The notes beneath the pieces were generated by a model. That model had not been told where the DNA came from. It saw nothing but the letters and a program-made list of their open reading frames with translations, and made no database searches. From a virus (lineage: Duplodnaviria; Heunggongvirae; Uroviricota; Caudoviricetes), in IMG/VR virus record IMGVR_UViG_2548876857_000008: DNA of 35,745 bases; one strand, written 5' to 3'. Position numbers and translations under genes: made by a program. Within the stretch, counting starts at the first letter, position 1. Every line of letters starts with the position of its first letter. This document shows positions 1 to 35,745 of this stretch, one piece after another.

Positions 1-19
1 TACGACCTCGTTTCATTAA

Positions 20-400
20 TCACTTCCGGGGTGATTTTACTGCTTCAGGTTCATCAATGATAGAGAATAATGGGAGCTGTCGGCGGGCGCTTTCAGAACG
101 CTGGATCTTTTTCACCACTTTGTAGATCCACTGCAAAGTCAGGTTGTACTTCTTCGCCAGTTCGCGGTAGTTGCGTCCATCACACTCCTGCCAGATTTTA
201 TAGTCCCGCGCCGATGTCATGAAGACCATGCCTTTGGGCAGGTAAATGGTTTGTCCGCCCCATGCCTGCATCATGTGATTAGCCACAGCGACGGCAATCT
301 GTTCAGCGATATCATCTTCCATTCCAACCATTTCTTTCAATGTGTTTGCGACGTGGTGCGCAAGGTCAGCAAAGATTTCTGGCTGTTGCGGTTCTTTCAT
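20..400 (-). CDS. mor: Mor/C-family transcriptional activator (middle operon regulator-like)
   Basis: Conserved Mor-like blocks GGQTIYLPKG and IWQECDGRNYRELAKKYNLTLQWIYKVVKK. ATG at 400 overlaps the upstream stop (ATGA) and follows a GGGAGGGG ribosome-binding site; the ORF-track start at 427 has none. Confidence 0.8.
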   Translation of the reverse strand: MKEPQQPEIFADLAHHVANTLKEMVGMEDDIAEQIAVAVANHMMQAWGGQTIYLPKGMVFMTSARDYKIWQECDGRNYRELAKKYNLTLQWIYKVVKKIQRSESARRQLPLFSIIDEPEAVKSPRK

Positions 401-801
401 CTTCCCCTCCCGACACGTGCCAGCCATTTTTTCAGTTGTTCAATCACCTGGCTGGCCTGCTGATTGTTAAGCCACTCCAGCCGGGCGACGCCTGTCTGGC
501 GTTGTACGAACTTATTTAACGCCGACAAACTGCCATCTCTGACCGTACCGCTGGAAGTCAGTTCCTGCCATAACGCGCGGATCATCGCAGACTGCTTATC
601 ATAGGAAGGAGGCTCTTTAGATGTGACTTTGAAGCCCTGTTTTTTCATCACAGCGAAAGCCTTAGCCAGTTGTGAGTCGCTCATTACCCGTAACGATTCA
701 CTGCCGCAGTGTGTTTTAAGTAATTGTCGATACGTAGCCTCATCCAGTCGCAGCTCTCGCCGGGCAACATGGATAACCCGCAATAATTGTGCTCTGTTCA
801 T
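397..801 (-). CDS. gemA: GemA / Mu gp16-like early regulatory protein
   Basis: 134 aa directly upstream of Mor, as in Mu. Basic N-terminus (MNRAQLLRVIHVARRELRLDEATYRQLL) resembles the gp16/GemA family. GGAGG precedes the ATG at 801. Confidence 0.6.
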   Translation of the reverse strand: MNRAQLLRVIHVARRELRLDEATYRQLLKTHCGSESLRVMSDSQLAKAFAVMKKQGFKVTSKEPPSYDKQSAMIRALWQELTSSGTVRDGSLSALNKFVQRQTGVARLEWLNNQQASQVIEQLKKWLARVGRGR

Positions 802-855
802 TCATTCCTCCGTGAGGCGGTTATGACAGGCACAACCGCTGGATAATCAATGTGG

Positions 856-1149
856 CTACACGTCACCACATTGGCAGATCCCAACCATCCTTACGGTTAA
901 TACCGATGGCTCATTTGCGGGAGATATGCAGCTTTTATCGAGGCAGTAATCTTTGCCACGAGATCGGACAACCGCTGAATCATTATTGACGCTGGTTATT
1001 TTCCCTGTTTTTGTCGTTATTCTGATGCGAGTGTTACGGGCGCTCATAGATACTTGCTGCCAGGCAAAACTCACTTTGTCGCCAATGCGAAACGGTACTT
1101 CTTTCTCGGCATATTTCCCGCAGGCCGGGCATTTAACAAACATCATCAT
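856..1149 (-). CDS. hypothetical zinc-ribbon protein
   Basis: 97 aa with N-terminal CPAC and C-terminal CQCG motifs. Overlaps the upstream gene by 17 nt within the early operon. Confidence 0.5.
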   Translation of the reverse strand: MMMFVKCPACGKYAEKEVPFRIGDKVSFAWQQVSMSARNTRIRITTKTGKITSVNNDSAVVRSRGKDYCLDKSCISPANEPSVLTVRMVGICQCGDV

Positions 1150-1411
1150 TTACTACCCCCAACCATTCAGCCAGTCGCGCCAGCTTTTTCGCTTTGCGAT
1201 AATCGATTAGCTTTTCCATACCGTTCTGCCGGAACTGTTCGATCATGATTTCCACATCAGCCATTTCATCCGCCAGCACAGCTTCGTCACAGAAGCCTGT
1301 CAAACCACGCGCGGTTGCGGCGCTGAGTTCGGCTGCTTCCTCGGCTAGCTTCGCCAGTTGTTTCTCCGGCCCCCACTTGCGTAAGGCTGCACGGTAGATA
1401 AGCGTTTTCAT
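1133..1411 (-). CDS. MazG-like nucleotide pyrophosphohydrolase (small all-alpha NTP-PPase)
   Basis: 92 aa with acidic motifs LAEEAAELSAA and DEMADVEIMIEQF typical of MazG/HisE-type NTP pyrophosphatases. GGAGG precedes the ATG at 1411. Confidence 0.55.
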   Translation of the reverse strand: MKTLIYRAALRKWGPEKQLAKLAEEAAELSAATARGLTGFCDEAVLADEMADVEIMIEQFRQNGMEKLIDYRKAKKLARLAEWLGVVNDDVC

Positions 1412-1602
1412 GCGCCTACCTCCGTTGCCGGGGTTAATTCCATAGTGGGAATAAAGGCGTTATAAGCCTGCTCGCAGTGCGGACAGAGCAAAATTAAATT
1501 TACGCACCACTCCTTATATTCATCAGTCTGCAATAAGCTTGCTTGTTGAAAATCCAGTTCAGTGACTTCTTTTTTGCAGTACACACATTTAATCGTCGCC
1601 AT
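1408..1602 (-). CDS. hypothetical small zinc-binding protein
   Basis: Two Cys pairs (CVYCKK, CPHCEQ). ATG at 1602 with a GGGGGTG ribosome-binding site; the track start at 1617 is TTG. Coupled to its neighbours. Confidence 0.5.
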   Translation of the reverse strand: MATIKCVYCKKEVTELDFQQASLLQTDEYKEWCVNLILLCPHCEQAYNAFIPTMELTPATEVGA

Positions 1603-1603
1603 C

Positions 1604-2221
1604 TCACACCCCCGCAATATTCAGCACGACAGGCTGGTATTTATCGCTATCACCGACACGCTGATAAACCCGCACGTAACTTGTTGAGTTCACCACCTGC
1701 ACCGACTCGCCAATGGCCTCCATTGCCTTCAGCCAGCGTGGGTCGGTAATTTCATAGCGGCGCAGCGCCAGTACGCGCCCGGTGGAGATGTTGCCCTCTT
1801 TATCTTCTGCGAATGCTTTCTCCACGATGACCTTCAGCTCTGGCGTGGCCTGTGCCGTCCACTCATGCAGGCACTCATCAATCAAGTTACGGGCGGCTTG
1901 TAACCGTTCATCAAAGGCGATGTTTTCGGCAATCTGGCGCTGGATCTTGTAGCGACCATCAAATGAATGCAGGGTGATGTTGCCTTTCTTGCCTCCGGGG
2001 CGGGCATCATATTGTTCAACGGACAAATCAATAAACGCCTGTATATCGCCAAAACAGCGGTTTTTAAACTCAAGTAATTCAGCATTCATTTTCATTGCGT
2101 CGGCGACGATCTCCTTTACCAGCGCATCGCGTGCGCGGTCAATGGGCTTGATCATAGACTCGGGAACCAGACAACCTTTGGCGTCCTGCCAGTAACCTGC
2201 GGGGATAGTTTTTTCAGTCAT
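1604..2221 (-). CDS. hypothetical early protein (possibly DUF3164-like, as found in Mu-like phages)
   Basis: 205-aa ORF with ATG at 2221 and an upstream GGAG. Family assignment is from memory only. Confidence 0.55.
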   Translation of the reverse strand: MTEKTIPAGYWQDAKGCLVPESMIKPIDRARDALVKEIVADAMKMNAELLEFKNRCFGDIQAFIDLSVEQYDARPGGKKGNITLHSFDGRYKIQRQIAENIAFDERLQAARNLIDECLHEWTAQATPELKVIVEKAFAEDKEGNISTGRVLALRRYEITDPRWLKAMEAIGESVQVVNSTSYVRVYQRVGDSDKYQPVVLNIAGV

Positions 2222-2292
2222 AAAATAGTCTCCAGGGTGATTTCAGGGTGTGCGAAGCCTGCCGGGTTGACGGCATTTTTCTGCGACCTGAA

Positions 2293-2388
2293 TTAATTAA
2301 ATAAGGCTATGAATATAAAAATCAGTGTAGTTATAGCGCTGGCCCATAATACAAAACGGTCAGCCAGCGATATCTTGCGGTATTGCAT
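2293..2388 (-). CDS. candidate small hydrophobic peptide (31 aa) downstream of B
   Basis: Hand-translated MQYRKISLADRFVLWASAITTLIFIFIALFN. ATG at 2388-2386 preceded by GGAAAGGA; TAA at 2295-2293. Below the ORF-track size cut-off. Confidence 0.3.
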   Translation of the reverse strand: MQYRKISLADRFVLWASAITTLIFIFIALFN

Positions 2389-2423
2389 CACGTCCTTTCC
2401 GGTTAATTTGTGAAATACCATTT

Positions 2424-3548
2424 TCACACTCCTTTAATCACATCCGCATTCACCACCGGCACGCCGATATCAGCGGCCAGATTCATTGCGGCGATAACCA
2501 GATTCCCCAGCGCCAGCGGATAAAGCAGACTGACGTCACCGCGTCGGGATGAATTACATAATCGGGCGCGGATAGCATCGGCGGTGCTATCATCCAGCAC
2601 CTCGGAAACACCTTTCCCGGTACGCTGAAATTTGAACGCCAGAAACGCTTCCAGATAGTTATCCAGCGGCAGCAGTTCGACGACCTCGCAGCGCTGTACC
2701 ACTTCGCGCACCTCCTGATTACGTTCAGAAAGTTTCAGCTTTAGCTCCGGCTGGCCAATCAACACCACCGACAGCAGTTTTTTAAAGCCGTCCTCCAGCT
2801 CAAAGAACCGCTTCAAATGCTTGAGCGTCGGCACCGGTAGCGAGTGCGCCTCTTCAATAACCAGACAATGTGAGAACCCGGCGCGGGCCGACTCTTTCAG
2901 CACCCGGTGCAACTGGCGGTAACGGGCCTCCTGCGAGCGTTTGACGTTCTCCAGCGGTGCGATGGTGTTGATGATGGCCTCGGCAATCGACGCCGCTTTC
3001 AGAGTTTTGCCTTTGGCGTCGTTGTCTTCCATCGCAATGATGTACGGTTCGATGAGGATAACTGGCGCGTTTTCACGGTTGATGCGATCAGCCAGGTCAC
3101 GGCGTAGCGTGGTTTTCCCTGCGCCGGATTCGCCAACTACGGCGATAAATCCGCCATGTCGCGCGGTCTGATACAGTGCTTCACGCACGTAGCGGATATC
3201 TGGCGTGGTGAACACGTCGTCCGCACTCTGCATAACCTCATCGGCGAACGGGTCGCGGAACAACCCAAAATGCTTCTTCGCCGCTGGATTTAATACCTGT
3301 TTTGCCAGTAACATATTTTCGTCCTCACTGGATGATGTACCGGTGCAGGCGGTGGCCGCCGTCTGCGCCTCCTTCAGTTCAATACCTTTTTCTGCAAAAA
3401 ATGTGCTGATGCGCTCCCGTAGTTCTTCTGTTTTCGGCCACAGGCCGTGATTAACCATCTGCGCGATAACCGCTGCGGAAACTCCGGTAGCCTGTGCTAC
3501 TGCTGCCTGAGTGATGCCACGCTGGCGCAACTGTTGTTTAATCTGCAT
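2424..3548 (-). CDS. MuB-like transposition ATPase (AAA+ target-DNA activator)
   Basis: N-terminal helix-turn-helix (GITQAAVAQATGVSAAVIAQ) and Walker A VVGESGAGKTT. Immediately downstream of the transposase, as in Mu. AGGGGGAG precedes the ATG at 3548. Confidence 0.85.
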   Translation of the reverse strand: MQIKQQLRQRGITQAAVAQATGVSAAVIAQMVNHGLWPKTEELRERISTFFAEKGIELKEAQTAATACTGTSSSEDENMLLAKQVLNPAAKKHFGLFRDPFADEVMQSADDVFTTPDIRYVREALYQTARHGGFIAVVGESGAGKTTLRRDLADRINRENAPVILIEPYIIAMEDNDAKGKTLKAASIAEAIINTIAPLENVKRSQEARYRQLHRVLKESARAGFSHCLVIEEAHSLPVPTLKHLKRFFELEDGFKKLLSVVLIGQPELKLKLSERNQEVREVVQRCEVVELLPLDNYLEAFLAFKFQRTGKGVSEVLDDSTADAIRARLCNSSRRGDVSLLYPLALGNLVIAAMNLAADIGVPVVNADVIKGV

Positions 3549-3557
3549 AACTCCCCC

Positions 3558-5303
3558 TTAACCGCCGACTACGTTCAGTTGCACTCGGGCGGTAAGCTGC
3601 TGCGCGGCGGCGTCCAGTTCTTCTTCCGCCACGCCTTCTGGCCAGCGTTTCACCAGTTCCTGATACAGTGCGACGTTCCATTCCGGCAACCGTGCTTTCA
3701 GCGCCTTCGCCGCCTCGACGTGAGTCAGACGCCGGGCTTCAACGCGTGGAGCGCGTACCGGGGAATCCTGACCACGACGCGGCAGGAACGCGGGCAGTTC
3801 GCTGTCGGTGATGGGTTTATACGGGTCAAGCCTGCCGCCGAACGGCAGCGCCTTCGCTTTACGCGCCGCAGCCGCGTCCGTCTCGTTATCTGTTCCGGTA
3901 ACAATCTGCTCAATCTGTTTAGCCGCAGTCTGCGCGGGTGTATCGGCGTGGCGCTTGTGATTCTGGCCCAGCACCGCCGCGCCTTCGGCAAAGCCGTATT
4001 CGTCCTTGCGGACTTCCTCCACCAGGTGAAAATACTCGTGGCCATCGTCACCGATGAGCACTACCTGCGCGGCATCGCTGCGCCACGGATTGCGGGTGAT
4101 CATCAGTTTTTCACCCACCATCACATCTGGCACGGTGGAGACGTCGTATTCCGTACCCTGAAACGACACGCGCAGCTTCGGCGTTATCTTGCGGCTTTCC
4201 GGCGCGGCAACAGCCAGTTCGCGGCAGACCTCCACCGATGGCGCTTTGATAAGCTGCTGCGCGGTGATGGTCATCCAGACGTTACTACGCGACTTGCCGT
4301 GGCGGGTGTGAATCGCGGTGGCGTTGAAGTGCTGCCGCCACAGGCGCGCTTTGGCGTTCAGTTCCTCCAGGCTGTGAACCGGCTGGAACTTCAGCCCCGG
4401 TTCAAAGCGGCGTTCGATAATGTCGCGCGCCTTTTCCACCTGCCCGGTGGCGCGGGCGTTGTGGGCTTTATGCGCCACCACGTCAATGCCCAGCGAACGA
4501 CAGAGGTTCTTCGTCATAGCGGCGGTGTTGGCCGAGCCGGGGTCGAGATACAACATATGCGGCACGCCGTGGAGCACATCCGCGCCGCCGCGCTCCTGCA
4601 TGGCATTGATGAGAACGGAACAGAGATTTTCGCCAGACTCCGCCCCCATCACGTATTCAACGTAGATCCAGCCGCTGGTATGGTCGGTCAGTTCATAGCT
4701 CCATACCCGGTCACTGGCGATACGTTGCAGGTTCTTCGGCTTGTTTTTGTAGAACGTCGCGCTGTCCATCACCTGTAACCCGCGCTGGCCGTTGCTGAGG
4801 TAGTACAGCGTGCAGAGCGAGGCGTCGATTTCCCAGACGTGATTGGGGTGCAGACTGGCAAGCTCCGTCACTGGCGCGGGCTGGCTGAGTTGATCCGGGT
4901 GCAGGCCGTAGCCACGCAGCGCCCGGATGATGGTGCTTTCTGACAATGGCACCCACTCGCCGCTTTCCTCATCCAGCCGCCCGGCGTCAATCTCGCCGTT
5001 GGCGCGTAACATCTCCACGGCATCAATGACGGAATACAGGCGCTTGCCGTTCTTACGGGTGGCTTCCGTCAGCGTAGCGGAAATCATCACCGCCTCATCG
5101 CGGGTCAGCGCGGTTTTTCCGGCGTCGGTGCGGCGCTTGCGTTTATCGGTCACGGCAACCTCCTTTATTCTGCGTAACAGCGTGGCGCGGGACAGGCCAA
5201 GTTCCGCGCAGGCGGCAGTGTAGATTGCGCCGCGTGCGCCATGCCCGGCCTGCCGTGCAGCCTGAGCAACAGCAACTAAGCGTTCGGTCATGACGGCGCT
5301 CAT
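3558..5303 (-). CDS. MuA-like DDE transposase (rve/integrase-core superfamily)
   Basis: N-terminal helix-turn-helix, then candidate D-D-E residues (HVWEIDAS, LYLDPGSANT, ATGQVEKARD; D to E spacing 36 aa). Lies between Ner and B. ATG at 5303 has a GGAAGG site 9 nt upstream; the track start at 5312 has zero spacing. Confidence 0.8.
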   Translation of the reverse strand: MSAVMTERLVAVAQAARQAGHGARGAIYTAACAELGLSRATLLRRIKEVAVTDKRKRRTDAGKTALTRDEAVMISATLTEATRKNGKRLYSVIDAVEMLRANGEIDAGRLDEESGEWVPLSESTIIRALRGYGLHPDQLSQPAPVTELASLHPNHVWEIDASLCTLYYLSNGQRGLQVMDSATFYKNKPKNLQRIASDRVWSYELTDHTSGWIYVEYVMGAESGENLCSVLINAMQERGGADVLHGVPHMLYLDPGSANTAAMTKNLCRSLGIDVVAHKAHNARATGQVEKARDIIERRFEPGLKFQPVHSLEELNAKARLWRQHFNATAIHTRHGKSRSNVWMTITAQQLIKAPSVEVCRELAVAAPESRKITPKLRVSFQGTEYDVSTVPDVMVGEKLMITRNPWRSDAAQVVLIGDDGHEYFHLVEEVRKDEYGFAEGAAVLGQNHKRHADTPAQTAAKQIEQIVTGTDNETDAAAARKAKALPFGGRLDPYKPITDSELPAFLPRRGQDSPVRAPRVEARRLTHVEAAKALKARLPEWNVALYQELVKRWPEGVAEEELDAAAQQLTARVQLNVVGG

Positions 5304-5305
5304 GG

Positions 5306-5605
5306 TCAGCATCCTTCCGGTAGTTCGGGAACTAACATCCAGTGGGTGATCTGTTTTGCCGGGTACGTTTCACTGGTGCAGTGAAACTCGCCATCAATAT
5401 AGTTAGCGGTTTCCACGCCGTAGCCATCACAGACCAGCACAAGGTCATAGTCACCAGGCAGTTGTGCGTCAGTGGCTATCCACGGTGAGGCCAGCGCATC
5501 CTTAAAAGCGACTCTCAGCAGTCGGCCACCGAGGATATCGGCGTTAAAGTGGTAACTCGGCTCCTGCGGAGCCTTAGCGAAATCAATAACTAATGTGCGG
5601 ATCAT
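5306..5605 (-). CDS. hypothetical early protein
   Basis: 99 aa; its ATG at 5605 overlaps the upstream stop (ATGA). Confidence 0.5.
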   Translation of the reverse strand: MIRTLVIDFAKAPQEPSYHFNADILGGRLLRVAFKDALASPWIATDAQLPGDYDLVLVCDGYGVETANYIDGEFHCTSETYPAKQITHWMLVPELPEGC

Positions 5606-6537
5606 GCGGCGTTCTCCTTATCGGTGGTCATCCAGTCCGGGCGTTCGATTTTAGGCGTGGGGTTTGTTACCCACTCCGGCGCGGCGTCACTGCGTGGTTC
5701 GACAGCAAGGCCAAACTCTTCACGCAGATAAACGGTGGCGCTGTCAATCTGGCATAACAGCCCGGTCATAAAGGCGTGAGGGTGCGTCTGAACCAGTGCC
5801 GAATGATGTTGATTCAGGACGGTAAAAGCTTCGTGGAGCTTGCCGCGAATAATGGCCTCGGCTTCGAAGGCAATAGCCATGACTTCCTTGCGCAACTGCT
5901 CGTCCTCCACATCCGGGGGCGGCGGCGCGATGCGGGATTTTTTGGCAAGCTGGGTGGAGAGGTTGTCGATTTTGCTGTTCTTGTCAGCCAGAACGCGGCG
6001 CTGGGCGTCGGCGTCCTCGCGAGCTTCACGCAGGGCGGCGCGGAGTTCGCGACTGGTCATACGGTCGATATCGTCGAGGGTTAGCCCGGCAACGGTGCCG
6101 CCTTCGGTCAGGGCAGTGAGTTCGTCGTCATCTTCTGCCATTAACTCGAATAGTTTGGTTTTACCCAAATGTGCCAGCGCTGGCATATTTGATTTCAGCG
6201 CTGGAGATAAATATTTGGTTGATGCCTGCATCATCCTTACTGACGTGCGATATGGTAAGCCCAGTTCCTTTTCAATAAGTTCGATAAACTCCCCATGCGG
6301 CTCATTCTCTTTCAGAATCACCAGGCGCTTACCCGCTTCCAGCATTGCCTCGGCGCTCTGCGACATATAAAACCGAGCCTCATGCACCACTCGGTCGCGC
6401 TCATACGGAAGGCCGTCGCCGAACTGCTGCATAATTTCGATGCGGTGTTCCGCCAGCGCGTTCAGGCTGACGTTCAGTTCAGTGTTCAGCGGTGCGTCCG
6501 GCACCAGTTCAACAGGTGGTGATTTTTGACGTGCCAT
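5602..6537 (-). CDS. hypothetical early protein (311 aa, acidic middle, coiled-coil-like centre)
   Basis: AAGGAG 7 nt before the ATG at 6537. No catalytic motif recognised. Confidence 0.55.
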   Translation of the reverse strand: MARQKSPPVELVPDAPLNTELNVSLNALAEHRIEIMQQFGDGLPYERDRVVHEARFYMSQSAEAMLEAGKRLVILKENEPHGEFIELIEKELGLPYRTSVRMMQASTKYLSPALKSNMPALAHLGKTKLFELMAEDDDELTALTEGGTVAGLTLDDIDRMTSRELRAALREAREDADAQRRVLADKNSKIDNLSTQLAKKSRIAPPPPDVEDEQLRKEVMAIAFEAEAIIRGKLHEAFTVLNQHHSALVQTHPHAFMTGLLCQIDSATVYLREEFGLAVEPRSDAAPEWVTNPTPKIERPDWMTTDKENAA

Positions 6538-6548
6538 TAACTTGCTCC

Positions 6549-6848
6549 TTAGCGACTGCCAGCCAGCAACCGCTGATTCATTTCATTCAGCCTGTCCTGA
6601 GCGCGTGTGACTTCCGTCGCGTGGGCGTGGGCGATTTGCAGCATCGCCATACTCATGGCGAAGCGCCCATTTTCCAGCCGTTGTACCAGTCCCTCTTCGA
6701 TCAGAGTGTCAGCGGCGCGGGTGATATTGGCCGGGGATTCATGCAACGCCGCCGCCAATTCGCCATTGGACAACCCAGTGAGCGAGTAGCCTTTCAGGGC
6801 TTTGAGTACGCGCAGGATACGTGCGCCGGAAGTAGAGGTGGGTTTCAT
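6549..6848 (-). CDS. winged-helix DNA-binding protein (IclR-N-type HTH)
   Basis: RILRVLKALKG...LSNGELAAALHESPANITRAADTLIEEGLVQR matches the IclR-type HTH pattern. ATGA overlap with the upstream gene. Confidence 0.55.
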   Translation of the reverse strand: MKPTSTSGARILRVLKALKGYSLTGLSNGELAAALHESPANITRAADTLIEEGLVQRLENGRFAMSMAMLQIAHAHATEVTRAQDRLNEMNQRLLAGSR

Positions 6849-7084
6849 GCATGCATCTCCAGTGGTTGGACATGGCGGCTGATGTAGTGGTCAGAACAGG
6901 TGATGTTGCCTGGATCGTCCGGGCCGTTCAGCCCGGCAAACTCATCAACCAGAAATACGCTATATGCGGATAATCCCTGCTGACGCGGAACGCGGCGAAT
7001 AAACGTGCCGTGGTATGGAGTTGATTGGCCAAATGAGGGCGTAATCAGTACGCGCTGGCTGGGGGTTAAATCGGTAGGTTTCAT
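6845..7084 (-). CDS. hypothetical early protein
   Basis: 79 aa with AAGGAG 6 nt before the ATG at 7084. Confidence 0.45.
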   Translation of the reverse strand: MKPTDLTPSQRVLITPSFGQSTPYHGTFIRRVPRQQGLSAYSVFLVDEFAGLNGPDDPGNITCSDHYISRHVQPLEMHA

Positions 7085-7094
7085 TGCGCTCTCC

Positions 7095-7331
7095 TTAGTT
7101 AGGTTCGTGCAGGATGCCCGGCACGATCTCTTTGCCGATGGTGCGGGACAGCTCTTTCAGAATGCGAAACGTCAGCCGTCCACGCGGCAAATCCTGTTTA
7201 CCCGCCCAGCGATCAACAGCTTGCGTAACCGTCCGGGGTTCGTAGCCGGTACTGATGGCGAACTGGCGAAAGTTGCTGCCCTGCTCAATCAGTCGCGCGT
7301 GGATTTGGTGTTTGTTCATTAGTTTGTTCAT
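7095..7331 (-). CDS. ner: Ner/Nlp-family DNA-binding regulator
   Basis: 78 aa, first gene of the leftward early operon and divergent from the repressor. FRQFAISTGYEPRTVTQAVDR resembles the Ner/Nlp HTH. GAGGG precedes the ATG. Confidence 0.8.
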   Translation of the reverse strand: MNKLMNKHQIHARLIEQGSNFRQFAISTGYEPRTVTQAVDRWAGKQDLPRGRLTFRILKELSRTIGKEIVPGILHEPN

Positions 7332-7412
7332 TTGTTCCCTCTGAGCTATTATGTACTCAATTGGGTTTATTGTACGTACTCAAACGGGCAAGTCAACGAC
7401 TAATATGCACAA
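7332..7412. promoter_or_regulatory. divergent early/repressor control region with repeated GTAC-core elements
   Basis: 81-bp gap between divergent ner and repressor starts. GTACTCAA occurs at 7353-7360 and 7376-7383, with TGTAC at 7352 and 7371. A TAATAT -10-like hexamer lies at 7401-7406. Confidence 0.45.
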
Positions 7413-7823
7413 ATGAACATAAAAGAAAGACTCAAAAAAATACTCGCTGACAAAGCGTTATCAATCACTGATGCTGCCGCACAGTGCGATATCCCATATC
7501 GTTCTCTACAAAACTATCTGCGTGGCGAGCGAGAACCAAATGCGGAGGCATTGATCTCAATAGGTACCCATTTGGGTATAAATATTGATTGGCTGCTCAC
7601 CGGCAGAGGAGGAATGTATCTGTCTGAACATGCGGATGTTTTGACTGAGCAGCCGGAATACAGCCATGCCGATTTGAAGTTACTGGAATTTTTGAATCAG
7701 TTGGAACCGGATGTACGAAAGGATTTGTTACGCAGTGCTGAAGAAAAACAGCGAGTGGCCGCCCTAGAAAAAAGATTAGAGGAATTGGCTTTAGAACTCG
7801 AAAGCCTAAAACGTTCGGCGTAA
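7413..7823 (+). CDS. XRE-family HTH repressor (c/cI-like)
   Basis: N-terminal HTH (LSITDAAAQCDIPYRSLQNYLRGEREPNAEALISIGTHLGINIDWLL) and coiled-coil C-terminus. Divergent from ner. No S24 peptidase domain. Confidence 0.7.
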   Translation: MNIKERLKKILADKALSITDAAAQCDIPYRSLQNYLRGEREPNAEALISIGTHLGINIDWLLTGRGGMYLSEHADVLTEQPEYSHADLKLLEFLNQLEPDVRKDLLRSAEEKQRVAALEKRLEELALELESLKRSA

Positions 7824-7861
7824 AGTGTTCTCATTAAGAACAAAACATGAAGGACTATGTT

Positions 7862-8383
7862 ATGAAACACTTTTTCTTACCTTTGGGGGTTTGTGCGCTG
7901 TTGTTGTCGGGATGTGGTGATGACGATGTTACACAGCCATCTGCATCGACAATGTTTACTGTTGAAACCGATAGTCCGGTAGTGAAGCGCGAATTGCCCT
8001 TTATTCGCCAACAGTGTCCAGGACTGGATAAATACGCAGCAAACTTTGATAAATTTAAGGTCTACGACGACACGATGCGTCCGGTGACAACGGTGGAGTT
8101 TCACGTCAAGAATGAGAACAGCATACCCGGTAATTACACCGCCTCTGATCATACCTGTTTCCTTTTCATCTCCAACAATACCCACGAAGTGAAGATTTCA
8201 AAATCCGCCTGCCAGTCTGTTTGCTTCGATAAAGCGGATGTGCCTGGTGGGGATCTGGTTGTGAAACTGGATAAAGAAAGAGTTCCTATGACTGCTGATA
8301 AGAAGCCGCCGCGCGAGGGGTGCCTGATGGTTTACTCGCCAGAGCCAAACGGGGATTACTGGACGTGTCCAAGACAAGATTAA
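7862..8383 (+). CDS. lipoprotein (signal peptide with lipobox LLSGC)
   Basis: MKHFFLPLGVCALLLSGC then a Cys-rich mature part. AGGA lies 7 nt before the ATG at 7862. Begins 38 bp after the repressor stop. Confidence 0.7.
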   Translation: MKHFFLPLGVCALLLSGCGDDDVTQPSASTMFTVETDSPVVKRELPFIRQQCPGLDKYAANFDKFKVYDDTMRPVTTVEFHVKNENSIPGNYTASDHTCFLFISNNTHEVKISKSACQSVCFDKADVPGGDLVVKLDKERVPMTADKKPPREGCLMVYSPEPNGDYWTCPRQD

Positions 8384-8460
8384 ACATGTTGTAAACAAAA
8401 CAAAAAAGCGTGCAGACAGCACGCATTTACTATCTAACTCTACTGAAGGTTTCAGATTCT

Positions 8461-9492
8461 ATGCCAGCAAATGAACCTGCAAATGCAATCGTTGTAAATC
8501 ATGTGGTTATTCACCTTTTAGATAAAGAGCCGCATGGGGTGACATCCTTACAGCTTAGCCCAGCAGAGAGTGGCGTCACCGCAGCATCACAACGCTTAAT
8601 AGATGATATCTGTGGGAAATATGCAGGGCGAATGGGGAAAGGTTATGGCCATTTTGAAGATGACCCTGACAATTACCCGATGCAAACAATCGTATCAGAC
8701 TATTTAGCTCAAGAGCATCCTGATGATTTTTACCGTAGCTCCTGCCGCATGATTCGTCATCTGGAATCTCGGATTCAAACAACACCACTCGCTACTGGTG
8801 GCTATGTTCTATTCGCCCACATTACGATGAATCAACACGAGCATATTTTAGTTGCCATGTTAAGCCCCACGACGGGAACTGCGGTTAACGATGCCTTTGC
8901 TATCCAGGAAAGTGTCTACCTTGATATCGACAAGCTACGTGTGGCGGGGCGTATTGACATTACGTCCTGGCAATCAGGTGCCGAACGTTATATAAGTTTC
9001 CTGAAAGGGAGCAATGCTGTATCTGGTTACTTTAAGCAGTTCCTGGGCTGTAACGATGTTTTGATCGCCAAGCGTGAAACAGAGAAATTGCGGGATGCGT
9101 TGAAAGAGTTTGCGACTGAGCAAGGGCTTGACCCCGCACGTCGAGAGGCTTTTCTGCAAACGGCCCATGACCATTTGAAGCAACTGAGCAAAGATGGTGA
9201 GCCTGTAGATCTGACAACCTTTGTGAACGCAGTCTGGCCACAAGAACCAGAACTGCTATCGACTAAGCTGGCCAACCAAGAACTGGAACTGTCGGATGGT
9301 TTTGTCCCAGATGGACGCGTACTAAAAGGAATCATTTCCTTTAAAGGAAAGTCCAATCATTGGGAGCTAAAGTTTGATCGTGCTGGTCTTCAAGATGGTT
9401 CAATTGAGTATAATCGTGATCAGGATGTAATCATTCTAAGGAATATTCCTGATAGCTTCAGAGAAGAGATACTGGATGAGGTTGAGGAGTGA
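8461..9492 (+). CDS. NdpA/YejK-like nucleoid-associated protein homolog (NA37 family)
   Basis: GGYVLFAHITMNQHEHILVAMLS and YISFLKGSNAVSGYFKQFLGC closely parallel E. coli YejK ([23 protein letters not shown] and [23 protein letters not shown]). Length is about the same. The track start at 8410 is GTG; ATG at 8461. Confidence 0.7.
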   Translation: MPANEPANAIVVNHVVIHLLDKEPHGVTSLQLSPAESGVTAASQRLIDDICGKYAGRMGKGYGHFEDDPDNYPMQTIVSDYLAQEHPDDFYRSSCRMIRHLESRIQTTPLATGGYVLFAHITMNQHEHILVAMLSPTTGTAVNDAFAIQESVYLDIDKLRVAGRIDITSWQSGAERYISFLKGSNAVSGYFKQFLGCNDVLIAKRETEKLRDALKEFATEQGLDPARREAFLQTAHDHLKQLSKDGEPVDLTTFVNAVWPQEPELLSTKLANQELELSDGFVPDGRVLKGIISFKGKSNHWELKFDRAGLQDGSIEYNRDQDVIILRNIPDSFREEILDEVEE

Positions 9493-10697
9493 GTATCAGT
9501 TTTGAGCAACTGGTGGGATTGTACAGGCAGATTACTTTCGGTAACGATATGGCCGAAGGTACGCTGGTGCTTACCCCAGAATCCTGCGAGTTGCTCAACG
9601 CTTTGCTTGAGGACACCGATACATATGGGATCTCTCTGGCACAAGGTGAAGTAGTGGCTGGCCAGCAGGTGTCGCTTTTTGTGAACGCCCCAAAGACAAA
9701 GCTAGGTCTGCTATGCCGTAATTTGGCGGCTTTGTTAAAGTCGCCAAAACACCAAAGCGAGGAACCTTCCCGCTACTACCTGATCGACAGCCAATTTTAT
9801 AGTTCGGATGCGCCAACATCTGTAATTGAAAACTACCGCACTATCTTAACATTTCTGCGCCTGCTTAAAGAAAAGTCGGCATACTTTGATACCAGTGCAT
9901 ATGAATGCGTTTTTTTCCGCGCCGATGTATTTAAATTACCTATACGTTACAGTGCAGAAACCGTAGAAAATCTTGATAAAACGACACTCGATGAACTCAT
10001 TCAGCAGTTTTCTGACGACACACACAAAGAGCAGAAACTCTCGCTTTTAATTGAAAGCATCCAGTTAATCGGTCAGGAAACGGAAAACAATAAAGTCTTT
10101 GAGTATGCACTGAAGAACATTGATAAATTAAAAGTTGAGTTCGATAAGGGTTATCGCCTCTTCACTTCTGGGTTCTCATACGAAAAGGTTCTGGATGAAC
10201 TTAGAACCGCCAAAGTTGAAGAAATGGGACGTATCCATAAAGTCTTTTCAGATATCCAAAACCAGATACTGGGTATCCCAGTCGCAACCATTATCGTCGC
10301 GACACAAATCAAGAAAGCAAGTGGTGATGTCTATCAAACCATTATCAATAGCGCAGTTTTTTTAGGGGCCTTTGTTTTTGCTACGTTGGTTATGTTGACT
10401 TTGTTCAACCAGTTACAGACGTTAACTGCTATCAAAGAAGAACTTCGACATAAAAAGACTCAGGTTGATAAAAAGTATGCATCAATAAAAAATGACATTG
10501 ATAGTATCTTTTGCTCTGTACGTAAACGTCTTTGCCGTCAGGTTATCGCGTTCTGGTTTATTATTATGTTCCTTGTTGTCGCTATTATATCGACAGGATT
10601 AATTTACCTATACTGCACATACCCTGAAACATGGAATATCTTGGTTACAAAAGTGATGTCATGGCGGCATCACTTGAGTAATAAGCCCACTCCTTAA
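9489..10697 (+). CDS. hypothetical membrane protein (soluble N-domain of about 270 aa plus two C-terminal TM helices)
   Basis: GTG start overlaps the NdpA-like stop (GTGA). Hydrophobic helices IPVATIIVATQI...AVFLGAFVFATLVMLTLF and VIAFWFIIMFLVVAIISTGLIYLY. No enzymatic motif seen. Confidence 0.65.
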   Translation: MSISFEQLVGLYRQITFGNDMAEGTLVLTPESCELLNALLEDTDTYGISLAQGEVVAGQQVSLFVNAPKTKLGLLCRNLAALLKSPKHQSEEPSRYYLIDSQFYSSDAPTSVIENYRTILTFLRLLKEKSAYFDTSAYECVFFRADVFKLPIRYSAETVENLDKTTLDELIQQFSDDTHKEQKLSLLIESIQLIGQETENNKVFEYALKNIDKLKVEFDKGYRLFTSGFSYEKVLDELRTAKVEEMGRIHKVFSDIQNQILGIPVATIIVATQIKKASGDVYQTIINSAVFLGAFVFATLVMLTLFNQLQTLTAIKEELRHKKTQVDKKYASIKNDIDSIFCSVRKRLCRQVIAFWFIIMFLVVAIISTGLIYLYCTYPETWNILVTKVMSWRHHLSNKPTP

Positions 10698-10758
10698 ACC
10701 CCTTTAAAAGCCTTCCTGCCTACCATTCCGCACACTGCCTCCATCACCCAATGGAGGC
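10693..10758 (+). promoter_or_regulatory. candidate late promoter element (dyad motif plus start-site hairpin) before the lysis genes
   Basis: CTTAAACCCCTTTAAAAGCC at 10693-10712. Perfect 8-bp hairpin GCCTCCAT/ATGGAGGC at 10737-10758 contains the GGAGG site and the first ATG. Confidence 0.45.
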
Positions 10759-10762
10759 ACTT

Positions 10763-11053
10763 ATGAAAACTTCTCTTTTCCCGCGTTTATCCGGCTGGCT
10801 GGTGGCATCGGTGGTGTTGTTCGCGCTGATTGCGCTGATTTCCCCGCAGCAGCTTCCGGTCGTTGTTTACAAACTGAGCCTGATCTCGCTGGCGGCGGTG
10901 CTGGGCTACTGGCTGGATCGCAGCCTGTTTCCCTATGCGCGGCCAAATTATTTTCAGTCAGCGGAAAATGAACAACGTCTCTTTGCCGCCGCCATGCTGC
11001 GCCGTGCGGTGATTGTCGCGGCGGTGTGTCTGGCCGTGGCGATGGGGCTGTAG
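10763..11053 (+). CDS. putative holin or lysis membrane protein
   Basis: 97 aa with two or three hydrophobic helices, immediately before the transglycosylase gene. ATG at 10763 has GGAGG 5 nt upstream; ATG at 10751 is an alternative. Confidence 0.4.
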   Translation: MKTSLFPRLSGWLVASVVLFALIALISPQQLPVVVYKLSLISLAAVLGYWLDRSLFPYARPNYFQSAENEQRLFAAAMLRRAVIVAAVCLAVAMGL

Positions 11054-11055
11054 CC

Positions 11056-11790
11056 ATGACGCTGCATATGTACTGGCCGCAGGTTGTCTGGTCTGTGACG
11101 GCGCTGCTGGGGATGGGAATGGCGCTGGCGCGTCACGGGCAACCGCGCACCGATAAACACAATTTCTGGTACCAGTCGCTGGCGGTACTGATTGCAGGCT
11201 GGCTGCTCTGGTGCGGCGGTTTTTTTAGCCAGGCCAATGCCGCCGAACCGCCCGCTTCCGCCAAACCTTACCGCGCCGAACTGGTGCGTAATGCCCGCGC
11301 GGTATGGGGGATGGATGCGCCTGTCGCCGATTTCGCCGGGCAGTTCCAGCAGGAATCCGACTGGAATCCCGCCGCCCGTTCACCCGTTGGTGCGCAGGGG
11401 ATGGCGCAGTTTATGCCCTCCACTAGCGACTGGATCAGCCAACTGCTTCCCGAACTCCGCGCCCGAGAGCCGTTTAACCCGTCGTGGGCCATCCGGGCGC
11501 TGGTGCAATACGACCAGTGGTTGTGGCAGCGCGTCAGCGCCCGCGATGGTTGCCAGCGAATGGCATTCACCTTAAGCGCCTATAACGGCGGTTTAGGCTG
11601 GGTGAACCGCGATAAAAAGCTGGCGGCGCAGCGCGGGCTGGATGCCGCCGTCTGGTTTGACGCGGTGGCGACGGTCAACGCCGGGCGCAGCGCCGCCAAC
11701 TGGCGCGAGAACCGGGGTTATCCGCAACGCATCCTGTACCAGAACGCGCCGCGCTATCTGTCATGGGGAGGGGCTAACTGTGTTCGATAA
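11056..11790 (+). CDS. endolysin, lytic transglycosylase (SLT domain) with N-terminal hydrophobic segment(s)
   Basis: SLT signature QQESDWNPAARSPVGAQGMAQFMPST (catalytic Glu, AQGxMQ). N-terminus VVWSVTALLGMGMALA and LAVLIAGWLLWCGGFFSQANA suggests a signal-anchor or signal peptide. Confidence 0.75.
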   Translation: MTLHMYWPQVVWSVTALLGMGMALARHGQPRTDKHNFWYQSLAVLIAGWLLWCGGFFSQANAAEPPASAKPYRAELVRNARAVWGMDAPVADFAGQFQQESDWNPAARSPVGAQGMAQFMPSTSDWISQLLPELRAREPFNPSWAIRALVQYDQWLWQRVSARDGCQRMAFTLSAYNGGLGWVNRDKKLAAQRGLDAAVWFDAVATVNAGRSAANWRENRGYPQRILYQNAPRYLSWGGANCVR

Positions 11791-12373
11791 ACTCAAAACG
11801 GCGGGGTTAGCCGCCACGCTGATACTGCTATTCGTCGTGTTTGGCGGGTATTTCGCGTGGCTGCAAGGCCACAAACACGGCTACGAGAAGGCGCAGACTG
11901 AATGCCTGCGCCTGCAAAAACAGCAGGCCAAGGCCGGGCAACGGGCGTTGCAGGAGGAAATAAACCGCAGCCAGCAGCAGTTGATTCACATCCGGGAAAA
12001 CGAGCAGACCTACCTCGCCCGGACAGAGGAACTGACCGCCCGCAACGCCGAACTACAGAGGAAAATTAACGATGTTACGCAGCATTACGTTGACGAAAAA
12101 GGCAAGGCTCATACTGTGGCCTGCGTGTTTACTCGCGGCTTCGTGCAGCAGTACAACGCCTCCCTCGGCGTGTCCGCCCCGGATGTTGCCGCCGCTACCC
12201 GCGACGCTGGCGCGGCCGCCGCAGCCGTTCAGGGCGCTGACGCCCGGTTACGCGCCTCCGGCGTCAGCCAGCGCGACATCCTCGCCAATCTCGCCGACAA
12301 CGGCCAGCGCTGCCAGCAGTTAGCGCTCCAGGTGCGTGGCTTGCAGAACTATATCGCGGAGGTGTCGCGATGA
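11780..12373 (+). CDS. Rz-like inner-membrane spanin
   Basis: GTG start after GGGGAGGGG. N-terminal TM helix LAATLILLFVVFGGYF followed by coiled-coil-like sequence. Contains an embedded ORF. Confidence 0.6.
   Translation: MFDKLKTAGLAATLILLFVVFGGYFAWLQGHKHGYEKAQTECLRLQKQQAKAGQRALQEEINRSQQQLIHIRENEQTYLARTEELTARNAELQRKINDVTQHYVDEKGKAHTVACVFTRGFVQQYNASLGVSAPDVAAATRDAGAAAAAVQGADARLRASGVSQRDILANLADNGQRCQQLALQVRGLQNYIAEVSR
12072..12323 (+). CDS. Rz1-like outer-membrane lipoprotein spanin, embedded in the +1 frame of Rz
   Basis: ATG at 12072 after AGAGGA. Signal peptide with lipobox-like LLAASC, then a Pro-rich mature region. Lies wholly inside the Rz ORF. Confidence 0.6.
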   Translation: MLRSITLTKKARLILWPACLLAASCSSTTPPSACPPRMLPPLPATLARPPQPFRALTPGYAPPASASATSSPISPTTASAASS

Positions 12374-12684
12374 TGTTGCAGATTGACTTCTGGGAGGTGA
12401 TCTCGATGGCGCTGTCGTTTTTGGGCGTGCTGGTCGCCGCCGGGAAGATGCTGCTGACCCAGATTGAGAAGCGCCTCAACGAACGCTTTGAGTCGCTGGA
12501 AGCGGCACGTAAGGAGTCGGAATCCGGCTGGTCACGGCTGGAGCGCGAGTTCCTGGAGTTCCGCGCCGATATGCCGCTGAACTATGTGCGGCGTGAGGAT
12601 TACATCCGGGGACAAACGGTTATCGAGGCCAAGCTGGACGCGCTGTATAACAAAATCGAACTGTCGCAAGGGGGTGGTAAATGA
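12370..12684 (+). CDS. hypothetical small membrane protein (Mu gp25 position)
   Basis: N-terminal TM helix ISMALSFLGVLVAAG; ATGA coupling on both sides. Confidence 0.5.
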   Translation: MMLQIDFWEVISMALSFLGVLVAAGKMLLTQIEKRLNERFESLEAARKESESGWSRLEREFLEFRADMPLNYVRREDYIRGQTVIEAKLDALYNKIELSQGGGK

Positions 12685-12986
12685 TGGATAAAGTACGCCG
12701 TGAGTCGATGCGCTGGAATCTGATGCTGGCGCTGAACAAGGCGCGGCCCTATACCAGCAATGAACGGTTTTTACTGGCGGTGATGCAGGCGATTTACCCG
12801 GATGCCACCGCGCTGGAGCTGCGGCGCGAGCTGGACTATCTGGCCGACCGCCGGATGCTGGAACTGGTGAAGGAGCCGTCCGGCACCTGGTTCGGTGATT
12901 TAACCCGTCTCGGTGTTGATGTGGTTGAGTACACTGTGGACTGCGGCCCCGGCATCGCCCGCCCGCAAAAGTACTGGAGCGAATGA
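12681..12986 (+). CDS. hypothetical protein (Mu gp26 position)
   Basis: 101 aa, coupled to both neighbours. Confidence 0.5.
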   Translation: MMDKVRRESMRWNLMLALNKARPYTSNERFLLAVMQAIYPDATALELRRELDYLADRRMLELVKEPSGTWFGDLTRLGVDVVEYTVDCGPGIARPQKYWSE

Positions 12987-13543
12987 TGGCCAGACGCAGC
13001 ACCATTGACAAACTCCCCGAAGAGGTCAGGCGCTGGCTGGAGCGGGCGCTGACCGACAGCGGCTTCAGCGGTTATGCCGAACTGGAAGCGCTGATGCGTG
13101 AGAAGGGCTTCCTTATCAGCAAGTCAGCCATTCATCGCTACGGCCAGAAAATCGAACGTCGTTTTACCGCCATCCGCGCAGCCACCGAAGCGGCGCGGAT
13201 GCTGACCGAGGGAGCCGCCGACGATCAGGACGCCCGTTCGGAGGCGGTGATTGCGCTGATCCAGACTGAATTGTTTGAGTCCATTGTCCAGTTACAGGAG
13301 GCGGAGGACGGCGAGATTGATCCGCAGGAGCGTGTGGCACTGCTATCGAAGGTGGCGAAGAACGTCGCCACGCTGTCACGCGCCAGCGTCAACCTGAAGA
13401 AGTTTCAGGCTGATATCCGTCGTGAGGCTCGTGAAGAGCTACAGCGCGAACAAGCTGCGGCACTGGAGAAAGAAGCCAAGGCGCAGGGGCTGGGTGAAGA
13501 TCAGGTGCGCTTCTGGCGTGAGAAGATTTTGGGGATTCGATGA
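12983..13543 (+). CDS. putative terminase small subunit (Mu gp27-like)
   Basis: 186 aa, directly upstream of the large terminase; helical and charged. Confidence 0.5.
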   Translation: MMARRSTIDKLPEEVRRWLERALTDSGFSGYAELEALMREKGFLISKSAIHRYGQKIERRFTAIRAATEAARMLTEGAADDQDARSEAVIALIQTELFESIVQLQEAEDGEIDPQERVALLSKVAKNVATLSRASVNLKKFQADIRREAREELQREQAAALEKEAKAQGLGEDQVRFWREKILGIR

Positions 13544-15147
13544 AACCTTTAAGCAGCACCGTCCGTATTGTTGACTGGGAGGAACTGCCGCCCAGAGCCA
13601 GAGATATTCCGGCTGGTTTTAACCCAATGACCGACGGCGTTCTGATGAAACATCAGGTGGATGTCCTGAAAATCAGAAAGTCGATTCTCGCTGTGCCTAA
13701 AGGCCGTCGAACTGGCATCACCTTTGCCTTTGGCTTTGAAGCTGTCCTGACCGCAGCCGCCCGGAAAAGCAGCGGAGGTATGGACGTTTACTACATCGGC
13801 GATACCAAAGAGAAAGGTCTGGAGTTTATCGGTTACTGCGCCAAATTCTCTCGTGTTATTGCCGAACAACAGGCGGATTCTGTCTCCAGCATTGAAGAGT
13901 TCTTGTTTGACGATCAGGACGAGGATGGCAACACCCGCAAAATCACCGCCTATCGTGTCCGCTATGCGTCAGGTTTTCAGACTGTCGCACTATCATCCCG
14001 TCCTGCGAATATTCGTGGTTTGCAAGGGATGGTGATCATAGACGAAGCTGCGTTCCATCAGGATGTTCAAGGGGTACTGGACGCGGCAACGGCACTTCTC
14101 ATCTGGGGGGGTAGGATTGTGGTGATCTCCTCGCATAAAGGAAAATCGAACCGCTTCAACGCCTTTATTATTGATATTGAAAACGGCTTATACGGCGAGG
14201 ATGCAGCGGTTTATACCGTGACTTTCGATGATGCTGTAGCTAACGGGCTGTACGAGCGCGTCTGTTTTATGCAGGGCGAAGAACCTACGCTGGAGGGGAA
14301 AACCGCCTGGTACAGTCGCATCCGTAATGCCTATGGCCCGCGTAAAGCCGCCATGCGCGAGGAACTGGACGCGATCCCCCGCGACGGCAATGGCATCTGT
14401 ATTCCTGGGATCTGGATAGAAGCCGCGATGCCGCCGGGAGACGACCGGACAATACTGCGGCTGACGCTGGATGAGGGTTTCACGGCGAAATCCAGGAAGG
14501 AGCGCGAAGAGTACGTCACCGACTGGATCATGCGTTATCTGGAGCCGGTGATCGCCGGGCTTGATATCAGCCTGCGTTATGCAATGGGGGATGACTTTGC
14601 CCGCCACCGCGATTTTTCCGCCATTGTGCTGATGGCCATCATGCCCAACCTGTACCGCCGCGTGCCGCTGATTATTGAAATGCACAAGGTTCCCACCCGC
14701 CAACAGGAGCAAATCCTGTGGTATCTGCTGCGCGCTCTGCGGTGTTTTTCCGGGGCGATGGATGCCACCGGGCCGGGGCAGACGCTGGCAGAGTATACCG
14801 CCGATGAGTTCGGCACCAGCCGTATCGCGCAGGTTAACCTTAGTCGTTCCTGGTATGGGTTGTGGATGCCAAAGCTGATTCAGGCATTTGAAGATGGCGT
14901 GCTGACATTACCAGCGGATGAGAACGTGCGGCAGGATCTGCATTCCGTCGAGGATATTGACGGTATTCCGATGGTTTCCTCGGTGCGTAAAGAAGACCTT
15001 AAAGACCCGGAGCTGTTCCGCCACGGCGATACGGCTATTGCGCTGGCGCTGGCATGGTTTGCATCTGTCGCCATACATACCGGCCCGGTGACGGTGAACT
15101 CCCGCCGCCGTCGCCAGTCCGCACGATTACTGGAGAACTATCACTGA
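13540..15147 (+). CDS. terminase large subunit (Mu gp28-like)
   Basis: 535 aa between the small-terminase-like and portal genes; P-loop-like PKGRRTGITF and acidic motif VIIDEAAF. Confidence 0.75.
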   Translation: MKPLSSTVRIVDWEELPPRARDIPAGFNPMTDGVLMKHQVDVLKIRKSILAVPKGRRTGITFAFGFEAVLTAAARKSSGGMDVYYIGDTKEKGLEFIGYCAKFSRVIAEQQADSVSSIEEFLFDDQDEDGNTRKITAYRVRYASGFQTVALSSRPANIRGLQGMVIIDEAAFHQDVQGVLDAATALLIWGGRIVVISSHKGKSNRFNAFIIDIENGLYGEDAAVYTVTFDDAVANGLYERVCFMQGEEPTLEGKTAWYSRIRNAYGPRKAAMREELDAIPRDGNGICIPGIWIEAAMPPGDDRTILRLTLDEGFTAKSRKEREEYVTDWIMRYLEPVIAGLDISLRYAMGDDFARHRDFSAIVLMAIMPNLYRRVPLIIEMHKVPTRQQEQILWYLLRALRCFSGAMDATGPGQTLAEYTADEFGTSRIAQVNLSRSWYGLWMPKLIQAFEDGVLTLPADENVRQDLHSVEDIDGIPMVSSVRKEDLKDPELFRHGDTAIALALAWFASVAIHTGPVTVNSRRRRQSARLLENYH

Positions 15148-16625
15148 TGCCACGCGGAATCTACGTTACCCCCACCGAGTTTGTCTCATTCAGCGAGCCG
15201 ACCAAAAGCCTGTCAGAGCAAATCGCTGTCCGCTCGCGCTCGATTGATTTTTACGGGCTGGGAATGTACCTGCCCAACCCTGACCCCATTCTCAAGGCGC
15301 AGGGGCGCGATATCAAAATCTACCGCGAACTGCGCAGCGATCCCTTAGTCGGCGGTTGTATCCGGCGACGTAAAGCGGCGGTGAAAGCGCTGGAGCACGG
15401 TGTCGAACGCGGCAACGCCACGGCGCGGGTGTTTCGCTTTGTGCGTGATCTGTTCGCGGATTTAGATATCGCCCGCATCACCGGTGAAATGACCGACGCT
15501 GTGCTCTACGGCTATCAGCCGTGTGAACTGATGTGGGCGCGTGGCGGCAAATCATGGGCAGTGACCGATGTGGTGGGTAAGCCCCCGGAGTGGTTCCAGT
15601 TCGATATGGAAAACCGCCTGCGCTTTCGCGCCCGTAATGCCGGACTAGAGGGCGAGTTGACGCCACCGTATAAATTCCTGCTGCCGCGTCAGGATGCGAC
15701 CTACGATAACCCGTATGGTTTCCCGGATCTGTCGATGTGCTTCTGGCCCGTGACCTTCAAGAAAGGCGGCATGAAGTTCTGGGTGCGCTTTGCCGAGAAA
15801 TACGGCTCGCCGTGGGTTGTCGGCAAGCATCCGCGTGGTACGTCGCAGGGTGAGATTAACCAGTTGCTGGATTCGCTGGAGGCGATGATTGAGGATGCGG
15901 TGGCCGCTATCCCGGATGACTCTTCGGTGGATATCAAAGAGGCCGCAGGTAAAGCCGATTCCAGCGATATTTACCAGAACCTGATCACAATGTCGCGCAG
16001 TGAGATTTCCATTGCCTTGCTGGGGCAGAATCAGACCACTGAAGCCAGCGCCAACAAAGCTTCGGCGCAGGCCGGGCTGGAAGTGACGGATGATATCCGT
16101 GACGGTGATGCATCCATTGTAACCAGCGCGTTTAACCAACTTATCCGCTGGATTGTGGAACTGAACTTTGGTGCGGTGGACTGCCCTGTGTTCCGTATGT
16201 GGGAGCAGAAAACGGTTGATGAGGTGCAGGCCGGACGCGACCAGAAGTTATCGCAGGCAGGTGTGAAATTCACCCCGCAGTACTGGAAGCGCGAGTATCA
16301 ATTACAGGATGGCGATATCGACGAAACCCCGGCACCTGCGCCAGTGGCATTTGCGGAGGCGGTGACAGCGGATGTCGCCGCGCAGGAGCTGCTTGACACG
16401 GCGCTGGATGAACTGATGACCAGCGGTAAGCTGGACGATACGCTGACGCCGGTGCTGGCTCCCTTGTTTGCGCGGGTACAAAAAGGCGTCGCACCAGCGG
16501 TGCTGATGGGCGAACTGGCGGAACTGTACCCCCAGATGAACACCGACGACCTGACAGAACGGCTGGCGCGTGTGCTGTTTGTGGCGAATATCTGGGGGCG
16601 GCTCCATGAGCGTGACGAGCAGTGA
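15147..16625 (+). CDS. portal protein (Mu gp29-like)
   Basis: About 490 aa following the terminase; ATG at 15147 overlaps the terminase stop. Confidence 0.7.
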   Translation: MPRGIYVTPTEFVSFSEPTKSLSEQIAVRSRSIDFYGLGMYLPNPDPILKAQGRDIKIYRELRSDPLVGGCIRRRKAAVKALEHGVERGNATARVFRFVRDLFADLDIARITGEMTDAVLYGYQPCELMWARGGKSWAVTDVVGKPPEWFQFDMENRLRFRARNAGLEGELTPPYKFLLPRQDATYDNPYGFPDLSMCFWPVTFKKGGMKFWVRFAEKYGSPWVVGKHPRGTSQGEINQLLDSLEAMIEDAVAAIPDDSSVDIKEAAGKADSSDIYQNLITMSRSEISIALLGQNQTTEASANKASAQAGLEVTDDIRDGDASIVTSAFNQLIRWIVELNFGAVDCPVFRMWEQKTVDEVQAGRDQKLSQAGVKFTPQYWKREYQLQDGDIDETPAPAPVAFAEAVTADVAAQELLDTALDELMTSGKLDDTLTPVLAPLFARVQKGVAPAVLMGELAELYPQMNTDDLTERLARVLFVANIWGRLHERDEQ

Positions 16626-17427
16626 GCTGGCGTATTGTCTGAGTCTTCCACCAAAGCGAGCCATCGGCTATCTGGAGTCCAAAGGCTATACCCTGTCGTG
16701 GGACTGGGAAGAAGTTTGGCAGGAGGCCCACGCCCGCGCCTTTACCGTGGCGAAGGTGACAAAGCTGGATGTACTGGAAGATATCCGCCGTGCACTGGAG
16801 CGGTCACTGGCAGAGGGCAAAACCGGCGCGTGGTTCCGTAAGGAGCTGGAACCAGTGCTGAAAGAGAAAGGCTGGTGGGGTGAGAAAGAAATCACCGACC
16901 CGGACACCGGGGAAGTGACCATCATCCAGCAAGGCAGTACCTGGCGGCTTGATACCATCTACCGCACCAATATGACGGTGGTTTACAGTGCCGGGCGCTG
17001 GGCCGAACAGATGGAAAACGTCGACGATCGTCCATATGGGATGTACTGTGCCATTTGCGACAACCGCACCCGTCAACCCCACCTCCTGCTGCATCAGATG
17101 GTTATGCGTCTTGATGATCCATTCTGGCAGTCATTCTACCCGCCTAACGGCTGGGGGTGCCGCTGTACAGTGATAGCAATGACTGAGGCGGATGTCCGCC
17201 GCCGCGGGCTGAAAATCACGGCCTCCGGCGATGCGCTGGGGGAAACGATGAAACTGATATCGATGCAAACCGGAGAATTGCAACCGGTGGCCACCTTTAC
17301 TATTGGCAATACGATTATCACCCCGGATGCGGGCTGGTCATACGCGCCGGGCGCGGCGTACCGCCCGGACTTAGCCAAATACCAGGGCGTGCTCGCGCCG
17401 CTGGCGCAACAGGAGCTGGCACCATGA
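16606..17427 (+). CDS. Mu F-like head morphogenesis protein
   Basis: Conserved NGWGCRC motif (PNGWGCRCTVIAMTE) typical of the Mu F / SPP1 gp7 family. ATG at 16606 follows GGGGG. Confidence 0.8.
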   Translation: MSVTSSELAYCLSLPPKRAIGYLESKGYTLSWDWEEVWQEAHARAFTVAKVTKLDVLEDIRRALERSLAEGKTGAWFRKELEPVLKEKGWWGEKEITDPDTGEVTIIQQGSTWRLDTIYRTNMTVVYSAGRWAEQMENVDDRPYGMYCAICDNRTRQPHLLLHQMVMRLDDPFWQSFYPPNGWGCRCTVIAMTEADVRRRGLKITASGDALGETMKLISMQTGELQPVATFTIGNTIITPDAGWSYAPGAAYRPDLAKYQGVLAPLAQQELAP

Positions 17428-17963
17428 TGGAGATTAAGCTGGAGGATAATGCGTTACAGCACGCGCTGAAGAGCCTGGAGATCGGCTGTAAAGATTTAAC
17501 CCCGGCGATGCGCAAAATTGCCGGATCGTTACAGACGGAAACGGCGGAAACCTTCGAGGCTGAAGGTCGCCCGGCATGGGTGCCGTCGCTGGCGGCGAAG
17601 AAACGCGGTGGCCCGACGCTGCGCGATACCGGTGCGCTGGCGCGGTCAGTGACCACGCAGTACGACGCGCAGCACGCGGTAGTAGGATCTAATCTGGCCT
17701 ATGCCGCCATTCACCAGCTCGGCGGTGAAGTGAAGCGTAAAGGCCGCAAAGTCTACTTTAAGCAGGGTGAGAATGGCCGCGTTGGTCGTCAGTTTGTGAA
17801 GAAGAAAAACAGCAACTTTGAACAGAACGCTGCCGACCATACCGCCACTTATCCGGCACGTCCGTTTTTGCCTGTTGATAGCGACGGCAACCTGACCACC
17901 CGCGCAAAACGGGTGGTGCTGGCGACGATTCTGCGCCATCTTGAATCAGCGGCCCGTAGATAA
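17424..17963 (+). CDS. Mu G-like virion morphogenesis protein
   Basis: 179 aa following F; AGGAG 8 nt before the ATG; sits at the Mu G position. Confidence 0.65.
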   Translation: MMEIKLEDNALQHALKSLEIGCKDLTPAMRKIAGSLQTETAETFEAEGRPAWVPSLAAKKRGGPTLRDTGALARSVTTQYDAQHAVVGSNLAYAAIHQLGGEVKRKGRKVYFKQGENGRVGRQFVKKKNSNFEQNAADHTATYPARPFLPVDSDGNLTTRAKRVVLATILRHLESAARR

Positions 17964-18011
17964 GCCATTTCTCCGCGCCGGGCGGATGCCCGGCTTCACC
18001 GCCCAACCTGC

Positions 18012-18142
18012 TTTATAAAGATTTATAAAGCCCTTTACGCCCCGATTTTTACCTTCTCTTTCCCCGCAGTGATTAAAGCGCTTTAAAAGCGATTTTCGCC
18101 CGTTTTTATAAAGCTATTCCCTGACGTACTACGGAGGGAATA
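18012..18142 (+). promoter_or_regulatory. candidate late promoter region for the head operon: repeated TTTATAAAG / TTAAAGCGCTTTAA motifs plus start-site hairpin
   Basis: TTTATAAAG at 18012-18020, 18022-18030 and 18106-18114. Palindrome TTAAAGCGCTTTAA at 18073-18086. 8-bp hairpin TATTCCCT/AGGGAATA at 18115-18142 ends in the ATG. This is a 178-bp gap inside an otherwise coupled late region. Confidence 0.5.
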
Positions 18143-19233
18143 TGCCCGCACCTATTCATATCTTTAAATCCGGCACGCATACCGCGATGAACGGTACGCG
18201 GATGCCGTTCACATCGGCGGAGCTGGCTGCCTGTGCCGCCGCCTACGATCCGGCGGTGCATGAAGCGCCGCTGGTTATCGGCCATCCGGCGCATGACGCT
18301 CCGGCCTACGGCTGGGTGAAGTCGTTAACCGCCTCGCAGGATGATTTGCAAGCCGAGCCTGACCAGGTTGATCCGGCCTTTGCCGAACTGGTCGGAGCCG
18401 GACGTTACAAGAAAATCTCCGCCTCGTTCTATCTGCCTGACTCCCCTAATAACCCAAAGCCCGGCGCGTTGTATCTGCGCCACGTGGGTTTTCTCGGTGC
18501 GCAGCCGCCTGCCGTAAAAGGCTTAAAGCCCGTCGAGTTCAGCGAGCAGGAGGAAGGCGTGGTCGAGTTCGCCGACTGGGGACTTTCAACCAGCGCAGGG
18601 ATGTTTGCCCGCCTGCGCGATTTCCTGATCAGCAAGTTCAGCCTCGACGAGGCCGACAGCGTTTTGCCGGCCTGGCAAATCGATGCGTTACGCGATGAGG
18701 CGCAGCGTGATGACCCTAAACCCGATCCGGCTTTCAGTGAGCCAAAACCTGAACCAAAGGAGAAATCCGTGACTGAAGAAGAAATTAAGGCGATGCGCGA
18801 AGAGAATGCCCGCCTGAAAGCCGACGCTGCTGACCGCGCGAAGGCTGATGTAAAACGCCGTGCCGACGAACTGCACACTGCTAACGTCTCCTTTGCCGAG
18901 GAACTGGTGACCGGCGGCAAGCTGACGCCTGCGGCTAAAGGCGTGGTTGTCGCGCTGCTGGATGAAGTAAGCAAAGGCGATGCGCCGGTGGAGTTCGCCG
19001 AGGGCGATGTGAAGAAACCACTGGCGATGGCCTTTAAAGAACTATTGACAGGCGCTGCGCCGGTGCTGGATTTCAGCGAAGTTGCCAGCAAAGACCGCGC
19101 CAACCGCGACGTCGTGCGCACCGTCGATTTTGCCGACGCCGACCCGGAGCAACTGGCGGTGCATAACAAGGCCGTGGCGCTAGCGAAGGCTGAAGGCATC
19201 AGTTACGAAGCTGCCGTTAAACGCTGCTTATAA
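18142..19233 (+). CDS. head maturation protease / scaffold (Mu I-like)
   Basis: 363 aa directly before the major capsid gene, with a charged KE-rich coiled-coil C-terminal half typical of scaffold domains. Confidence 0.6.
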   Translation: MPAPIHIFKSGTHTAMNGTRMPFTSAELAACAAAYDPAVHEAPLVIGHPAHDAPAYGWVKSLTASQDDLQAEPDQVDPAFAELVGAGRYKKISASFYLPDSPNNPKPGALYLRHVGFLGAQPPAVKGLKPVEFSEQEEGVVEFADWGLSTSAGMFARLRDFLISKFSLDEADSVLPAWQIDALRDEAQRDDPKPDPAFSEPKPEPKEKSVTEEEIKAMREENARLKADAADRAKADVKRRADELHTANVSFAEELVTGGKLTPAAKGVVVALLDEVSKGDAPVEFAEGDVKKPLAMAFKELLTGAAPVLDFSEVASKDRANRDVVRTVDFADADPEQLAVHNKAVALAKAEGISYEAAVKRCL

Positions 19234-19244
19234 AGGAGGAAAAA

Positions 19245-20183
19245 ATGCCAAATCATTTACAGGGTAAACGCGTCGTTAACCCGATCCTGACCACCGTCGC
19301 GCGCGGTTATAAAAACGCGGCGTTTATCGGGGAGAAGATTTTCCCGGTGGTGGAGATGGATAAAGAAGGCGCAACGGTGCCGACGTTCGGCAACGGCGTG
19401 TTTGCCGTCTATGAGACGAAACGCGCCGTGGGTGCTGACAGTAACGTCATGATCCGTGAGAAAACCGGTTCGGTAGATATCGTGCTGGATGAGCACGACC
19501 TTTCCGCGCCGGTGGATTACCGCGAAAGCGCCGAGAGCATCTTCGACGAGGAAGCAAAAGCCACCCGTCGCGCCACCAATGGCATCCTGTTGCGCCGTGA
19601 AGTCTACGCGGCGGCGCTAGCGCAGGATGCGAAAATCTATAAGCCCAATGCGAAGAAAGTCTTCACTGCGGCGGATTGCTGGGCCAACGGTCAGGGCGAC
19701 CCGCTGCGCGACGTTGAAACCTATATGGATGCGGTACGCAATAACGTCGGTCTGCGCCCGAACATTATCACGATGGGCGCATCGGTGATGACGCTGCTGA
19801 AATTCCACCCGGTGATCCAGGCGGCAATCGGCGCGAACGAACGCAAGATTATTACTACCGATATTCTCAAAGAACTGTTCGGCGTGGATGAGGTGGTGGT
19901 CGGTAGCCCGGTATCGCTGGGCAAGGATGGTAAAGCTGCCGATCTCTGGAAAGACAATCTGATGGGCCACTACGTCACCCCGCCACAAGGTGGCGCGGCG
20001 TCTGCCGATGAGAATGAGCCATCGTTCGGCTATACCTTCCGCCGCAAGGGGATGCCTGTTATTGACCAATACGACACGGCAGGCGGCAAAGTGCGCAATT
20101 GTCGCTACACCGATATCTATAAGGTCGTTGTTGTCGGTTCTGACGCCGGGTTCCTGCTCTCTGGTCTGAAAGGAGGTGCATGA
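19245..20183 (+). CDS. major capsid protein (Mu T-like)
   Basis: 312 aa with a strong AAAGGAGGA site before the ATG; follows the protease/scaffold gene. Confidence 0.7.
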   Translation: MPNHLQGKRVVNPILTTVARGYKNAAFIGEKIFPVVEMDKEGATVPTFGNGVFAVYETKRAVGADSNVMIREKTGSVDIVLDEHDLSAPVDYRESAESIFDEEAKATRRATNGILLRREVYAAALAQDAKIYKPNAKKVFTAADCWANGQGDPLRDVETYMDAVRNNVGLRPNIITMGASVMTLLKFHPVIQAAIGANERKIITTDILKELFGVDEVVVGSPVSLGKDGKAADLWKDNLMGHYVTPPQGGAASADENEPSFGYTFRRKGMPVIDQYDTAGGKVRNCRYTDIYKVVVVGSDAGFLLSGLKGGA

Positions 20184-20521
20184 TGGCCGTCACTCAACAG
20201 GTCATTCTGACCACCACCGTCGTTGCCGTTGACATCATTCTCCAGCAGCACTTTGTCGGCTTTGACGGCAAGGTCTGCGCGGCGGGTAAAGCCGTTCTCG
20301 GCGTCGCGGAAACCGATGCCAACGCAGAGGACGCCGTTGGCGTCAATGTGCTGGGGATTATTGCTGTTGAAGCAGGCGCAGCAATTGAAGCCGGTGCTTC
20401 CGTCCAGTCCGATGCCGAAGGCTGCGCCATTGCGAAAACCGGTAGCAACGCTGTCGCCGGAATCGCGCTGGATGCGGCAACGCAGGCGGGAGATACCGTG
20501 CGCATTCTGCGCGGGGCGTGA
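20180..20521 (+). CDS. hypothetical head protein (Ala/Gly/Val-rich)
   Basis: 113 aa, coupled after the capsid gene. Confidence 0.5.
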   Translation: MMAVTQQVILTTTVVAVDIILQQHFVGFDGKVCAAGKAVLGVAETDANAEDAVGVNVLGIIAVEAGAAIEAGASVQSDAEGCAIAKTGSNAVAGIALDAATQAGDTVRILRGA

Positions 20522-20964
20522 TGATGGACTACTGCACCCCGGACGAACTTACCCTCTCGCTACCGTGGCAGACGCTGGTCTGGCTGTCGAATGAGGATGC
20601 CACGGCGACCACGGTGAATGAGGCCGTGGTGCAGGAAGCAATACGCCATGCTAACGAGCGCGTCGATGCCTACCTGCGCGGGCGCTACACGCTGCCGCTG
20701 CCGGAAGTGCCAACCGTTATCCATGACGTAGCCGTGTCGATTACCCGCTATCGCCTGTACGCCCGTCGCCCGGAAGGAGCGCTGCCGGATGCGGTAAAGG
20801 ACGACTACAAAGACGCCCTGAAACAGCTTACCGATATTCGTGATAACCGGATGACGCTGGCTCTGCCATCCACCGAAACCGATGCGCCGGAGTCCGGCGA
20901 GTTCCGGGTGCGCGCGCGGACGGCAACGTTTGGCGGCGCTAACGGCCTACTGGAGAAATACTGA
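20521..20964 (+). CDS. head-tail connector / gp36-like protein
   Basis: About 147 aa at the Mu gp36 position, coupled to its neighbours. Confidence 0.5.
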   Translation: MMDYCTPDELTLSLPWQTLVWLSNEDATATTVNEAVVQEAIRHANERVDAYLRGRYTLPLPEVPTVIHDVAVSITRYRLYARRPEGALPDAVKDDYKDALKQLTDIRDNRMTLALPSTETDAPESGEFRVRARTATFGGANGLLEKY

Positions 20965-21428
20965 TGGACACATTAACTATCGTCGATGACGTGGTGGCGC
21001 GACTGCGCACCAAACTCCCGGCGCTACAGGTGGAATATTTCCCGGAGAAGCCAGAAGAGTTCCGGCTTAACCACCCGGCTGGCGCGGTGCTGGTGAGTTA
21101 TATCAGCTCGAAGTACGACAACCCGGATGACACCTGTGCCGTCGTTCAGCCGCAGACCGTCACGCTGTGCGCCACTGTCATTATGCGCCAGCTTAACGGG
21201 CGCGGTGGTGCAGTTGCGGTACTTGAACTGGTGCGCCGTGCGCTCGGCGGCTGGCGTCCGGTGAACTGTCACCGCCCGATACGGCTGAAGCAGGACACGT
21301 TTATTGGCGAAGTGGCGGGACTCTGGCAGTACGCGCTGGAGTTCGTCACCGACACTATGTTTGTAGAGGACAGCGAGGCGGATGAACTTCCGCTGCTGGT
21401 CAGCATCGATTATGAGGAAAAATTATGA
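20964..21428 (+). CDS. hypothetical head-tail joining protein (Mu gp37 position)
   Basis: 154 aa; ATGA overlap with the upstream gene. Confidence 0.5.
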   Translation: MDTLTIVDDVVARLRTKLPALQVEYFPEKPEEFRLNHPAGAVLVSYISSKYDNPDDTCAVVQPQTVTLCATVIMRQLNGRGGAVAVLELVRRALGGWRPVNCHRPIRLKQDTFIGEVAGLWQYALEFVTDTMFVEDSEADELPLLVSIDYEEKL

Positions 21429-21655
21429 AATTTATTTACCGCGGCCCGGCCAGCGGCGTGACGTTAGCCGATGGCGCAGAAGTGCTGCTCTGGCCAGAGC
21501 ATGAGGTGGAACTGCCGGAAGATCTGGACTATGTGCAGACGCTGCTGGCGCTGAAGCATCTCACACCAGCGCCAGTTGAACCCGAAGTGGTGCCTGAACC
21601 TGAACCACAACCCCTGAAGGGTAAAAAAGAGAAGGAGACAACCAGTGGCAGCTAA
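21425..21655 (+). CDS. hypothetical small protein (Mu gp38 position)
   Basis: 76 aa with a Pro/Glu-rich C-terminus. Confidence 0.45.
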   Translation: MKFIYRGPASGVTLADGAEVLLWPEHEVELPEDLDYVQTLLALKHLTPAPVEPEVVPEPEPQPLKGKKEKETTSGS

Positions 21656-23060
21656 TTATTTACACGGCGTCGAGACTATCGAGATCGAACGCGGCCCGCG
21701 CCCGGTGCGTACCGTTAAGTCGGCGGTGATTGGTCTTGTAGGAACGGCTCCGGCTGGCCCGATTAACACATCGGTATTGTGCCTGTCAGAGAAAGACGCG
21801 GCGCAGTTCGGCTCGCAGGTTTCCGGGTTCAGTATCCCGCAGGCACTGGATGCGATTTATGACCACGGCGCGGGAACGGTGGTGGTAATTAACGTGGCCG
21901 ATCCGGCAAAGCACAGCGTAACGGCCTCTACCATCGCACGTCGGGTTGATGATAATCATCAGATCAGGCTGGACTATGGCGCGGTCAGTAATGTCGTTTT
22001 GAAGGTGTCGGGCGCGAGTTCAGATTTAAGCCCGGCAAATTATACCGTTGATGCCGGAACTGGCGTTGTTACATGCCCGACGGTTAACGCAGGCGACACG
22101 CTGTTTGCCACATATCGTTATATCGATCCGACAAAAATCACCGCTGCCGATATCATCGGCGCGATCAATGCCGCAGGCCAGCGTATCGGGATGAAGCTGC
22201 TGGAGGATACCTATAGTCTCTATGGTTTTAAACCGAAAATCCTGATCGCCCCGGTGTTCTGTACGCAAAAATCGGTCAGTACCGAGCTGATTGCCCTGGC
22301 GGAAAAGCTGGACGCTATCACCTATATCGATGCGCCAGTTGGCACGACCTTCAGCCAGGTGCTGGCAGGCCGTGGCGCATCCGGGACTATCAACTTCAAT
22401 ACCAGTTCCGAACGCGCCCGTCTGTGCTACCCGCACGTTAAGGTGTATGACTCTGTCACCGACAGCGAACGGCTGGAGCCGCTTTCCTCCCGCGCCGCTG
22501 GCCTGCGTGCCAAAGTGGATCTGGATAACGGTTTCTGGTGGAGCAACTCCAACCAGGAGATCCTCGGCATCACTGGTGTGGAACGTTCGCTGTCGGCGAT
22601 GATTGATGACCCGCAAAGCGAGGTGAATCAACTGAACGAAAACGGCATCACCACCGTTTTCAACAGCTACGGCACCGGGATGCGACTGTGGGGCAACCGT
22701 ACCGCCGCCTGGCCGACCGTTACCCATATGCGCAACTTTGAAAATGTGCGGCGCACCGGGGATGTGATTAACGAGTCGATCCGTTACTTCAGTCAGCAGT
22801 ATCTGGATATGCCGATTAACCAGGCGCTGATTGACGCGCTAACCGAATCGGTGAATGCCTATGGCCGCAAGCTGATTGGCGACGGCGCATTGCTGGGCTT
22901 CGAGTGCTGGTATGACCCGGCGCGTAATGAGCAGACCGAGCTGGCCGCTGGCCATCTGCTGCTCAGTTACAAATATACGCCGCCTCCGCCGCTGGAACGG
23001 CTGACGTTTGAGACGGAAATCACTTCGGAATATCTGGTTAATCTGGAAGGTAAACGCTGA
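21645..23060 (+). CDS. contractile tail sheath protein
   Basis: 471 aa; GTG start 8 nt after AAGGAG. Size and position before the tube gene match a myovirus sheath. Confidence 0.75.
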   Translation: MAANYLHGVETIEIERGPRPVRTVKSAVIGLVGTAPAGPINTSVLCLSEKDAAQFGSQVSGFSIPQALDAIYDHGAGTVVVINVADPAKHSVTASTIARRVDDNHQIRLDYGAVSNVVLKVSGASSDLSPANYTVDAGTGVVTCPTVNAGDTLFATYRYIDPTKITAADIIGAINAAGQRIGMKLLEDTYSLYGFKPKILIAPVFCTQKSVSTELIALAEKLDAITYIDAPVGTTFSQVLAGRGASGTINFNTSSERARLCYPHVKVYDSVTDSERLEPLSSRAAGLRAKVDLDNGFWWSNSNQEILGITGVERSLSAMIDDPQSEVNQLNENGITTVFNSYGTGMRLWGNRTAAWPTVTHMRNFENVRRTGDVINESIRYFSQQYLDMPINQALIDALTESVNAYGRKLIGDGALLGFECWYDPARNEQTELAAGHLLLSYKYTPPPPLERLTFETEITSEYLVNLEGKR

Positions 23061-23584
23061 TGGGCGGAAAAATTGAAGTTAACCGTATTACCAACGCCAA
23101 TATCTATATCAATGGTAATAACCTGCTGGGCCGCGCGGAGGAGATTAAGCTGCCGGATATCAGCATGATTATGCAGGAGCATAAGGCGCTGGGGATGGTC
23201 GGCAAGATTGAGTTGCCCGCTGGGTTCGACAAACTGGAGGGCGAAATCAAGTGGAACAGCTTCTATCGCGAAGTGATGCGCCATGCGGCTAACCCGTATA
23301 AGTCGCTGGCGTTGCAGTGCCGTTCGTCTATCGACCGCTATAACTCAACGGGGCGTATCGATGAAATCCCGCTGGTGACGCACCTGACGGTAATGTTCAA
23401 GAAGAATCCGCTGGGGACGTTTAAGCAACATGAGAACCCGGATTTTTCCAGTGCCTTTAGCTGCACCTATATCAAGCAGGTGGTGGACGGCGAGACGCTG
23501 CTGGAACTGGATTATCTGGCGAATATCTTCAAAGTGAATGGCGTGGATCAGTTGAGCACCTATCGCGCCAATATCGGCGGTTAA
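23060..23584 (+). CDS. tail tube protein
   Basis: 174 aa immediately after the sheath gene (TGATG overlap). Confidence 0.7.
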   Translation: MGGKIEVNRITNANIYINGNNLLGRAEEIKLPDISMIMQEHKALGMVGKIELPAGFDKLEGEIKWNSFYREVMRHAANPYKSLALQCRSSIDRYNSTGRIDEIPLVTHLTVMFKKNPLGTFKQHENPDFSSAFSCTYIKQVVDGETLLELDYLANIFKVNGVDQLSTYRANIGG

Positions 23585-23589
23585 CCACT

Positions 23590-23660
23590 CATTAAAGCTG
23601 TTTAATACTGTTTGTTTCATCCCTCCTCAATACTGTCCTCAGTTCAACACTGAGGACAGT
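23590..23660 (+). promoter_or_regulatory. inter-operon element: CATTAAAGCTGTTTAATACTG motif plus perfect 12-bp hairpin before the tail chaperone gene
   Basis: Motif at 23590-23610. Hairpin ACTGTCCTCAGT-TCAAC-ACTGAGGACAGT at 23632-23660 holds the GAGGA site in its 3' arm, 4 nt before the ATG at 23665. No U-tract follows. Confidence 0.5.
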
Positions 23661-23664
23661 CACC

Positions 23665-23967
23665 ATGACAGACACATTCAAACTGCAATACCCCTTCACC
23701 GCACCCTCCGGGCAGCGTATCGACGAACTGCAACTGACTCGCCTGAAGGTCAAAGATATGCGTGCGGCTCGACGTATCAGCGATAAACCTGAAGACTGGG
23801 ACGAACCGCTACTGGCGGCGATGACCGGACTGGTGCCGGAAGATTTGGCCGAAATGGATCTTGCTGACTATCAGGCGTTGCAGAAACGATTTCAGAACAT
23901 GCTTGGGCTGGGCGGCGAACCCGCAGCAACTGTGGCAGGCGATGGCGCTGCTGGCACGGTGGTTTAG
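23665..23967 (+). CDS. tail assembly chaperone (P2 gpE / lambda G-like)
   Basis: 100 aa between the tube and tape-measure genes. An overlapping +1-frame ORF extends to 24067. Confidence 0.6.
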   Translation: MTDTFKLQYPFTAPSGQRIDELQLTRLKVKDMRAARRISDKPEDWDEPLLAAMTGLVPEDLAEMDLADYQALQKRFQNMLGLGGEPAATVAGDGAAGTVV

Positions 23968-24041
23968 GTTTCAACCAGGGGAAATTGACAATCTGGCGGT
24001 CGGGGATTTTGAACGCTGGCTTGATGAGGCCAGCGCCCAGA

Positions 24042-24320
24042 TTAAGCGTGAGAACGGCGGCGGTTGAGTACCCATTCGGTGATGCTGCCGACAAGGGCGA
24101 ACAGGAAGGCCAGCAGGGAAATGGCCGGGCTAAATAACCAGCCTGCCAGTGCGGTCAGCAACAGTACACCAACGCTGCCCACACCAATCATCAAAGTTGC
24201 CGCCAGCCCATCATGGCAGTTATGCAGGGTATAGCTGACCACATGAAACAGCGCCCAACCATCCACCGCCACAATCGCGGCGATCAATAGTCCTTTAAAC
24301 AGGGTTAATGCGTTGTTCAT
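24042..24320 (-). CDS. small integral membrane protein encoded antisense within the tail module (moron candidate)
   Basis: 92 aa with three predicted TM helices and a basic C-terminus (NRRRSHA). AAGAGG sits 4-5 nt before the ATG at 24320. It is the only minus-strand gene in the late region. Confidence 0.5.
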   Translation of the reverse strand: MNNALTLFKGLLIAAIVAVDGWALFHVVSYTLHNCHDGLAATLMIGVGSVGVLLLTALAGWLFSPAISLLAFLFALVGSITEWVLNRRRSHA

Positions 24321-24360
24321 AACGCCTCTTTTTTATTGTGGTTTTCCGGGAGTGTAAAGC

Positions 24361-27135
24361 GTGGCTGCTGAATTTTCAATCGGTGTTCTTATTAGTGGCG
24401 CAGTCACTGGCGCATTTCGTTCTGCTATTGGAGGAACCCAGCGAGCGTTAAACGATCTCCAATCCACCACGCAGCGATTGCAAAACCGTCAGGCCGCGCT
24501 GACGCAGGCGATGACACGTTACGGGCAGGCAGGTATTAGCAGTACATCCCGGCTCAACAACGAATTACAGCAAGTCAGTCGCACAATGGCGCGGCTGGAA
24601 AGCCAGCAAAATAAATTATCCAGCGCAACGGCGCGTAGCCAGGCGATGCGTTCGCAGCGGATGGATCTTTACGCCCAGGGTGCAGAGACCTACGCGCTGG
24701 CCAGAACGATGTCGGCCCCTCTGGTGTCGTCAGTGAAAACCTATGCGGGGTTTGAATCAGGGCTGCGGGATATTGCCGTGACCGGGGATCTGGACAGTAA
24801 ACAGGAAGCGGCGATCGATAACGCCATCCGTCAGGCAGCGGGTAAAGTCAACCAGTTGCAGGAAACGCTACTCGGTGGCGTGAATCAACTGGTAGCCGAT
24901 GGTATGAACCCGGAGAAAGCGGCGGGAATGGTGGATTTGCTTGGTAAAACCGCCACGGCCACCAAGGCTGATATGACCGATCTGGCAAAAATGACTTTCG
25001 CTTTTAGCGATGCCTTGAAGATTAGCGATGGAAAGGAGATGCAGGAAGCCTTTGCAATGGCAGCGGTCGGAGCAAAGACCGGCTCCTTTGAACTGAAAGA
25101 TATGGCAAAGGCATTGCCTACCCTGACAAAAAGCTTTGCGGCTAAAGGTATTACGGGTAAGGAAGCGATTAAAGAAATTGTCGCCTCTCTCGAAGCTGCA
25201 AAAGGCTCTGGTTCGGCAGAAGAAGCCGTGACCAATATGACCAACTGGATGGGCGCAATGACGCGCGGCGATACCGTCAAGAAATATGAAAAGGCGGGCG
25301 TAAATTATGAAGCGTCGATGAAAGATTATGTCGCCAAAGGTTATTCGCAATATGAAGCCTCGCTGATGATTGCTGACCGCTTTATTAAAGGTAAAGGCGA
25401 TGCCTTTATAAAACAGTGGCAGGAAGCGGGGGCACGTGGCGACGGTGAGTCGCAACAGAAGTTGATGGAGTCGTTTGGTCTGTCGGAGGTTTTTACCGAT
25501 ATTCAAACCGTCAATCATCTGCTTTCCATGCGTCAGAACTGGGATCAATATCAGTCGAATAAAGCCAAAATGGGTGACCCGGCATCACAGAATGTGCTGG
25601 ATACTGATTTTAATAAGCAAAACGATACCCTGGAAGCCCGCTGGCGAAGCTCGCAGGTAGCGATGAATGAGATGGCAATCAGTATCGGTAGTTCTCTACG
25701 CCCGGCACTGGTCGAATTATCGGAAAGTCTGCTGCCAGTAATGAGTTCTTTTGCAAAATGGCTTTCAGCTAACCCGGAGATGGTGGCGAATATAGCCAAA
25801 CTACTGGCCGGATTTATTGCATTCAAAGCGGCGACGGTCGGTAGCAAGCTGGCTCTGAATATGATGTTGTCGCCGTTTGTGGATTGTATTAAAGCGGTAA
25901 CGTTGCTTAACACGAAATGGCTGCTTCTGAAAACAGCCTTTTCGTCTGGCGGCAAACTGGCAGGCATCACTAAGTTGTTCGGCTCGCTAGCGCGTGGTGC
26001 CTTGTCATTAGGCAAAATCCTTGCCGGTGGATTAATGCGTGGCGTGATGATGGCCGCCCGTGCCGTAATGTTTCTGGGCCGTGCGCTGCTGATGAATCCC
26101 ATCGGGTTGATTATCACTGGCATCGCGGCAGCCGCGTATCTGATTTATCGCTACTGGGGGCCCATTTCCGGCTTCTTTAAACGGCTGTGGGCGCAGGTCA
26201 CGGTAGCGTTTCGCGGGGCGTGGAGCGGCATCAAAGGTATCTGGAGTGGCGTGTCGGGCTGGTTCTCTGGTATCTGGGCGCAAATCAAAACCGCATTCAG
26301 CGGTGGGATTGGCGGCGTGGCAAAGCTGATTACCAACTGGTCGCCGCTGGGCCTGTTCTATAAAGCTTTTGCCGGAGTGATGAAATACTTCGGTATCGAT
26401 ATGCCGAAGAACTTTACCGATTTTGGCGGTAATCTGATTAACGGTCTGATGAACGGTATCGGCAATGCGCTGACTGCTGCGAAAGAGACGGTCGTTAACT
26501 TTGGTAACTCGATTTCAGGCTGGTTTAAGGAGACGCTGGGCATTCACTCCCCGAGCCAGGTGTTTGCCGGGTTCGGCGACAATATCGCGCAAGGGGCCGC
26601 TATCGGTATCAACCGCACCGCCCCGGATGCGATTTCCGCCAGCCAACAGATGGCGGCGGCGTTAATTCCCCCGTTGCTGGATATCCGCGTTCCGGGTCTG
26701 GATGTTGCCGCAATACCACAGCGACCACCTGTTGCGGGTGGCATCGCGCCTCAACTCAACCCACTGCTGCCGAAAGTCGCACCGCCCACCATTGTGCCAG
26801 CCCCCACTGCGGCGGGTATGGCGCTGGCTGGGGCGGCGGGCGCGGTGTTATCTCGCCGCAAACCGCTGTCGCCAGTGCCACCAAAACCCGCCGTACCTGC
26901 CGTTCCTGAACTGCCGAAAAGTACCGCACCAGCCGCCAAAGGCCGCAATGCCAGTGCGCGTGTGCCGGGGCAGTCATCCGGGGTGAATGTGACCTTTGCG
27001 CCGCAAATTACCATCAAAGGCGCGGCATCGACGACCGAGGGCGAAATCACCTCTGCGCTGAAACTGAGCCTGCACGAACTTGAAAAGATGATGGAGCGGA
27101 TTATGGCGCGTCGTGAACGCCGGGAGTATGCATAA
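24361..27135 (+). CDS. tail tape measure protein
   Basis: 924 aa, largely helical, with central hydrophobic Gly/Ala segments and a Pro/Ala-rich C-terminal region. GTG start after GGGAG. Follows the chaperone gene. Confidence 0.85.
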   Translation: MAAEFSIGVLISGAVTGAFRSAIGGTQRALNDLQSTTQRLQNRQAALTQAMTRYGQAGISSTSRLNNELQQVSRTMARLESQQNKLSSATARSQAMRSQRMDLYAQGAETYALARTMSAPLVSSVKTYAGFESGLRDIAVTGDLDSKQEAAIDNAIRQAAGKVNQLQETLLGGVNQLVADGMNPEKAAGMVDLLGKTATATKADMTDLAKMTFAFSDALKISDGKEMQEAFAMAAVGAKTGSFELKDMAKALPTLTKSFAAKGITGKEAIKEIVASLEAAKGSGSAEEAVTNMTNWMGAMTRGDTVKKYEKAGVNYEASMKDYVAKGYSQYEASLMIADRFIKGKGDAFIKQWQEAGARGDGESQQKLMESFGLSEVFTDIQTVNHLLSMRQNWDQYQSNKAKMGDPASQNVLDTDFNKQNDTLEARWRSSQVAMNEMAISIGSSLRPALVELSESLLPVMSSFAKWLSANPEMVANIAKLLAGFIAFKAATVGSKLALNMMLSPFVDCIKAVTLLNTKWLLLKTAFSSGGKLAGITKLFGSLARGALSLGKILAGGLMRGVMMAARAVMFLGRALLMNPIGLIITGIAAAAYLIYRYWGPISGFFKRLWAQVTVAFRGAWSGIKGIWSGVSGWFSGIWAQIKTAFSGGIGGVAKLITNWSPLGLFYKAFAGVMKYFGIDMPKNFTDFGGNLINGLMNGIGNALTAAKETVVNFGNSISGWFKETLGIHSPSQVFAGFGDNIAQGAAIGINRTAPDAISASQQMAAALIPPLLDIRVPGLDVAAIPQRPPVAGGIAPQLNPLLPKVAPPTIVPAPTAAGMALAGAAGAVLSRRKPLSPVPPKPAVPAVPELPKSTAPAAKGRNASARVPGQSSGVNVTFAPQITIKGAASTTEGEITSALKLSLHELEKMMERIMARRERREYA

Positions 27136-28052
27136 TGTTTGCCGTACTGGGTGATATTGAGTTTGAGGTGGTGACCTACTGGGACGGCTTTGATGCGTCG
27201 TTTGGTATGGATTATGCCGAACATGCCCGCATTGAAGGCAAACCGGGGTTGCAGTTTATCGGCGAAAAGCTGGATGAAGTGAGTATCAGCCTAGTGTTCC
27301 ACGATCACTATTGCCAGCCGGATGTTGAACTGGCGCGACTGCGTGACGCAATGGTGGCGCATCAGGCGCTGGCGCTGGTATTTGGCAACGGCGACTATCG
27401 CGGCTGGTTTGTGGTAACCGATATTCGGGCAACCAGCCAGCAGACCGATGGCCTCGGTAATGTGCAGGCGTTAAGTGCAGAGCTGTCGCTGAAGGAGTAC
27501 ATCGGCGATCCGAAAAATCCCCTGACGCCACCGGCTGTGTCCGGGGACGATCCGAATATCGATTCGTGGTCTGACGATGCCGACGACAGTTTTTCCGGCA
27601 GCGATATGTTCGACGGCCTAAGCGATATTACCGACGGGCTGGATGCGGCATCGGACGCGCTGGATGCCGCAGAGCAGGCGTTCGATGAGGCAGTGTCGTG
27701 GGCGGAAGATGTGGTGGAGCAAGTTGAAGATGCGATTGATGACGTACTTTCACCGCTGGAGGACGTTCTCAATGAGGTGTTATCACCACTCGATGAGGTG
27801 ATGCAGGCGCTGGAGGGTATCATGGGCGGCGGCGTACTGACCGATGCTCTCGGCGAGGTCGGGCAAGTCGCCTCGCAGATTTACGATGAAATCAGCAGTA
27901 CGTTGACCGGGCTTGACGGTATCACCCCCGACAACTTTGCCGATCTGTTCTCGCAGGCACTGGACGTGGTGCGCAACGGTCAGTCATTGATGGAAGCGTG
28001 TTCTCCCGCCGTTAGCAGGCTGGCGGCGGCAATCATTACCAGGAGCGTGTGA
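27135..28052 (+). CDS. tail protein (Mu N / DNA circulation protein-like)
   Basis: 305 aa directly after the tape measure. Acidic C-terminal half with short repeats (VLSPLEDVLNEVLSPLDEV). Confidence 0.5.
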   Translation: MFAVLGDIEFEVVTYWDGFDASFGMDYAEHARIEGKPGLQFIGEKLDEVSISLVFHDHYCQPDVELARLRDAMVAHQALALVFGNGDYRGWFVVTDIRATSQQTDGLGNVQALSAELSLKEYIGDPKNPLTPPAVSGDDPNIDSWSDDADDSFSGSDMFDGLSDITDGLDAASDALDAAEQAFDEAVSWAEDVVEQVEDAIDDVLSPLEDVLNEVLSPLDEVMQALEGIMGGGVLTDALGEVGQVASQIYDEISSTLTGLDGITPDNFADLFSQALDVVRNGQSLMEACSPAVSRLAAAIITRSV

Positions 28053-28270
28053 TGGGCGGCTGGATTGAACATATCACCACCGAGGGCGAGCGCTGGGATA
28101 ATCTGGCGTTCCTCTATTACGGCGATCCAATGGGCTATGAGCGCATCATTGTCGCTAACCCCCATATTGCGATCACGCCGACACTGGCCTCCGGGCTGCG
28201 GTTGCGTATTCCGGTGATCGGCCCGATGCAGGTGCATAACGTTGATGAGGTGCCGCCGTGGCTCAGGTAA
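28052..28270 (+). CDS. tail protein X-like (LysM-like small tail protein)
   Basis: ERWDNLAFLYYGDPMGYERIIVANPHIAITPTLASGLRLRIP resembles the P2 gpX family. AGGAG 6 nt before the ATG. Confidence 0.6.
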   Translation: MGGWIEHITTEGERWDNLAFLYYGDPMGYERIIVANPHIAITPTLASGLRLRIPVIGPMQVHNVDEVPPWLR

Positions 28271-29358
28271 ATGCCGTTATCACCCCCGTTTTCACCCTGT
28301 TTTACGGGCAGAAAGATATCACTCACGATATTGCTCCTTTTGTCCTGAGCGTGACGTATACCGACAGTCTCAAGAGCGAATCGGATGAAATCGACGTGCA
28401 GGTGGAAGACACCGCCGGGCGCTGGCGCGAGGCGTGGTATCCGGGCAAAGGCGATATGCTGATGCTGAAGTTGGGCTATCAGGGCGAAGCGTTGCTGGAC
28501 TGTGGAGCGTTCTCCATCGATGAGATTGAGCTGGGCGCACCGCCGGATACGGTATCCATTCGCGGCGTGGCGACGTCGGTCAACAGCGCTCTGCGTACCG
28601 CCTCCAGCGAGGGCTACGAAGAGACGACGCTGGATGCGATTGCCAGCCGTATCGCGCAGAAGCATGGTCTGAAGCTGGTCGGTCAGATAGAGCCGATTAC
28701 CATTGACCGGGTGACGCAATACGCGGAAACCGACGTCGGTTTTCTGAAGCGGCTGGCGGGTGAGTATGGTTATGCGCTGAAAGTCACCACTGGCGAGCTG
28801 GTGTTTTCCCATCTGGCTACACTGCGAAGTAACGCGCCGGTGACGACGCTGACGCCGCAGGATGTAGCGCGCTGGTCGCTGCGCGATACCATCAACCGCA
28901 TCTATAAGGATGCAAAGGTGGCGCATCAGAAGAGTAAAGAGAAGACGCTGGTGACGTACCACGCCGACGGCCCGCCGACCACGGAGACGCGTGGTAAATC
29001 GACCAGCGCCGATACGCTCAAGGTCAATGCACGGGCGGCGGATCAGGGGACGGCGCAGGTGAAAGCCGAGGCGGCGCTGGATGACCATAACGAGTATCAG
29101 CAGACCGGTTCGCTCTCGATGATGGGCAACACGCAGCTTATCGCCGGGAACAAAATCACTCTCGACGGGTTCGGCGTGCTCTCCGGGGAGTGGCTGATCA
29201 CCAGCGCCCGTCACTCGTTTGACCGTTCATCGGGCTACAGCACCGAAATTGAGGTCGGACGTGGCCCGAAAACGGCCTCCGGCGGCGGGAAGAAGAAAAA
29301 ACCGGATACGCTGACCGTCTATCACCCGGACGGCCCACCCACCCAGGAGAAAAAATGA
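28258..29358 (+). CDS. baseplate hub protein (P2 gpD / Mu P-like)
   Basis: 366 aa at the Mu P position; GTG start overlaps the upstream gene. Confidence 0.65.
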   Translation: MAQVNAVITPVFTLFYGQKDITHDIAPFVLSVTYTDSLKSESDEIDVQVEDTAGRWREAWYPGKGDMLMLKLGYQGEALLDCGAFSIDEIELGAPPDTVSIRGVATSVNSALRTASSEGYEETTLDAIASRIAQKHGLKLVGQIEPITIDRVTQYAETDVGFLKRLAGEYGYALKVTTGELVFSHLATLRSNAPVTTLTPQDVARWSLRDTINRIYKDAKVAHQKSKEKTLVTYHADGPPTTETRGKSTSADTLKVNARAADQGTAQVKAEAALDDHNEYQQTGSLSMMGNTQLIAGNKITLDGFGVLSGEWLITSARHSFDRSSGYSTEIEVGRGPKTASGGGKKKKPDTLTVYHPDGPPTQEKK

Positions 29359-29846
29359 AAGGCGTCACCCGACAGACCGGGATTATCAGCGATATCGACG
29401 AGGTGAAGGTGTGCGTGCGCGTCACCCTGCCGGAATGCGACGATCTGCGCACCAACTGGCTCCCCATCCTGCAACGCAATACGCAGGACAATAAGGACTA
29501 CTGGCTGCCGGATATCGGCGAGCAGGTGGAGGTGCTGCTGGATGATAACGGCGAGGATGGCGTGGTGCTGGGGGCGGTCTATTCGTCGGTGGATACGCCA
29601 CCGGTGACGGACAAAGACAAGCGCTATGTGCGGTTCTCCGATAAGGCCGCGATTGAGTACGACCGCAAACAGCACCAGTTGACCATTAATGGCGGCATTG
29701 AAAAAATCGTGATTGAGGTGAAAACCAGCGTCAGCATCACCGCGCCGCAGGTGGTCATCACGGGTAATGTCCGCGTCACCGGCAATATCAGTGCGTCAGG
29801 CTCTATCATCGACGCTGGCGGCAATACCAACCATCACTCTCATTAA
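29355..29846 (+). CDS. baseplate spike protein (P2 gpV / Mu gp45-like)
   Basis: 163 aa with a C-terminal beta-rich VxGN repeat region (ITGNVRVTGNISASGSIID). Confidence 0.7.
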   Translation: MKGVTRQTGIISDIDEVKVCVRVTLPECDDLRTNWLPILQRNTQDNKDYWLPDIGEQVEVLLDDNGEDGVVLGAVYSSVDTPPVTDKDKRYVRFSDKAAIEYDRKQHQLTINGGIEKIVIEVKTSVSITAPQVVITGNVRVTGNISASGSIIDAGGNTNHHSH

Positions 29847-29892
29847 AGCGGTTTAATACCGCCACTTTAGCAACGGGGGCGACAATGCCCCC
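29841..29892 (+). promoter_or_regulatory. inter-operon element: CATTAAAGCGGTTTAATACC motif plus GC hairpin abutting the gpW-like start
   Basis: Motif at 29841-29860 overlaps the gpV-like TAA stop. Hairpin GGGGGC-GACAAT-GCCCCC at 29875-29892 ends at the ATG at 29893. Confidence 0.5.
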
Positions 29893-30252
29893 ATGAGCAC
29901 ACAATCCCATCCTTTAAATCTGCACTGGCAACCGGCCCTGAAACGCGACGGCGAGTACGTCTGTGGGCTGGAGGATATCAGCCAGGCCGTTCACATCATT
30001 CTGCGCACGCCGCGCGGTAGCGATCCCCATCGCCCCTTTTTCGGTAGCGACCTGTGGCGCTATATCGACTGGCCTGCTGAACGGGCGATTCCCCATGTGG
30101 TGCGTGAGTCGGTGGAGGCTATCCGCCACTGGGAGCCGCGCTGCAAATTTCTCAAAGTGGTGCCGGAACTGGACGGCGAACATCTCACGCTGCGCATCCA
30201 GTGGCGCGCCGCCGATGGCGTTATTAATGAAACGGAGGTGGTATGGCGTTAG
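29893..30252 (+). CDS. baseplate wedge protein (P2 gpW / T4 gp25-like)
   Basis: 119 aa immediately before the gpJ-like gene. Confidence 0.7.
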   Translation: MSTQSHPLNLHWQPALKRDGEYVCGLEDISQAVHIILRTPRGSDPHRPFFGSDLWRYIDWPAERAIPHVVRESVEAIRHWEPRCKFLKVVPELDGEHLTLRIQWRAADGVINETEVVWR

Positions 30253-31358
30253 CTGAACCCGATTTTATCGACCGCGACCCGGCGCAAATCACCAGTGAGA
30301 TGATTGCGCAGTATGAAGCGGTGAGCGGTAAAACGCTCTATCCGGCGCAGGCGGAGCGGCTGCTGATTGATGTTATTGCCTATCGTGAAAATCTGCTGCG
30401 CATCGGCATTCAGGAGGCGGCAAAGCAGAATCTGGTGGCGTTTTCCCGTGCGCCAATGCTCGATTACCTCGGCGAACTGGTGGGCGTGAAGCGCCTGCCT
30501 GCGCAGGCGGCACAGACCACGTTGCGGTTTTCCGTTGCCAGCGCGCAAAAGCGCAATGTGCTGATCCCGGAGGGCACCCGCGCCAGCGCGGCCAACAGCG
30601 TGATGTTTGCCACCGATGACGATGTGCTGCTGCCAGCCGGAAGTCTGAGCGTCGATGTCACGGCCACATGTACCACCGCTGGCGTTGTGGGTAATGGCTG
30701 GCAACCGGCGCAGATTAGCGCACTGGTGGACAGCGTGGCAGGTGTCGATTTGCAGGTGACGAACATTACCGCGTCCGGCGGCGGCTGCGCCGATGAAAGC
30801 GACGACGCCCTGCGCGAGCGTATCCGGCTGGCTCCTGAAAGTTTCAGTAACGCGGGGAGTTATGGCGCATACCGCTTTCATGCGCTGTCAGTCAGCCAGG
30901 CGATTATCGACGTGGCCATCCTCGGCCCGGATGAGGGGCTGGATGAAGGTTGCGTGGAGATTTACCCGCTGACGCAGGACGGTCTGCCGGGCGATGAGTT
31001 GCTGGCACAGGTGGTGCAGGATGTCAGTAAAGAGAAGAAACGCCCGTTGACCGATAAGGTAAGCGCGAAGAAACCACTGCGCGTGGCATATCAGATTAAC
31101 GCGCAACTCACGCTATTCACTAAAGCCGATCAGGACTCGACGCTGCTGGCCGCGCGTAAGGCCATCGCCGACTGGACGGCAGAGCGCGAGCGCCATCTGG
31201 GGCGGGATATCGTCCCCAATCAAATCATCAAAGTGTTGCAGGTGGCGGGTGTCTATGACGTGGCGCTGGAAACACCTGCCAAACGAGTGCTCGCGGCACA
31301 TGAGTGGGCGCAGTGTACCTCGATTGATGTGACCATCGCCGGGGTGAGCGATGGATAA
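30243..31358 (+). CDS. baseplate J-like protein (Mu gp47 / P2 gpJ)
   Basis: 371 aa in the conserved position after gpW-like. Confidence 0.75.
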   Translation: MALAEPDFIDRDPAQITSEMIAQYEAVSGKTLYPAQAERLLIDVIAYRENLLRIGIQEAAKQNLVAFSRAPMLDYLGELVGVKRLPAQAAQTTLRFSVASAQKRNVLIPEGTRASAANSVMFATDDDVLLPAGSLSVDVTATCTTAGVVGNGWQPAQISALVDSVAGVDLQVTNITASGGGCADESDDALRERIRLAPESFSNAGSYGAYRFHALSVSQAIIDVAILGPDEGLDEGCVEIYPLTQDGLPGDELLAQVVQDVSKEKKRPLTDKVSAKKPLRVAYQINAQLTLFTKADQDSTLLAARKAIADWTAERERHLGRDIVPNQIIKVLQVAGVYDVALETPAKRVLAAHEWAQCTSIDVTIAGVSDG

Positions 31359-32070
31359 GTTACCGCTTCAACCGCCGCTCGCCGGGGATGAACGCTTTAC
31401 CCGGCTGGCAAATCTTGCCGCTGAACGCTTCGCACAACTCGATCTGACCGCGCTTCTGATTTACCTGGTGGATCTGGTGGATGCCACGGCGCTGCCGTCG
31501 CTGGCAGAACAGTTCCACGTTCAGGGGCTGGAAGGCTGGCTGTTTGCCCGCGATGAGCGACAAAAGCGCGATCTGATCAAGCAGGCCATTGAGCTGCACC
31601 GCTATCGCGGTACGCCGTGGGCAGTGCGTCAGGTACTGAAGATTCTGGCGTTGGACGGCGATATCAGCGAGTGGTTTGAGTATGGCGGTAAGCCGTACTT
31701 TTTCCGCATGGATGTCACGCTTGAGACGCGCGGGCTGACTGAGGATGAATTTAACGCGCTGATTGTGCTGATCCATGAGTACAAGAACGTCCGCTCAAAG
31801 CTGGAGATGCTGACTATCTGGCTGATTAACCAGAGCCAGATCCCGGTTATCGCCAGTGCTGTTCAGGGCGGCGAGATTGCTACCGTTCTGCCGTGGATTG
31901 CGGAGAGCGTGAGTCAGTCGTCTGCGGTTTATCTGGCGACGGAGTGTTTGAGTGCAGAGGTGGTAACGGTGTTGCCTCCGCTGCATGGCAATGTTGAGCA
32001 GACCAGCGTTATGAGTGTTGGAGCGGGCTGCTGGAGTATTGAGTTTGTCACTGTTTACCCGGAGGAGTAA
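31351..32070 (+). CDS. tail protein (P2 gpI / Mu gp48-like)
   Basis: 239 aa between baseplate J and the tail fibre. Confidence 0.65.
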   Translation: MDKLPLQPPLAGDERFTRLANLAAERFAQLDLTALLIYLVDLVDATALPSLAEQFHVQGLEGWLFARDERQKRDLIKQAIELHRYRGTPWAVRQVLKILALDGDISEWFEYGGKPYFFRMDVTLETRGLTEDEFNALIVLIHEYKNVRSKLEMLTIWLINQSQIPVIASAVQGGEIATVLPWIAESVSQSSAVYLATECLSAEVVTVLPPLHGNVEQTSVMSVGAGCWSIEFVTVYPEE

Positions 32071-33770
32071 TGGCGAGTGAATTTTTTACCATTTTAACCG
32101 CCGCTGGCCGCGCGAAGATTGCTGCGGCGCTGGCGGAACAAAAGCAGATAGTGCTGCAAACAATGGTCGTTGGCGACGGCGGCGGGCAGTATGCCGAACC
32201 GAAAGAGAGCCAGACAAAGGTGGTGCGTGAAGTCTGGCGCGGGTCACTGAATACGCTGAAAATCGCCCCGGAAAACCCGGCGTGGGTGATTGCCGAGGCG
32301 GTACTGCCGGAAGCGAAAGGCGGCTGGTATATCCGCGAGGTGGGATTGCTGGATATGGACGGCGTGCTGATTGCCATCGGCAAGTTCCCGGAAACCTATA
32401 AGCCGAAGCTGCCTGCCGGGGCCAGTAAGCAAATTGTGATCCGCGCTGTGATGGAAGTGACGAACGCGGCGGCGGTAACGCTGATGGTTGATCCGTCGCT
32501 GGTGATGGCAACGGTAGATTATGTGGACTCCAGTATTGAAGAGCACGAAAGATCACATAATCACCCGGACGCAACGCTGACGCAGAAAGGCTTTACGCAG
32601 CTTAACAGCTCCACCAATAGCACGCTGGAAACGCAGGCAGCAACGCCGAAGGCGGTGAAGGCGGCGATGGATAAGGCGAATGAGGCACTGGAAAAAGCTG
32701 GGGCTGATAAAGCGCATAAACATCTGTGGGCCGATATTACCGGGGTGCCGGATGGGACAACGGCGCAGAAAGGGGTTGTGAAGCTTAATAGCTCAACGAA
32801 CAGTACCAGTACGACGGAGGCTGCGACACCGAGTGCGGTTAAGGCGGCATATGACCTGGCGAATGGTAAGGCGGCGGGGAGCCATAAACATGCCTGGGGC
32901 GATATTACCGGGGTACCGGATGGCACTACGGCGCAAAAAGGGATCGTAAAGCTCAACAGCGCGACGAACAGCACCAGTACTACCGAAGCGGCCACGCCCG
33001 GCGCAGTGAAGGCGGCGTATGACCTGGCGAACGGGAAAGCGGCTTCCAGCCATACTCACGCATGGAGTCAGATTACCGGCGTACCGGATGCAACTACAGC
33101 GCAAAAAGGGGTTGTGAAGCTTAATAGCGCGACGAACAGTACCAGTACGACTGAAGCCGCAACGCCGAGCGCGGTTAAGGCGGCGTATGACAAGGCGAAT
33201 ACAGCAATCTCCAGTTTTGCTCTTTTCACGTCGAATGGGACGTTTACGGTGCCAGTCGGGGTAACGAAAGTGATGGTGGAAATGATTGGAGGTGGAGGTG
33301 GTGGCGGCGGCGGTGGTGTGGGTGGTGGTGAGCGAATTGGTTATCCGACAGCAGGTAAACCATCACTTTTTGTTCAAGGGATTGTTGCTGTGAACTCTGG
33401 ACAAAATGTAACCGTCACAGTCGGCGGAGGCGGTGTTGGGGGATCATCAAAAGTAGATACTGGTGGTGGTTCGATGACCGGGAGTAATGGGTACGCCGGA
33501 GGAAACTCAATTTTCTTAACGCTCACTTCTGTTGGTGGTAGCGGCGGCGGCGGTGCATTGCCAGATTCTGGTCCTGGCAACGCATTAAATGAGCCAGGTT
33601 CTGATTCAACGCATGGCTATGGCGGGGGGACTAAGTATAACTCGCAGAAAAATGCCGTAGGTTATGGTTCGAGTGGTGCGGCTGGTACCTCTAAAGGCGT
33701 CAGAACTGTTGAAGGGGACTCTACAGCAGGTGGCAATGGTGCTTCAGGTTTTGTCAGAATATGGTGGTAA
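32070..33770 (+). CDS. tail fibre protein with internal tandem repeats and poly-Gly tract
   Basis: N-terminus resembles P2 gpH / Mu S fibre N-domains. Four tandem repeats of about 56 aa at 32580-33200; Gly run at 33290-33328. Confidence 0.8.
   Translation: MASEFFTILTAAGRAKIAAALAEQKQIVLQTMVVGDGGGQYAEPKESQTKVVREVWRGSLNTLKIAPENPAWVIAEAVLPEAKGGWYIREVGLLDMDGVLIAIGKFPETYKPKLPAGASKQIVIRAVMEVTNAAAVTLMVDPSLVMATVDYVDSSIEEHERSHNHPDATLTQKGFTQLNSSTNSTLETQAATPKAVKAAMDKANEALEKAGADKAHKHLWADITGVPDGTTAQKGVVKLNSSTNSTSTTEAATPSAVKAAYDLANGKAAGSHKHAWGDITGVPDGTTAQKGIVKLNSATNSTSTTEAATPGAVKAAYDLANGKAASSHTHAWSQITGVPDATTAQKGVVKLNSATNSTSTTEAATPSAVKAAYDKANTAISSFALFTSNGTFTVPVGVTKVMVEMIGGGGGGGGGGVGGGERIGYPTAGKPSLFVQGIVAVNSGQNVTVTVGGGGVGGSSKVDTGGGSMTGSNGYAGGNSIFLTLTSVGGSGGGGALPDSGPGNALNEPGSDSTHGYGGGTKYNSQKNAVGYGSSGAAGTSKGVRTVEGDSTAGGNGASGFVRIWW
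32580..33200 (+). repeat. four in-frame tandem repeats (about 168-183 bp) inside the tail-fibre gene
   Basis: Repeated unit TAQKGVVKLNS(A/S)TNSTSTTEAATP(S/G)AVKAAYDLANGKAA(G/S)SH(K/T)HAWGDITGVPDG, with units starting near 32580, 32763, 32931 and 33099. Confidence 0.85.
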
Positions 33771-33773
33771 CAC

Positions 33774-34376
33774 ATGAAATATGCGTATTTTGAACCCTCA
33801 TCAATGAAGGTTTTAGACTGGCTGGATACCGAACAATTATCCTTTGTTTTGCCTGACAGTGTTGTTTCGGTAACTGATGAGCAATGGTGTTATCGTGATC
33901 GTGAATGCTGGGTCAATATTTCAACCACAGAAATCATCACAACACCTCCACCCGGTGATTTTTATCGGCTTGATGGTGATAAGTGGGTGTATGACGCAAC
34001 CAGCTATACTGCTGCGCTAGACGGTGCTAAGTCACTAGTTGTTAAGGCAATCAAGGCGCTACGCGATGAAGTCACTGCCGATTATATCATTATCGGCGAC
34101 TATCACTTTCACAGCGATGCCAGCAGTCGTATCCAGCAAATGTCACTCACCAGGATGGGGCAAACGAAGCAAATCCCCAAAGGCTTAATGTGGCAGACCA
34201 AAAACCTCGGACTTCTCGAGCTAACCAATGAAATCGCGGCGCAGTTTGAGTCCATTACAATGGATCACGATATGCGCCTCTTTGCCAATGCCCAGCGACA
34301 TATTGCCGCCGTTGAGGCGCTGGAAGATATCCTGGCAGTTCAGGAGTATGACTACTCTACGGGGTGGCAACCATGA
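33774..34376 (+). CDS. putative tail fibre assembly chaperone
   Basis: 200 aa immediately after the fibre gene; AT-richer than the structural genes. Confidence 0.5.
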   Translation: MKYAYFEPSSMKVLDWLDTEQLSFVLPDSVVSVTDEQWCYRDRECWVNISTTEIITTPPPGDFYRLDGDKWVYDATSYTAALDGAKSLVVKAIKALRDEVTADYIIIGDYHFHSDASSRIQQMSLTRMGQTKQIPKGLMWQTKNLGLLELTNEIAAQFESITMDHDMRLFANAQRHIAAVEALEDILAVQEYDYSTGWQP

Positions 34377-34825
34377 AGCCGGTGTATCTGGCGTTCTATA
34401 AAGGGCGAGCCGATCATCATGGGTTCGCACGTCTTTCCGACTGGCTGACGCGGCTGGTGACGCGGGGTGAGTATTCTCACTGCGAGCTGGCTGTTGACCA
34501 GGGTAACGGCGAGTTTCTTTGTTATTCGTCGTCGATGCGTGACAAGGGGGTGCGCTGTAAGCAAATGCCGCTGCCACTCGATAAATGGGATCTTATCGCG
34601 CTAAATGCGCTACCAACCAGTGTGGAGCAGTTCTTCCGTCGAAACGACGCCATGAAATATGACTGGCTGGGGGCTGTGGGATTCGTTGTTTTTAATCGTG
34701 GACGGGAGAACAAATATTTCTGTAGCGAGTTTTGCGCAGATTTTCTTGGACTGGTCGATAGCTGGCGTTATTCACCCAATATGCTCCACGCGCTGGCCAG
34801 CAGTATTCAGACTATGAAGTTATAA
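34373..34825 (+). CDS. hypothetical protein with conserved His/Cys residues
   Basis: About 150 aa; GGGGTGG precedes the ATG at 34373. Contains YSHCEL and YFCSEFC. Confidence 0.5.
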   Translation: MKPVYLAFYKGRADHHGFARLSDWLTRLVTRGEYSHCELAVDQGNGEFLCYSSSMRDKGVRCKQMPLPLDKWDLIALNALPTSVEQFFRRNDAMKYDWLGAVGFVVFNRGRENKYFCSEFCADFLGLVDSWRYSPNMLHALASSIQTMKL

Positions 34826-34909
34826 GGGAAACAGCGACCAGAGTCAGGCGGTCACCTGACTCTGACCAGCTAACCCGCAGGAAGTGTCTGCGAGCCGCCC
34901 AGGGCTGCC

Positions 34910-34925
34910 ACTGATGGCCATCAGT
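34910..34925. promoter_or_regulatory. perfect 16-bp palindrome ACTGATGGCCATCAGT upstream of the methyltransferase gene
   Basis: Exact dyad 47 bp before the ATG at 34972; a 10-bp stem-loop lies further upstream at 34839-34864. Confidence 0.3.
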
Positions 34926-34971
34926 CCAATAAGCCTAACAGTTTTTCACATACTGAAAAAGGTTTGCAGAA

Positions 34972-35745
34972 ATGAAAACATTACCCATTATTCCGTGGCC
35001 CGGCGGTAAGCGTCGTCTGGCCAAAAAGTTATTACCGTTATTTCCTGAGCACCAGTGTTATGTAGAGCCATTCTGCGGCGGTGCAGCCTTGTATTTCATG
35101 AAGGAGCCGGTTGAAGCTGAAGTCCTGAACGATATCAACGGCGAACTGGTGAATCTGTACCGTGTGGTTAAAAATCATCTTGAAGAGTTTGTGCGCCAGT
35201 TCAAGTGGGCGTTGAGCAGCAGGCAGATTTTTGAATGGTCGAAAATGACCATCCCGGAGACGCTAACTGATATTCAGCGTGCAGCGCGGTTTTATTATCT
35301 CCAGAAGCAATCATTCGGAGGGAAAGTGGAATCACAGACGTATGGAACGGCGACCACTTCTGCACCACGGCTTAATCTGCTAAGGCTGGAAGAGGAGTTG
35401 AGCGCCGCCCATTTGCGGCTATCACGCACGTTTGTAGAACATTTACCGTGGCGTACCTGCATTGAGAAGTATGATCGCCCGCACACACTGTTCTATTGCG
35501 ATCCCCCGTATTGGGGAACGGAGGGCTACGGTGTTGAATTTGGACTGGAGCAGTACACCCAACTTGCAGAGTTGGCCAGAACGATAAAAGGCAGGATGTT
35601 GATCAGTGTGAACGATATCCCGGAGATGCGTGAAACCTTTGCGGACTTGTCGATTGATACGGTAGATATTCGCTATACGTTGAGCGGTGGGCCTAATGCT
35701 AATCGCTCGAAAGTCAGCCGTGAGCTGGTCATTCGTAACTGGTAA
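34972..35745 (+). CDS. DNA N6-adenine methyltransferase, Dam-like (D12 class)
   Basis: N-terminal PWPGGKRRL (AdoMet-binding motif I) and catalytic DPPY (CDPPYWGTEGYG). Complete ORF; its TAA ends at the window edge. Confidence 0.85.
   Translation: MKTLPIIPWPGGKRRLAKKLLPLFPEHQCYVEPFCGGAALYFMKEPVEAEVLNDINGELVNLYRVVKNHLEEFVRQFKWALSSRQIFEWSKMTIPETLTDIQRAARFYYLQKQSFGGKVESQTYGTATTSAPRLNLLRLEEELSAAHLRLSRTFVEHLPWRTCIEKYDRPHTLFYCDPPYWGTEGYGVEFGLEQYTQLAELARTIKGRMLISVNDIPEMRETFADLSIDTVDIRYTLSGGPNANRSKVSRELVIRNW

Follow-up and report, generated by a model that had tools for sequence, protein, structure and literature searches.

The window, that is, the whole 35,745-nt stretch of DNA analysed here, is a BcepMu-type (Mu-like) transposable prophage with its early genes on the minus strand and a Mor gene at their end. 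Ahead of its lysis, head, tail-chaperone and baseplate genes, a first-pass annotation had noticed four A/T-rich dyads, each followed by a perfect hairpin close to a start codon, and had likened them to the late promoters that C protein activates in phage Mu. The locus raises the question of what would switch on these four groups of late genes, and of what hairpins placed at their first start codons would do.

Probable operator dyads and the activator gene

The dyad TTAAANNNNTTTAA (TTAAA-N4-TTTAA) is present four times in the whole window, at 10694-10707, 18073-18086, 23592-23605 and 29843-29856, and has no further match on either strand. Dinucleotide-preserving shuffles contain 0.02 copies on average, and none of 100 reaches four, so the four dyads first described are real. 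An oriented 16-mer, TTAAASCNSTTTAAWA, fits all four sites on the plus strand with 0 mismatches. Its sole additional match with one mismatch, at 24295-24308, is absent from a 91%-identical E. coli prophage and was treated as a chance occurrence.

All four operators lie on the plus strand. Operator 1 (CTTAA-ACCCCT-TTAAA, 10693-10708, centre 10700.5) belongs to the lysis operon; it includes the TAA stop (10695-10697) of the preceding ORF (9489-10697) and is followed by a holin gene (Pfam Holin_2-3). Operator 2 (ATTAA-AGCGCT-TTAAA, 18072-18087, centre 18079.5) stands before the head operon, which opens with a homologue of the BcepMu gp32 and Mu I head protease-scaffold. The tail chaperone/tape-measure operon is preceded by operator 3 (ATTAA-AGCTGT-TTAAT, 23591-23606, centre 23598.5), and its first gene encodes a tail assembly chaperone (Phage_TAC_7). 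Operator 4 (ATTAA-AGCGGT-TTAAT, 29842-29857, centre 29849.5) includes the TAA stop (29844-29846) of gpV and precedes the baseplate/fibre operon, beginning with gpW (GPW_gp25); its homologue in L001 has a position weight matrix (PWM) score of 32.7. These assignments agree with the gene identities proposed from the first pass.

The gene at 20-427 (minus strand), with which the leftward early operon ends, encodes a transcription activator of the Mor/C family, matching Pfam Mor with E = 1.7e-39 and the PHROG 'late transcriptional activator' with 2.4e-39. It is a single-copy gene: tblastn searches of the window with three queries (Mu Mor, Mu C and the prophage's own protein) detected no second Mor/C copy. 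The Mor homologues of BcepMu-like phages keep a GGQxxYxPxG linker and the HTH helix SLQWIYKV. For the P2-like tail genes, late promoters of the P2 Ogr/Delta type were also considered. Such promoters carry a TGT-N12-ACA dyad upstream; this pattern occurs 5 times against 6.4 expected, with none near the four sites, and the promoter type was rejected.

A composite element with fixed spacing

A motif search across related phages, as the first-pass annotation had proposed, led to the same four late-operon starts. The family sample comprises 89 related loci from enterics, Pseudomonas and Burkholderia, and the dyad is found at these gene starts in the E. coli prophage, PhiKM, KP12, Pseudomonas Komp_PAO1_1, BcepMu and phiE255. 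The dyad form first given needs amendment, as the conserved core is TTAA-N6-TTAA, and it is accompanied by a fixed -10 hexamer that had gone unnoticed. The resulting composite element consists of TTAA-N6-TTAA and an NANNCT(G) hexamer starting 30.5 nt from the dyad centre. Across the 89 loci it is virtually confined to these four gene starts; 270 matches lie upstream of the four gene classes against 7 elsewhere (3.56 Mb, both strands). Of the 274 operator matches at the four gene-class starts, 264 have exactly this distance between operator and hexamer. In 62 non-redundant sites, TAA...TTAAwA is invariant, a second block from +30.5 to +36.5 relative to the centre is strongly conserved (A 60/62, T 60/62, G 55/62), and a purine stands at +42.5 in 50 sites. 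A PWM trained without the window clade yields exactly four matches per complete family genome, all on the late strand, and nothing comparable in shuffled windows; in the window it matches three sites, the fourth being spaced 1 nt more widely.

The lysis hexamer CACACT (10731-10736, plus strand, as are the other three) begins at the usual distance of 30.5 nt from the dyad centre and is supported by the family profile, the PWM and calibration on Mu Pm; transcription would start at 10743 (A) or 10744. At the head operon, AAAGCT (18110-18115) occupies the same +30.5 register. It is a weak match and a poor -10 that keeps the A at -11 and the T at -7, and the predicted start is 18122/18123. A TATAAA overlaps it 3 nt upstream, and in the relative L004 this TATAAA is changed to TGTAAA with AAAGCT unaltered. 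The chaperone hexamer AATACT (23629-23634; family profile and PWM scan) would direct a start at 23641 (A) or 23642. For gpW, GACAAT (29881-29886) begins 31.5 nt from the centre, 1 nt above the family norm, as in 8 of the 42 gpW-class ('bpW') sites of the family. The A of the gpW ATG (29893) is the seventh base after this hexamer, and the mRNA from this promoter is predicted to be leaderless. A consensus scan returned no canonical -35/-10 promoter at the four sites; each has a -10 without a -35, and the dyad lies in the -35 region.

The central intergenic region holds a separate conserved palindromic element, GCTTTATAAAGATTTATAAAGCCCTTTACG (18010-18038, plus strand), which is not an operator copy. 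The head gene is preceded by TTTATAAAG, at a distance of at most 260 nt, in 84 of 84 family loci, most commonly as CCTTTATAAAGGCTTTACAG. The extra TTTATAAAG copies noted earlier (18011-18030 and 18105-18113) are genuine, but they represent two different things: the upstream pair is conserved in the family, and the third copy (18105-18113), which overlaps the head promoter -10 region, is specific to the close relatives of the window.

In Mu, Mor binds a 16-bp site from -51 to -36, centred at -43.5, in which a G/C-rich hexanucleotide separates two inverted repeats of 5 bp, and Pm has a -10 and no -35 (PMC4390567, PMC4287176). We assigned this element in the Mu genome to AGTAAAGCCGGTTAAT at 9173-9188, which reproduces the published -57G and -54A; the Pm hexamer TATCCT begins 30.5 nt from its centre. 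All four window operators are likewise 16-bp imperfect dyads whose 5-bp inverted arms flank a G/C-rich spacer of 6 bp, and they are identical to AGTAAAGCCGGTTAAT at 10, 11, 13 and 13 of 16 positions (operators 1 to 4). Because the window sites copy the Pm layout (5+6+5 operator, -10, no -35), we read them as sigma-70 late promoters that very probably depend on the single Mor-family activator of the prophage. The lone Mor gene, the exclusive composite element, the Pm geometry with up to 13 of 16 shared bases, and the missing -35 all favour the activator dependence already suspected. Mor would bind the 16-bp operator, with its 5-bp inverted arms (A)TTAA/TTAA(W) around the 6-bp G/C-rich spacer, some 43 bp before the start of transcription, in the usual place of a -35. 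In this position it would bring RNA polymerase to a weak -10 (NANNCT + G) with a C/T-rich discriminator and a purine start, switching on the lysis-packaging, head-tail, tail-chaperone/tape-measure and baseplate-fibre transcripts.

The arrangement is like Pm in its 16-bp imperfect dyad in the -35 place, its -10 at 30.5 nt from the centre without a -35, and its activator of the Mor/C family, whose gene closes the early operon. Unlike in Mu, the one activator of the window would serve four promoters for late structural and lysis genes, with no C tier; it shares only some 30% identity with Mor and C (29% and 31%, respectively), and the -10 follows the pattern NANNCT(G), next to a discriminator rich in C and T. 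The predicted promoters also resemble the C-dependent late promoters of Mu, which are four in number, activator-dependent and have their dyad centred at -43.5 (PMC2582627). As in Mu, the first two precede lysis genes and an I-type head protease gene, and our own sequence reading upstream of Mu lys and I yields candidate -10 elements, TAGACT-G and CAAACT-G, that are like the family hexamer. Promoters 3 and 4, in contrast, precede the tail chaperone and gpW, whereas those of Mu precede P and mom. A further difference is the C-type dyad upstream of com/mom, which reads by eye as TTAT-N6-ATAA, the form generalised to the C consensus. Mor and C are not interchangeable according to published work. 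The Mu C analogy is supported as far as activator-dependent late promoters are concerned, but the nearest counterpart is Mor acting at Pm rather than C at the late promoters.

A single dRNA-seq data set covers a BcepMu prophage, that of the uninduced lysogen B. cenocepacia J2315, and it contains no start site at the four late sites (PMC4603805 Table S3). This is expected without Mor and is not positive evidence.

Hairpins overlapping the predicted start sites

Each dyad is indeed followed by a perfect hairpin on the plus strand, with arms located by a repeat finder. The lysis hairpin TGCCTCCAT/ATGGAGGCA (10736-10759; arms 10736-10744/10751-10759, 9 bp) has a 5' arm made of the end of the -10 hexamer and the discriminator, and a 3' arm carrying the holin Shine-Dalgarno sequence (SD; GGAGG), with the holin ATG at 10763. 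In the head hairpin TATTCCCT/AGGGAATA (18115-18142; arms 18115-18122/18135-18142, 8 bp), the 3' arm spans the SD GGAGGG and its last base is the A of the ATG at 18142. The chaperone hairpin ACTGTCCTCAGT/ACTGAGGACAGT (23632-23660; arms 23632-23643/23649-23660, 12 bp) carries the SD GAGGA in its 3' arm, and the ATG follows at 23665. The gpW hairpin GGGGGC/GCCCCC (29875-29892; arms 29875-29880/29887-29892, 6 bp) encloses the -10 hexamer in its loop and ends one base 5' of the ATG (29893); no SD is present at a usable distance from gpW. Intrinsic (Rho-independent) termination was considered and rejected: as the first pass had noted, no U-tract follows any of the four hairpins, and a terminator scan reported nothing at these sites.

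RNA folding gives -14.8, -13.9, -19.6 and -14.2 kcal/mol for the lysis, head, chaperone and gpW hairpins (z-scores of -4.4, -3.5, -5.2 and -3.3 against shuffles), while window RNAs beginning at the predicted +1 reach only -1.8 to -4.9 kcal/mol, with z > 0. The same holds for 108 unique family sequences, with median energies of -8 to -14 kcal/mol for read-through RNA against 0 to -2 kcal/mol from +1. Throughout these 108, the 5' arm begins before the predicted +1 and its far end falls at positions from about -2 to +4, a range also found in the 95 unique lys, head and chap sequences. On upstream-derived transcripts the SD or AUG is paired in silico, the SD lying in the stem at three sites. The head-class stem shows compensatory changes in 4 of 9 pairs and is 97% paired, compared with 31-53% when slid, which 0 of 500 shuffles match. 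Relatives display a compensatory change from CTCAG/CTGAG to CTCAT/ATGAG in the chaperone stem, and BcepMu keeps the gpW hairpin with a changed stem (GCGGC-AACATG-GCCGC ATG). In all clades the gpW ATG directly 3' of the hairpin is the sole in-frame start before the conserved WQPAL motif, and it coincides with the predicted +1 in 12 of 13 unique sequences.

Since each 5' arm ends where transcription is predicted to start, mRNAs initiated through Mor would not carry the hairpin. We tentatively postulate, at somewhat less than even confidence, that the hairpins block translation of the first gene on read-through RNA, with promoter-initiated mRNA free of them. At the lysis, head and chaperone promoters the last bases of the -10 and the discriminator would form the 5' arm and the SD region the 3' arm. 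RNA begun at the promoter, having no 5' arm, would be open to ribosomes, and RNA reading through from upstream would fold and hide the SD. Read-through would come from the repressor-side operon for the holin and from the preceding late operon for the other three. At gpW, with the hexamer in the hairpin loop and the predicted start site at the AUG, the promoter would produce a leaderless mRNA, and read-through RNA would carry a hairpin abutting the SD-less AUG. Leaderless translation is usually inefficient in enterobacteria, which speaks against this model. The lambda cI mRNA from PRM is leaderless, and the gpW transcript is like it in that the predicted start is the A of the AUG without a usable SD, a state kept from enteric to Burkholderia phages. 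Unlike cI, gpW is a virion baseplate protein and not a regulator, and its leaderless state is a prediction.

A precedent for such guarding exists in T4, where the late promoters of genes e, soc, 49 and I-TevI lie inside the 5' strand of an SD-sequestering hairpin, and where folding is limited to transcripts begun upstream, the late ones being open (PMC3014915). In the window, too, the SD or AUG pairs with a segment upstream of or at the probable late start, and a lysis gene is among those guarded. The T4 promoters are of the gp55 type (TATAAATA), in contrast to the sigma-70/Mor type proposed here, and the arrangement concerns scattered genes in T4 but every late-operon start in the window. The window sites are not regarded as T4-type late promoters; the likeness is one of mechanism, not of family membership.

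The first-pass annotation had placed the hairpins within the late mRNAs, where, downstream of a start site, they might constitutively damp or switch translation or stabilise the 5' end. Their resemblance to translational control elements and not to terminators stands, but with 5' arms that coincide with the -10 and discriminator, such control would act on read-through RNA only. That transcription starts upstream of the hairpins seems unlikely. The hairpins are stable, conserved and SD-containing, and Com is annotated in the Mu record as a translational regulator of Mom. In PhiKM-type phages, moreover, the gene upstream of the holin is divergent, with no obvious source of read-through, and the hairpin is kept, which speaks for such starts and against read-through control. 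However, the hexamer at +30.5 to +36.5 is the sole conserved block between operator and hairpin, with nothing -10-like further upstream; in Mu Pm, where operator and hexamer are spaced in the same way, transcription begins at +43.5, and the 5' arms overlap the hexamer itself, including its conserved CTG.

Alternatively, the hairpins might serve the upstream transcripts, as 3'-end stabilisers, RNase processing sites or weak attenuators that keep successive late operons apart, with the SD pairing incidental to G-rich/C-rich composition. A hairpin does lie at every late-operon boundary, and the operon boundaries of the window have no intrinsic terminators. The BcepMu lysis-promoter hairpin, which excludes the SD, and all gpW hairpins pair with no functional SD, and the former also weighs against read-through control. 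This explanation is nevertheless improbable, since the 3' arm is precisely SD + CAG in three of the four classes and in most clades, and the position of the 5' arm relative to the -10 hexamer is fixed. In PhiKM and BcepMu, terminator-like hairpins stand immediately before the chaperone operator, and the SD hairpin is kept all the same; this tells against service to the upstream transcripts and also against read-through control.

Very unlikely is an action of the inverted repeats as DNA, through cruciforms or altered melting at the -10/discriminator, tying the promoter to supercoiling or replication. One arm always lies over the discriminator, the hexamer is in the loop at gpW and at two BcepMu promoters, and Mu middle transcription is reported to need DNA replication (PMC2582627), with a role of the sliding clamp in Mu late transcription reported in a recent paper (PMC12867686); yet loops of 5-16 nt and G-U stem pairs fit RNA better than cruciforms, and it is mostly the SD that forms the partner arm. 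Finally, that the dyad is the site of another protein (a phage HTH repressor, a MarR-like regulator, the nucleoid-associated protein NA37, or host IHF, Fis or H-NS) is suggested by its A/T-richness and by further DNA-binding proteins encoded in the phage, but is scarcely credible given the bases, 5+6+5 layout and -10 distance shared with the Mu Mor operator, the restriction of the motif to late-operon starts in late orientation with none in the early control region, and a Mor recognition helix that is kept by the clades having this operator core in common.

If the four sites are Mor-dependent promoters, Mor would drive the late transcripts directly, and the phage would therefore run a two-tier cascade, early and late, compared with the three tiers of Mu.

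Probable dyad operators in a BcepMu-type prophage

The window is a BcepMu-type transposable prophage. Its early operon occupies the minus strand (genes from 7331 to 20) and consists of a small helix-turn-helix (HTH) gene, a MarR-like gene, a transposase ORF (3558-5312), genes for a MuB-like ATPase, a DUF3164 protein and GemA, and, as the last gene, a Mor-family activator (20-427; Pfam Mor, E = 1.7e-39). The transposase ORF is identified by position: a 91%-identical E. coli prophage has a DDE-type transposase annotation in the equivalent place. On the plus strand, an HTH_3 repressor-like gene, an NA37 nucleoid protein gene and a gene without assigned function are followed by the holin, SLT endolysin, spanin, terminase, portal, head, P2-like tail, baseplate and Dam methylase genes. 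The Mor gene is the only Mor/C homologue in the window, and its product is about 30% identical to phage Mu Mor and likewise to Mu C.

Four matches to TTAAA-N4-TTTAA are present in the 35.7-kb window (10694, 18073, 23592 and 29843), always on the plus strand, compared with a mean of 0.02 matches per shuffled window. At all four dyads, the oriented, extended form TTAAASCNSTTTAAWA is present with zero mismatches. The genes directly downstream encode the holin, a Mu I-like head protease/scaffold, a tail assembly chaperone and gpW. The first-pass annotation had described and placed these dyads accurately, as judged by pattern search and shuffles, and the pattern is confined to the four sites rather than being equally frequent elsewhere. 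Operators 1 and 4 overlap coding sequence: their left half-site TTAAA includes the TAA stop of ORF 9489-10697 (10695-10697) and of gpV (29844-29846), respectively. Just upstream of operator 1, the 3' end of ORF 9489-10697 also contains an imperfect inverted repeat of 14 nt (TTACAAAAGTGATG/CATCACTTGAGTAA, 10645-10681). A fifth dyad copy before the tape-measure gene (24295-24308, TTAAACAGGGTTAA, one mismatch) was judged to be a chance match, since it is absent from the 91%-identical E. coli prophage, falls below the threshold of the position weight matrix (PWM) and lacks a hexamer at the right spacing.

Family-wide conservation and promoter assignment

The comparison covered PhiKM and KP12 (capsid 64-66% identical), Pseudomonas Komp_PAO1_1 (54%), BcepMu and phiE255 (42%), and a further 80 IMG/VR loci; as a search with a single protein returned close relatives only, these loci were fetched with a capsid alignment query. 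The motif lies at the same four intergenic positions in all of them, and the 91%-identical E. coli prophage carries exactly the same four sites. An information profile of 62 non-redundant sites defines the family core as TTAA-N6-TTAA with a G/C-rich middle, preceded immediately by a pyrimidine-rich run. T-A-A is invariant at -5.5 to -3.5 from the dyad centre, and T-T-A-A-w-A at +3.5 to +8.5. A second conserved block at +30.5 to +36.5 reads N-A-t-r-C-T-G (A and T each in 60/62), followed by a C/T-rich run and a purine at +42.5 in 50 of the 62 sites.

A PWM trained without the window's own clade gives exactly four matches per complete genome, every one in late orientation, and nothing comparable in 20 shuffled windows. 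Three matches are found in the window itself, the fourth site having 1 nt of extra spacing. Over 3.56 Mb searched on both strands, 270 composite matches precede genes of the four classes and 7 fall at other places, so that the motif search across related phages proposed earlier recovers the composite element at the same four late-operon starts. Of the 274 operator matches at these gene starts, 264 share one operator-to-hexamer spacing.

Phage Mu provides the biochemical reference. Mu Mor binds two 5-bp inverted repeats around a G/C-rich hexanucleotide; this 16-bp element spans -51 to -36, with its centre at -43.5, and its promoter has a -10 and no -35 (PMC4390567, PMC4287176). Mu C uses a related dyad at the same position in four late promoters (PMC2582627). 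We located the Mu element just after mor, as AGTAA-AGCCGG-TTAAT at 9173-9188 of the Mu genome; numbering it -51 to -36 places G at -57 and A at -54, matching the published mutants, and the hexamer TATCCT begins 30.5 nt from its centre. The 16-mers of the window share the 5+6+5 layout of the Mu middle promoter Pm (for example ATTAA-AGCGGT-TTAAT) and its dyad-to-hexamer distance, with 10, 11, 13 and 13 of 16 positions identical to the Mu operator. A promoter consensus scan found no canonical -35/-10 pair at the four sites, and the recognition helix SLQWIYKV is kept among the BcepMu-like Mor homologues that have the common operator core. Because of the shared layout, hexamer distance, operator match, lack of a -35 and conserved helix, the four sites are very probably Mor-dependent sigma-70 late promoters, an assignment drawn from sequence together with the published Mu biochemistry. 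The earlier proposal of activator-dependent late promoters is thereby supported by the single Mor gene, the family-wide motif, the match to Pm and the missing -35.

The four promoters would belong to the known Mor/C-type activator-dependent class, here defined for the BcepMu-like family; in our literature search, we found no description of BcepMu-like late promoters or of a Mor binding site in them. Unlike Mu, which divides the work between Mor and C, the prophage has one Mor homologue, and its promoter set would represent a two-tier version of the Mu cascade. P2 Ogr-type late promoters, marked by a TGT-N12-ACA dyad, can be set aside, as this pattern occurs only at chance level and at none of the four sites. 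The head hexamer is a poor -10 match. TATAAA (18107-18112) is disfavoured as the head -10, since it lies 3 nt off the family register and becomes TGTAAA in one relative (L004) in which AAAGCT is kept. In Mu, the candidate -10 hexamers before I and lys (17990-18056 and 10440-10480) are CAAACT-G and TAGACT-G, similar to those of the family.

Hairpins overlapping the probable promoters, and the gpW start

Start sites were placed by calibration on Mu Pm and the usual 6-8 nt from the -10 hexamer, which gives approximately 10743/4, 18122/3, 23641/2 and 29893. The dRNA-seq tables of B. cenocepacia J2315 hold no late-promoter start sites for the BcepMu prophage, because the lysogen was uninduced (PMC4603805).

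Each dyad is followed after 19-29 nt by a perfect inverted repeat on the plus strand (10736-10759, 18115-18142, 23632-23660 and 29875-29892; repeat finder). As RNA, these hairpins fold with -13.9 to -19.6 kcal/mol (z-scores -3.3 to -5.2), and their 3' arms hold GGAGG, GGAGGG or GAGGA or, in the fourth, stop one base before the ATG. The 5' arm at the first three promoters comprises the last hexamer bases (the conserved CTG) plus the discriminator and ends at the predicted start, and the 3' arm consists of the Shine-Dalgarno sequence (SD) and then CAG. RNA beginning at the predicted +1 is essentially unstructured (-1.8 to -4.9 kcal/mol, z > 0). Among 108 unique family sequences, the 5' arms likewise start upstream of +1 and stop between about -2 and +4, with median folding energies of -8 to -14 kcal/mol for read-through RNA versus 0 to -2 kcal/mol from +1. 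The head-class stem carries compensatory changes in 4 of 9 pairs; it is 97% paired, compared with 31-53% after sliding, and 0 of 500 shuffles equal it. In the chaperone stem, CTCAG/CTGAG changes to CTCAT/ATGAG among close relatives, and the longest SD hairpin (12 bp) is that of the window's chaperone promoter. The arrangement may also be present in Mu itself, where 2 nt separate the hexamer upstream of I from a 7-bp hairpin (CTGCTCA/TGAGCAG) that stops just short of the SD.

In phage T4, the ribosome-binding sites of genes e, soc, 49 and I-TevI are masked in transcripts that begin upstream and exposed in those from the internal late promoter (PMC3014915). A device of this type is the simplest reading of the hairpins by analogy, and we hold read-through silencing to have somewhat under an even chance of being their role. 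Read-through RNA would fold and hide the SD; Mor-initiated RNA, having no 5' arm, would be open for ribosomes. At the holin, the hairpin would guard the lysogen against read-through from the repressor-side operon, and the terminator scan of the window predicted no terminator between the two. In uninduced B. cenocepacia J2315, a primary start lies 21 nt ahead of BcepMu gp20 (~11243 of the BcepMu locus), with transcription in the lysogen directed towards the holin gene (PMC4603805, Table S3).

Several observations speak against a read-through role: PhiKM-type phages keep the holin hairpin despite a divergent upstream gene, the BcepMu lysis hairpin leaves the SD free, and some clades with a terminator right before the chaperone operator still keep the hairpin. 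A simple trade-off at the chaperone promoter, with weaker hairpins where a terminator lies upstream, fails across clades. The hairpins might instead act within the late mRNAs, serve as 3'-end or processing elements, or function as inverted repeats in DNA. A terminator reading was rejected: as the first-pass annotation had stated, the hairpins lack U-tracts, no T-run follows any of them and the terminator scan is empty at these sites. Rfam at gathering thresholds returned no match in the window. Terminator-like hairpins with a T-run adjoin or overlap an operator in PhiKM and KP12, in BcepMu and phiE255 and at Mu Pm (GGGGCTCCGGCCCCTTCTTCTTAATC, GGCCCGCTTCGGCGGGCCTTTTTTAATC and AAAGCCGGTTAATCCGGCTTTTTTT, at ~10935-10960 of L008, ~24500-24535 of BcepMu and 9176-9200 of Mu); the window's chaperone promoter has none at its operator.

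At gpW, the loop of GGGGGC/GCCCCC contains the hexamer, and the seventh base beyond the hexamer is the A of the ATG. In no clade is another start available ahead of the conserved WQPAL motif; the ATG has no SD, and BcepMu keeps the arrangement on a stem of different sequence. The gpW mRNA is therefore predicted from sequence to be leaderless. If read-through silencing operates, the -10/discriminator DNA of each Mor-dependent promoter would double as the anti-SD arm of an RNA hairpin, so that only transcripts initiated by Mor would be translatable and read-through RNA would stay silent. Such gating by promoter choice of the first gene in each late operon throughout the BcepMu-like family, with the baseplate protein gpW made from a leaderless mRNA in phages from Burkholderia to enterobacteria, is a still more tentative proposal.

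Additional elements and significance

A palindromic element (18010-18038; window form GCTTTATAAAGATTTATAAAGCCCTTTACG, commonest form CCTTTATAAAGGCTTTACAG) precedes the head gene, in the long intergenic stretch that separates the G-like from the I-like gene at the midpoint of the genome (18.0 of 35.7 kb). It recurs ahead of the head gene in all 84 of the 84 family loci, those of Pseudomonas and Burkholderia phages among them. The Mu record has an annotated gyrase cut site in the equivalent gap (17879/80). The element could be an analogue of the strong gyrase site, or a second regulator site. A structured leader of about 145 nt (34826-34971) precedes the dam methylase gene (34972-35745) and is homologous to the dam leaders of relatives. 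RNAalifold on five sequences yields 34 pairs, 13 with compensatory changes; in one helix, the stretch immediately ahead of the start codon is base-paired. The leader has no Rfam match and is a candidate cis-regulatory RNA for dam translation. On the opposite strand, PhiKM-like and Serratia-like relatives carry a fifth operator of the Mor type with a hexamer, which drives leader and dam (L066 ~897-912, minus strand; L045 ~425; L075 ~407; L021 ~362; L013 ~398). In the window, dam ends the baseplate/fibre operon, with the leader present and the operator absent.

Transposable prophages of the BcepMu-like type are widely distributed among Salmonella, E. coli, Citrobacter, Serratia, Photorhabdus, Pseudomonas and Burkholderia. 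The composite motif defines for each genome a precise late regulon that lends itself to testing, with four promoters or, in relatives where one of them drives dam, five, and it can serve to mark operon starts when hundreds of prophages are annotated. For a specialist, the placing of each promoter within a hairpin and the leaderless gpW mRNA that is predicted would be worth testing. One Mor homologue would do what Mu splits between Mor and C and, if the hairpin geometry is true, the T4 gene e device would extend to a sigma-70, activator-dependent system, offering a clean natural case for promoter choice controlling translation and for leaderless mRNA use in enterobacteria.

Follow-up and report, generated by a model that had tools for sequence, protein, structure and literature searches.

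A conserved CGA_UUU_C motif as candidate site of +1 frameshifting in the tail assembly chaperone gene of a BcepMu-like prophage

The chaperone gene and its setting

The stretch of DNA analyzed here (the window, 35,745 nt) carries the tail module of a BcepMu-like temperate myophage with a P2-type tail, present as a prophage. Its tail assembly chaperone gene (23665-23967) is placed between the tube gene and the tape-measure gene, following the same logic as lambda G/GT, and the protein matches PF10109 (Phage_TAC_7) over residues 4-80 with E=8.6e-21 (74 bits; cut-off 25). Gene order and domain match (E=9e-21) thus agree with the original prediction of a tail chaperone at this position. NCBIfam gave no match for the chaperone ORF, the +1 ORF or their fusion, and the window's antisense membrane ORF showed no detectable homology to phiE255 gp17. 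The features discussed in the following sections are:

23060-23584, tube gene (PF04985)
23665..23967, + strand, zero-frame tail assembly chaperone ORF, gpE-like, 100 aa (listed ORF; PF10109)
23887..23893, + strand, candidate +1 recoding site CGA_UUU_C: Arg75 CGA 23887-89, Phe76 TTT 23890-92, C 23893 (from conservation)
23894..23967, + strand, dual-coding overlap, in which the zero-frame low-complexity tail QNMLGLGGEPAATVAGDGAAGTVV lies over the N-terminal part of the +1 extension
23894..24067, + strand, putative +1-frame coding segment of the fusion, 57 aa, RTCLGWAANPQQLWQAMALLARWFRFQPGEIDNLAVGDFERWLDEASAQIKRENGGG, stop TGA 24065-67 (translation; alignment)
23939..24040, + strand, GpE'-like domain of the extension, AMALLARWFRFQPGEIDNLAVGDFERWLDEASAQ (hhalign, PF06528, PGAP naming)
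23962..23968, + strand, GTT TAG G, zero-frame terminator only and not the shift site (11/81 enteric relatives)
24361-27135, tape-measure gene (PF10145)

The zero-frame ORF ends ...ACG GTG GTT TAG G, with the TAG at 23965-23967, and a +1-frame ORF (23861-24067, 68 aa counted from its first TTG) overlaps its 3' end, both as originally described; the +1 frame is open from ~23825. Open alternative-frame stretches of this length are common in the 55% G+C window, where many are listed, so the +1 ORF by itself is no more than chance would give. We judge it to be real because its peptide is conserved and because the variable codon position among relatives tracks the +1 frame.

Conservation of the +1 frame among relatives

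Related chaperone genes are present in 820 of 5426 complete E. coli genomes, and relatives were also found in Salmonella, Klebsiella, Enterobacter, Pectobacterium and Burkholderia. The comparison set comprised ~95 unique relatives, 81 enteric and 14 from BcepMu-like elements of Burkholderia. Motifs were counted over 83 unique sequences (the 81 enteric ones plus two from Burkholderia), with 14 unique Burkholderia-clade sequences as a separate set; codon choice was controlled in 24 representatives with <93% nucleotide identity, and the +1 frame was aligned in 25 representatives. These relatives share phylogeny, so the counts given below overstate independence.

In all relatives examined, enteric and Burkholderia alike, the +1 frame is open and its peptide is conserved. 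The alignment of the 25 representatives is essentially gapless, and the Trp at +6 (codons counted from the TTT of Phe76) is invariant, the same bases encoding variable residues in frame 0. Amino-acid identity over codons +15..+24 is 0.86 in the +1 frame vs 0.61 in the zero frame, and over codons +25..+53 it is 0.68 vs 0.41. The conserved peptide is absent from the -1 frame, and no +1-frame column of the alignment has a conserved start codon. Between codons 0 and +10 after the TTT the peak of codon variability passes from the third zero-frame position to the first, which corresponds to the third position of the +1 frame; the zero-frame tail that overlaps the extension varies in sequence and length. 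As read from this alignment, selection changes frame at the Phe76 site, within 10 codons downstream. The chaperone gene thus very probably makes, on comparative grounds, a second, longer isoform by a shift into the +1 frame; that part of the original two-isoform proposal is retained here, whereas its placement of the shift at the stop codon, and with it the 33-aa extension, is not.

The zero-frame stop codon

A shift at the stop had been envisaged as a prfB-like slip at 23962-23968, the P site being occupied by GUU and the A site by UAG. It would give a 33-aa extension whose sequence, RFQPGEIDNL...ENGGG, is indeed the correct translation downstream of the stop. GTT TAG G is present with the +1 frame open across it, and A-site stop codons are classical +1 stimulators (PMC10885494). 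However, only 11 of the 81 unique enteric relatives have GTT-TAG-R, and the 70 others stop elsewhere. The sequence is a passive by-product that arises when the +1-frame Phe-Arg of WFRF is written TTT-AGR (TTT-AGG in the window); where relatives have CGC, CGG or CAC instead, the zero-frame stop falls 15, 27, 30 or 32 codons after the anchor Phe, so that among enteric relatives the stop wanders between 15 and 32 codons from it, a spread of 17 codons. In two of them (L034 and L069) it lies upstream of the LLARWF motif, and a shift at the window's stop position is impossible there.

Conservation of the +1 peptide (Trp at +6, then LWQAMALLARWF) is evident more than 15 codons ahead of the window's stop, so a fusion made at the stop would lack it, and both the +1 conservation and the switch in variable position start at least 15 codons upstream. 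Such a fusion would also drop the N-terminal third (AMALLARWF) of the stretch homologous to P2 E'. The analogy with prfB does not hold in other respects: the context of the stop is not conserved, unlike the overlap itself, and GCTGGCACGGTG upstream of GTT contains no anti-SD match of at least 4 bases at the prfB spacing. In addition, tRNA-Val on GUU re-pairs poorly with UUU by base-pairing logic. A shift at the stop is in our view almost certainly not what happens.

Homology of the extension with P2 gpE'

Comparison by hhalign of the +1-peptide alignment with the E' region of P2 gave a probability of 80% and E=1.4e-5 over 34 residues (23939..24040). PF06528 (Phage_P2_GpE) is matched by 9 of 13 family members, the best with E=1e-4; the window's own fusion reaches E=0.029 and 14.3 bits, under the cut-off of 23. 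PGAP labels the equivalent ORF 'GpE family phage tail protein'. By these matches the extension is homologous to P2 gpE', and it may belong to PF06528.

The PGAP calls, which in E. coli relatives are CDSs of 41-45 aa, point to an alternative without frameshift, in which the +1 ORF would be a separate small gene translated from its own start (the ATG of QAMALL, at 23942 in the window) or by termination-reinitiation. In other clades, however, codons for Gln, Thr, Ser, Ala or Glu stand in place of this ATG, so the start column is not conserved, and +1 residues upstream of it are conserved (the Trp at +6, and the variable-position pattern from ~+10). A convincing Shine-Dalgarno element is absent, the 17-codon differences in zero-frame stop position argue against coupling, and the P2 homologue's domain is annotated as a fusion only. 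We therefore consider a separate gene very unlikely.

The CGA_UUU_C motif

The candidate site lies ~75 bases upstream of the TAG stop, and its Phe76 is found where the PF10109 domain ends on the C-terminal side. At the homologous codon, TTT stands in frame with C after it in 83/83 unique sequences and in all 14 of the separate Burkholderia-clade set. The longer CGA TTT C is found in 80/81 enteric sequences, the remaining one (L020) having CGG. Among the 24 representatives the site Arg is CGA in 23, vs 7 of 98 (~7%) at other Arg columns, and the site Phe is TTT in 24/24, vs 12/18 at another Phe column. CGT and CGC, the dominant Arg codons, never occur at the site; CGA accounts for 7.8% of Arg codons in the 29 long ORFs of the window, and no other in-frame CGATTTC occurs in those ORFs. 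Judged by this codon choice, synonymous sites at Arg75-Phe76 are under selection.

The codon before CGA varies (AAA in most enteric sequences, elsewhere GAG, ACT, ACC or CAA), so the constraint rests on CGA_UUU_C itself. TTT-C is kept even in the high-G+C Burkholderia members, which have UCC or GCC in place of CGA; with these and the CGG of L020 in mind, the role of CGA is not universal. UUU_C alone, on the other hand, cannot be an efficient signal, since it is seen in frame 21 times in the window's other long ORFs.

Some part of the CGA/TTT conservation could stem from dual coding (+1 GAT TTC, Asp-Phe) if the shift took place one codon earlier.

Stop codons in individual relatives bound the position of the shift. 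One relative (L031) has a +1-frame stop three codons before the TTT, and L034 and L069 have their zero-frame stop 15 codons after it; between these bounds UUU_C is the only element common to all lineages. The shift probably falls somewhere inside the 7-10 nt CGA_UUU_C site, as far as the comparisons can place it.

Different lineages might instead use different shift sites in the variable linker (codons +1 to +6), for example a Mu-like -2 event on CTT GGG CTG GGC in the window's clade, with UUU_C conserved for other reasons. The linker is variable in both frames, so conservation cannot show frame use there, and some clades have C-runs further downstream (GAATCCCCCCC in L017) at which in-frame 'fusions' in the databases join. 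These database fusions are, however, single-contig assembly indels, the candidate runs are not conserved even between close relatives, and on inspection the codons of the window's linker allow neither +1 nor -2 re-pairing. Such sites would also leave the 23/24 CGA and 24/24 TTT unexplained, and we think them quite improbable.

Other candidates were rejected. Mu-like -2 or +1 re-pairing anywhere in the linker CTT GGG CTG GGC GGC GAA CCC was set aside as its codons cannot re-pair and its sequence is not conserved. A +1 shift on CCC_G (E85-P86) was discarded given that the codon is TCC in many relatives; synonymous variation of the +1-frame Asn-Pro places the shift upstream of E85-P86. Transcriptional slippage was dismissed with runs just three bases long. 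The natural in-frame fusions (P0001, P0002, P0003, P0008, P0046 and others) proved to be no guide to the junction: they are assembly indels, each a join at a C-run or a deletion in a single contig.

A model for the shift

Tailed phages are known to shift -1, -2 or +1 at the tail chaperone gene (PMC5009743). For the window we infer that most ribosomes would stay in frame 0 and make the 100-aa gpE-like protein as the major, unshifted product, and that a minority would shift +1 at CGA_UUU_C and make a 133-aa gpE+E'-like fusion, join(23665..23892, 23894..24067), ending at 24067. In the specific model that we prefer, the peptidyl-tRNA-Phe (anticodon GAA) on UUU in the P site would re-pair one base downstream on UUC, giving up a G.U wobble pair and gaining a G:C pair. 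Where CGA precedes, as in the enteric members, it would be decoded by tRNA-Arg(ICG) via a weak I.A wobble pair and would act as an enhancer, in the simplest case because the E-site tRNA is held less tightly. Reading would restart at AGA (23894) with the junction ...LQKRF-RTCLGW....

An argI site of E. coli with a pyrimidine after UUU is documented as prone to +1 shifting, and shifts in this direction increase when pairing in the E site is weak (PMC2790909); in the prfB context, UUU ranks with the most slippery codons for the P site (PMC10885494). Counting against the model, the zero-frame A-site codon after UUU is CAG or CAA, which is not a hungry codon, and in the window the +1 frame would be entered at AGA, a rare codon, which should make capture of that frame less likely. 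No Shine-Dalgarno-like stimulator is present ~3 nt upstream: GCGTTGCAGAAA before CGA TTT has no anti-SD match of at least 4 bases at that spacing. When the 70 nt after the site were folded in 20 relatives, z-scores were mostly -1.7 to +1.8 with no common fold, and Rfam gave no frameshift element, returning only two far-sub-threshold chance matches to miRNA/lncRNA families. Taken with this evidence, tRNA-Phe slippage at 23887-23893 has a somewhat better than even chance of being the event that makes the fusion.

The same 7-10 nt could act through a different tRNA event. CGA might be slow in the A site, or sit in the P site with a distorting I.A pair, and the next aminoacyl-tRNA, either Asp-tRNA on GAU or Phe-tRNA on UUC, would then bind out of frame; another possibility is that tRNA-Lys slips from AAA, by +1 to AAC or by -2 to AGA. 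Such products would read ...LQK-DFRTCLGW... or ...LQK-NDFRTCLGW... and not ...LQKRF-RTCLGW.... In favour of such an event, all 81 enteric sequences have a poorly decoded Arg codon (80 CGA, one CGG) and none has CGT or CGC, the +1 A-site codon GAU is common and CGA slow, and AAA stands upstream of CGA in most enteric sequences. In Mu, CGA directly follows the G-run and appears to be the slow A-site codon in CGG_GGG_CGA, and in yeast CGA is among the few codons that can replace GCG in the Ty3 P site, where out-of-frame A-site binding has been proposed (PMC5009743). On the other side, the codon before CGA is non-slippery in at least four lineages (GAG, ACT, ACC, CAA), the Burkholderia members keep UUU_C without any CGA, and the +1 stop of L031 just three codons upstream leaves little room. 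We regard this kind of event as unlikely, though less so than the readings that place the shift elsewhere or dispense with it.

By analogy with lambda gpG/gpGT and P2 gpE/gpE+E', the N-terminal domain that both products have in common would serve to bind the tape-measure protein, with the tube protein recruited by the extension; a low shift frequency would fix the ratio of the two products.

Comparison with known recoding systems

The closest parallel is P2 gpE/gpE+E', which has a PF10109 N-terminal domain like the window's, an E' extension (PF06528) homologous to the window's, and the same gene order, tube (FII), E, tape measure (T) and U. Extension lengths are similar (57 aa in the window, 58 aa in P2), and the annotated P2 -1 site, GGT_TTT_TTG, aligns 2-4 residues from Phe76, with a Phe codon in both at the end of the PF10109 domain. 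Unlike in P2, where the shift is -1, the window's extension is in the +1 frame; a heptamer of the X_XXY_YYZ or T_TTT_TTG type is absent from the overlap, and the signal is CGA_UUU_C.

Mu gp41, for which a -2 event is documented (PMC5009743; PMC2628397), is like the window protein in belonging to the PF10109 family ('E, or 41 or 14'), in using the +1/-2 frame and in having CGA in its site, CGG_GGG_CGA as read here. The Mu G-run allows perfect -2 re-pairing, whereas the window has no such run at any conserved position, and the codons before CGA (AAA, GAG, ACT, ACC, CAA) mostly cannot re-pair at -2, so that a Mu-type -2 shift does not fit. The Mu site is also far more C-terminal, in a longer protein.

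Lambda gpG/gpGT resembles the window in that its chaperone gene, too, stands between those for the major tail and tape-measure proteins, and in the logic by which a fusion made at low frequency sets the ratio of products (PMC5009743). Sequence homology between the two systems is not detectable. The lambda shift is -1 at G_GGA_AAG.

Among +1 sites, E. coli prfB (CUU_UGA_C plus an upstream Shine-Dalgarno) is similar to the event proposed here in that a P-site tRNA re-pairs one base downstream; it differs in that the window's A site holds a sense codon, with neither an SD-like stimulator nor autoregulatory logic. The argI site of E. coli, UUU_U, likewise has an in-frame UUU followed by a pyrimidine, and tRNA-Phe pairs in both frames (PMC2790909). 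UUU-pyrimidine sites of the argI type are error sites, whereas the window's site has become fixed in evolution and gives access to a conserved functional domain. UUU-Y sites are said to have been studied systematically by Schwartz & Curran (1997). In yeast Ty3 (GCG_AGU_U, in which CGA can replace GCG) an inosine-wobble codon stimulates +1 shifting without a stop codon (PMC5009743), as suggested here, but Ty3 is eukaryotic and its P-site tRNA does not re-pair; any bearing on bacteria would be by analogy.

If our reading is correct, the PF10109 plus GpE' family would have evolved three recoding solutions: a -1 shift in P2, a +1 shift here that lies a few codons at most from the P2 site, and a -2 shift, more C-terminal, in Mu; one chaperone family would then have switched recoding direction and kept its fusion architecture.

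Annotation of the motif and of related genes

The system thus appears to be of a known kind, with its +1 direction and its CGA_UUU_C motif unannotated. In the records and papers within reach the motif appears neither annotated nor described, and the literature searched, to which Baranov et al. 2006, Summer et al. 2004 and Xu et al. 2004 did not belong, held nothing relevant on a frameshift in Bcepmuvirus or phiE255. To our knowledge, few natural programmed +1 sites in bacteria do without both a stop codon and a Shine-Dalgarno stimulator. A general +1 motif has not been recognised (PMC10885494). We offer as a tentative possibility, short of an even chance, that CGA_UUU_C is a compact, structure-independent bacterial +1 programmed-frameshift signal at sense codons, in which an inosine-wobble Arg codon stimulates tRNA-Phe slippage, fixed in a large family of BcepMu-like prophages. 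The conserved motif could reveal whether reading CGA through an I.A wobble pair favours frameshifting in bacteria, as is the case in yeast.

Public records split the gene into a chaperone and a free-standing 'GpE family' ORF, or omit the second ORF, and a correct join would mend hundreds of prophage annotations. The BcepMu record annotates a different, doubtful slippage between gp42 and gp43.

Tail module

The region falls within the tail module of a temperate, BcepMu-like myophage whose tail genes are P2-type, and the annotated phages nearest to the window are either classed as Bcepmuvirus or are prophages in enteric bacteria.

Features of the tail module
21645-23060, sheath (PF04984, PF17482)
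23060-23584, tube (PF04985)
23665-23967, 100-aa ORF, chaperone (PF10109 Phage_TAC_7, E=8.6e-21)
24042-24320, minus strand, hydrophobic 92-aa ORF
24361-27135, tape measure (PF10145)
27135-28052, gpU-like gene (PF06995, residues 6-123)

The gpU-like protein carries an acidic, Asp/Ser/Glu-rich tail of ~180 aa C-terminal of its PF06995 domain, for which Pfam gave only weak, sub-cut-off matches to unrelated families.

Frame usage in the chaperone gene and its relatives

As originally predicted, the chaperone ORF ends ACG GTG GTT TAG (TAG at 23965-67, followed by G) and the +1 frame is open through to a TGA at 24065-67. Open alternative frames of that length are common in the window, so the +1 ORF alone says little and the decision falls to comparative data. 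Related loci were taken from viral contigs, species genomes, complete E. coli genomes (820 of 5426 have a match) and assemblies encoding more distant proteins, the most distant being 41-47% identical to the window in protein sequence. After deduplication there were 81 distinct enteric and 14 Burkholderia-clade sequences, and 24 enteric representatives with <93% nucleotide identity were used for identity and codon-position comparisons; counts of relatives given here are of kin-related sequences and are not phylogenetically independent.

The +1 frame is open in every relative and its peptide is conserved and near-gapless, reading, from zero-frame Phe76 (TTT 23890-23892), F-x5-W-x6-L-W-Q-A-x-A-L-L-A-R-W-F-R-F-Q/P-P-x-E-I-D..., and over the same stretch frame 0 encodes a low-complexity tail, GGEPAATVAGDGAAGTVV, whose sequence and length vary. 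Among the 24 representatives, amino-acid identity at codons +15 to +24 (numbered from Phe76) is 0.86 in the +1 frame versus 0.61 in frame 0, and at codons +25 to +53 it is 0.68 versus 0.41; in the 50 codons upstream of the Phe it is 0.74 in frame 0 versus 0.45 in the +1 frame. Upstream of the Phe, zero-frame position 3 is the most variable in 10/10 5-codon windows, and from codon +10 onward the most variable is zero-frame position 1, equivalent to position 3 of the +1 frame. Judged by frame usage, the frame transition sits far upstream of the window's stop. The alternative modelled by PGAP, independent initiation of the +1 ORF, fails, as its ATG is not conserved and +1-frame conservation reaches upstream of it. 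The tail chaperone gene very likely undergoes +1 programmed frameshifting, and the predicted product, again very likely, is a 133-aa gpE+E'-like fusion, join(23665..23892, 23894..24067).

The original prediction had this slip occur at the stop itself, in a prfB-like GUU UAG G context. Its direction very likely stands, but the site is better placed at CGA_UUU_C, and slippage at the stop does not hold as the family's mechanism. GTT-TAG-R is found in 11/81 unique enteric sequences, exactly those that write the +1-frame Phe-Arg of WFRF as TTT-AGG or TTT-AGA; where CGC, CGG or CAC, or TTC-AGG, is used there, frame 0 continues to a later stop. In various enteric relatives the zero-frame stop lies 15, 25, 27, 30 or 32 codons past the Phe, and in two related loci, L034 and L069, it precedes the LLARWF motif. 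The window's own stop interrupts ...ARWF|RF..., so that at least 15 conserved +1-frame residues are upstream of it; on this comparison it is incidental.

Probable position of the shift

Three codons ahead of the Phe codon a third related locus, L031, has a stop in the +1 frame, and 15 codons past it frame 0 ends in L034 and L069, so a family-wide site is confined to an 18-codon bracket. Only an in-frame TTT with C as the next base is common to all lineages in this bracket. Among enteric sequences, CGA TTT C is present in 80/81 and CGG TTT C in one (L020). Burkholderia phages have [T/G]C[C/T] TTT CG[C/T] in 14/14 unique sequences, despite high G+C and with no Arg codon at the site. At the site Arg, 23/24 enteric representatives use CGA, versus 7/98 over five other Arg columns, and at the site Phe 24/24 use TTT, versus 12 TTT to 6 TTC at another Phe column; the codon ahead of CGA differs by lineage (AAA, GAG, ACT, ACC, CAA). 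CGA accounts for 7.8% of the window's Arg codons, and no second in-frame CGATTTC occurs in 29 long ORFs; a weakness is that in-frame UUU_C alone occurs 21 other times in the window. We are fairly confident, from codon choice and conservation, that the shift falls in a 7-10 nt site around CGA_UUU_C (23887-23893). If it took place one codon earlier, dual coding could explain part of the CGA/TTT constraint. Neither a re-pairing possibility nor conservation supports lineage-specific shift sites in the linker.

In-frame "fusion" chaperones among the database proteins (P0001, P0002, P0003, P0008 and P0046, among others) each trace to one or two contigs and join the frames at C-runs (e.g. GAATCCCCCCC; C-runs in L016/L017) or internal deletions. 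They resemble assembly or sequencing indels and are no guide to the natural junction.

Proposed mechanism

The presence of UUU_C in every lineage and the known +1-proneness of UUU lead us to favor, by a modest degree, P-site slippage of tRNA-Phe. The peptidyl-tRNA (anticodon GAA), able to pair with UUU and better with UUC, would slip from 23890-92 to 23891-93. Two points weigh against this: the zero-frame A-site codon after UUU is CAG or CAA, not a hungry codon, and the window's first +1 codon is AGA, which is rare. The CGA directly upstream of UUU, fixed in enteric members, is decoded by tRNA-Arg(ICG) via an I.A wobble pair. Its role might be that of a weak codon in the E site, a distorting one in the P site or, as in Mu, a slow one in the A site, variants that would differ in their junction peptide (KRF-RTC, K-DF-RTC or K-NDF-RTC). 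A UUU preceding a pyrimidine is known to be +1-prone in E. coli, as at argI UUU_U, and in E. coli models +1 shifting rises with weak E-site pairing (PMC2790909); in the prfB context UUU ranks with the most slippery P-site codons (PMC10885494), and in yeast Ty3 few codons besides CGA are able to stand in for the stimulatory P-site GCG (PMC5009743). No Shine-Dalgarno-like stimulator at the site, no conserved downstream RNA structure and no meaningful Rfam match were found, which fits a low-efficiency signal, as expected from the lambda G:GT ratio of ~30:1 (PMC5009743).

Comparison with P2 and Mu

In the +1 peptide family 9/13 members match PF06528 (Phage_P2_GpE; best E=1e-4), the window's own fusion scoring a sub-threshold 14.3 bits, and profile comparison aligned AMALLARWFRFQPGEIDNLAVGDFERWLDEASAQ to P2 E' LMADVAVIFHWPPSELYPMSLTELITWREKALRR (probability 80%, E=1.4e-5). 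The annotated P2 -1 site, GGT TTT TTG, aligns 2-4 residues from Phe76 and the P2 extension has 58 residues to the window's 57, which argues that the window gene is a gpE/gpE+E' homologue, although its extension is in the +1 frame and that of P2 in the -1 frame. Mu gp41 and the window chaperone are in one Pfam family, the Mu extension is likewise in the +1/-2 frame, and the Mu sequence there is CGG GGG CGA; the Mu -2 event is documented (PMC5009743; PMC2628397).

Existing annotation

Tail chaperone frameshifting as a kind of system is textbook, with -1, -2 and +1 directions all reported in tailed phages (PMC5009743) and 350 forward cases in actinophage annotations (PMC10885494). A shift at the CGA_UUU_C site is annotated in none of the public records examined (PhiKM, KP12, phiE255, vB_E274, BcepMu, PGAP): the first four have the first ORF only or two separate ORFs, and PGAP has two genes. 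BcepMu has the +1 ORF as "G-like" gp42 and annotates a further "T-like" gp43 as the slippage product; gp43 is antisense to the slot of a membrane-protein gene annotated in phiE255, and is probably a mis-annotation. In Pectobacterium CP059959.1 (L032 1501-1909) one 409-nt gene call covers both ORFs; at 136 codons plus one base, its length matches what a +1 join, or a pseudogene called as "frameshifted", would give.

Flanking genes and the upstream spacer

The minus-strand ORF at 24042-24320, placed between the chaperone extension and the tape-measure gene, converges on the 3' end of the extension with a 26-nt overlap; a sigma-70-like site is at 24379-24351. In phiE255, vB_E274, E. coli A35, L031 and L034 this slot is likewise taken by small ORFs on the minus strand; that of phiE255 is annotated as a putative membrane protein and has no detectable similarity to the window's 92-aa ORF. 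Between tube and chaperone some relatives have an extra small gene that is absent from the window (L033 1065-1361; L034 1080-1355; L001 3520-3801; L029 742-1023); its product is Fer2 (PF00111) in Pectobacterium, PF13876 in Salmonella and, for E. coli and PhiKM, a hypothetical protein of 93 aa.

The window has a perfect 12-bp hairpin at 23632-23660 (ACTGTCCTCAGT / ACTGAGGACAGT, loop TCAAC, ~-21 kcal/mol), whose 3' arm includes the chaperone Shine-Dalgarno GAGGA (23652-56; ATG at 23665, a spacing given as four bases). Compensatory changes at the stem top preserve it in L004 and L020, several other clades, BcepMu among them, have shorter stems that sequester the Shine-Dalgarno, and one clade has instead a G+C-rich hairpin that leaves it free. 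The hairpin suggests translational control of chaperone synthesis. The tube-chaperone spacer also contains a short A/T-rich motif, TTTAATA(C/T), at ~23601-23608, which recurs there in E. coli, Obesumbacterium and Pectobacterium relatives (the BcepMu version is TTTTTTAAT) and might serve as a promoter, an activator-binding site or a processing signal.

What the first reader, a model, noticed from the sequence alone, without database searches (positions are those of the whole stretch)
24042..24320. Antisense membrane-protein gene inserted between the tail chaperone and tape-measure genes
This is the only minus-strand gene in about 25 kb of plus-strand late genes. It has its own good ribosome-binding site and encodes a 92-aa protein with three predicted TM helices. 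That fits a moron, a lysogeny-expressed accessory gene with its own promoter. Its 3' end overlaps the putative chaperone frameshift extension by 26 nt.
Basis: partly seen in the sequence, partly recalled or inferred. Interest (0 to 1): 0.5.

Follow-up and report, generated by a model that had tools for sequence, protein, structure and literature searches.

The report
Antisense membrane-protein gene in tail operon
A real, conserved but dispensable gene for a small three-helix membrane protein sits backwards between the tail-chaperone and tape-measure genes of a BcepMu-like prophage; it is probably made by the dormant prophage, perhaps to keep other phages out, but its function is untested.

Summary
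ORF 24042-24320 (-) encodes 92 aa, has an AAGAGG ribosome-binding site, overlaps the chaperone extension E' by exactly 26 nt, and is the only minus-strand gene in the ~25-kb late region.

It is a real gene. Against homologues 77-79% identical, dN/dS is 0.20-0.22 in this frame only. Relatives in eight other enterobacterial genera (28-44% identity) keep its place, orientation, length and motifs. AlphaFold2 predicts three helices (pLDDT 86).

The window is a BcepMu-like transposable prophage. The closest tail module outside Salmonella/E. coli (Lelliottia) lacks the gene, as do about 45 other loci. Two Brenneria loci carry a copy broken by a 92-nt deletion. One Salmonella allele is only 40% identical inside ~90%-identical flanks.

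Unrelated small hydrophobic antisense ORFs fill the same gap in BcepMu, phiE255, Pseudomonas phage Bise and several betaproteobacterial prophages.

A sigma-70-like promoter (TTGAAA-17-TACACT, 24379-24351) lies over the tape-measure start and keeps its position in all 16 gene-bearing loci. No terminator, atypical GC content or match to any known family was found.

Best reading: a prophage-expressed inner-membrane accessory protein, placed like HK97 gp15. Expression and function are untested.

The parts
24042..24320 (-). orf92: CDS for a 92-aa protein with three predicted transmembrane helices, a short N-terminus and a basic C-terminus (NRRRSHA)
   Evidence: ORF. dN/dS and frame test. Homologues. 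AF2 three-helix model. Hydropathy.
24325..24330 (-). Shine-Dalgarno AAGAGG, 4 nt upstream of the ATG
   Evidence: Read from the sequence. Identical in L001, L002 and L003.
24351..24379 (-). Candidate sigma-70 promoter: -35 TTGAAA (24379-24374), 17-nt spacer, -10 TACACT (24356-24351). The inferred transcription start is near 24344. The promoter overlaps the tape-measure SD (GGGAG, 24348-24352) and start codon (GTG, 24361).
   Evidence: Found by the scan. A T(T/G/A)GA(A/G)A-17/18-TAnnnT pattern sits at the same position in all 16 gene-bearing loci, and is weaker or absent in many gene-less loci. This is a consensus match only. The -35 is also constrained by tape-measure codons for F-S-I.
24042..24067 (.). 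26-nt dual-coding overlap. The orf92 C-terminus (L)NRRRSHA* is read antisense to the E' C-terminus IKRENGGG*.
   Evidence: The E' tail QIKRENG is conserved whether or not the antisense gene is present, so the orf92 tail and stop codon are overprinted on E'.
23665..23967 (+). Tail assembly chaperone E (PF10109), upstream neighbour
23942..24067 (+). Conserved part of the chaperone extension E'. This reading frame is open from 23861 and is the +1 frame relative to E. RefSeq names the equivalent CDS in E. coli A35 'GpE family phage tail protein'.
24361..27135 (+). Tape measure protein (PF10145), downstream neighbour. Its initiation region carries the antisense promoter candidate.
24310..24335 (+). 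Weak hairpin (GCGTT-GTTCAT-AACGC) followed by a T-run on the plus strand. On the minus strand it is the complement of the orf92 SD and start codon. Significance is unknown.

Best explanation
orf92 is a real accessory gene of a BcepMu-like transposable prophage. It encodes a 92-aa inner-membrane protein with three helices, inferred to sit N-terminus out and basic C-terminus in.

It lies backwards inside the late tail operon, between the chaperone E/E' and the tape measure. Its candidate sigma-70 promoter overlaps the tape-measure translation start, and its last 8 codons and stop are overprinted on the end of E'.

Inferred mechanism:
1. In a lysogen the late operon is silent, and the antisense promoter makes the protein constitutively.
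2. After induction, convergent late transcription runs through the gene and turns it down. This is the 'noncontiguous operon' logic described for phi80 taiEcA.
3. The most likely job of the protein is at the inner membrane of the lysogen, blocking genome entry of superinfecting phages. HK97 gp15 does this from the same chaperone/tape-measure junction.

Shown: the gene is real, under purifying selection, a predicted membrane protein, dispensable, fast-evolving and allele-swapped, and the slot is conserved.

Inferred: promoter use, lysogen-specific expression, topology and the exclusion function.
For: The gene is real:
- Frame-specific pN/pS of 0.29 (p = 7e-7), no stops, and codon-position differences of 17/7/29.
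- dN/dS of 0.20-0.22, against 0.02-0.13 for the sheath, tube, E and tape-measure genes.
- 29 protein clusters, all Enterobacterales, and 14 representatives among 1.84 billion proteins.
- Syntenic antisense homologues in Xenorhabdus, Brenneria, Serratia, Pectobacterium, Dickeya, Symbiopectobacterium and a Plautia stali (stink bug) symbiont; a Sodalis endosymbiont protein also matches the family profile.
- AF2 predicts three helices at pLDDT 86.

The gene is accessory:
- It is absent, with a gap of 3-105 nt, from the closest tail module outside Salmonella/E. coli (Lelliottia L007), from the phage records KP12 and PhiKM, and from about 30 loci in all.
- About 15 further loci have an unrelated ~200-nt non-coding gap instead.
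- Two Brenneria loci carry a copy broken by a 92-nt frame-breaking deletion.

The gene evolves in a conflict-like way:
- Allele P0014 is 40% identical while its tube, E and tape-measure neighbours are 89-97% identical.
- The divergence has sharp edges, at the E' stop and at codon 13.

The slot is conserved:
- Unrelated antisense hydrophobic ORFs of 73-98 aa fill the same gap in BcepMu, phiE255 (annotated 'membrane protein'), phage Bise and several betaproteobacterial loci.

Promoter:
- TTGAAA-17-TACACT, with a TAnnnT -10 at the same position in all 16 gene-bearing loci.

Precedents:
- HK97 gp15 lies between the chaperone and tape-measure genes, inserts in the inner membrane and blocks genome entry in a way that depends on the phage tail (PMC3594210; layout).
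- phi80 taiEcA is an antisense, prophage-expressed gene interrupting the late operon, and it is down-regulated when late transcription is switched on (PMC11364771).
Against: - There are no expression data. The promoter is only a consensus match, and both hexamers overlap sequence also constrained by the tape-measure SD and N-terminal codons. Some gene-less relatives keep a similar motif.
- No minus-strand terminator was found.
- No similarity to any known exclusion or defence protein: PADLOC gave no hit, Pfam and NCBIfam gave none, hhalign against HK97 gp15 gave nothing, and Foldseek against viral structures gave nothing at E <= 0.001.
- The orf92 allele type does not track the tape-measure N-terminus (L002: tape measure 91%, orf92 40%). 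That is not what a strictly tape-measure-matched excluder would predict.
- High AF2 confidence is common for hydrophobic helices, so it is weak evidence.
Confidence: 0.5

Rival explanations
1. Lysogenic-conversion or housekeeping membrane factor unrelated to phage exclusion, for example envelope stress tolerance, modulation of a transporter, or a host-interaction trait. The expression logic would be the same (prophage-expressed, antisense to the late operon) but the target would differ.
For: The evidence for a real, dispensable, membrane-located, probably prophage-expressed gene is the same. Many morons encode envelope proteins with non-defence roles (PMC3594210). No defence-family match was found.
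Against: Rapid divergence and allele replacement within conserved flanks are more typical of genes in conflict with other phages. So is the repeated filling of this junction by unrelated small membrane proteins. The position matches HK97 gp15.
Confidence: 0.2
2. The protein acts in the lytic cycle. Possibilities are a membrane factor linked to tail assembly, tape-measure handling or lysis timing (holin- or antiholin-like: about 90 aa, 3 TM, basic C-terminus), or protection of the induced cell from re-infection.
For: The slot next to the chaperone and tape measure is conserved across Gamma- and Betaproteobacteria. Size and predicted topology resemble class I holins (comparison from general knowledge).
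Against: The gene is antisense to the late transcript, so late transcription should oppose its expression. The gene is missing from the phage records KP12 and PhiKM, so it is not needed to build a virion. The phage has its own holin (PF13272, 10751-11053) and SLT endolysin. There is no holin-family match.
Confidence: 0.13
3. A type-I-toxin-like or regulatory antisense unit. Either the hydrophobic peptide is toxic and is held in check by the overlapping transcripts, or the main product is the antisense RNA or transcriptional interference itself. In the second case the unit would tune chaperone frameshifting or tape-measure expression, or insulate the silent late operon.
For: The promoter candidate sits directly on the tape-measure SD and start codon. 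The 3' end overlaps E', and downstream transcription would cover the frameshift region. Relatives without the gene often carry hairpins or terminator-like elements in the same gap, which suggests a regulatory junction.
Against: Purifying selection acts on the protein sequence, and conserved motifs (MIGGG, LQPAI) persist across genera, so the protein matters and not only the RNA. At 92 aa with three TM helices it is larger than typical type I toxins. No Rfam match was found.
Confidence: 0.1
4. A chance ORF in a non-coding spacer between E' and the tape-measure gene.
For: An open stretch of at least 92 codons arises in 15% of shuffles of this 319-nt gap. No family annotation exists.
Against: The synonymous excess is frame-specific and the ORF has no stops, whereas every other frame has 3-10. 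The ORF is retained with the same length and motifs down to 28% identity across genera. Hydrophobicity is consistent, with GRAVY of 0.8-1.5. The phage genome is otherwise tightly packed.
Confidence: 0.03

Closest known systems
HK97 gp15 moron (superinfection exclusion; YebO-like)
   Same: A small inner-membrane protein gene inserted exactly between the tail assembly chaperone (G/GT equivalent) and the tape-measure gene of a temperate phage. It is dispensable for the virion. It is expressed from the prophage and blocks genome entry in a tail-dependent manner (PMC3594210; layout).
   Different: HK97 gp15 is 62 aa, lies on the same strand as the late genes and has its own annotated terminator. 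orf92 is 92 aa with three TM helices, is antisense, overlaps E' and has no terminator that was found. There is no sequence similarity and no YebO or other Pfam match. The host phage is a contractile-tailed Mu-like phage, not a lambdoid siphovirus. An exclusion phenotype has not been tested here.
phi80 taiEcA and 'noncontiguous operon' defence genes
   Same: A gene in the opposite orientation interrupts a phage late operon. It is constitutively expressed from the prophage, and its level falls when late transcription is switched on (PMC11364771). orf92 has the same geometry.
   Different: Tai proteins inhibit tail assembly. In phages their genes lie mostly upstream of the packaging module, and some are paired with a counter-defence gene (PMC11364771). 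orf92 is a predicted membrane protein, no partner gene was identified, and homology to Tai was not tested.
phiE255 gp17 'membrane protein' and the antisense ORFs of BcepMu, vB_E433 and Pseudomonas phage Bise
   Same: Same slot (E' to tape measure), same antisense orientation, similar size (80-96 aa) and hydrophobic character, all in the same phage lineage (Bcepmuvirus-like). In BcepMu versus phiE255 the antisense frame is the conserved one: 3 aa changes against about 13 in the plus frame.
   Different: No detectable sequence homology to orf92 (hhalign probability below 1%). They fall into separate families. None has been characterised.
Lambda bor
   Same: A prophage-expressed envelope-protein gene of a temperate phage. 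From general knowledge, bor is transcribed opposite to the lambda late operon.
   Different: A different protein class (lipoprotein) at a different genome position. This comparison rests on memory and was not tested here.

Membership tests
Moron (Juhala/Hendrix sense) | Extra gene present in one phage and absent from the same junction in close relatives | tested here: met
   Absent from Lelliottia L007 (tube 93%, E 89% identical), from KP12 and PhiKM, and from about 45 loci in all. Present in 16 loci.
Moron (Juhala/Hendrix sense) | Own promoter | tested here: inconclusive
   TTGAAA-17-TACACT at 24379-24351 keeps its position in all 16 gene-bearing loci. It is a consensus match only and overlaps the constrained tape-measure initiation region.
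Moron (Juhala/Hendrix sense) | Own terminator | tested here: not met
   No minus-strand terminator-like site lies downstream of 24042 in the scan of 23500-24900.
Moron (Juhala/Hendrix sense) | Base composition different from the neighbouring genes | tested here: not met
   GC is 0.548 against 0.552 for the plus-strand region. GC3 is 0.63, within the range of the neighbouring genes.
Moron (Juhala/Hendrix sense) | Expressed from the repressed prophage | not testable with these tools
   Needs RNA-seq or a reporter assay in a lysogen.
HK97 gp15 / YebO family | Sequence homology to gp15 or YebO | tested here: not met
   hhalign of A7 against HK97 gp15 gave probability 0.3%. No Pfam hit at E <= 0.1.
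HK97 gp15 / YebO family | Location between the tail chaperone and tape-measure genes; membrane protein | tested here: met
   The orientation is opposite to that of gp15.
HK97 gp15 / YebO family | Blocks genome entry of superinfecting phage | not testable with these tools
   Needs plating and DNA-entry assays.
Noncontiguous operon | A gene on the opposite strand flanked by co-directional genes of one operon | tested here: met
   E/E' and the tape-measure gene are on the plus strand on either side. There is no other gap in the late region.
Noncontiguous operon | Overlapping antisense transcripts with reciprocal regulation | not testable with these tools
   Needs strand-specific transcript mapping.
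Known anti-phage defence systems (PADLOC) | Match to a defence-protein model | tested here: not met
   No families at E <= 1 for orf92 or for P0014.
Holins | Match to a holin family, with late co-expression alongside the endolysin | tested here: not met
   No holin Pfam or PHROG match. The phage's own holin (PF13272) and SLT endolysin lie at 10751-11790. orf92 is antisense to the late operon.

The most novel reading that the evidence does not exclude
The junction between the chaperone extension E' and the tape measure in BcepMu-like transposable phages may be a lineage-wide, dedicated antisense slot. At least three unrelated families of small membrane proteins have been installed there. Each is overprinted on the end of E' and driven from a promoter embedded in the tape-measure initiation region. 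Under this reading the slot is a built-in switch that couples a prophage-state membrane function (probably exclusion of phages that inject through the inner membrane) to silencing by late tail transcription. The alleles would be swapped as cassettes in an arms race.
Probability: 0.3. Interest if true: 0.6.

Novelty: new member of a known kind. Interest (0 to 1): 0.42.

Why it matters
If the protein is made by lysogens and excludes phages, it would add a new, sequence-unrelated family to the few known inner-membrane blockers of genome entry. It would also be the first for Mu-like or P2-tailed phages of Salmonella, E. coli and plant-pathogenic Enterobacterales.

The repeated filling of one antisense slot by unrelated small membrane proteins would show that the chaperone/tape-measure junction is a general hotspot for such genes. 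That hotspot would extend beyond HK97, and would also occur in an antisense, 'noncontiguous operon' form.

On the practical side, the analysis suggests that BcepMu gp43 in the reference record is a shadow ORF of such a gene.

Tried and rejected
- Megablast of the locus against the phage collection: no match.
- tblastn of orf92 against phages: only chance hits, E >= 3.
- Pfam, PADLOC and NCBIfam: nothing.
- PHROGs: only phrog_25743 at E = 0.03, function unknown.
- Foldseek against BFVD: nothing at E <= 0.001. A three-helix bundle is not discriminating.
- Rfam on 23500-24600: only chance hits, so no support for a structured-RNA reading.
- hhalign of the family profile against the slot occupants of BcepMu, L060 and Bise, and against HK97 gp15: no homology. 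They are therefore treated as positional analogues, not family members.
- blastn of gene-bearing gaps against the ~200-nt gaps of Pectobacterium and Lonsdalea loci: unrelated, so these are not decayed copies.
- Shuffle test of ORF length: not significant on its own.
- Literature searches for BcepMu, phiE255 and BcepMu-like prophages found no description of this gene.

Full report
**What the window is.** The window is a BcepMu-like (Bcepmuvirus-type) transposable prophage of an enterobacterium.
- The early genes are on the minus strand (20-6848). They include an rve-domain transposase at 3558-5312.
- A CI-like HTH repressor lies at 7413-7823 on the plus strand.
- A holin (PF13272, 10751-11053) and an SLT endolysin follow.
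- An unbroken plus-strand morphogenesis block runs from there to the end of the window.
- The tail genes are P2-like: sheath 21645-23060, tube 23060-23584 (PF04985), chaperone E 23665-23967 (PF10109) and tape measure 24361-27135 (PF10145).
- The tube protein is 68% identical to BcepMu gp40 and 81-82% identical to the tube proteins of phages KP12 and PhiKM; PhiKM is classified in Bcepmuvirus.
- An E. coli prophage (strain A35) is 86% identical in DNA over the locus and has the same gene order. It carries a DDE transposase at one end and com/mom at the other.

**The observation.**
- ORF 24042-24320 (-) is 92 codons long with an ATG start.
- AAGAGG lies 4 nt upstream of the ATG.
- The chaperone extension E' ends with TGA at 24065-24067, so the overlap is exactly 26 nt. 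E' lies in the +1 frame relative to E; its conserved part starts at 23942. RefSeq annotates the equivalent in E. coli A35 as 'GpE family phage tail protein'.
- The orf92 C-terminus NRRRSHA* is the antisense reading of the E' C-terminus KRENGGG*.
- The E' tail QIKRENG is conserved whether or not the antisense gene is present. The last codons and the stop of orf92 are therefore overprinted on E'.
- Hydropathy and AlphaFold2 on a 21-sequence alignment (helices 2-34, 38-62 and 64-91; mean pLDDT 85.9) both support three transmembrane helices.
- The only charged cluster is the C-terminal RRR. By the positive-inside rule this suggests an N-out/C-in topology, which is an inference.
- The gap 24068-24360 is the only break in the plus-strand gene chain. 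In the RefSeq annotation of the A35 prophage, the homologue (WP_032217816.1, 'hypothetical protein') is the only minus-strand CDS between the repressor and mom.

**Is it more than a chance ORF?** Length alone does not show it: 15% of shuffles of the gap contain an open stretch of at least 92 codons. Conservation does.
- Against the A35 homologue the non-overlapping part is 79% identical in DNA. Differences fall 17/7/29 on codon positions 1/2/3. pN/pS is 0.29 (Fisher p = 7e-7) and there are no stops. The other five frames carry 3-10 stops, and only the third-position-sharing plus frame shows a comparable ratio.
- Nei-Gojobori dN/dS is 0.20-0.22 against homologues 77-79% identical. dS (0.64-0.84) is similar to that of the neighbouring genes, whose dN/dS is 0.02-0.13.
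- The family is small. It has 14 clusters by single-sequence search, 29 by profile search of 5.8 billion proteins, and 14 representatives among 1.84 billion. All are Enterobacterales and all are named 'hypothetical' or 'uncharacterized membrane protein'.
- The family keeps its length (88-98 aa) and shared motifs: N-terminal M-x-x-x-L, MIGGG in helix 2, LQPAI at the helix 2/3 turn, and a basic tail.

**Context in relatives.** I fetched 73 loci from species-representative genomes using the tube protein. I then located E, E', the tape-measure start and any occupant of the gap.
- Family members lie in the same place and the same antisense orientation, with the same overlap of the E' stop. They occur in Xenorhabdus (2 loci), Brenneria (2), Serratia, Pectobacterium (3), Symbiopectobacterium (2, one only distantly related), Dickeya and a Plautia stali (stink bug) symbiont. 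They also occur in three further Salmonella/E. coli prophages fetched through the proteins.
- About 30 loci have the tape-measure gene starting 3-105 nt after E'. These include Lelliottia L007, the closest tail module outside Salmonella/E. coli (tube 93%, E 89%), and the phage records KP12 and PhiKM.
- About 15 loci (Pectobacterium, Samsonia, Lonsdalea) have an unrelated ~200-nt non-coding gap containing hairpins.
- Two Brenneria loci carry a copy with a 92-nt internal, frame-breaking deletion.
- The gene is therefore dispensable and has been lost repeatedly.

**Fast evolution and allele swapping.**
- In Salmonella locus L002 the protein (P0014) is 40-42% identical to the window's. The flanking tube, E and tape-measure proteins are 97%, 89% and 89% identical.
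- The DNA alignment shows near-identity up to the E' stop. About 215 nt of strong divergence follow, and near-identity resumes from codon 13 through the 5' leader, the promoter region and the tape-measure start.
- This pattern indicates replacement of the gene body by a divergent allele, not in-place drift.
- GC content (0.548) and GC3 match the rest of the phage, so there is no sign of recent foreign origin.

**The slot is older than the family.**
- The same gap in BcepMu and phiE255 (Burkholderia), vB_E433, Pseudomonas phage Bise, and prophages of a betaproteobacterium L13, Brachymonas, Crenobacter, Neisseria flavescens and several Burkholderiaceae holds antisense hydrophobic ORFs. Most are 73-98 aa, with GRAVY of about 1.0-1.4.
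- The records of phiE255 ('membrane protein', gp17), vB_E433 and Bise annotate them.
- They show no detectable homology to orf92. They fall into at least two further families plus singletons.
- The BcepMu reference record instead annotates a plus-strand gp43 ('alternative gp42 C-terminus'). The 16 differences between BcepMu and phiE255 in this gap give 3 amino-acid changes in the antisense ORF. In the plus frame they give about 13 changes plus loss of the ATG. gp43 is therefore most likely a shadow ORF.

**Signals.**
- The promoter scan finds TTGAAA-17-TACACT on the minus strand at 24379-24351. It predicts a start near 24344 and a 24-nt leader.
- The -35 lies in tape-measure codons for F-S-I. 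The -10 lies between the tape-measure SD (GGGAG, 24348-24352) and its GTG start.
- All 16 gene-bearing loci have T(T/G/A)GA(A/G)A, a 17-18 nt spacer and TAnnnT at the same position, although the -10 sequence varies (TACACT, TATGAT, TATTCT, TACTCT, TAAACT, TAAGCT).
- Many gene-less loci have a poorer -10 or none (TAACCG, TATCCT). Close relatives of gene-bearing lineages keep it.
- This is suggestive but not proof, because the region is also constrained by tape-measure initiation.
- No minus-strand terminator was found, and there was no Rfam match.

**Function.**
- No family, defence-model or fold match gives a lead.
- The phage has its own holin and endolysin. Phage records without the gene exist (KP12, PhiKM). 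A structural or lysis role is therefore unlikely.
- The combination of features fits a prophage-expressed accessory gene engaged in conflict. The features are a small inner-membrane protein, dispensability, fast evolution, cassette swapping, antisense placement in a late operon, and a likely constitutive promoter.
- The closest functional precedent is HK97 gp15. It lies between the chaperone and tape-measure genes, inserts in the inner membrane and blocks genome entry in a manner that depends on the incoming phage's tail (PMC3594210).
- gp15 is on the sense strand, is 62 aa long, has its own terminator and is unrelated in sequence.
- The closest architectural precedent is phi80 taiEcA. It is a prophage-expressed gene set backwards in the late operon, and its level falls when late transcription is switched on. 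The authors describe this as a 'noncontiguous operon' (PMC11364771).
- I therefore propose constitutive expression in the lysogen, silencing by convergent late transcription after induction, and an exclusion role at the inner membrane.
- My confidence that the gene is real and accessory is above 0.9. For lysogen expression it is about 0.55, and for exclusion specifically about 0.3.
- One point against a strictly tape-measure-matched excluder is that allele type does not follow the tape-measure N-terminus.

**Verdict.** The 'moron' reading is partly supported. Presence/absence, the RBS and the promoter candidate fit it. The missing terminator, the typical composition and, above all, the lineage-wide conservation of the antisense slot do not fit a simple recent insertion. 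The gene is already annotated as a hypothetical protein in public genomes and belongs to a known kind, a prophage accessory membrane protein at the chaperone/tape-measure junction. The family itself is uncharacterised, and I did not find the slot pattern described in the papers I could search.

Noticed in passing
L004 (BcepMu NC_005882) 5522-5908 (+) versus 5612-5851 (-); L080 (phiE255) 3609-3851 (-): BcepMu gp43, annotated as a plus-strand 'alternative gp42 C-terminus', is probably a shadow ORF. BcepMu and phiE255 differ at 16 nt in this gap. Those differences give 3 aa changes in the antisense 80-aa membrane ORF, against about 13 changes and loss of the ATG in the plus frame. phiE255 annotates the antisense gene.
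   Followed up: partly
window 23632-23660: An 11-bp perfect stem-loop (ACTGTCCTCAG / CTGAGGACAGT, 7-nt loop) lies between the tube gene and chaperone E. The right arm contains the probable SD of E (GAGGA). In E. coli A35 the stem is kept while the loop differs. It may set the tube:chaperone expression ratio or stabilise the mRNA.
   Followed up: no
window 23861-24067 versus 23665-23967: The chaperone extension E' lies in the +1 frame relative to E (start coordinates are 1 and 2 modulo 3). From memory, P2 E/E' uses a -1 frame, as HK97 gp13/gp14 does. The shift must therefore be +1 or -2. No slippery site was identified.
   Followed up: no
window 24310-24335 (+): A weak hairpin (GCGTT-GTTCAT-AACGC) followed by CTCTTTTTTATT sits just upstream of the tape-measure gene on the late strand. 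On the minus strand the same bases form the orf92 SD and place its AUG in the loop. A T-rich tract in the same place is also present in Lelliottia L007, which lacks the gene.
   Followed up: no
L008-L017 (Pectobacterium), for example L008 5077-5276; L038 5319-5410: Relatives without the antisense gene often carry hairpins in the gap between E' and the tape-measure gene. One is a canonical terminator-like element right after E' (CCCGGCCAGC...GCTGGCCGTTTTT). This suggests that the junction is a regulatory point in the late operon.
   Followed up: no
L005 5022-5303, L006 5019-5300; many loci where E starts 400-1000 nt (about 2 kb in L050 and L058) after the tube gene: There is a second variable slot between the tube gene and chaperone E. 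KP12 and PhiKM carry an extra plus-strand gene of about 93 aa there. Several Pectobacterium, Photorhabdus and Pantoea loci have larger insertions. The window has only 80 nt there.
   Followed up: no
L082 3454-3744 (-), L073 4951-5436 (-), L061 5045-5506 (-), L072 1328-1774 (-): A second family occupies the slot in Pseudomonas phage Bise and Burkholderiaceae prophages. It has a polar N-terminal segment of about 35 aa, two hydrophobic helices and a C-terminal motif P-x-P-[FY]-A-W-x-A-R-[RK]-L-G. The Bise and L073 proteins are 86% identical.
   Followed up: partly
window 7413-7823 (+) and 34972-35745 (+): The CI-like HTH repressor is on the same strand as the late genes and is followed by several plus-strand genes before the holin. 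The last gene of the window is a D12-class adenine methyltransferase, where the E. coli A35 relative has com/mom.
   Followed up: no

What the first reader, a model, noticed from the sequence alone, without database searches (positions are those of the whole stretch)
34839..35745. Terminal Dam-class methyltransferase with an upstream 16-bp palindrome
A methyltransferase with no partner nuclease, at the right end where Mu carries mom, is consistent with self-methylation to evade host restriction or to regulate packaging or transcription. The perfect palindrome ACTGATGGCCATCAGT at 34910-34925 and the stem-loop CAGAGTCAGG-CGGTCA-CCTGACTCTG at 34839-34864 look like a dedicated control region. A small ORF overlapping the methyltransferase start has only one Cys and so is not a Com-like zinc finger.
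Basis: partly seen in the sequence, partly recalled or inferred. Interest (0 to 1): 0.45.

Follow-up and report, generated by a model that had tools for sequence, protein, structure and literature searches.

The report
Methyltransferase swapped into a mom slot
The last gene of this Mu-like E. coli prophage is a lone adenine DNA methyltransferase that has replaced the usual com-mom anti-restriction genes exactly at their start codon and kept their conserved control region, which is a small variation on an arrangement already described in other Mu-like phages.

Summary
ORF 34972-35745 is a full-length Dam-family (D12) N6-adenine methyltransferase with intact FxGxG and DPPY motifs.

The window is a BcepMu-like transposable prophage of E. 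coli, with Mor, GemA, a MuB-like ATPase and an rve transposase. The methyltransferase is its last gene, 85 bp from the true right end.

A sister prophage (about 90% identical) has the same 146-bp upstream region followed by com and mom. Similarity stops at the ATG, so com-mom and the methyltransferase are alternative cargos of one control region. Com is absent here.

The upstream region is as conserved as the flanking genes. A Salmonella copy changes the palindrome centre GGCC to GCGC and stays symmetric. Distant com-mom loci carry different perfect palindromes at the same position.

I infer an operator for a phage-encoded dimeric regulator that drives late expression for anti-restriction. The binder, the transcription start and the methylation target are not established. 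GATC specificity is not supported. A methyltransferase in place of mom is already known (FluMu, Pnm1, B3). Verdict: a new member of a known kind, of modest interest.

The parts
34972..35745 (+). Orphan Dam-family (D12, alpha-class) N6-adenine DNA methyltransferase, 257 aa. FxGxG motif (FCGGAA) at 35071-35088 and DPPY at 35500-35511. It is the last gene of the prophage.
   Evidence: Terminal position.
34910..34925 (.). Perfect 16-bp palindrome ACTGATGGCCATCAGT, a candidate operator for a dimeric DNA-binding regulator. Its centre lies 54.5 nt upstream of the ATG.
   Evidence: Identical in E. coli A35 and L016. In Salmonella L089 it is ACTGATGCGCATCAGT, still perfectly symmetric. Other perfect palindromes occupy the same position upstream of com in distant loci. 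It is unique within the window.
34839..34864 (+). Hairpin 1, a 10-bp stem with a 6-nt loop, starting 14 nt after the stop of the upstream gene. No T-run follows, so it is not a canonical intrinsic terminator.
   Evidence: Variation sits mainly in the loop, with one compensatory pair and two mismatches among four relatives. Distant lineages have a hairpin of different sequence at this place.
34876..34892 (+). Hairpin 2, CGCAGG-AAGTG-TCTGCG. The stem is conserved (one G-U pair in the window) and the loop is variable.
   Evidence: The equivalent hairpin in high-GC com-mom loci has four different stems that all pair, by my inspection.
34936..34941 (+). TAACAG, the conserved 'TAnCAG' box 17.5-19.5 nt downstream of the palindrome centre in several lineages. 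One candidate -10 element; it would put the palindrome centre near -30.
   Evidence: Alignments, with distances counted by hand. No sigma-70 consensus promoter was detected.
34942..34960 (+). AT-rich dyad TTTTTCA-CATAC-TGAAAAA. It contains a T5 run and an alternative -10 candidate, CATACT (34949-34954), which would put the palindrome centre at -43.5, the geometry of the C site at Mu Pmom. It overlaps the Shine-Dalgarno AAAAAGG (34956-34962).
   Evidence: Mu comparison. The segment is absent from lineages L112-L117.
34884..35009 (+). Small 41-codon ORF overlapping the methyltransferase start. Probably not a gene.
   Evidence: No family match and one Cys. Its frame corresponds to the N-terminal extension of the annotated Com in E. 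coli A35, upstream of the likely true start MTDKMHVRC.
34373..34825 (+). Upstream neighbour, a 150-aa protein of unknown function (PHROG 1128). It marks the left boundary of the cargo module. In P2-like prophages its homologue is directly followed by a related D12 methyltransferase.
20..427 (-). The only Mor/C-family transcription activator in the window, and a candidate regulator of the control region by analogy with Mu C at Pmom.
   Evidence: Pfam PF08765, E 1.7e-39. No second family member in the window.

Best explanation
The window is a BcepMu-like transposable prophage of E. coli. Its rightmost gene is an orphan Dam-family N6-adenine methyltransferase occupying the 'mom slot'. In a sister prophage the same 146-bp upstream region drives com-mom. 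Here the methyltransferase ORF begins at the position of the com start codon, so one cargo has replaced the other by recombination at the ATG. The replacement kept the transcriptional control region and ribosome-binding site and removed the Com translational checkpoint.

Shown:
- the identity of the enzyme and its intact catalytic motifs;
- its terminal position;
- the precise swap;
- conservation of the control region.

Inferred:
- the spacer-less palindrome is an operator for a phage-encoded dimeric regulator, most simply the single Mor/C-family activator, by analogy with C at Mu Pmom;
- the gene is therefore switched on late in lytic growth;
- methylation of progeny DNA protects it from restriction in the next host, as Mom and the FluMu/Pnm1 methyltransferases do.

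The methylation target is unknown and is probably not simply GATC.
For: Enzyme: PF02086, E 1.5e-28. TIGR00571 above its cut-off. PDB Dam and DpnM hits. DPPY and FxGxG motifs present.

Phage type: Mor, GemA, DUF3164, an AAA ATPase and an rve transposase. The identical gene lies next to different host genes in four assemblies, with a common 85-bp right end.

Swap: E. coli A35 and OkiPb01694 prophages are about 90% identical over 82% of the first 25 kb. They match window 34061-34975 at 88% and stop matching at the ATG. Beyond that point they encode Com (CxxC...CxxC) and a Mom-family protein.

Control region under selection:
- Its nucleotide identity is 86-91%, against 81-86% for the upstream ORF and 88-89% for the methyltransferase gene.
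- Substitutions fall in loops and in the palindrome centre.
- GGCC to GCGC keeps the palindrome symmetric.
- The region is deleted together with the cargo in Lelliottia.

Positional conservation: 12 of the 16 non-Mu-type distinct com upstream regions, besides A35-type L018, have a 10-18-bp perfect palindrome centred 48-76 nt before the first zinc-finger codon. The Mu-type regions have GATC clusters instead (alignments).

Geometry: if CATACT is the -10, the palindrome spans about -51 to -36 and a T-run precedes the -10, as at Mu Pmom.

Precedent: Mu-like prophages with an m6A methyltransferase in place of mom (PMC3299994).
Against: - No sigma-70-like promoter was detected, and the transcription start is unknown. 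The two candidate -10 elements give incompatible geometries. CATACT would leave only an 11-12-nt leader, and that segment is missing in lineages L112-L117.
- The palindrome has no second copy in the phage. Mu C acts at four late promoters, so a shared late activator is not indicated. The intergenic region upstream of the head genes instead carries a cluster of CTTTATAAAG-type motifs, and a similar CCTTTAAAAGCC lies upstream of ORF 10751.
- Within the four close relatives, covariation statistics are weak (44/500 shuffles).
- A homologue in Burkholderia phage phi1026b is reported as expressed in the lysogen (PMC2920897). Related methyltransferases also sit in moron slots of P2-like prophages. 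Expression may therefore not be strictly late.
- No activity or specificity data exist for this enzyme subfamily, as far as I could find.
Confidence: 0.55

Rival explanations
1. The dyads act as RNA, not DNA. The intergenic region is transcribed as part of the tail-operon transcript. Its hairpins, together with pairings that cover the Shine-Dalgarno sequence, control stability, processing or translation of the cargo gene. The 'palindrome' is then simply a third hairpin.
For: The 150-nt region folds better than its shuffles (-53.2 kcal/mol, z = -3.3). The predicted fold pairs 34887-34896 with the GGUUUGCAGA next to the start codon. An alternative AAGCCU/AGGUUU pairing would cover the SD (my inspection). 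Hairpins 1 and 2 keep their structure with different sequences in distant lineages. The window's hairpin 2 has a G-U pair. No consensus promoter was found. L112-L114 have a hairpin plus T-run just before com.
Against: The third dyad is always a spacer-less, perfectly self-complementary palindrome, centre included: GGCC, GCGC, GATC, GTAC, CGCG, TCGA. An RNA hairpin does not need a self-complementary loop, whereas a symmetric DNA site does. Hairpin 1 shows A-C and A-A mismatches in close relatives. No Rfam family matches.
Confidence: 0.2
2. The methyltransferase is a lysogeny-expressed moron. It methylates the host chromosome, for epigenetic effects or to protect the lysogen and prophage, rather than acting as a late anti-restriction function.
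For: A homologue in phi1026b is listed among genes expressed in a lysogen (PMC2920897). Homologues at 71% identity sit in a P2-like accessory slot between the tail-fibre and sheath genes. Com, the extra safety lock used for toxic Mom, is absent. GC content is lower than in the structural genes.
Against: The gene inherited the complete control region of com-mom, a function that is late and tightly repressed in Mu (PMC3299994). The FluMu/Pnm1 methyltransferases in the mom slot were silent in lysogens.
Confidence: 0.15
3. It is a true GATC Dam. The phage uses it like T4, T1 or P1 Dam, to keep replicating DNA fully GATC-methylated for mismatch-repair avoidance, packaging or gene regulation.
For: Dam-family membership. 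The best solved relatives, DpnM and EcoDam, both methylate GATC. GATC is not strongly avoided in the phage (111 observed, 136 expected).
Against: The E. coli Dam equivalog scores 70.9 against a cut-off of 441. In the phmmer alignment EcoDam K9, L122, R124 and P134 align to P, K, E and S (the roles of these residues are from memory). The FGGKVE hairpin segment is family-specific. The host already has Dam. There is no GATC in the control region, so no Dam/OxyR-type switch as in Mu.
Confidence: 0.1

Closest known systems
Phage Mu com-mom operon and its Pmom control region
   Same: It is the last transcription unit before the right end. It carries an anti-restriction DNA-modification cargo. A dyad-symmetric element lies upstream of a weak promoter with a T-run. 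The phage encodes a Mor/C-family activator. A sister prophage carries com-mom itself behind this control region.
   Different: There is no Mom and no Com in the window. There is no GATC cluster, so no Dam/OxyR switch. The dyad is a spacer-less palindrome, not TTAT-N6-ATAA, and it is unique in the genome. The modification would be N6-methylation rather than methylcarbamoylation.
Hin1523 / Nma1821 / Hia5 methyltransferases of FluMu, Pnm1 and the H. influenzae biogroup aegyptius Mu-like prophage (Drozdz et al. 2012, PMC3299994)
   Same: An m6A methyltransferase with a DPPY motif occupies the mom position of a Mu-like prophage, with a presumed anti-restriction role.
   Different: Those genes keep an upstream com. 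They belong to a subfamily in which B3 ORF48, a 65% relative of the present enzyme, was not found among the 1000 closest sequences. Their near non-specific activity has been shown; nothing is known for this enzyme.
Pseudomonas phage B3 ORF47 (Com) - ORF48 (DNA adenine methyltransferase)
   Same: Same methyltransferase subfamily (65.5% identity) in a transposable phage.
   Different: In B3 the methyltransferase overlaps a preceding com and lies among the tail genes, not at the end. Its activity is untested according to PMC3299994.
Shewanella phage vB_SspS_MuM16-1 p50 and the E. coli Bcepmuvirus PhiKM methyltransferase
   Same: Same subfamily (about 65% and 71% identity) in Mu-like or BcepMu-like phages. 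In MuM16-1 it is also near the right end.
   Different: In PhiKM the gene lies in the central divergent region next to the early operon. Neither has the control region described here.

Membership tests
Dam family / D12-class N6-adenine DNA methyltransferases (Pfam PF02086, TIGR00571) | Full-length match to the family profile above the curated cut-off | tested here: met
   PF02086 scores 100.7 bits against 22. TIGR00571 scores 116.5 against 114.85, only just above.
Dam family / D12-class N6-adenine DNA methyltransferases (Pfam PF02086, TIGR00571) | Catalytic motif IV (DPPY) and AdoMet-binding motif I (FxGxG), in alpha-class order | tested here: met
   FCGGAA at aa 34-39 precedes DPPY at aa 177-180.
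Dam family / D12-class N6-adenine DNA methyltransferases (Pfam PF02086, TIGR00571) | Methyltransferase activity on DNA adenine | not testable with these tools
   Needs enzymology or methylome sequencing.
GATC-specific Dam (E. coli Dam orthologues) | Match to the E. coli Dam equivalog model | tested here: not met
   NF008152 scores 70.9 bits against a cut-off of 441.
GATC-specific Dam (E. coli Dam orthologues) | Conservation of GATC-contacting residues of EcoDam (K9, L122, R124, P134; roles recalled from Horton et al. 2006) | tested here: inconclusive
   In the phmmer alignment they align to P8, K118, E120 and S130. The alignment in this hairpin region is uncertain.
Mu-type mom operon | Mom (acyltransferase-fold modification enzyme) as cargo | tested here: not met
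   The window's cargo is a D12 methyltransferase. Mom is present only in the sister prophage.
Mu-type mom operon | Com zinc-finger translational activator upstream of, and overlapping, the cargo | tested here: not met
   No CxxC...CxxC ORF exists. The only overlapping ORF has one Cys and no family match.
Mu-type mom operon | Position as the last unit before the right end of a transposable phage | tested here: met
   85 bp separate the stop codon from the point where four insertions diverge. Mu comparison.
Mu-type mom operon | Upstream GATC cluster (Dam/OxyR control) | tested here: not met
   There is no GATC between 34590 and 35472. Mu-type relatives have 2-3.
Mu-type mom operon | Dyad-symmetric site for a Mor/C-family activator upstream of a weak promoter | tested here: inconclusive
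   A conserved palindrome and a Mor-family gene are both present. Binding, the transcription start and dependence are untested, and the site is not repeated at other promoters.
Hia5/Hin1523/Nma1821-type methyltransferases replacing mom | m6A methyltransferase at the mom position of a Mu-like prophage | tested here: met
Hia5/Hin1523/Nma1821-type methyltransferases replacing mom | Sequence membership in the Hia5 subfamily and retention of com | tested here: not met
   com is absent. Subfamily membership was not tested directly. Indirectly, B3 ORF48 (65% identical to this enzyme) was outside the top 1000 Hia5 relatives (PMC3299994).

The most novel reading that the evidence does not exclude
The 146-bp region may be a previously undescribed, modular 'expression socket' of BcepMu-like phages. 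It would consist of two structured elements plus a lineage-specific, spacer-less palindromic operator in front of a weak promoter. Alternative anti-restriction cargos (com-mom, mom alone, or an orphan methyltransferase) would be plugged in exactly at the start codon. Its operator would be read by a dedicated regulator that is not the general late activator.
Probability: 0.25. Interest if true: 0.5.

Novelty: new member of a known kind. Interest (0 to 1): 0.3.

Why it matters
It gives a clean natural example of two unrelated DNA-modification strategies exchanged as cassettes behind one conserved control region. One is Mom-type methylcarbamoylation (the chemistry named in the RefSeq product annotation of the sister prophage) and the other is N6-methylation. 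In this case the Com translational lock was lost.

The enzyme belongs to a very large prophage-borne Dam-family subgroup. More than 7,600 sequences match at E below 1e-40, and members from other genera of Proteobacteria are 71-77% identical. I could find no reported specificity for this subgroup. Finding its target would inform how temperate phages of enteric bacteria evade restriction and how to read the methylomes of lysogens.

The palindromic control region is an easily testable candidate operator.

Tried and rejected
- **Other copies of the palindrome in the phage.** There is only one perfect copy. The two 3-mismatch hits (14628, 16412) lie in coding DNA, and nothing with 5 or fewer mismatches lies in a likely promoter region. 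The idea of a shared late-promoter motif is rejected.
- **Exact 17-mer in IMG/VR.** Apart from this prophage family, it occurs only in two unrelated sequence contexts, which I take to be chance matches, probably within coding DNA.
- **Searching by the promoter-proximal 20-mer.** This returned the same five contigs.
- **Consensus promoter and terminator scan.** No sigma-70 promoter and no plus-strand terminator at hairpin 1.
- **Rfam.** No match.
- **Deposited phage genomes.** No close relative of the locus. The whole phage matches only about 16% at 77%.
- **Genome-collection scan with the upstream protein.** It found only the Lelliottia relative.
- **Relation to the non-specific methyltransferase M.EcoGII.** Rejected, because it is a beta-class enzyme.
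- **Woods et al. 2002 on phiE125 gp27 (66% relative).** The paper is not held in the library.
- **Resemblance to host factor sites, by eye.** CTG-N8-CAG does not fit the E. coli LexA box spacing (CTG-N10-CAG). CTGAT-N4-ATCAG matches 8 of 10 positions of the FNR consensus TTGAT-N4-ATCAA. Other lineages carry unrelated palindromes, which argues against a conserved host factor. This lead was not pursued.
- **Covariation test on the four close relatives.** Too little divergence to be decisive.
- **Second Mor/C paralogue.** None in the window.

Full report
**What is there.**
- ORF 34972..35745 (257 aa) stops on the last base of the window.
- It matches Pfam PF02086 (D12-class N6-adenine methyltransferase) along its length (E 1.5e-28).
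- It matches NCBIfam TIGR00571 'dam' just above its cut-off, PHROG 56, and the solved structures of DpnM and E. coli Dam (E about 1e-15).
- Motif I (FCGGAA, aa 34-39) and motif IV (DPPY, aa 177-180) are intact.
- The 16-bp palindrome (34910-34925) and the 10-bp-stem hairpin (34839-34864) are exact.

On chance alone they are unremarkable. The window has four unrelated perfect 16-bp palindromes against 0.75 expected.

**The element and the host.** The window encodes a Mor-family activator (20..427), GemA, DUF3164, a MuB-like ATPase and an rve transposase on the minus strand. It also encodes a repressor-like HTH protein and head and tail genes on the plus strand.
- The exact methyltransferase protein is on record as 'DNA adenine methylase [Escherichia coli]' in over 200 contigs. 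Close variants occur in Salmonella and E. albertii.
- In four assemblies the gene is followed by different host genes.
- Those four loci share 85 bp beyond the stop codon, ending ...GATTTATCGCGCGCGGCTTTA, and then diverge.

This is a transposable, BcepMu-like prophage, and the methyltransferase is its last gene. Deposited phage genomes contain only distant relatives (about 16% at 77%).

**The key comparison.** Two complete E. coli genomes (A35, OkiPb01694) carry a prophage about 90% identical over 82% of the first 25 kb.
- At the right end they match window 34061-34975 at 88%, and similarity stops at the methyltransferase ATG.
- Downstream they encode a Com-family zinc-finger protein and a Mom-family protein, followed by host grxA.
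- The alignment shows the same 146-bp upstream region, with the palindrome identical. The likely true com start (ATG ACA GAC..., MTDKMHVRCTQC...) sits where the window has ATG AAA ACA... of the methyltransferase.

com-mom and the methyltransferase are therefore alternative cargos behind one control region and ribosome-binding site.
- A Lelliottia relative lacks both the control region and any cargo. The upstream gene is followed after 28 nt by a window-type right end.
- The direction of the swap is inferred. Distant com-mom loci have upstream regions with recognisable sequence similarity. Homologous methyltransferases in P2-like prophages are instead fused directly to the upstream 150-aa gene with no intergenic region. 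The control region therefore looks native to com-mom.

**The control region.** Among four variants (window, L016, Salmonella L089, A35) the non-coding region is 86-91% identical. The upstream ORF is 81-86% identical and the methyltransferase gene 88-89%. It contains four dyads:
- hairpin 1 (34839-34864);
- hairpin 2 (34876-34892);
- the palindrome (34910-34925);
- an AT-rich dyad (34942-34960) next to the Shine-Dalgarno sequence.

Substitutions fall mainly in the loops, in the four bases after the palindrome, and at the palindrome centre. There, Salmonella has GCGC instead of GGCC, which keeps perfect symmetry. With only four close sequences the formal covariation test is weak (44/500 shuffles).

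Wider sampling helps. Besides A35-type L018, 12 of the 16 non-Mu-type distinct regions upstream of com have a 10-18-bp spacer-less palindrome centred 48-76 nt before the first zinc-finger codon. Examples are CCCTGATCAGGG, CCTGTACAGG, CTCTCGCGAGAG, CCGCCCGTCGACGGGCGG and CACCAGCGCTGGTG. Mu-type regions instead have GATC clusters and the TTAT-N6-ATAA C site. Lineages L112-L117 align with the window through conserved blocks (GCAG-N7-CTGCRAGCC..., AGCCTA, TTTGCAGA-ATG), with different hairpin 1 and palindrome sequences at the same places.

**Mechanism.** A palindrome that is always self-complementary through its centre, changes sequence between lineages and keeps its position is best explained as an operator for a dimeric DNA-binding protein encoded by the phage.
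- By analogy with C at Mu Pmom, the single Mor-family protein is the simplest candidate. If CATACT (34949-34954) is the -10, the palindrome spans about -51 to -36 with a T-run before the -10, much as in Mu.
- Against this, no consensus promoter is detected.
- The more widely conserved TAnCAG box (34936-34941) would place the palindrome near -30.
- The palindrome is unique in the phage. The intergenic region upstream of the head genes instead carries a cluster of CTTTATAAAG-type motifs, and a similar CCTTTAAAAGCC lies upstream of ORF 10751.

The binder and the start site remain open. An RNA-level role for the hairpins, including possible masking of the Shine-Dalgarno sequence, is a serious rival for hairpins 1 and 2 but fits the palindrome poorly. 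Because the palindrome is maintained in the Com-less variants, Com is not its ligand.

**The enzyme.** It belongs to a very large subfamily: more than 7,600 sequences at E below 1e-40, with members from other genera of Proteobacteria 71-77% identical. The subfamily includes B3 ORF48 (65%), phiE125 gp27 (66%), PhiKM (71%) and MuM16-1 (65%).
- It is not an orthologue of E. coli Dam (equivalog score 70.9 against 441).
- The residues I recall as reading GATC in EcoDam are not conserved in the alignment.
- GATC specificity is therefore unproven and would be redundant in a dam-plus host. The target is unknown.
- An anti-restriction role is inferred from the slot it occupies and from Drozdz et al. 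2012 (PMC3299994).
- Expression in lysogens, as reported for a phi1026b homologue (PMC2920897), is a rival.

**Comparison with what is known, and verdict.** A DNA adenine methyltransferase in place of mom is established for FluMu, Pnm1 and the H. influenzae biogroup aegyptius prophage. B3 pairs com with a methyltransferase of the present subfamily. This locus differs in three ways: it lacks Com, the methyltransferase is joined precisely to the com translation start, and the control region is of the non-Mu, palindrome type without GATC sites. This is a new member of a known kind, with a modestly interesting and testable regulatory region.

Noticed in passing
window 34373-34825; L091 2501-3714; L094 2501-3699: The 150-aa upstream protein (PHROG 1128, annotated 'enoyl-CoA hydratase-like', no Pfam match) forms a conserved pair with a D12 methyltransferase in P2-like prophages. 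There the two ORFs overlap, and they lie between the tail-fibre assembly and sheath genes.
   Followed up: partly
L008 3950-4080 (Lelliottia wanjuensis): A related prophage lacks both the control region and any cargo gene. Its right end starts with ...AACAGGTAAAGTG, resembling the last codons of the methyltransferase plus the window-type end. This suggests a deletion derivative.
   Followed up: partly
L001 4854-5111 (E. coli A35): The RefSeq 'Com family' CDS (85 aa) starts at the ATG inside the palindrome. The true start is probably 19 codons downstream (MTDKMHVRCTQC...), behind the AAAAAGG ribosome-binding site.
   Followed up: partly
L019, L045, L055, L061, L063 (IMG/VR loci): Some mom homologues have no com gene upstream. 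One (L019, 80% identical to the A35 Mom) follows a GC-rich hairpin, and the others follow a GATC-rich region.
   Followed up: no
window 9335-9350, 21486-21501, 28727-28742: Three further perfect 16-bp palindromes, unrelated in sequence to the one at 34910 (TTTCCTTTAAAGGAAA, TGCTCTGGCCAGAGCA, AAACCGACGTCGGTTT). That makes four in all, against about 0.75 expected.
   Followed up: no
window 17964-18141 and 10698-10750: The intergenic region upstream of the head genes has a hairpin and a cluster of CTTTATAAAG / TTAAAGCGCTTTAA palindromes (10 motif hits in the window against 2.4 expected). A similar CCTTTAAAAGCC lies upstream of ORF 10751. These may be late-promoter elements.
   Followed up: partly
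window 23633-23661: A hairpin with a 12-bp stem (ACTGTCCTCAGT-TCAAC-ACTGAGGACAGT) lies between the tail tube gene and the next ORF.
   Followed up: no
window 7323-7823: A repressor-like HTH protein (7413..7823) is preceded by direct repeats (TTATGTACTCAA / TTGTACGTACTCAA) that look like operators. ORF 7005..7322 has no family match and may not be a gene.
   Followed up: no
window 32070-33770: The tail-fibre protein contains three to four tandem repeats of about 38 aa (TAQKG.VKLNS.TNSTS..EAATP.AVKAAYDLANGKA) and a glycine-rich C-terminal part.
   Followed up: no
L010 2405-3259 (Escherichia phage PhiKM): In another E. coli Bcepmuvirus, a methyltransferase of the same subfamily (71% identity) lies in the central divergent region next to the early operon rather than at the right end.
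   Followed up: no
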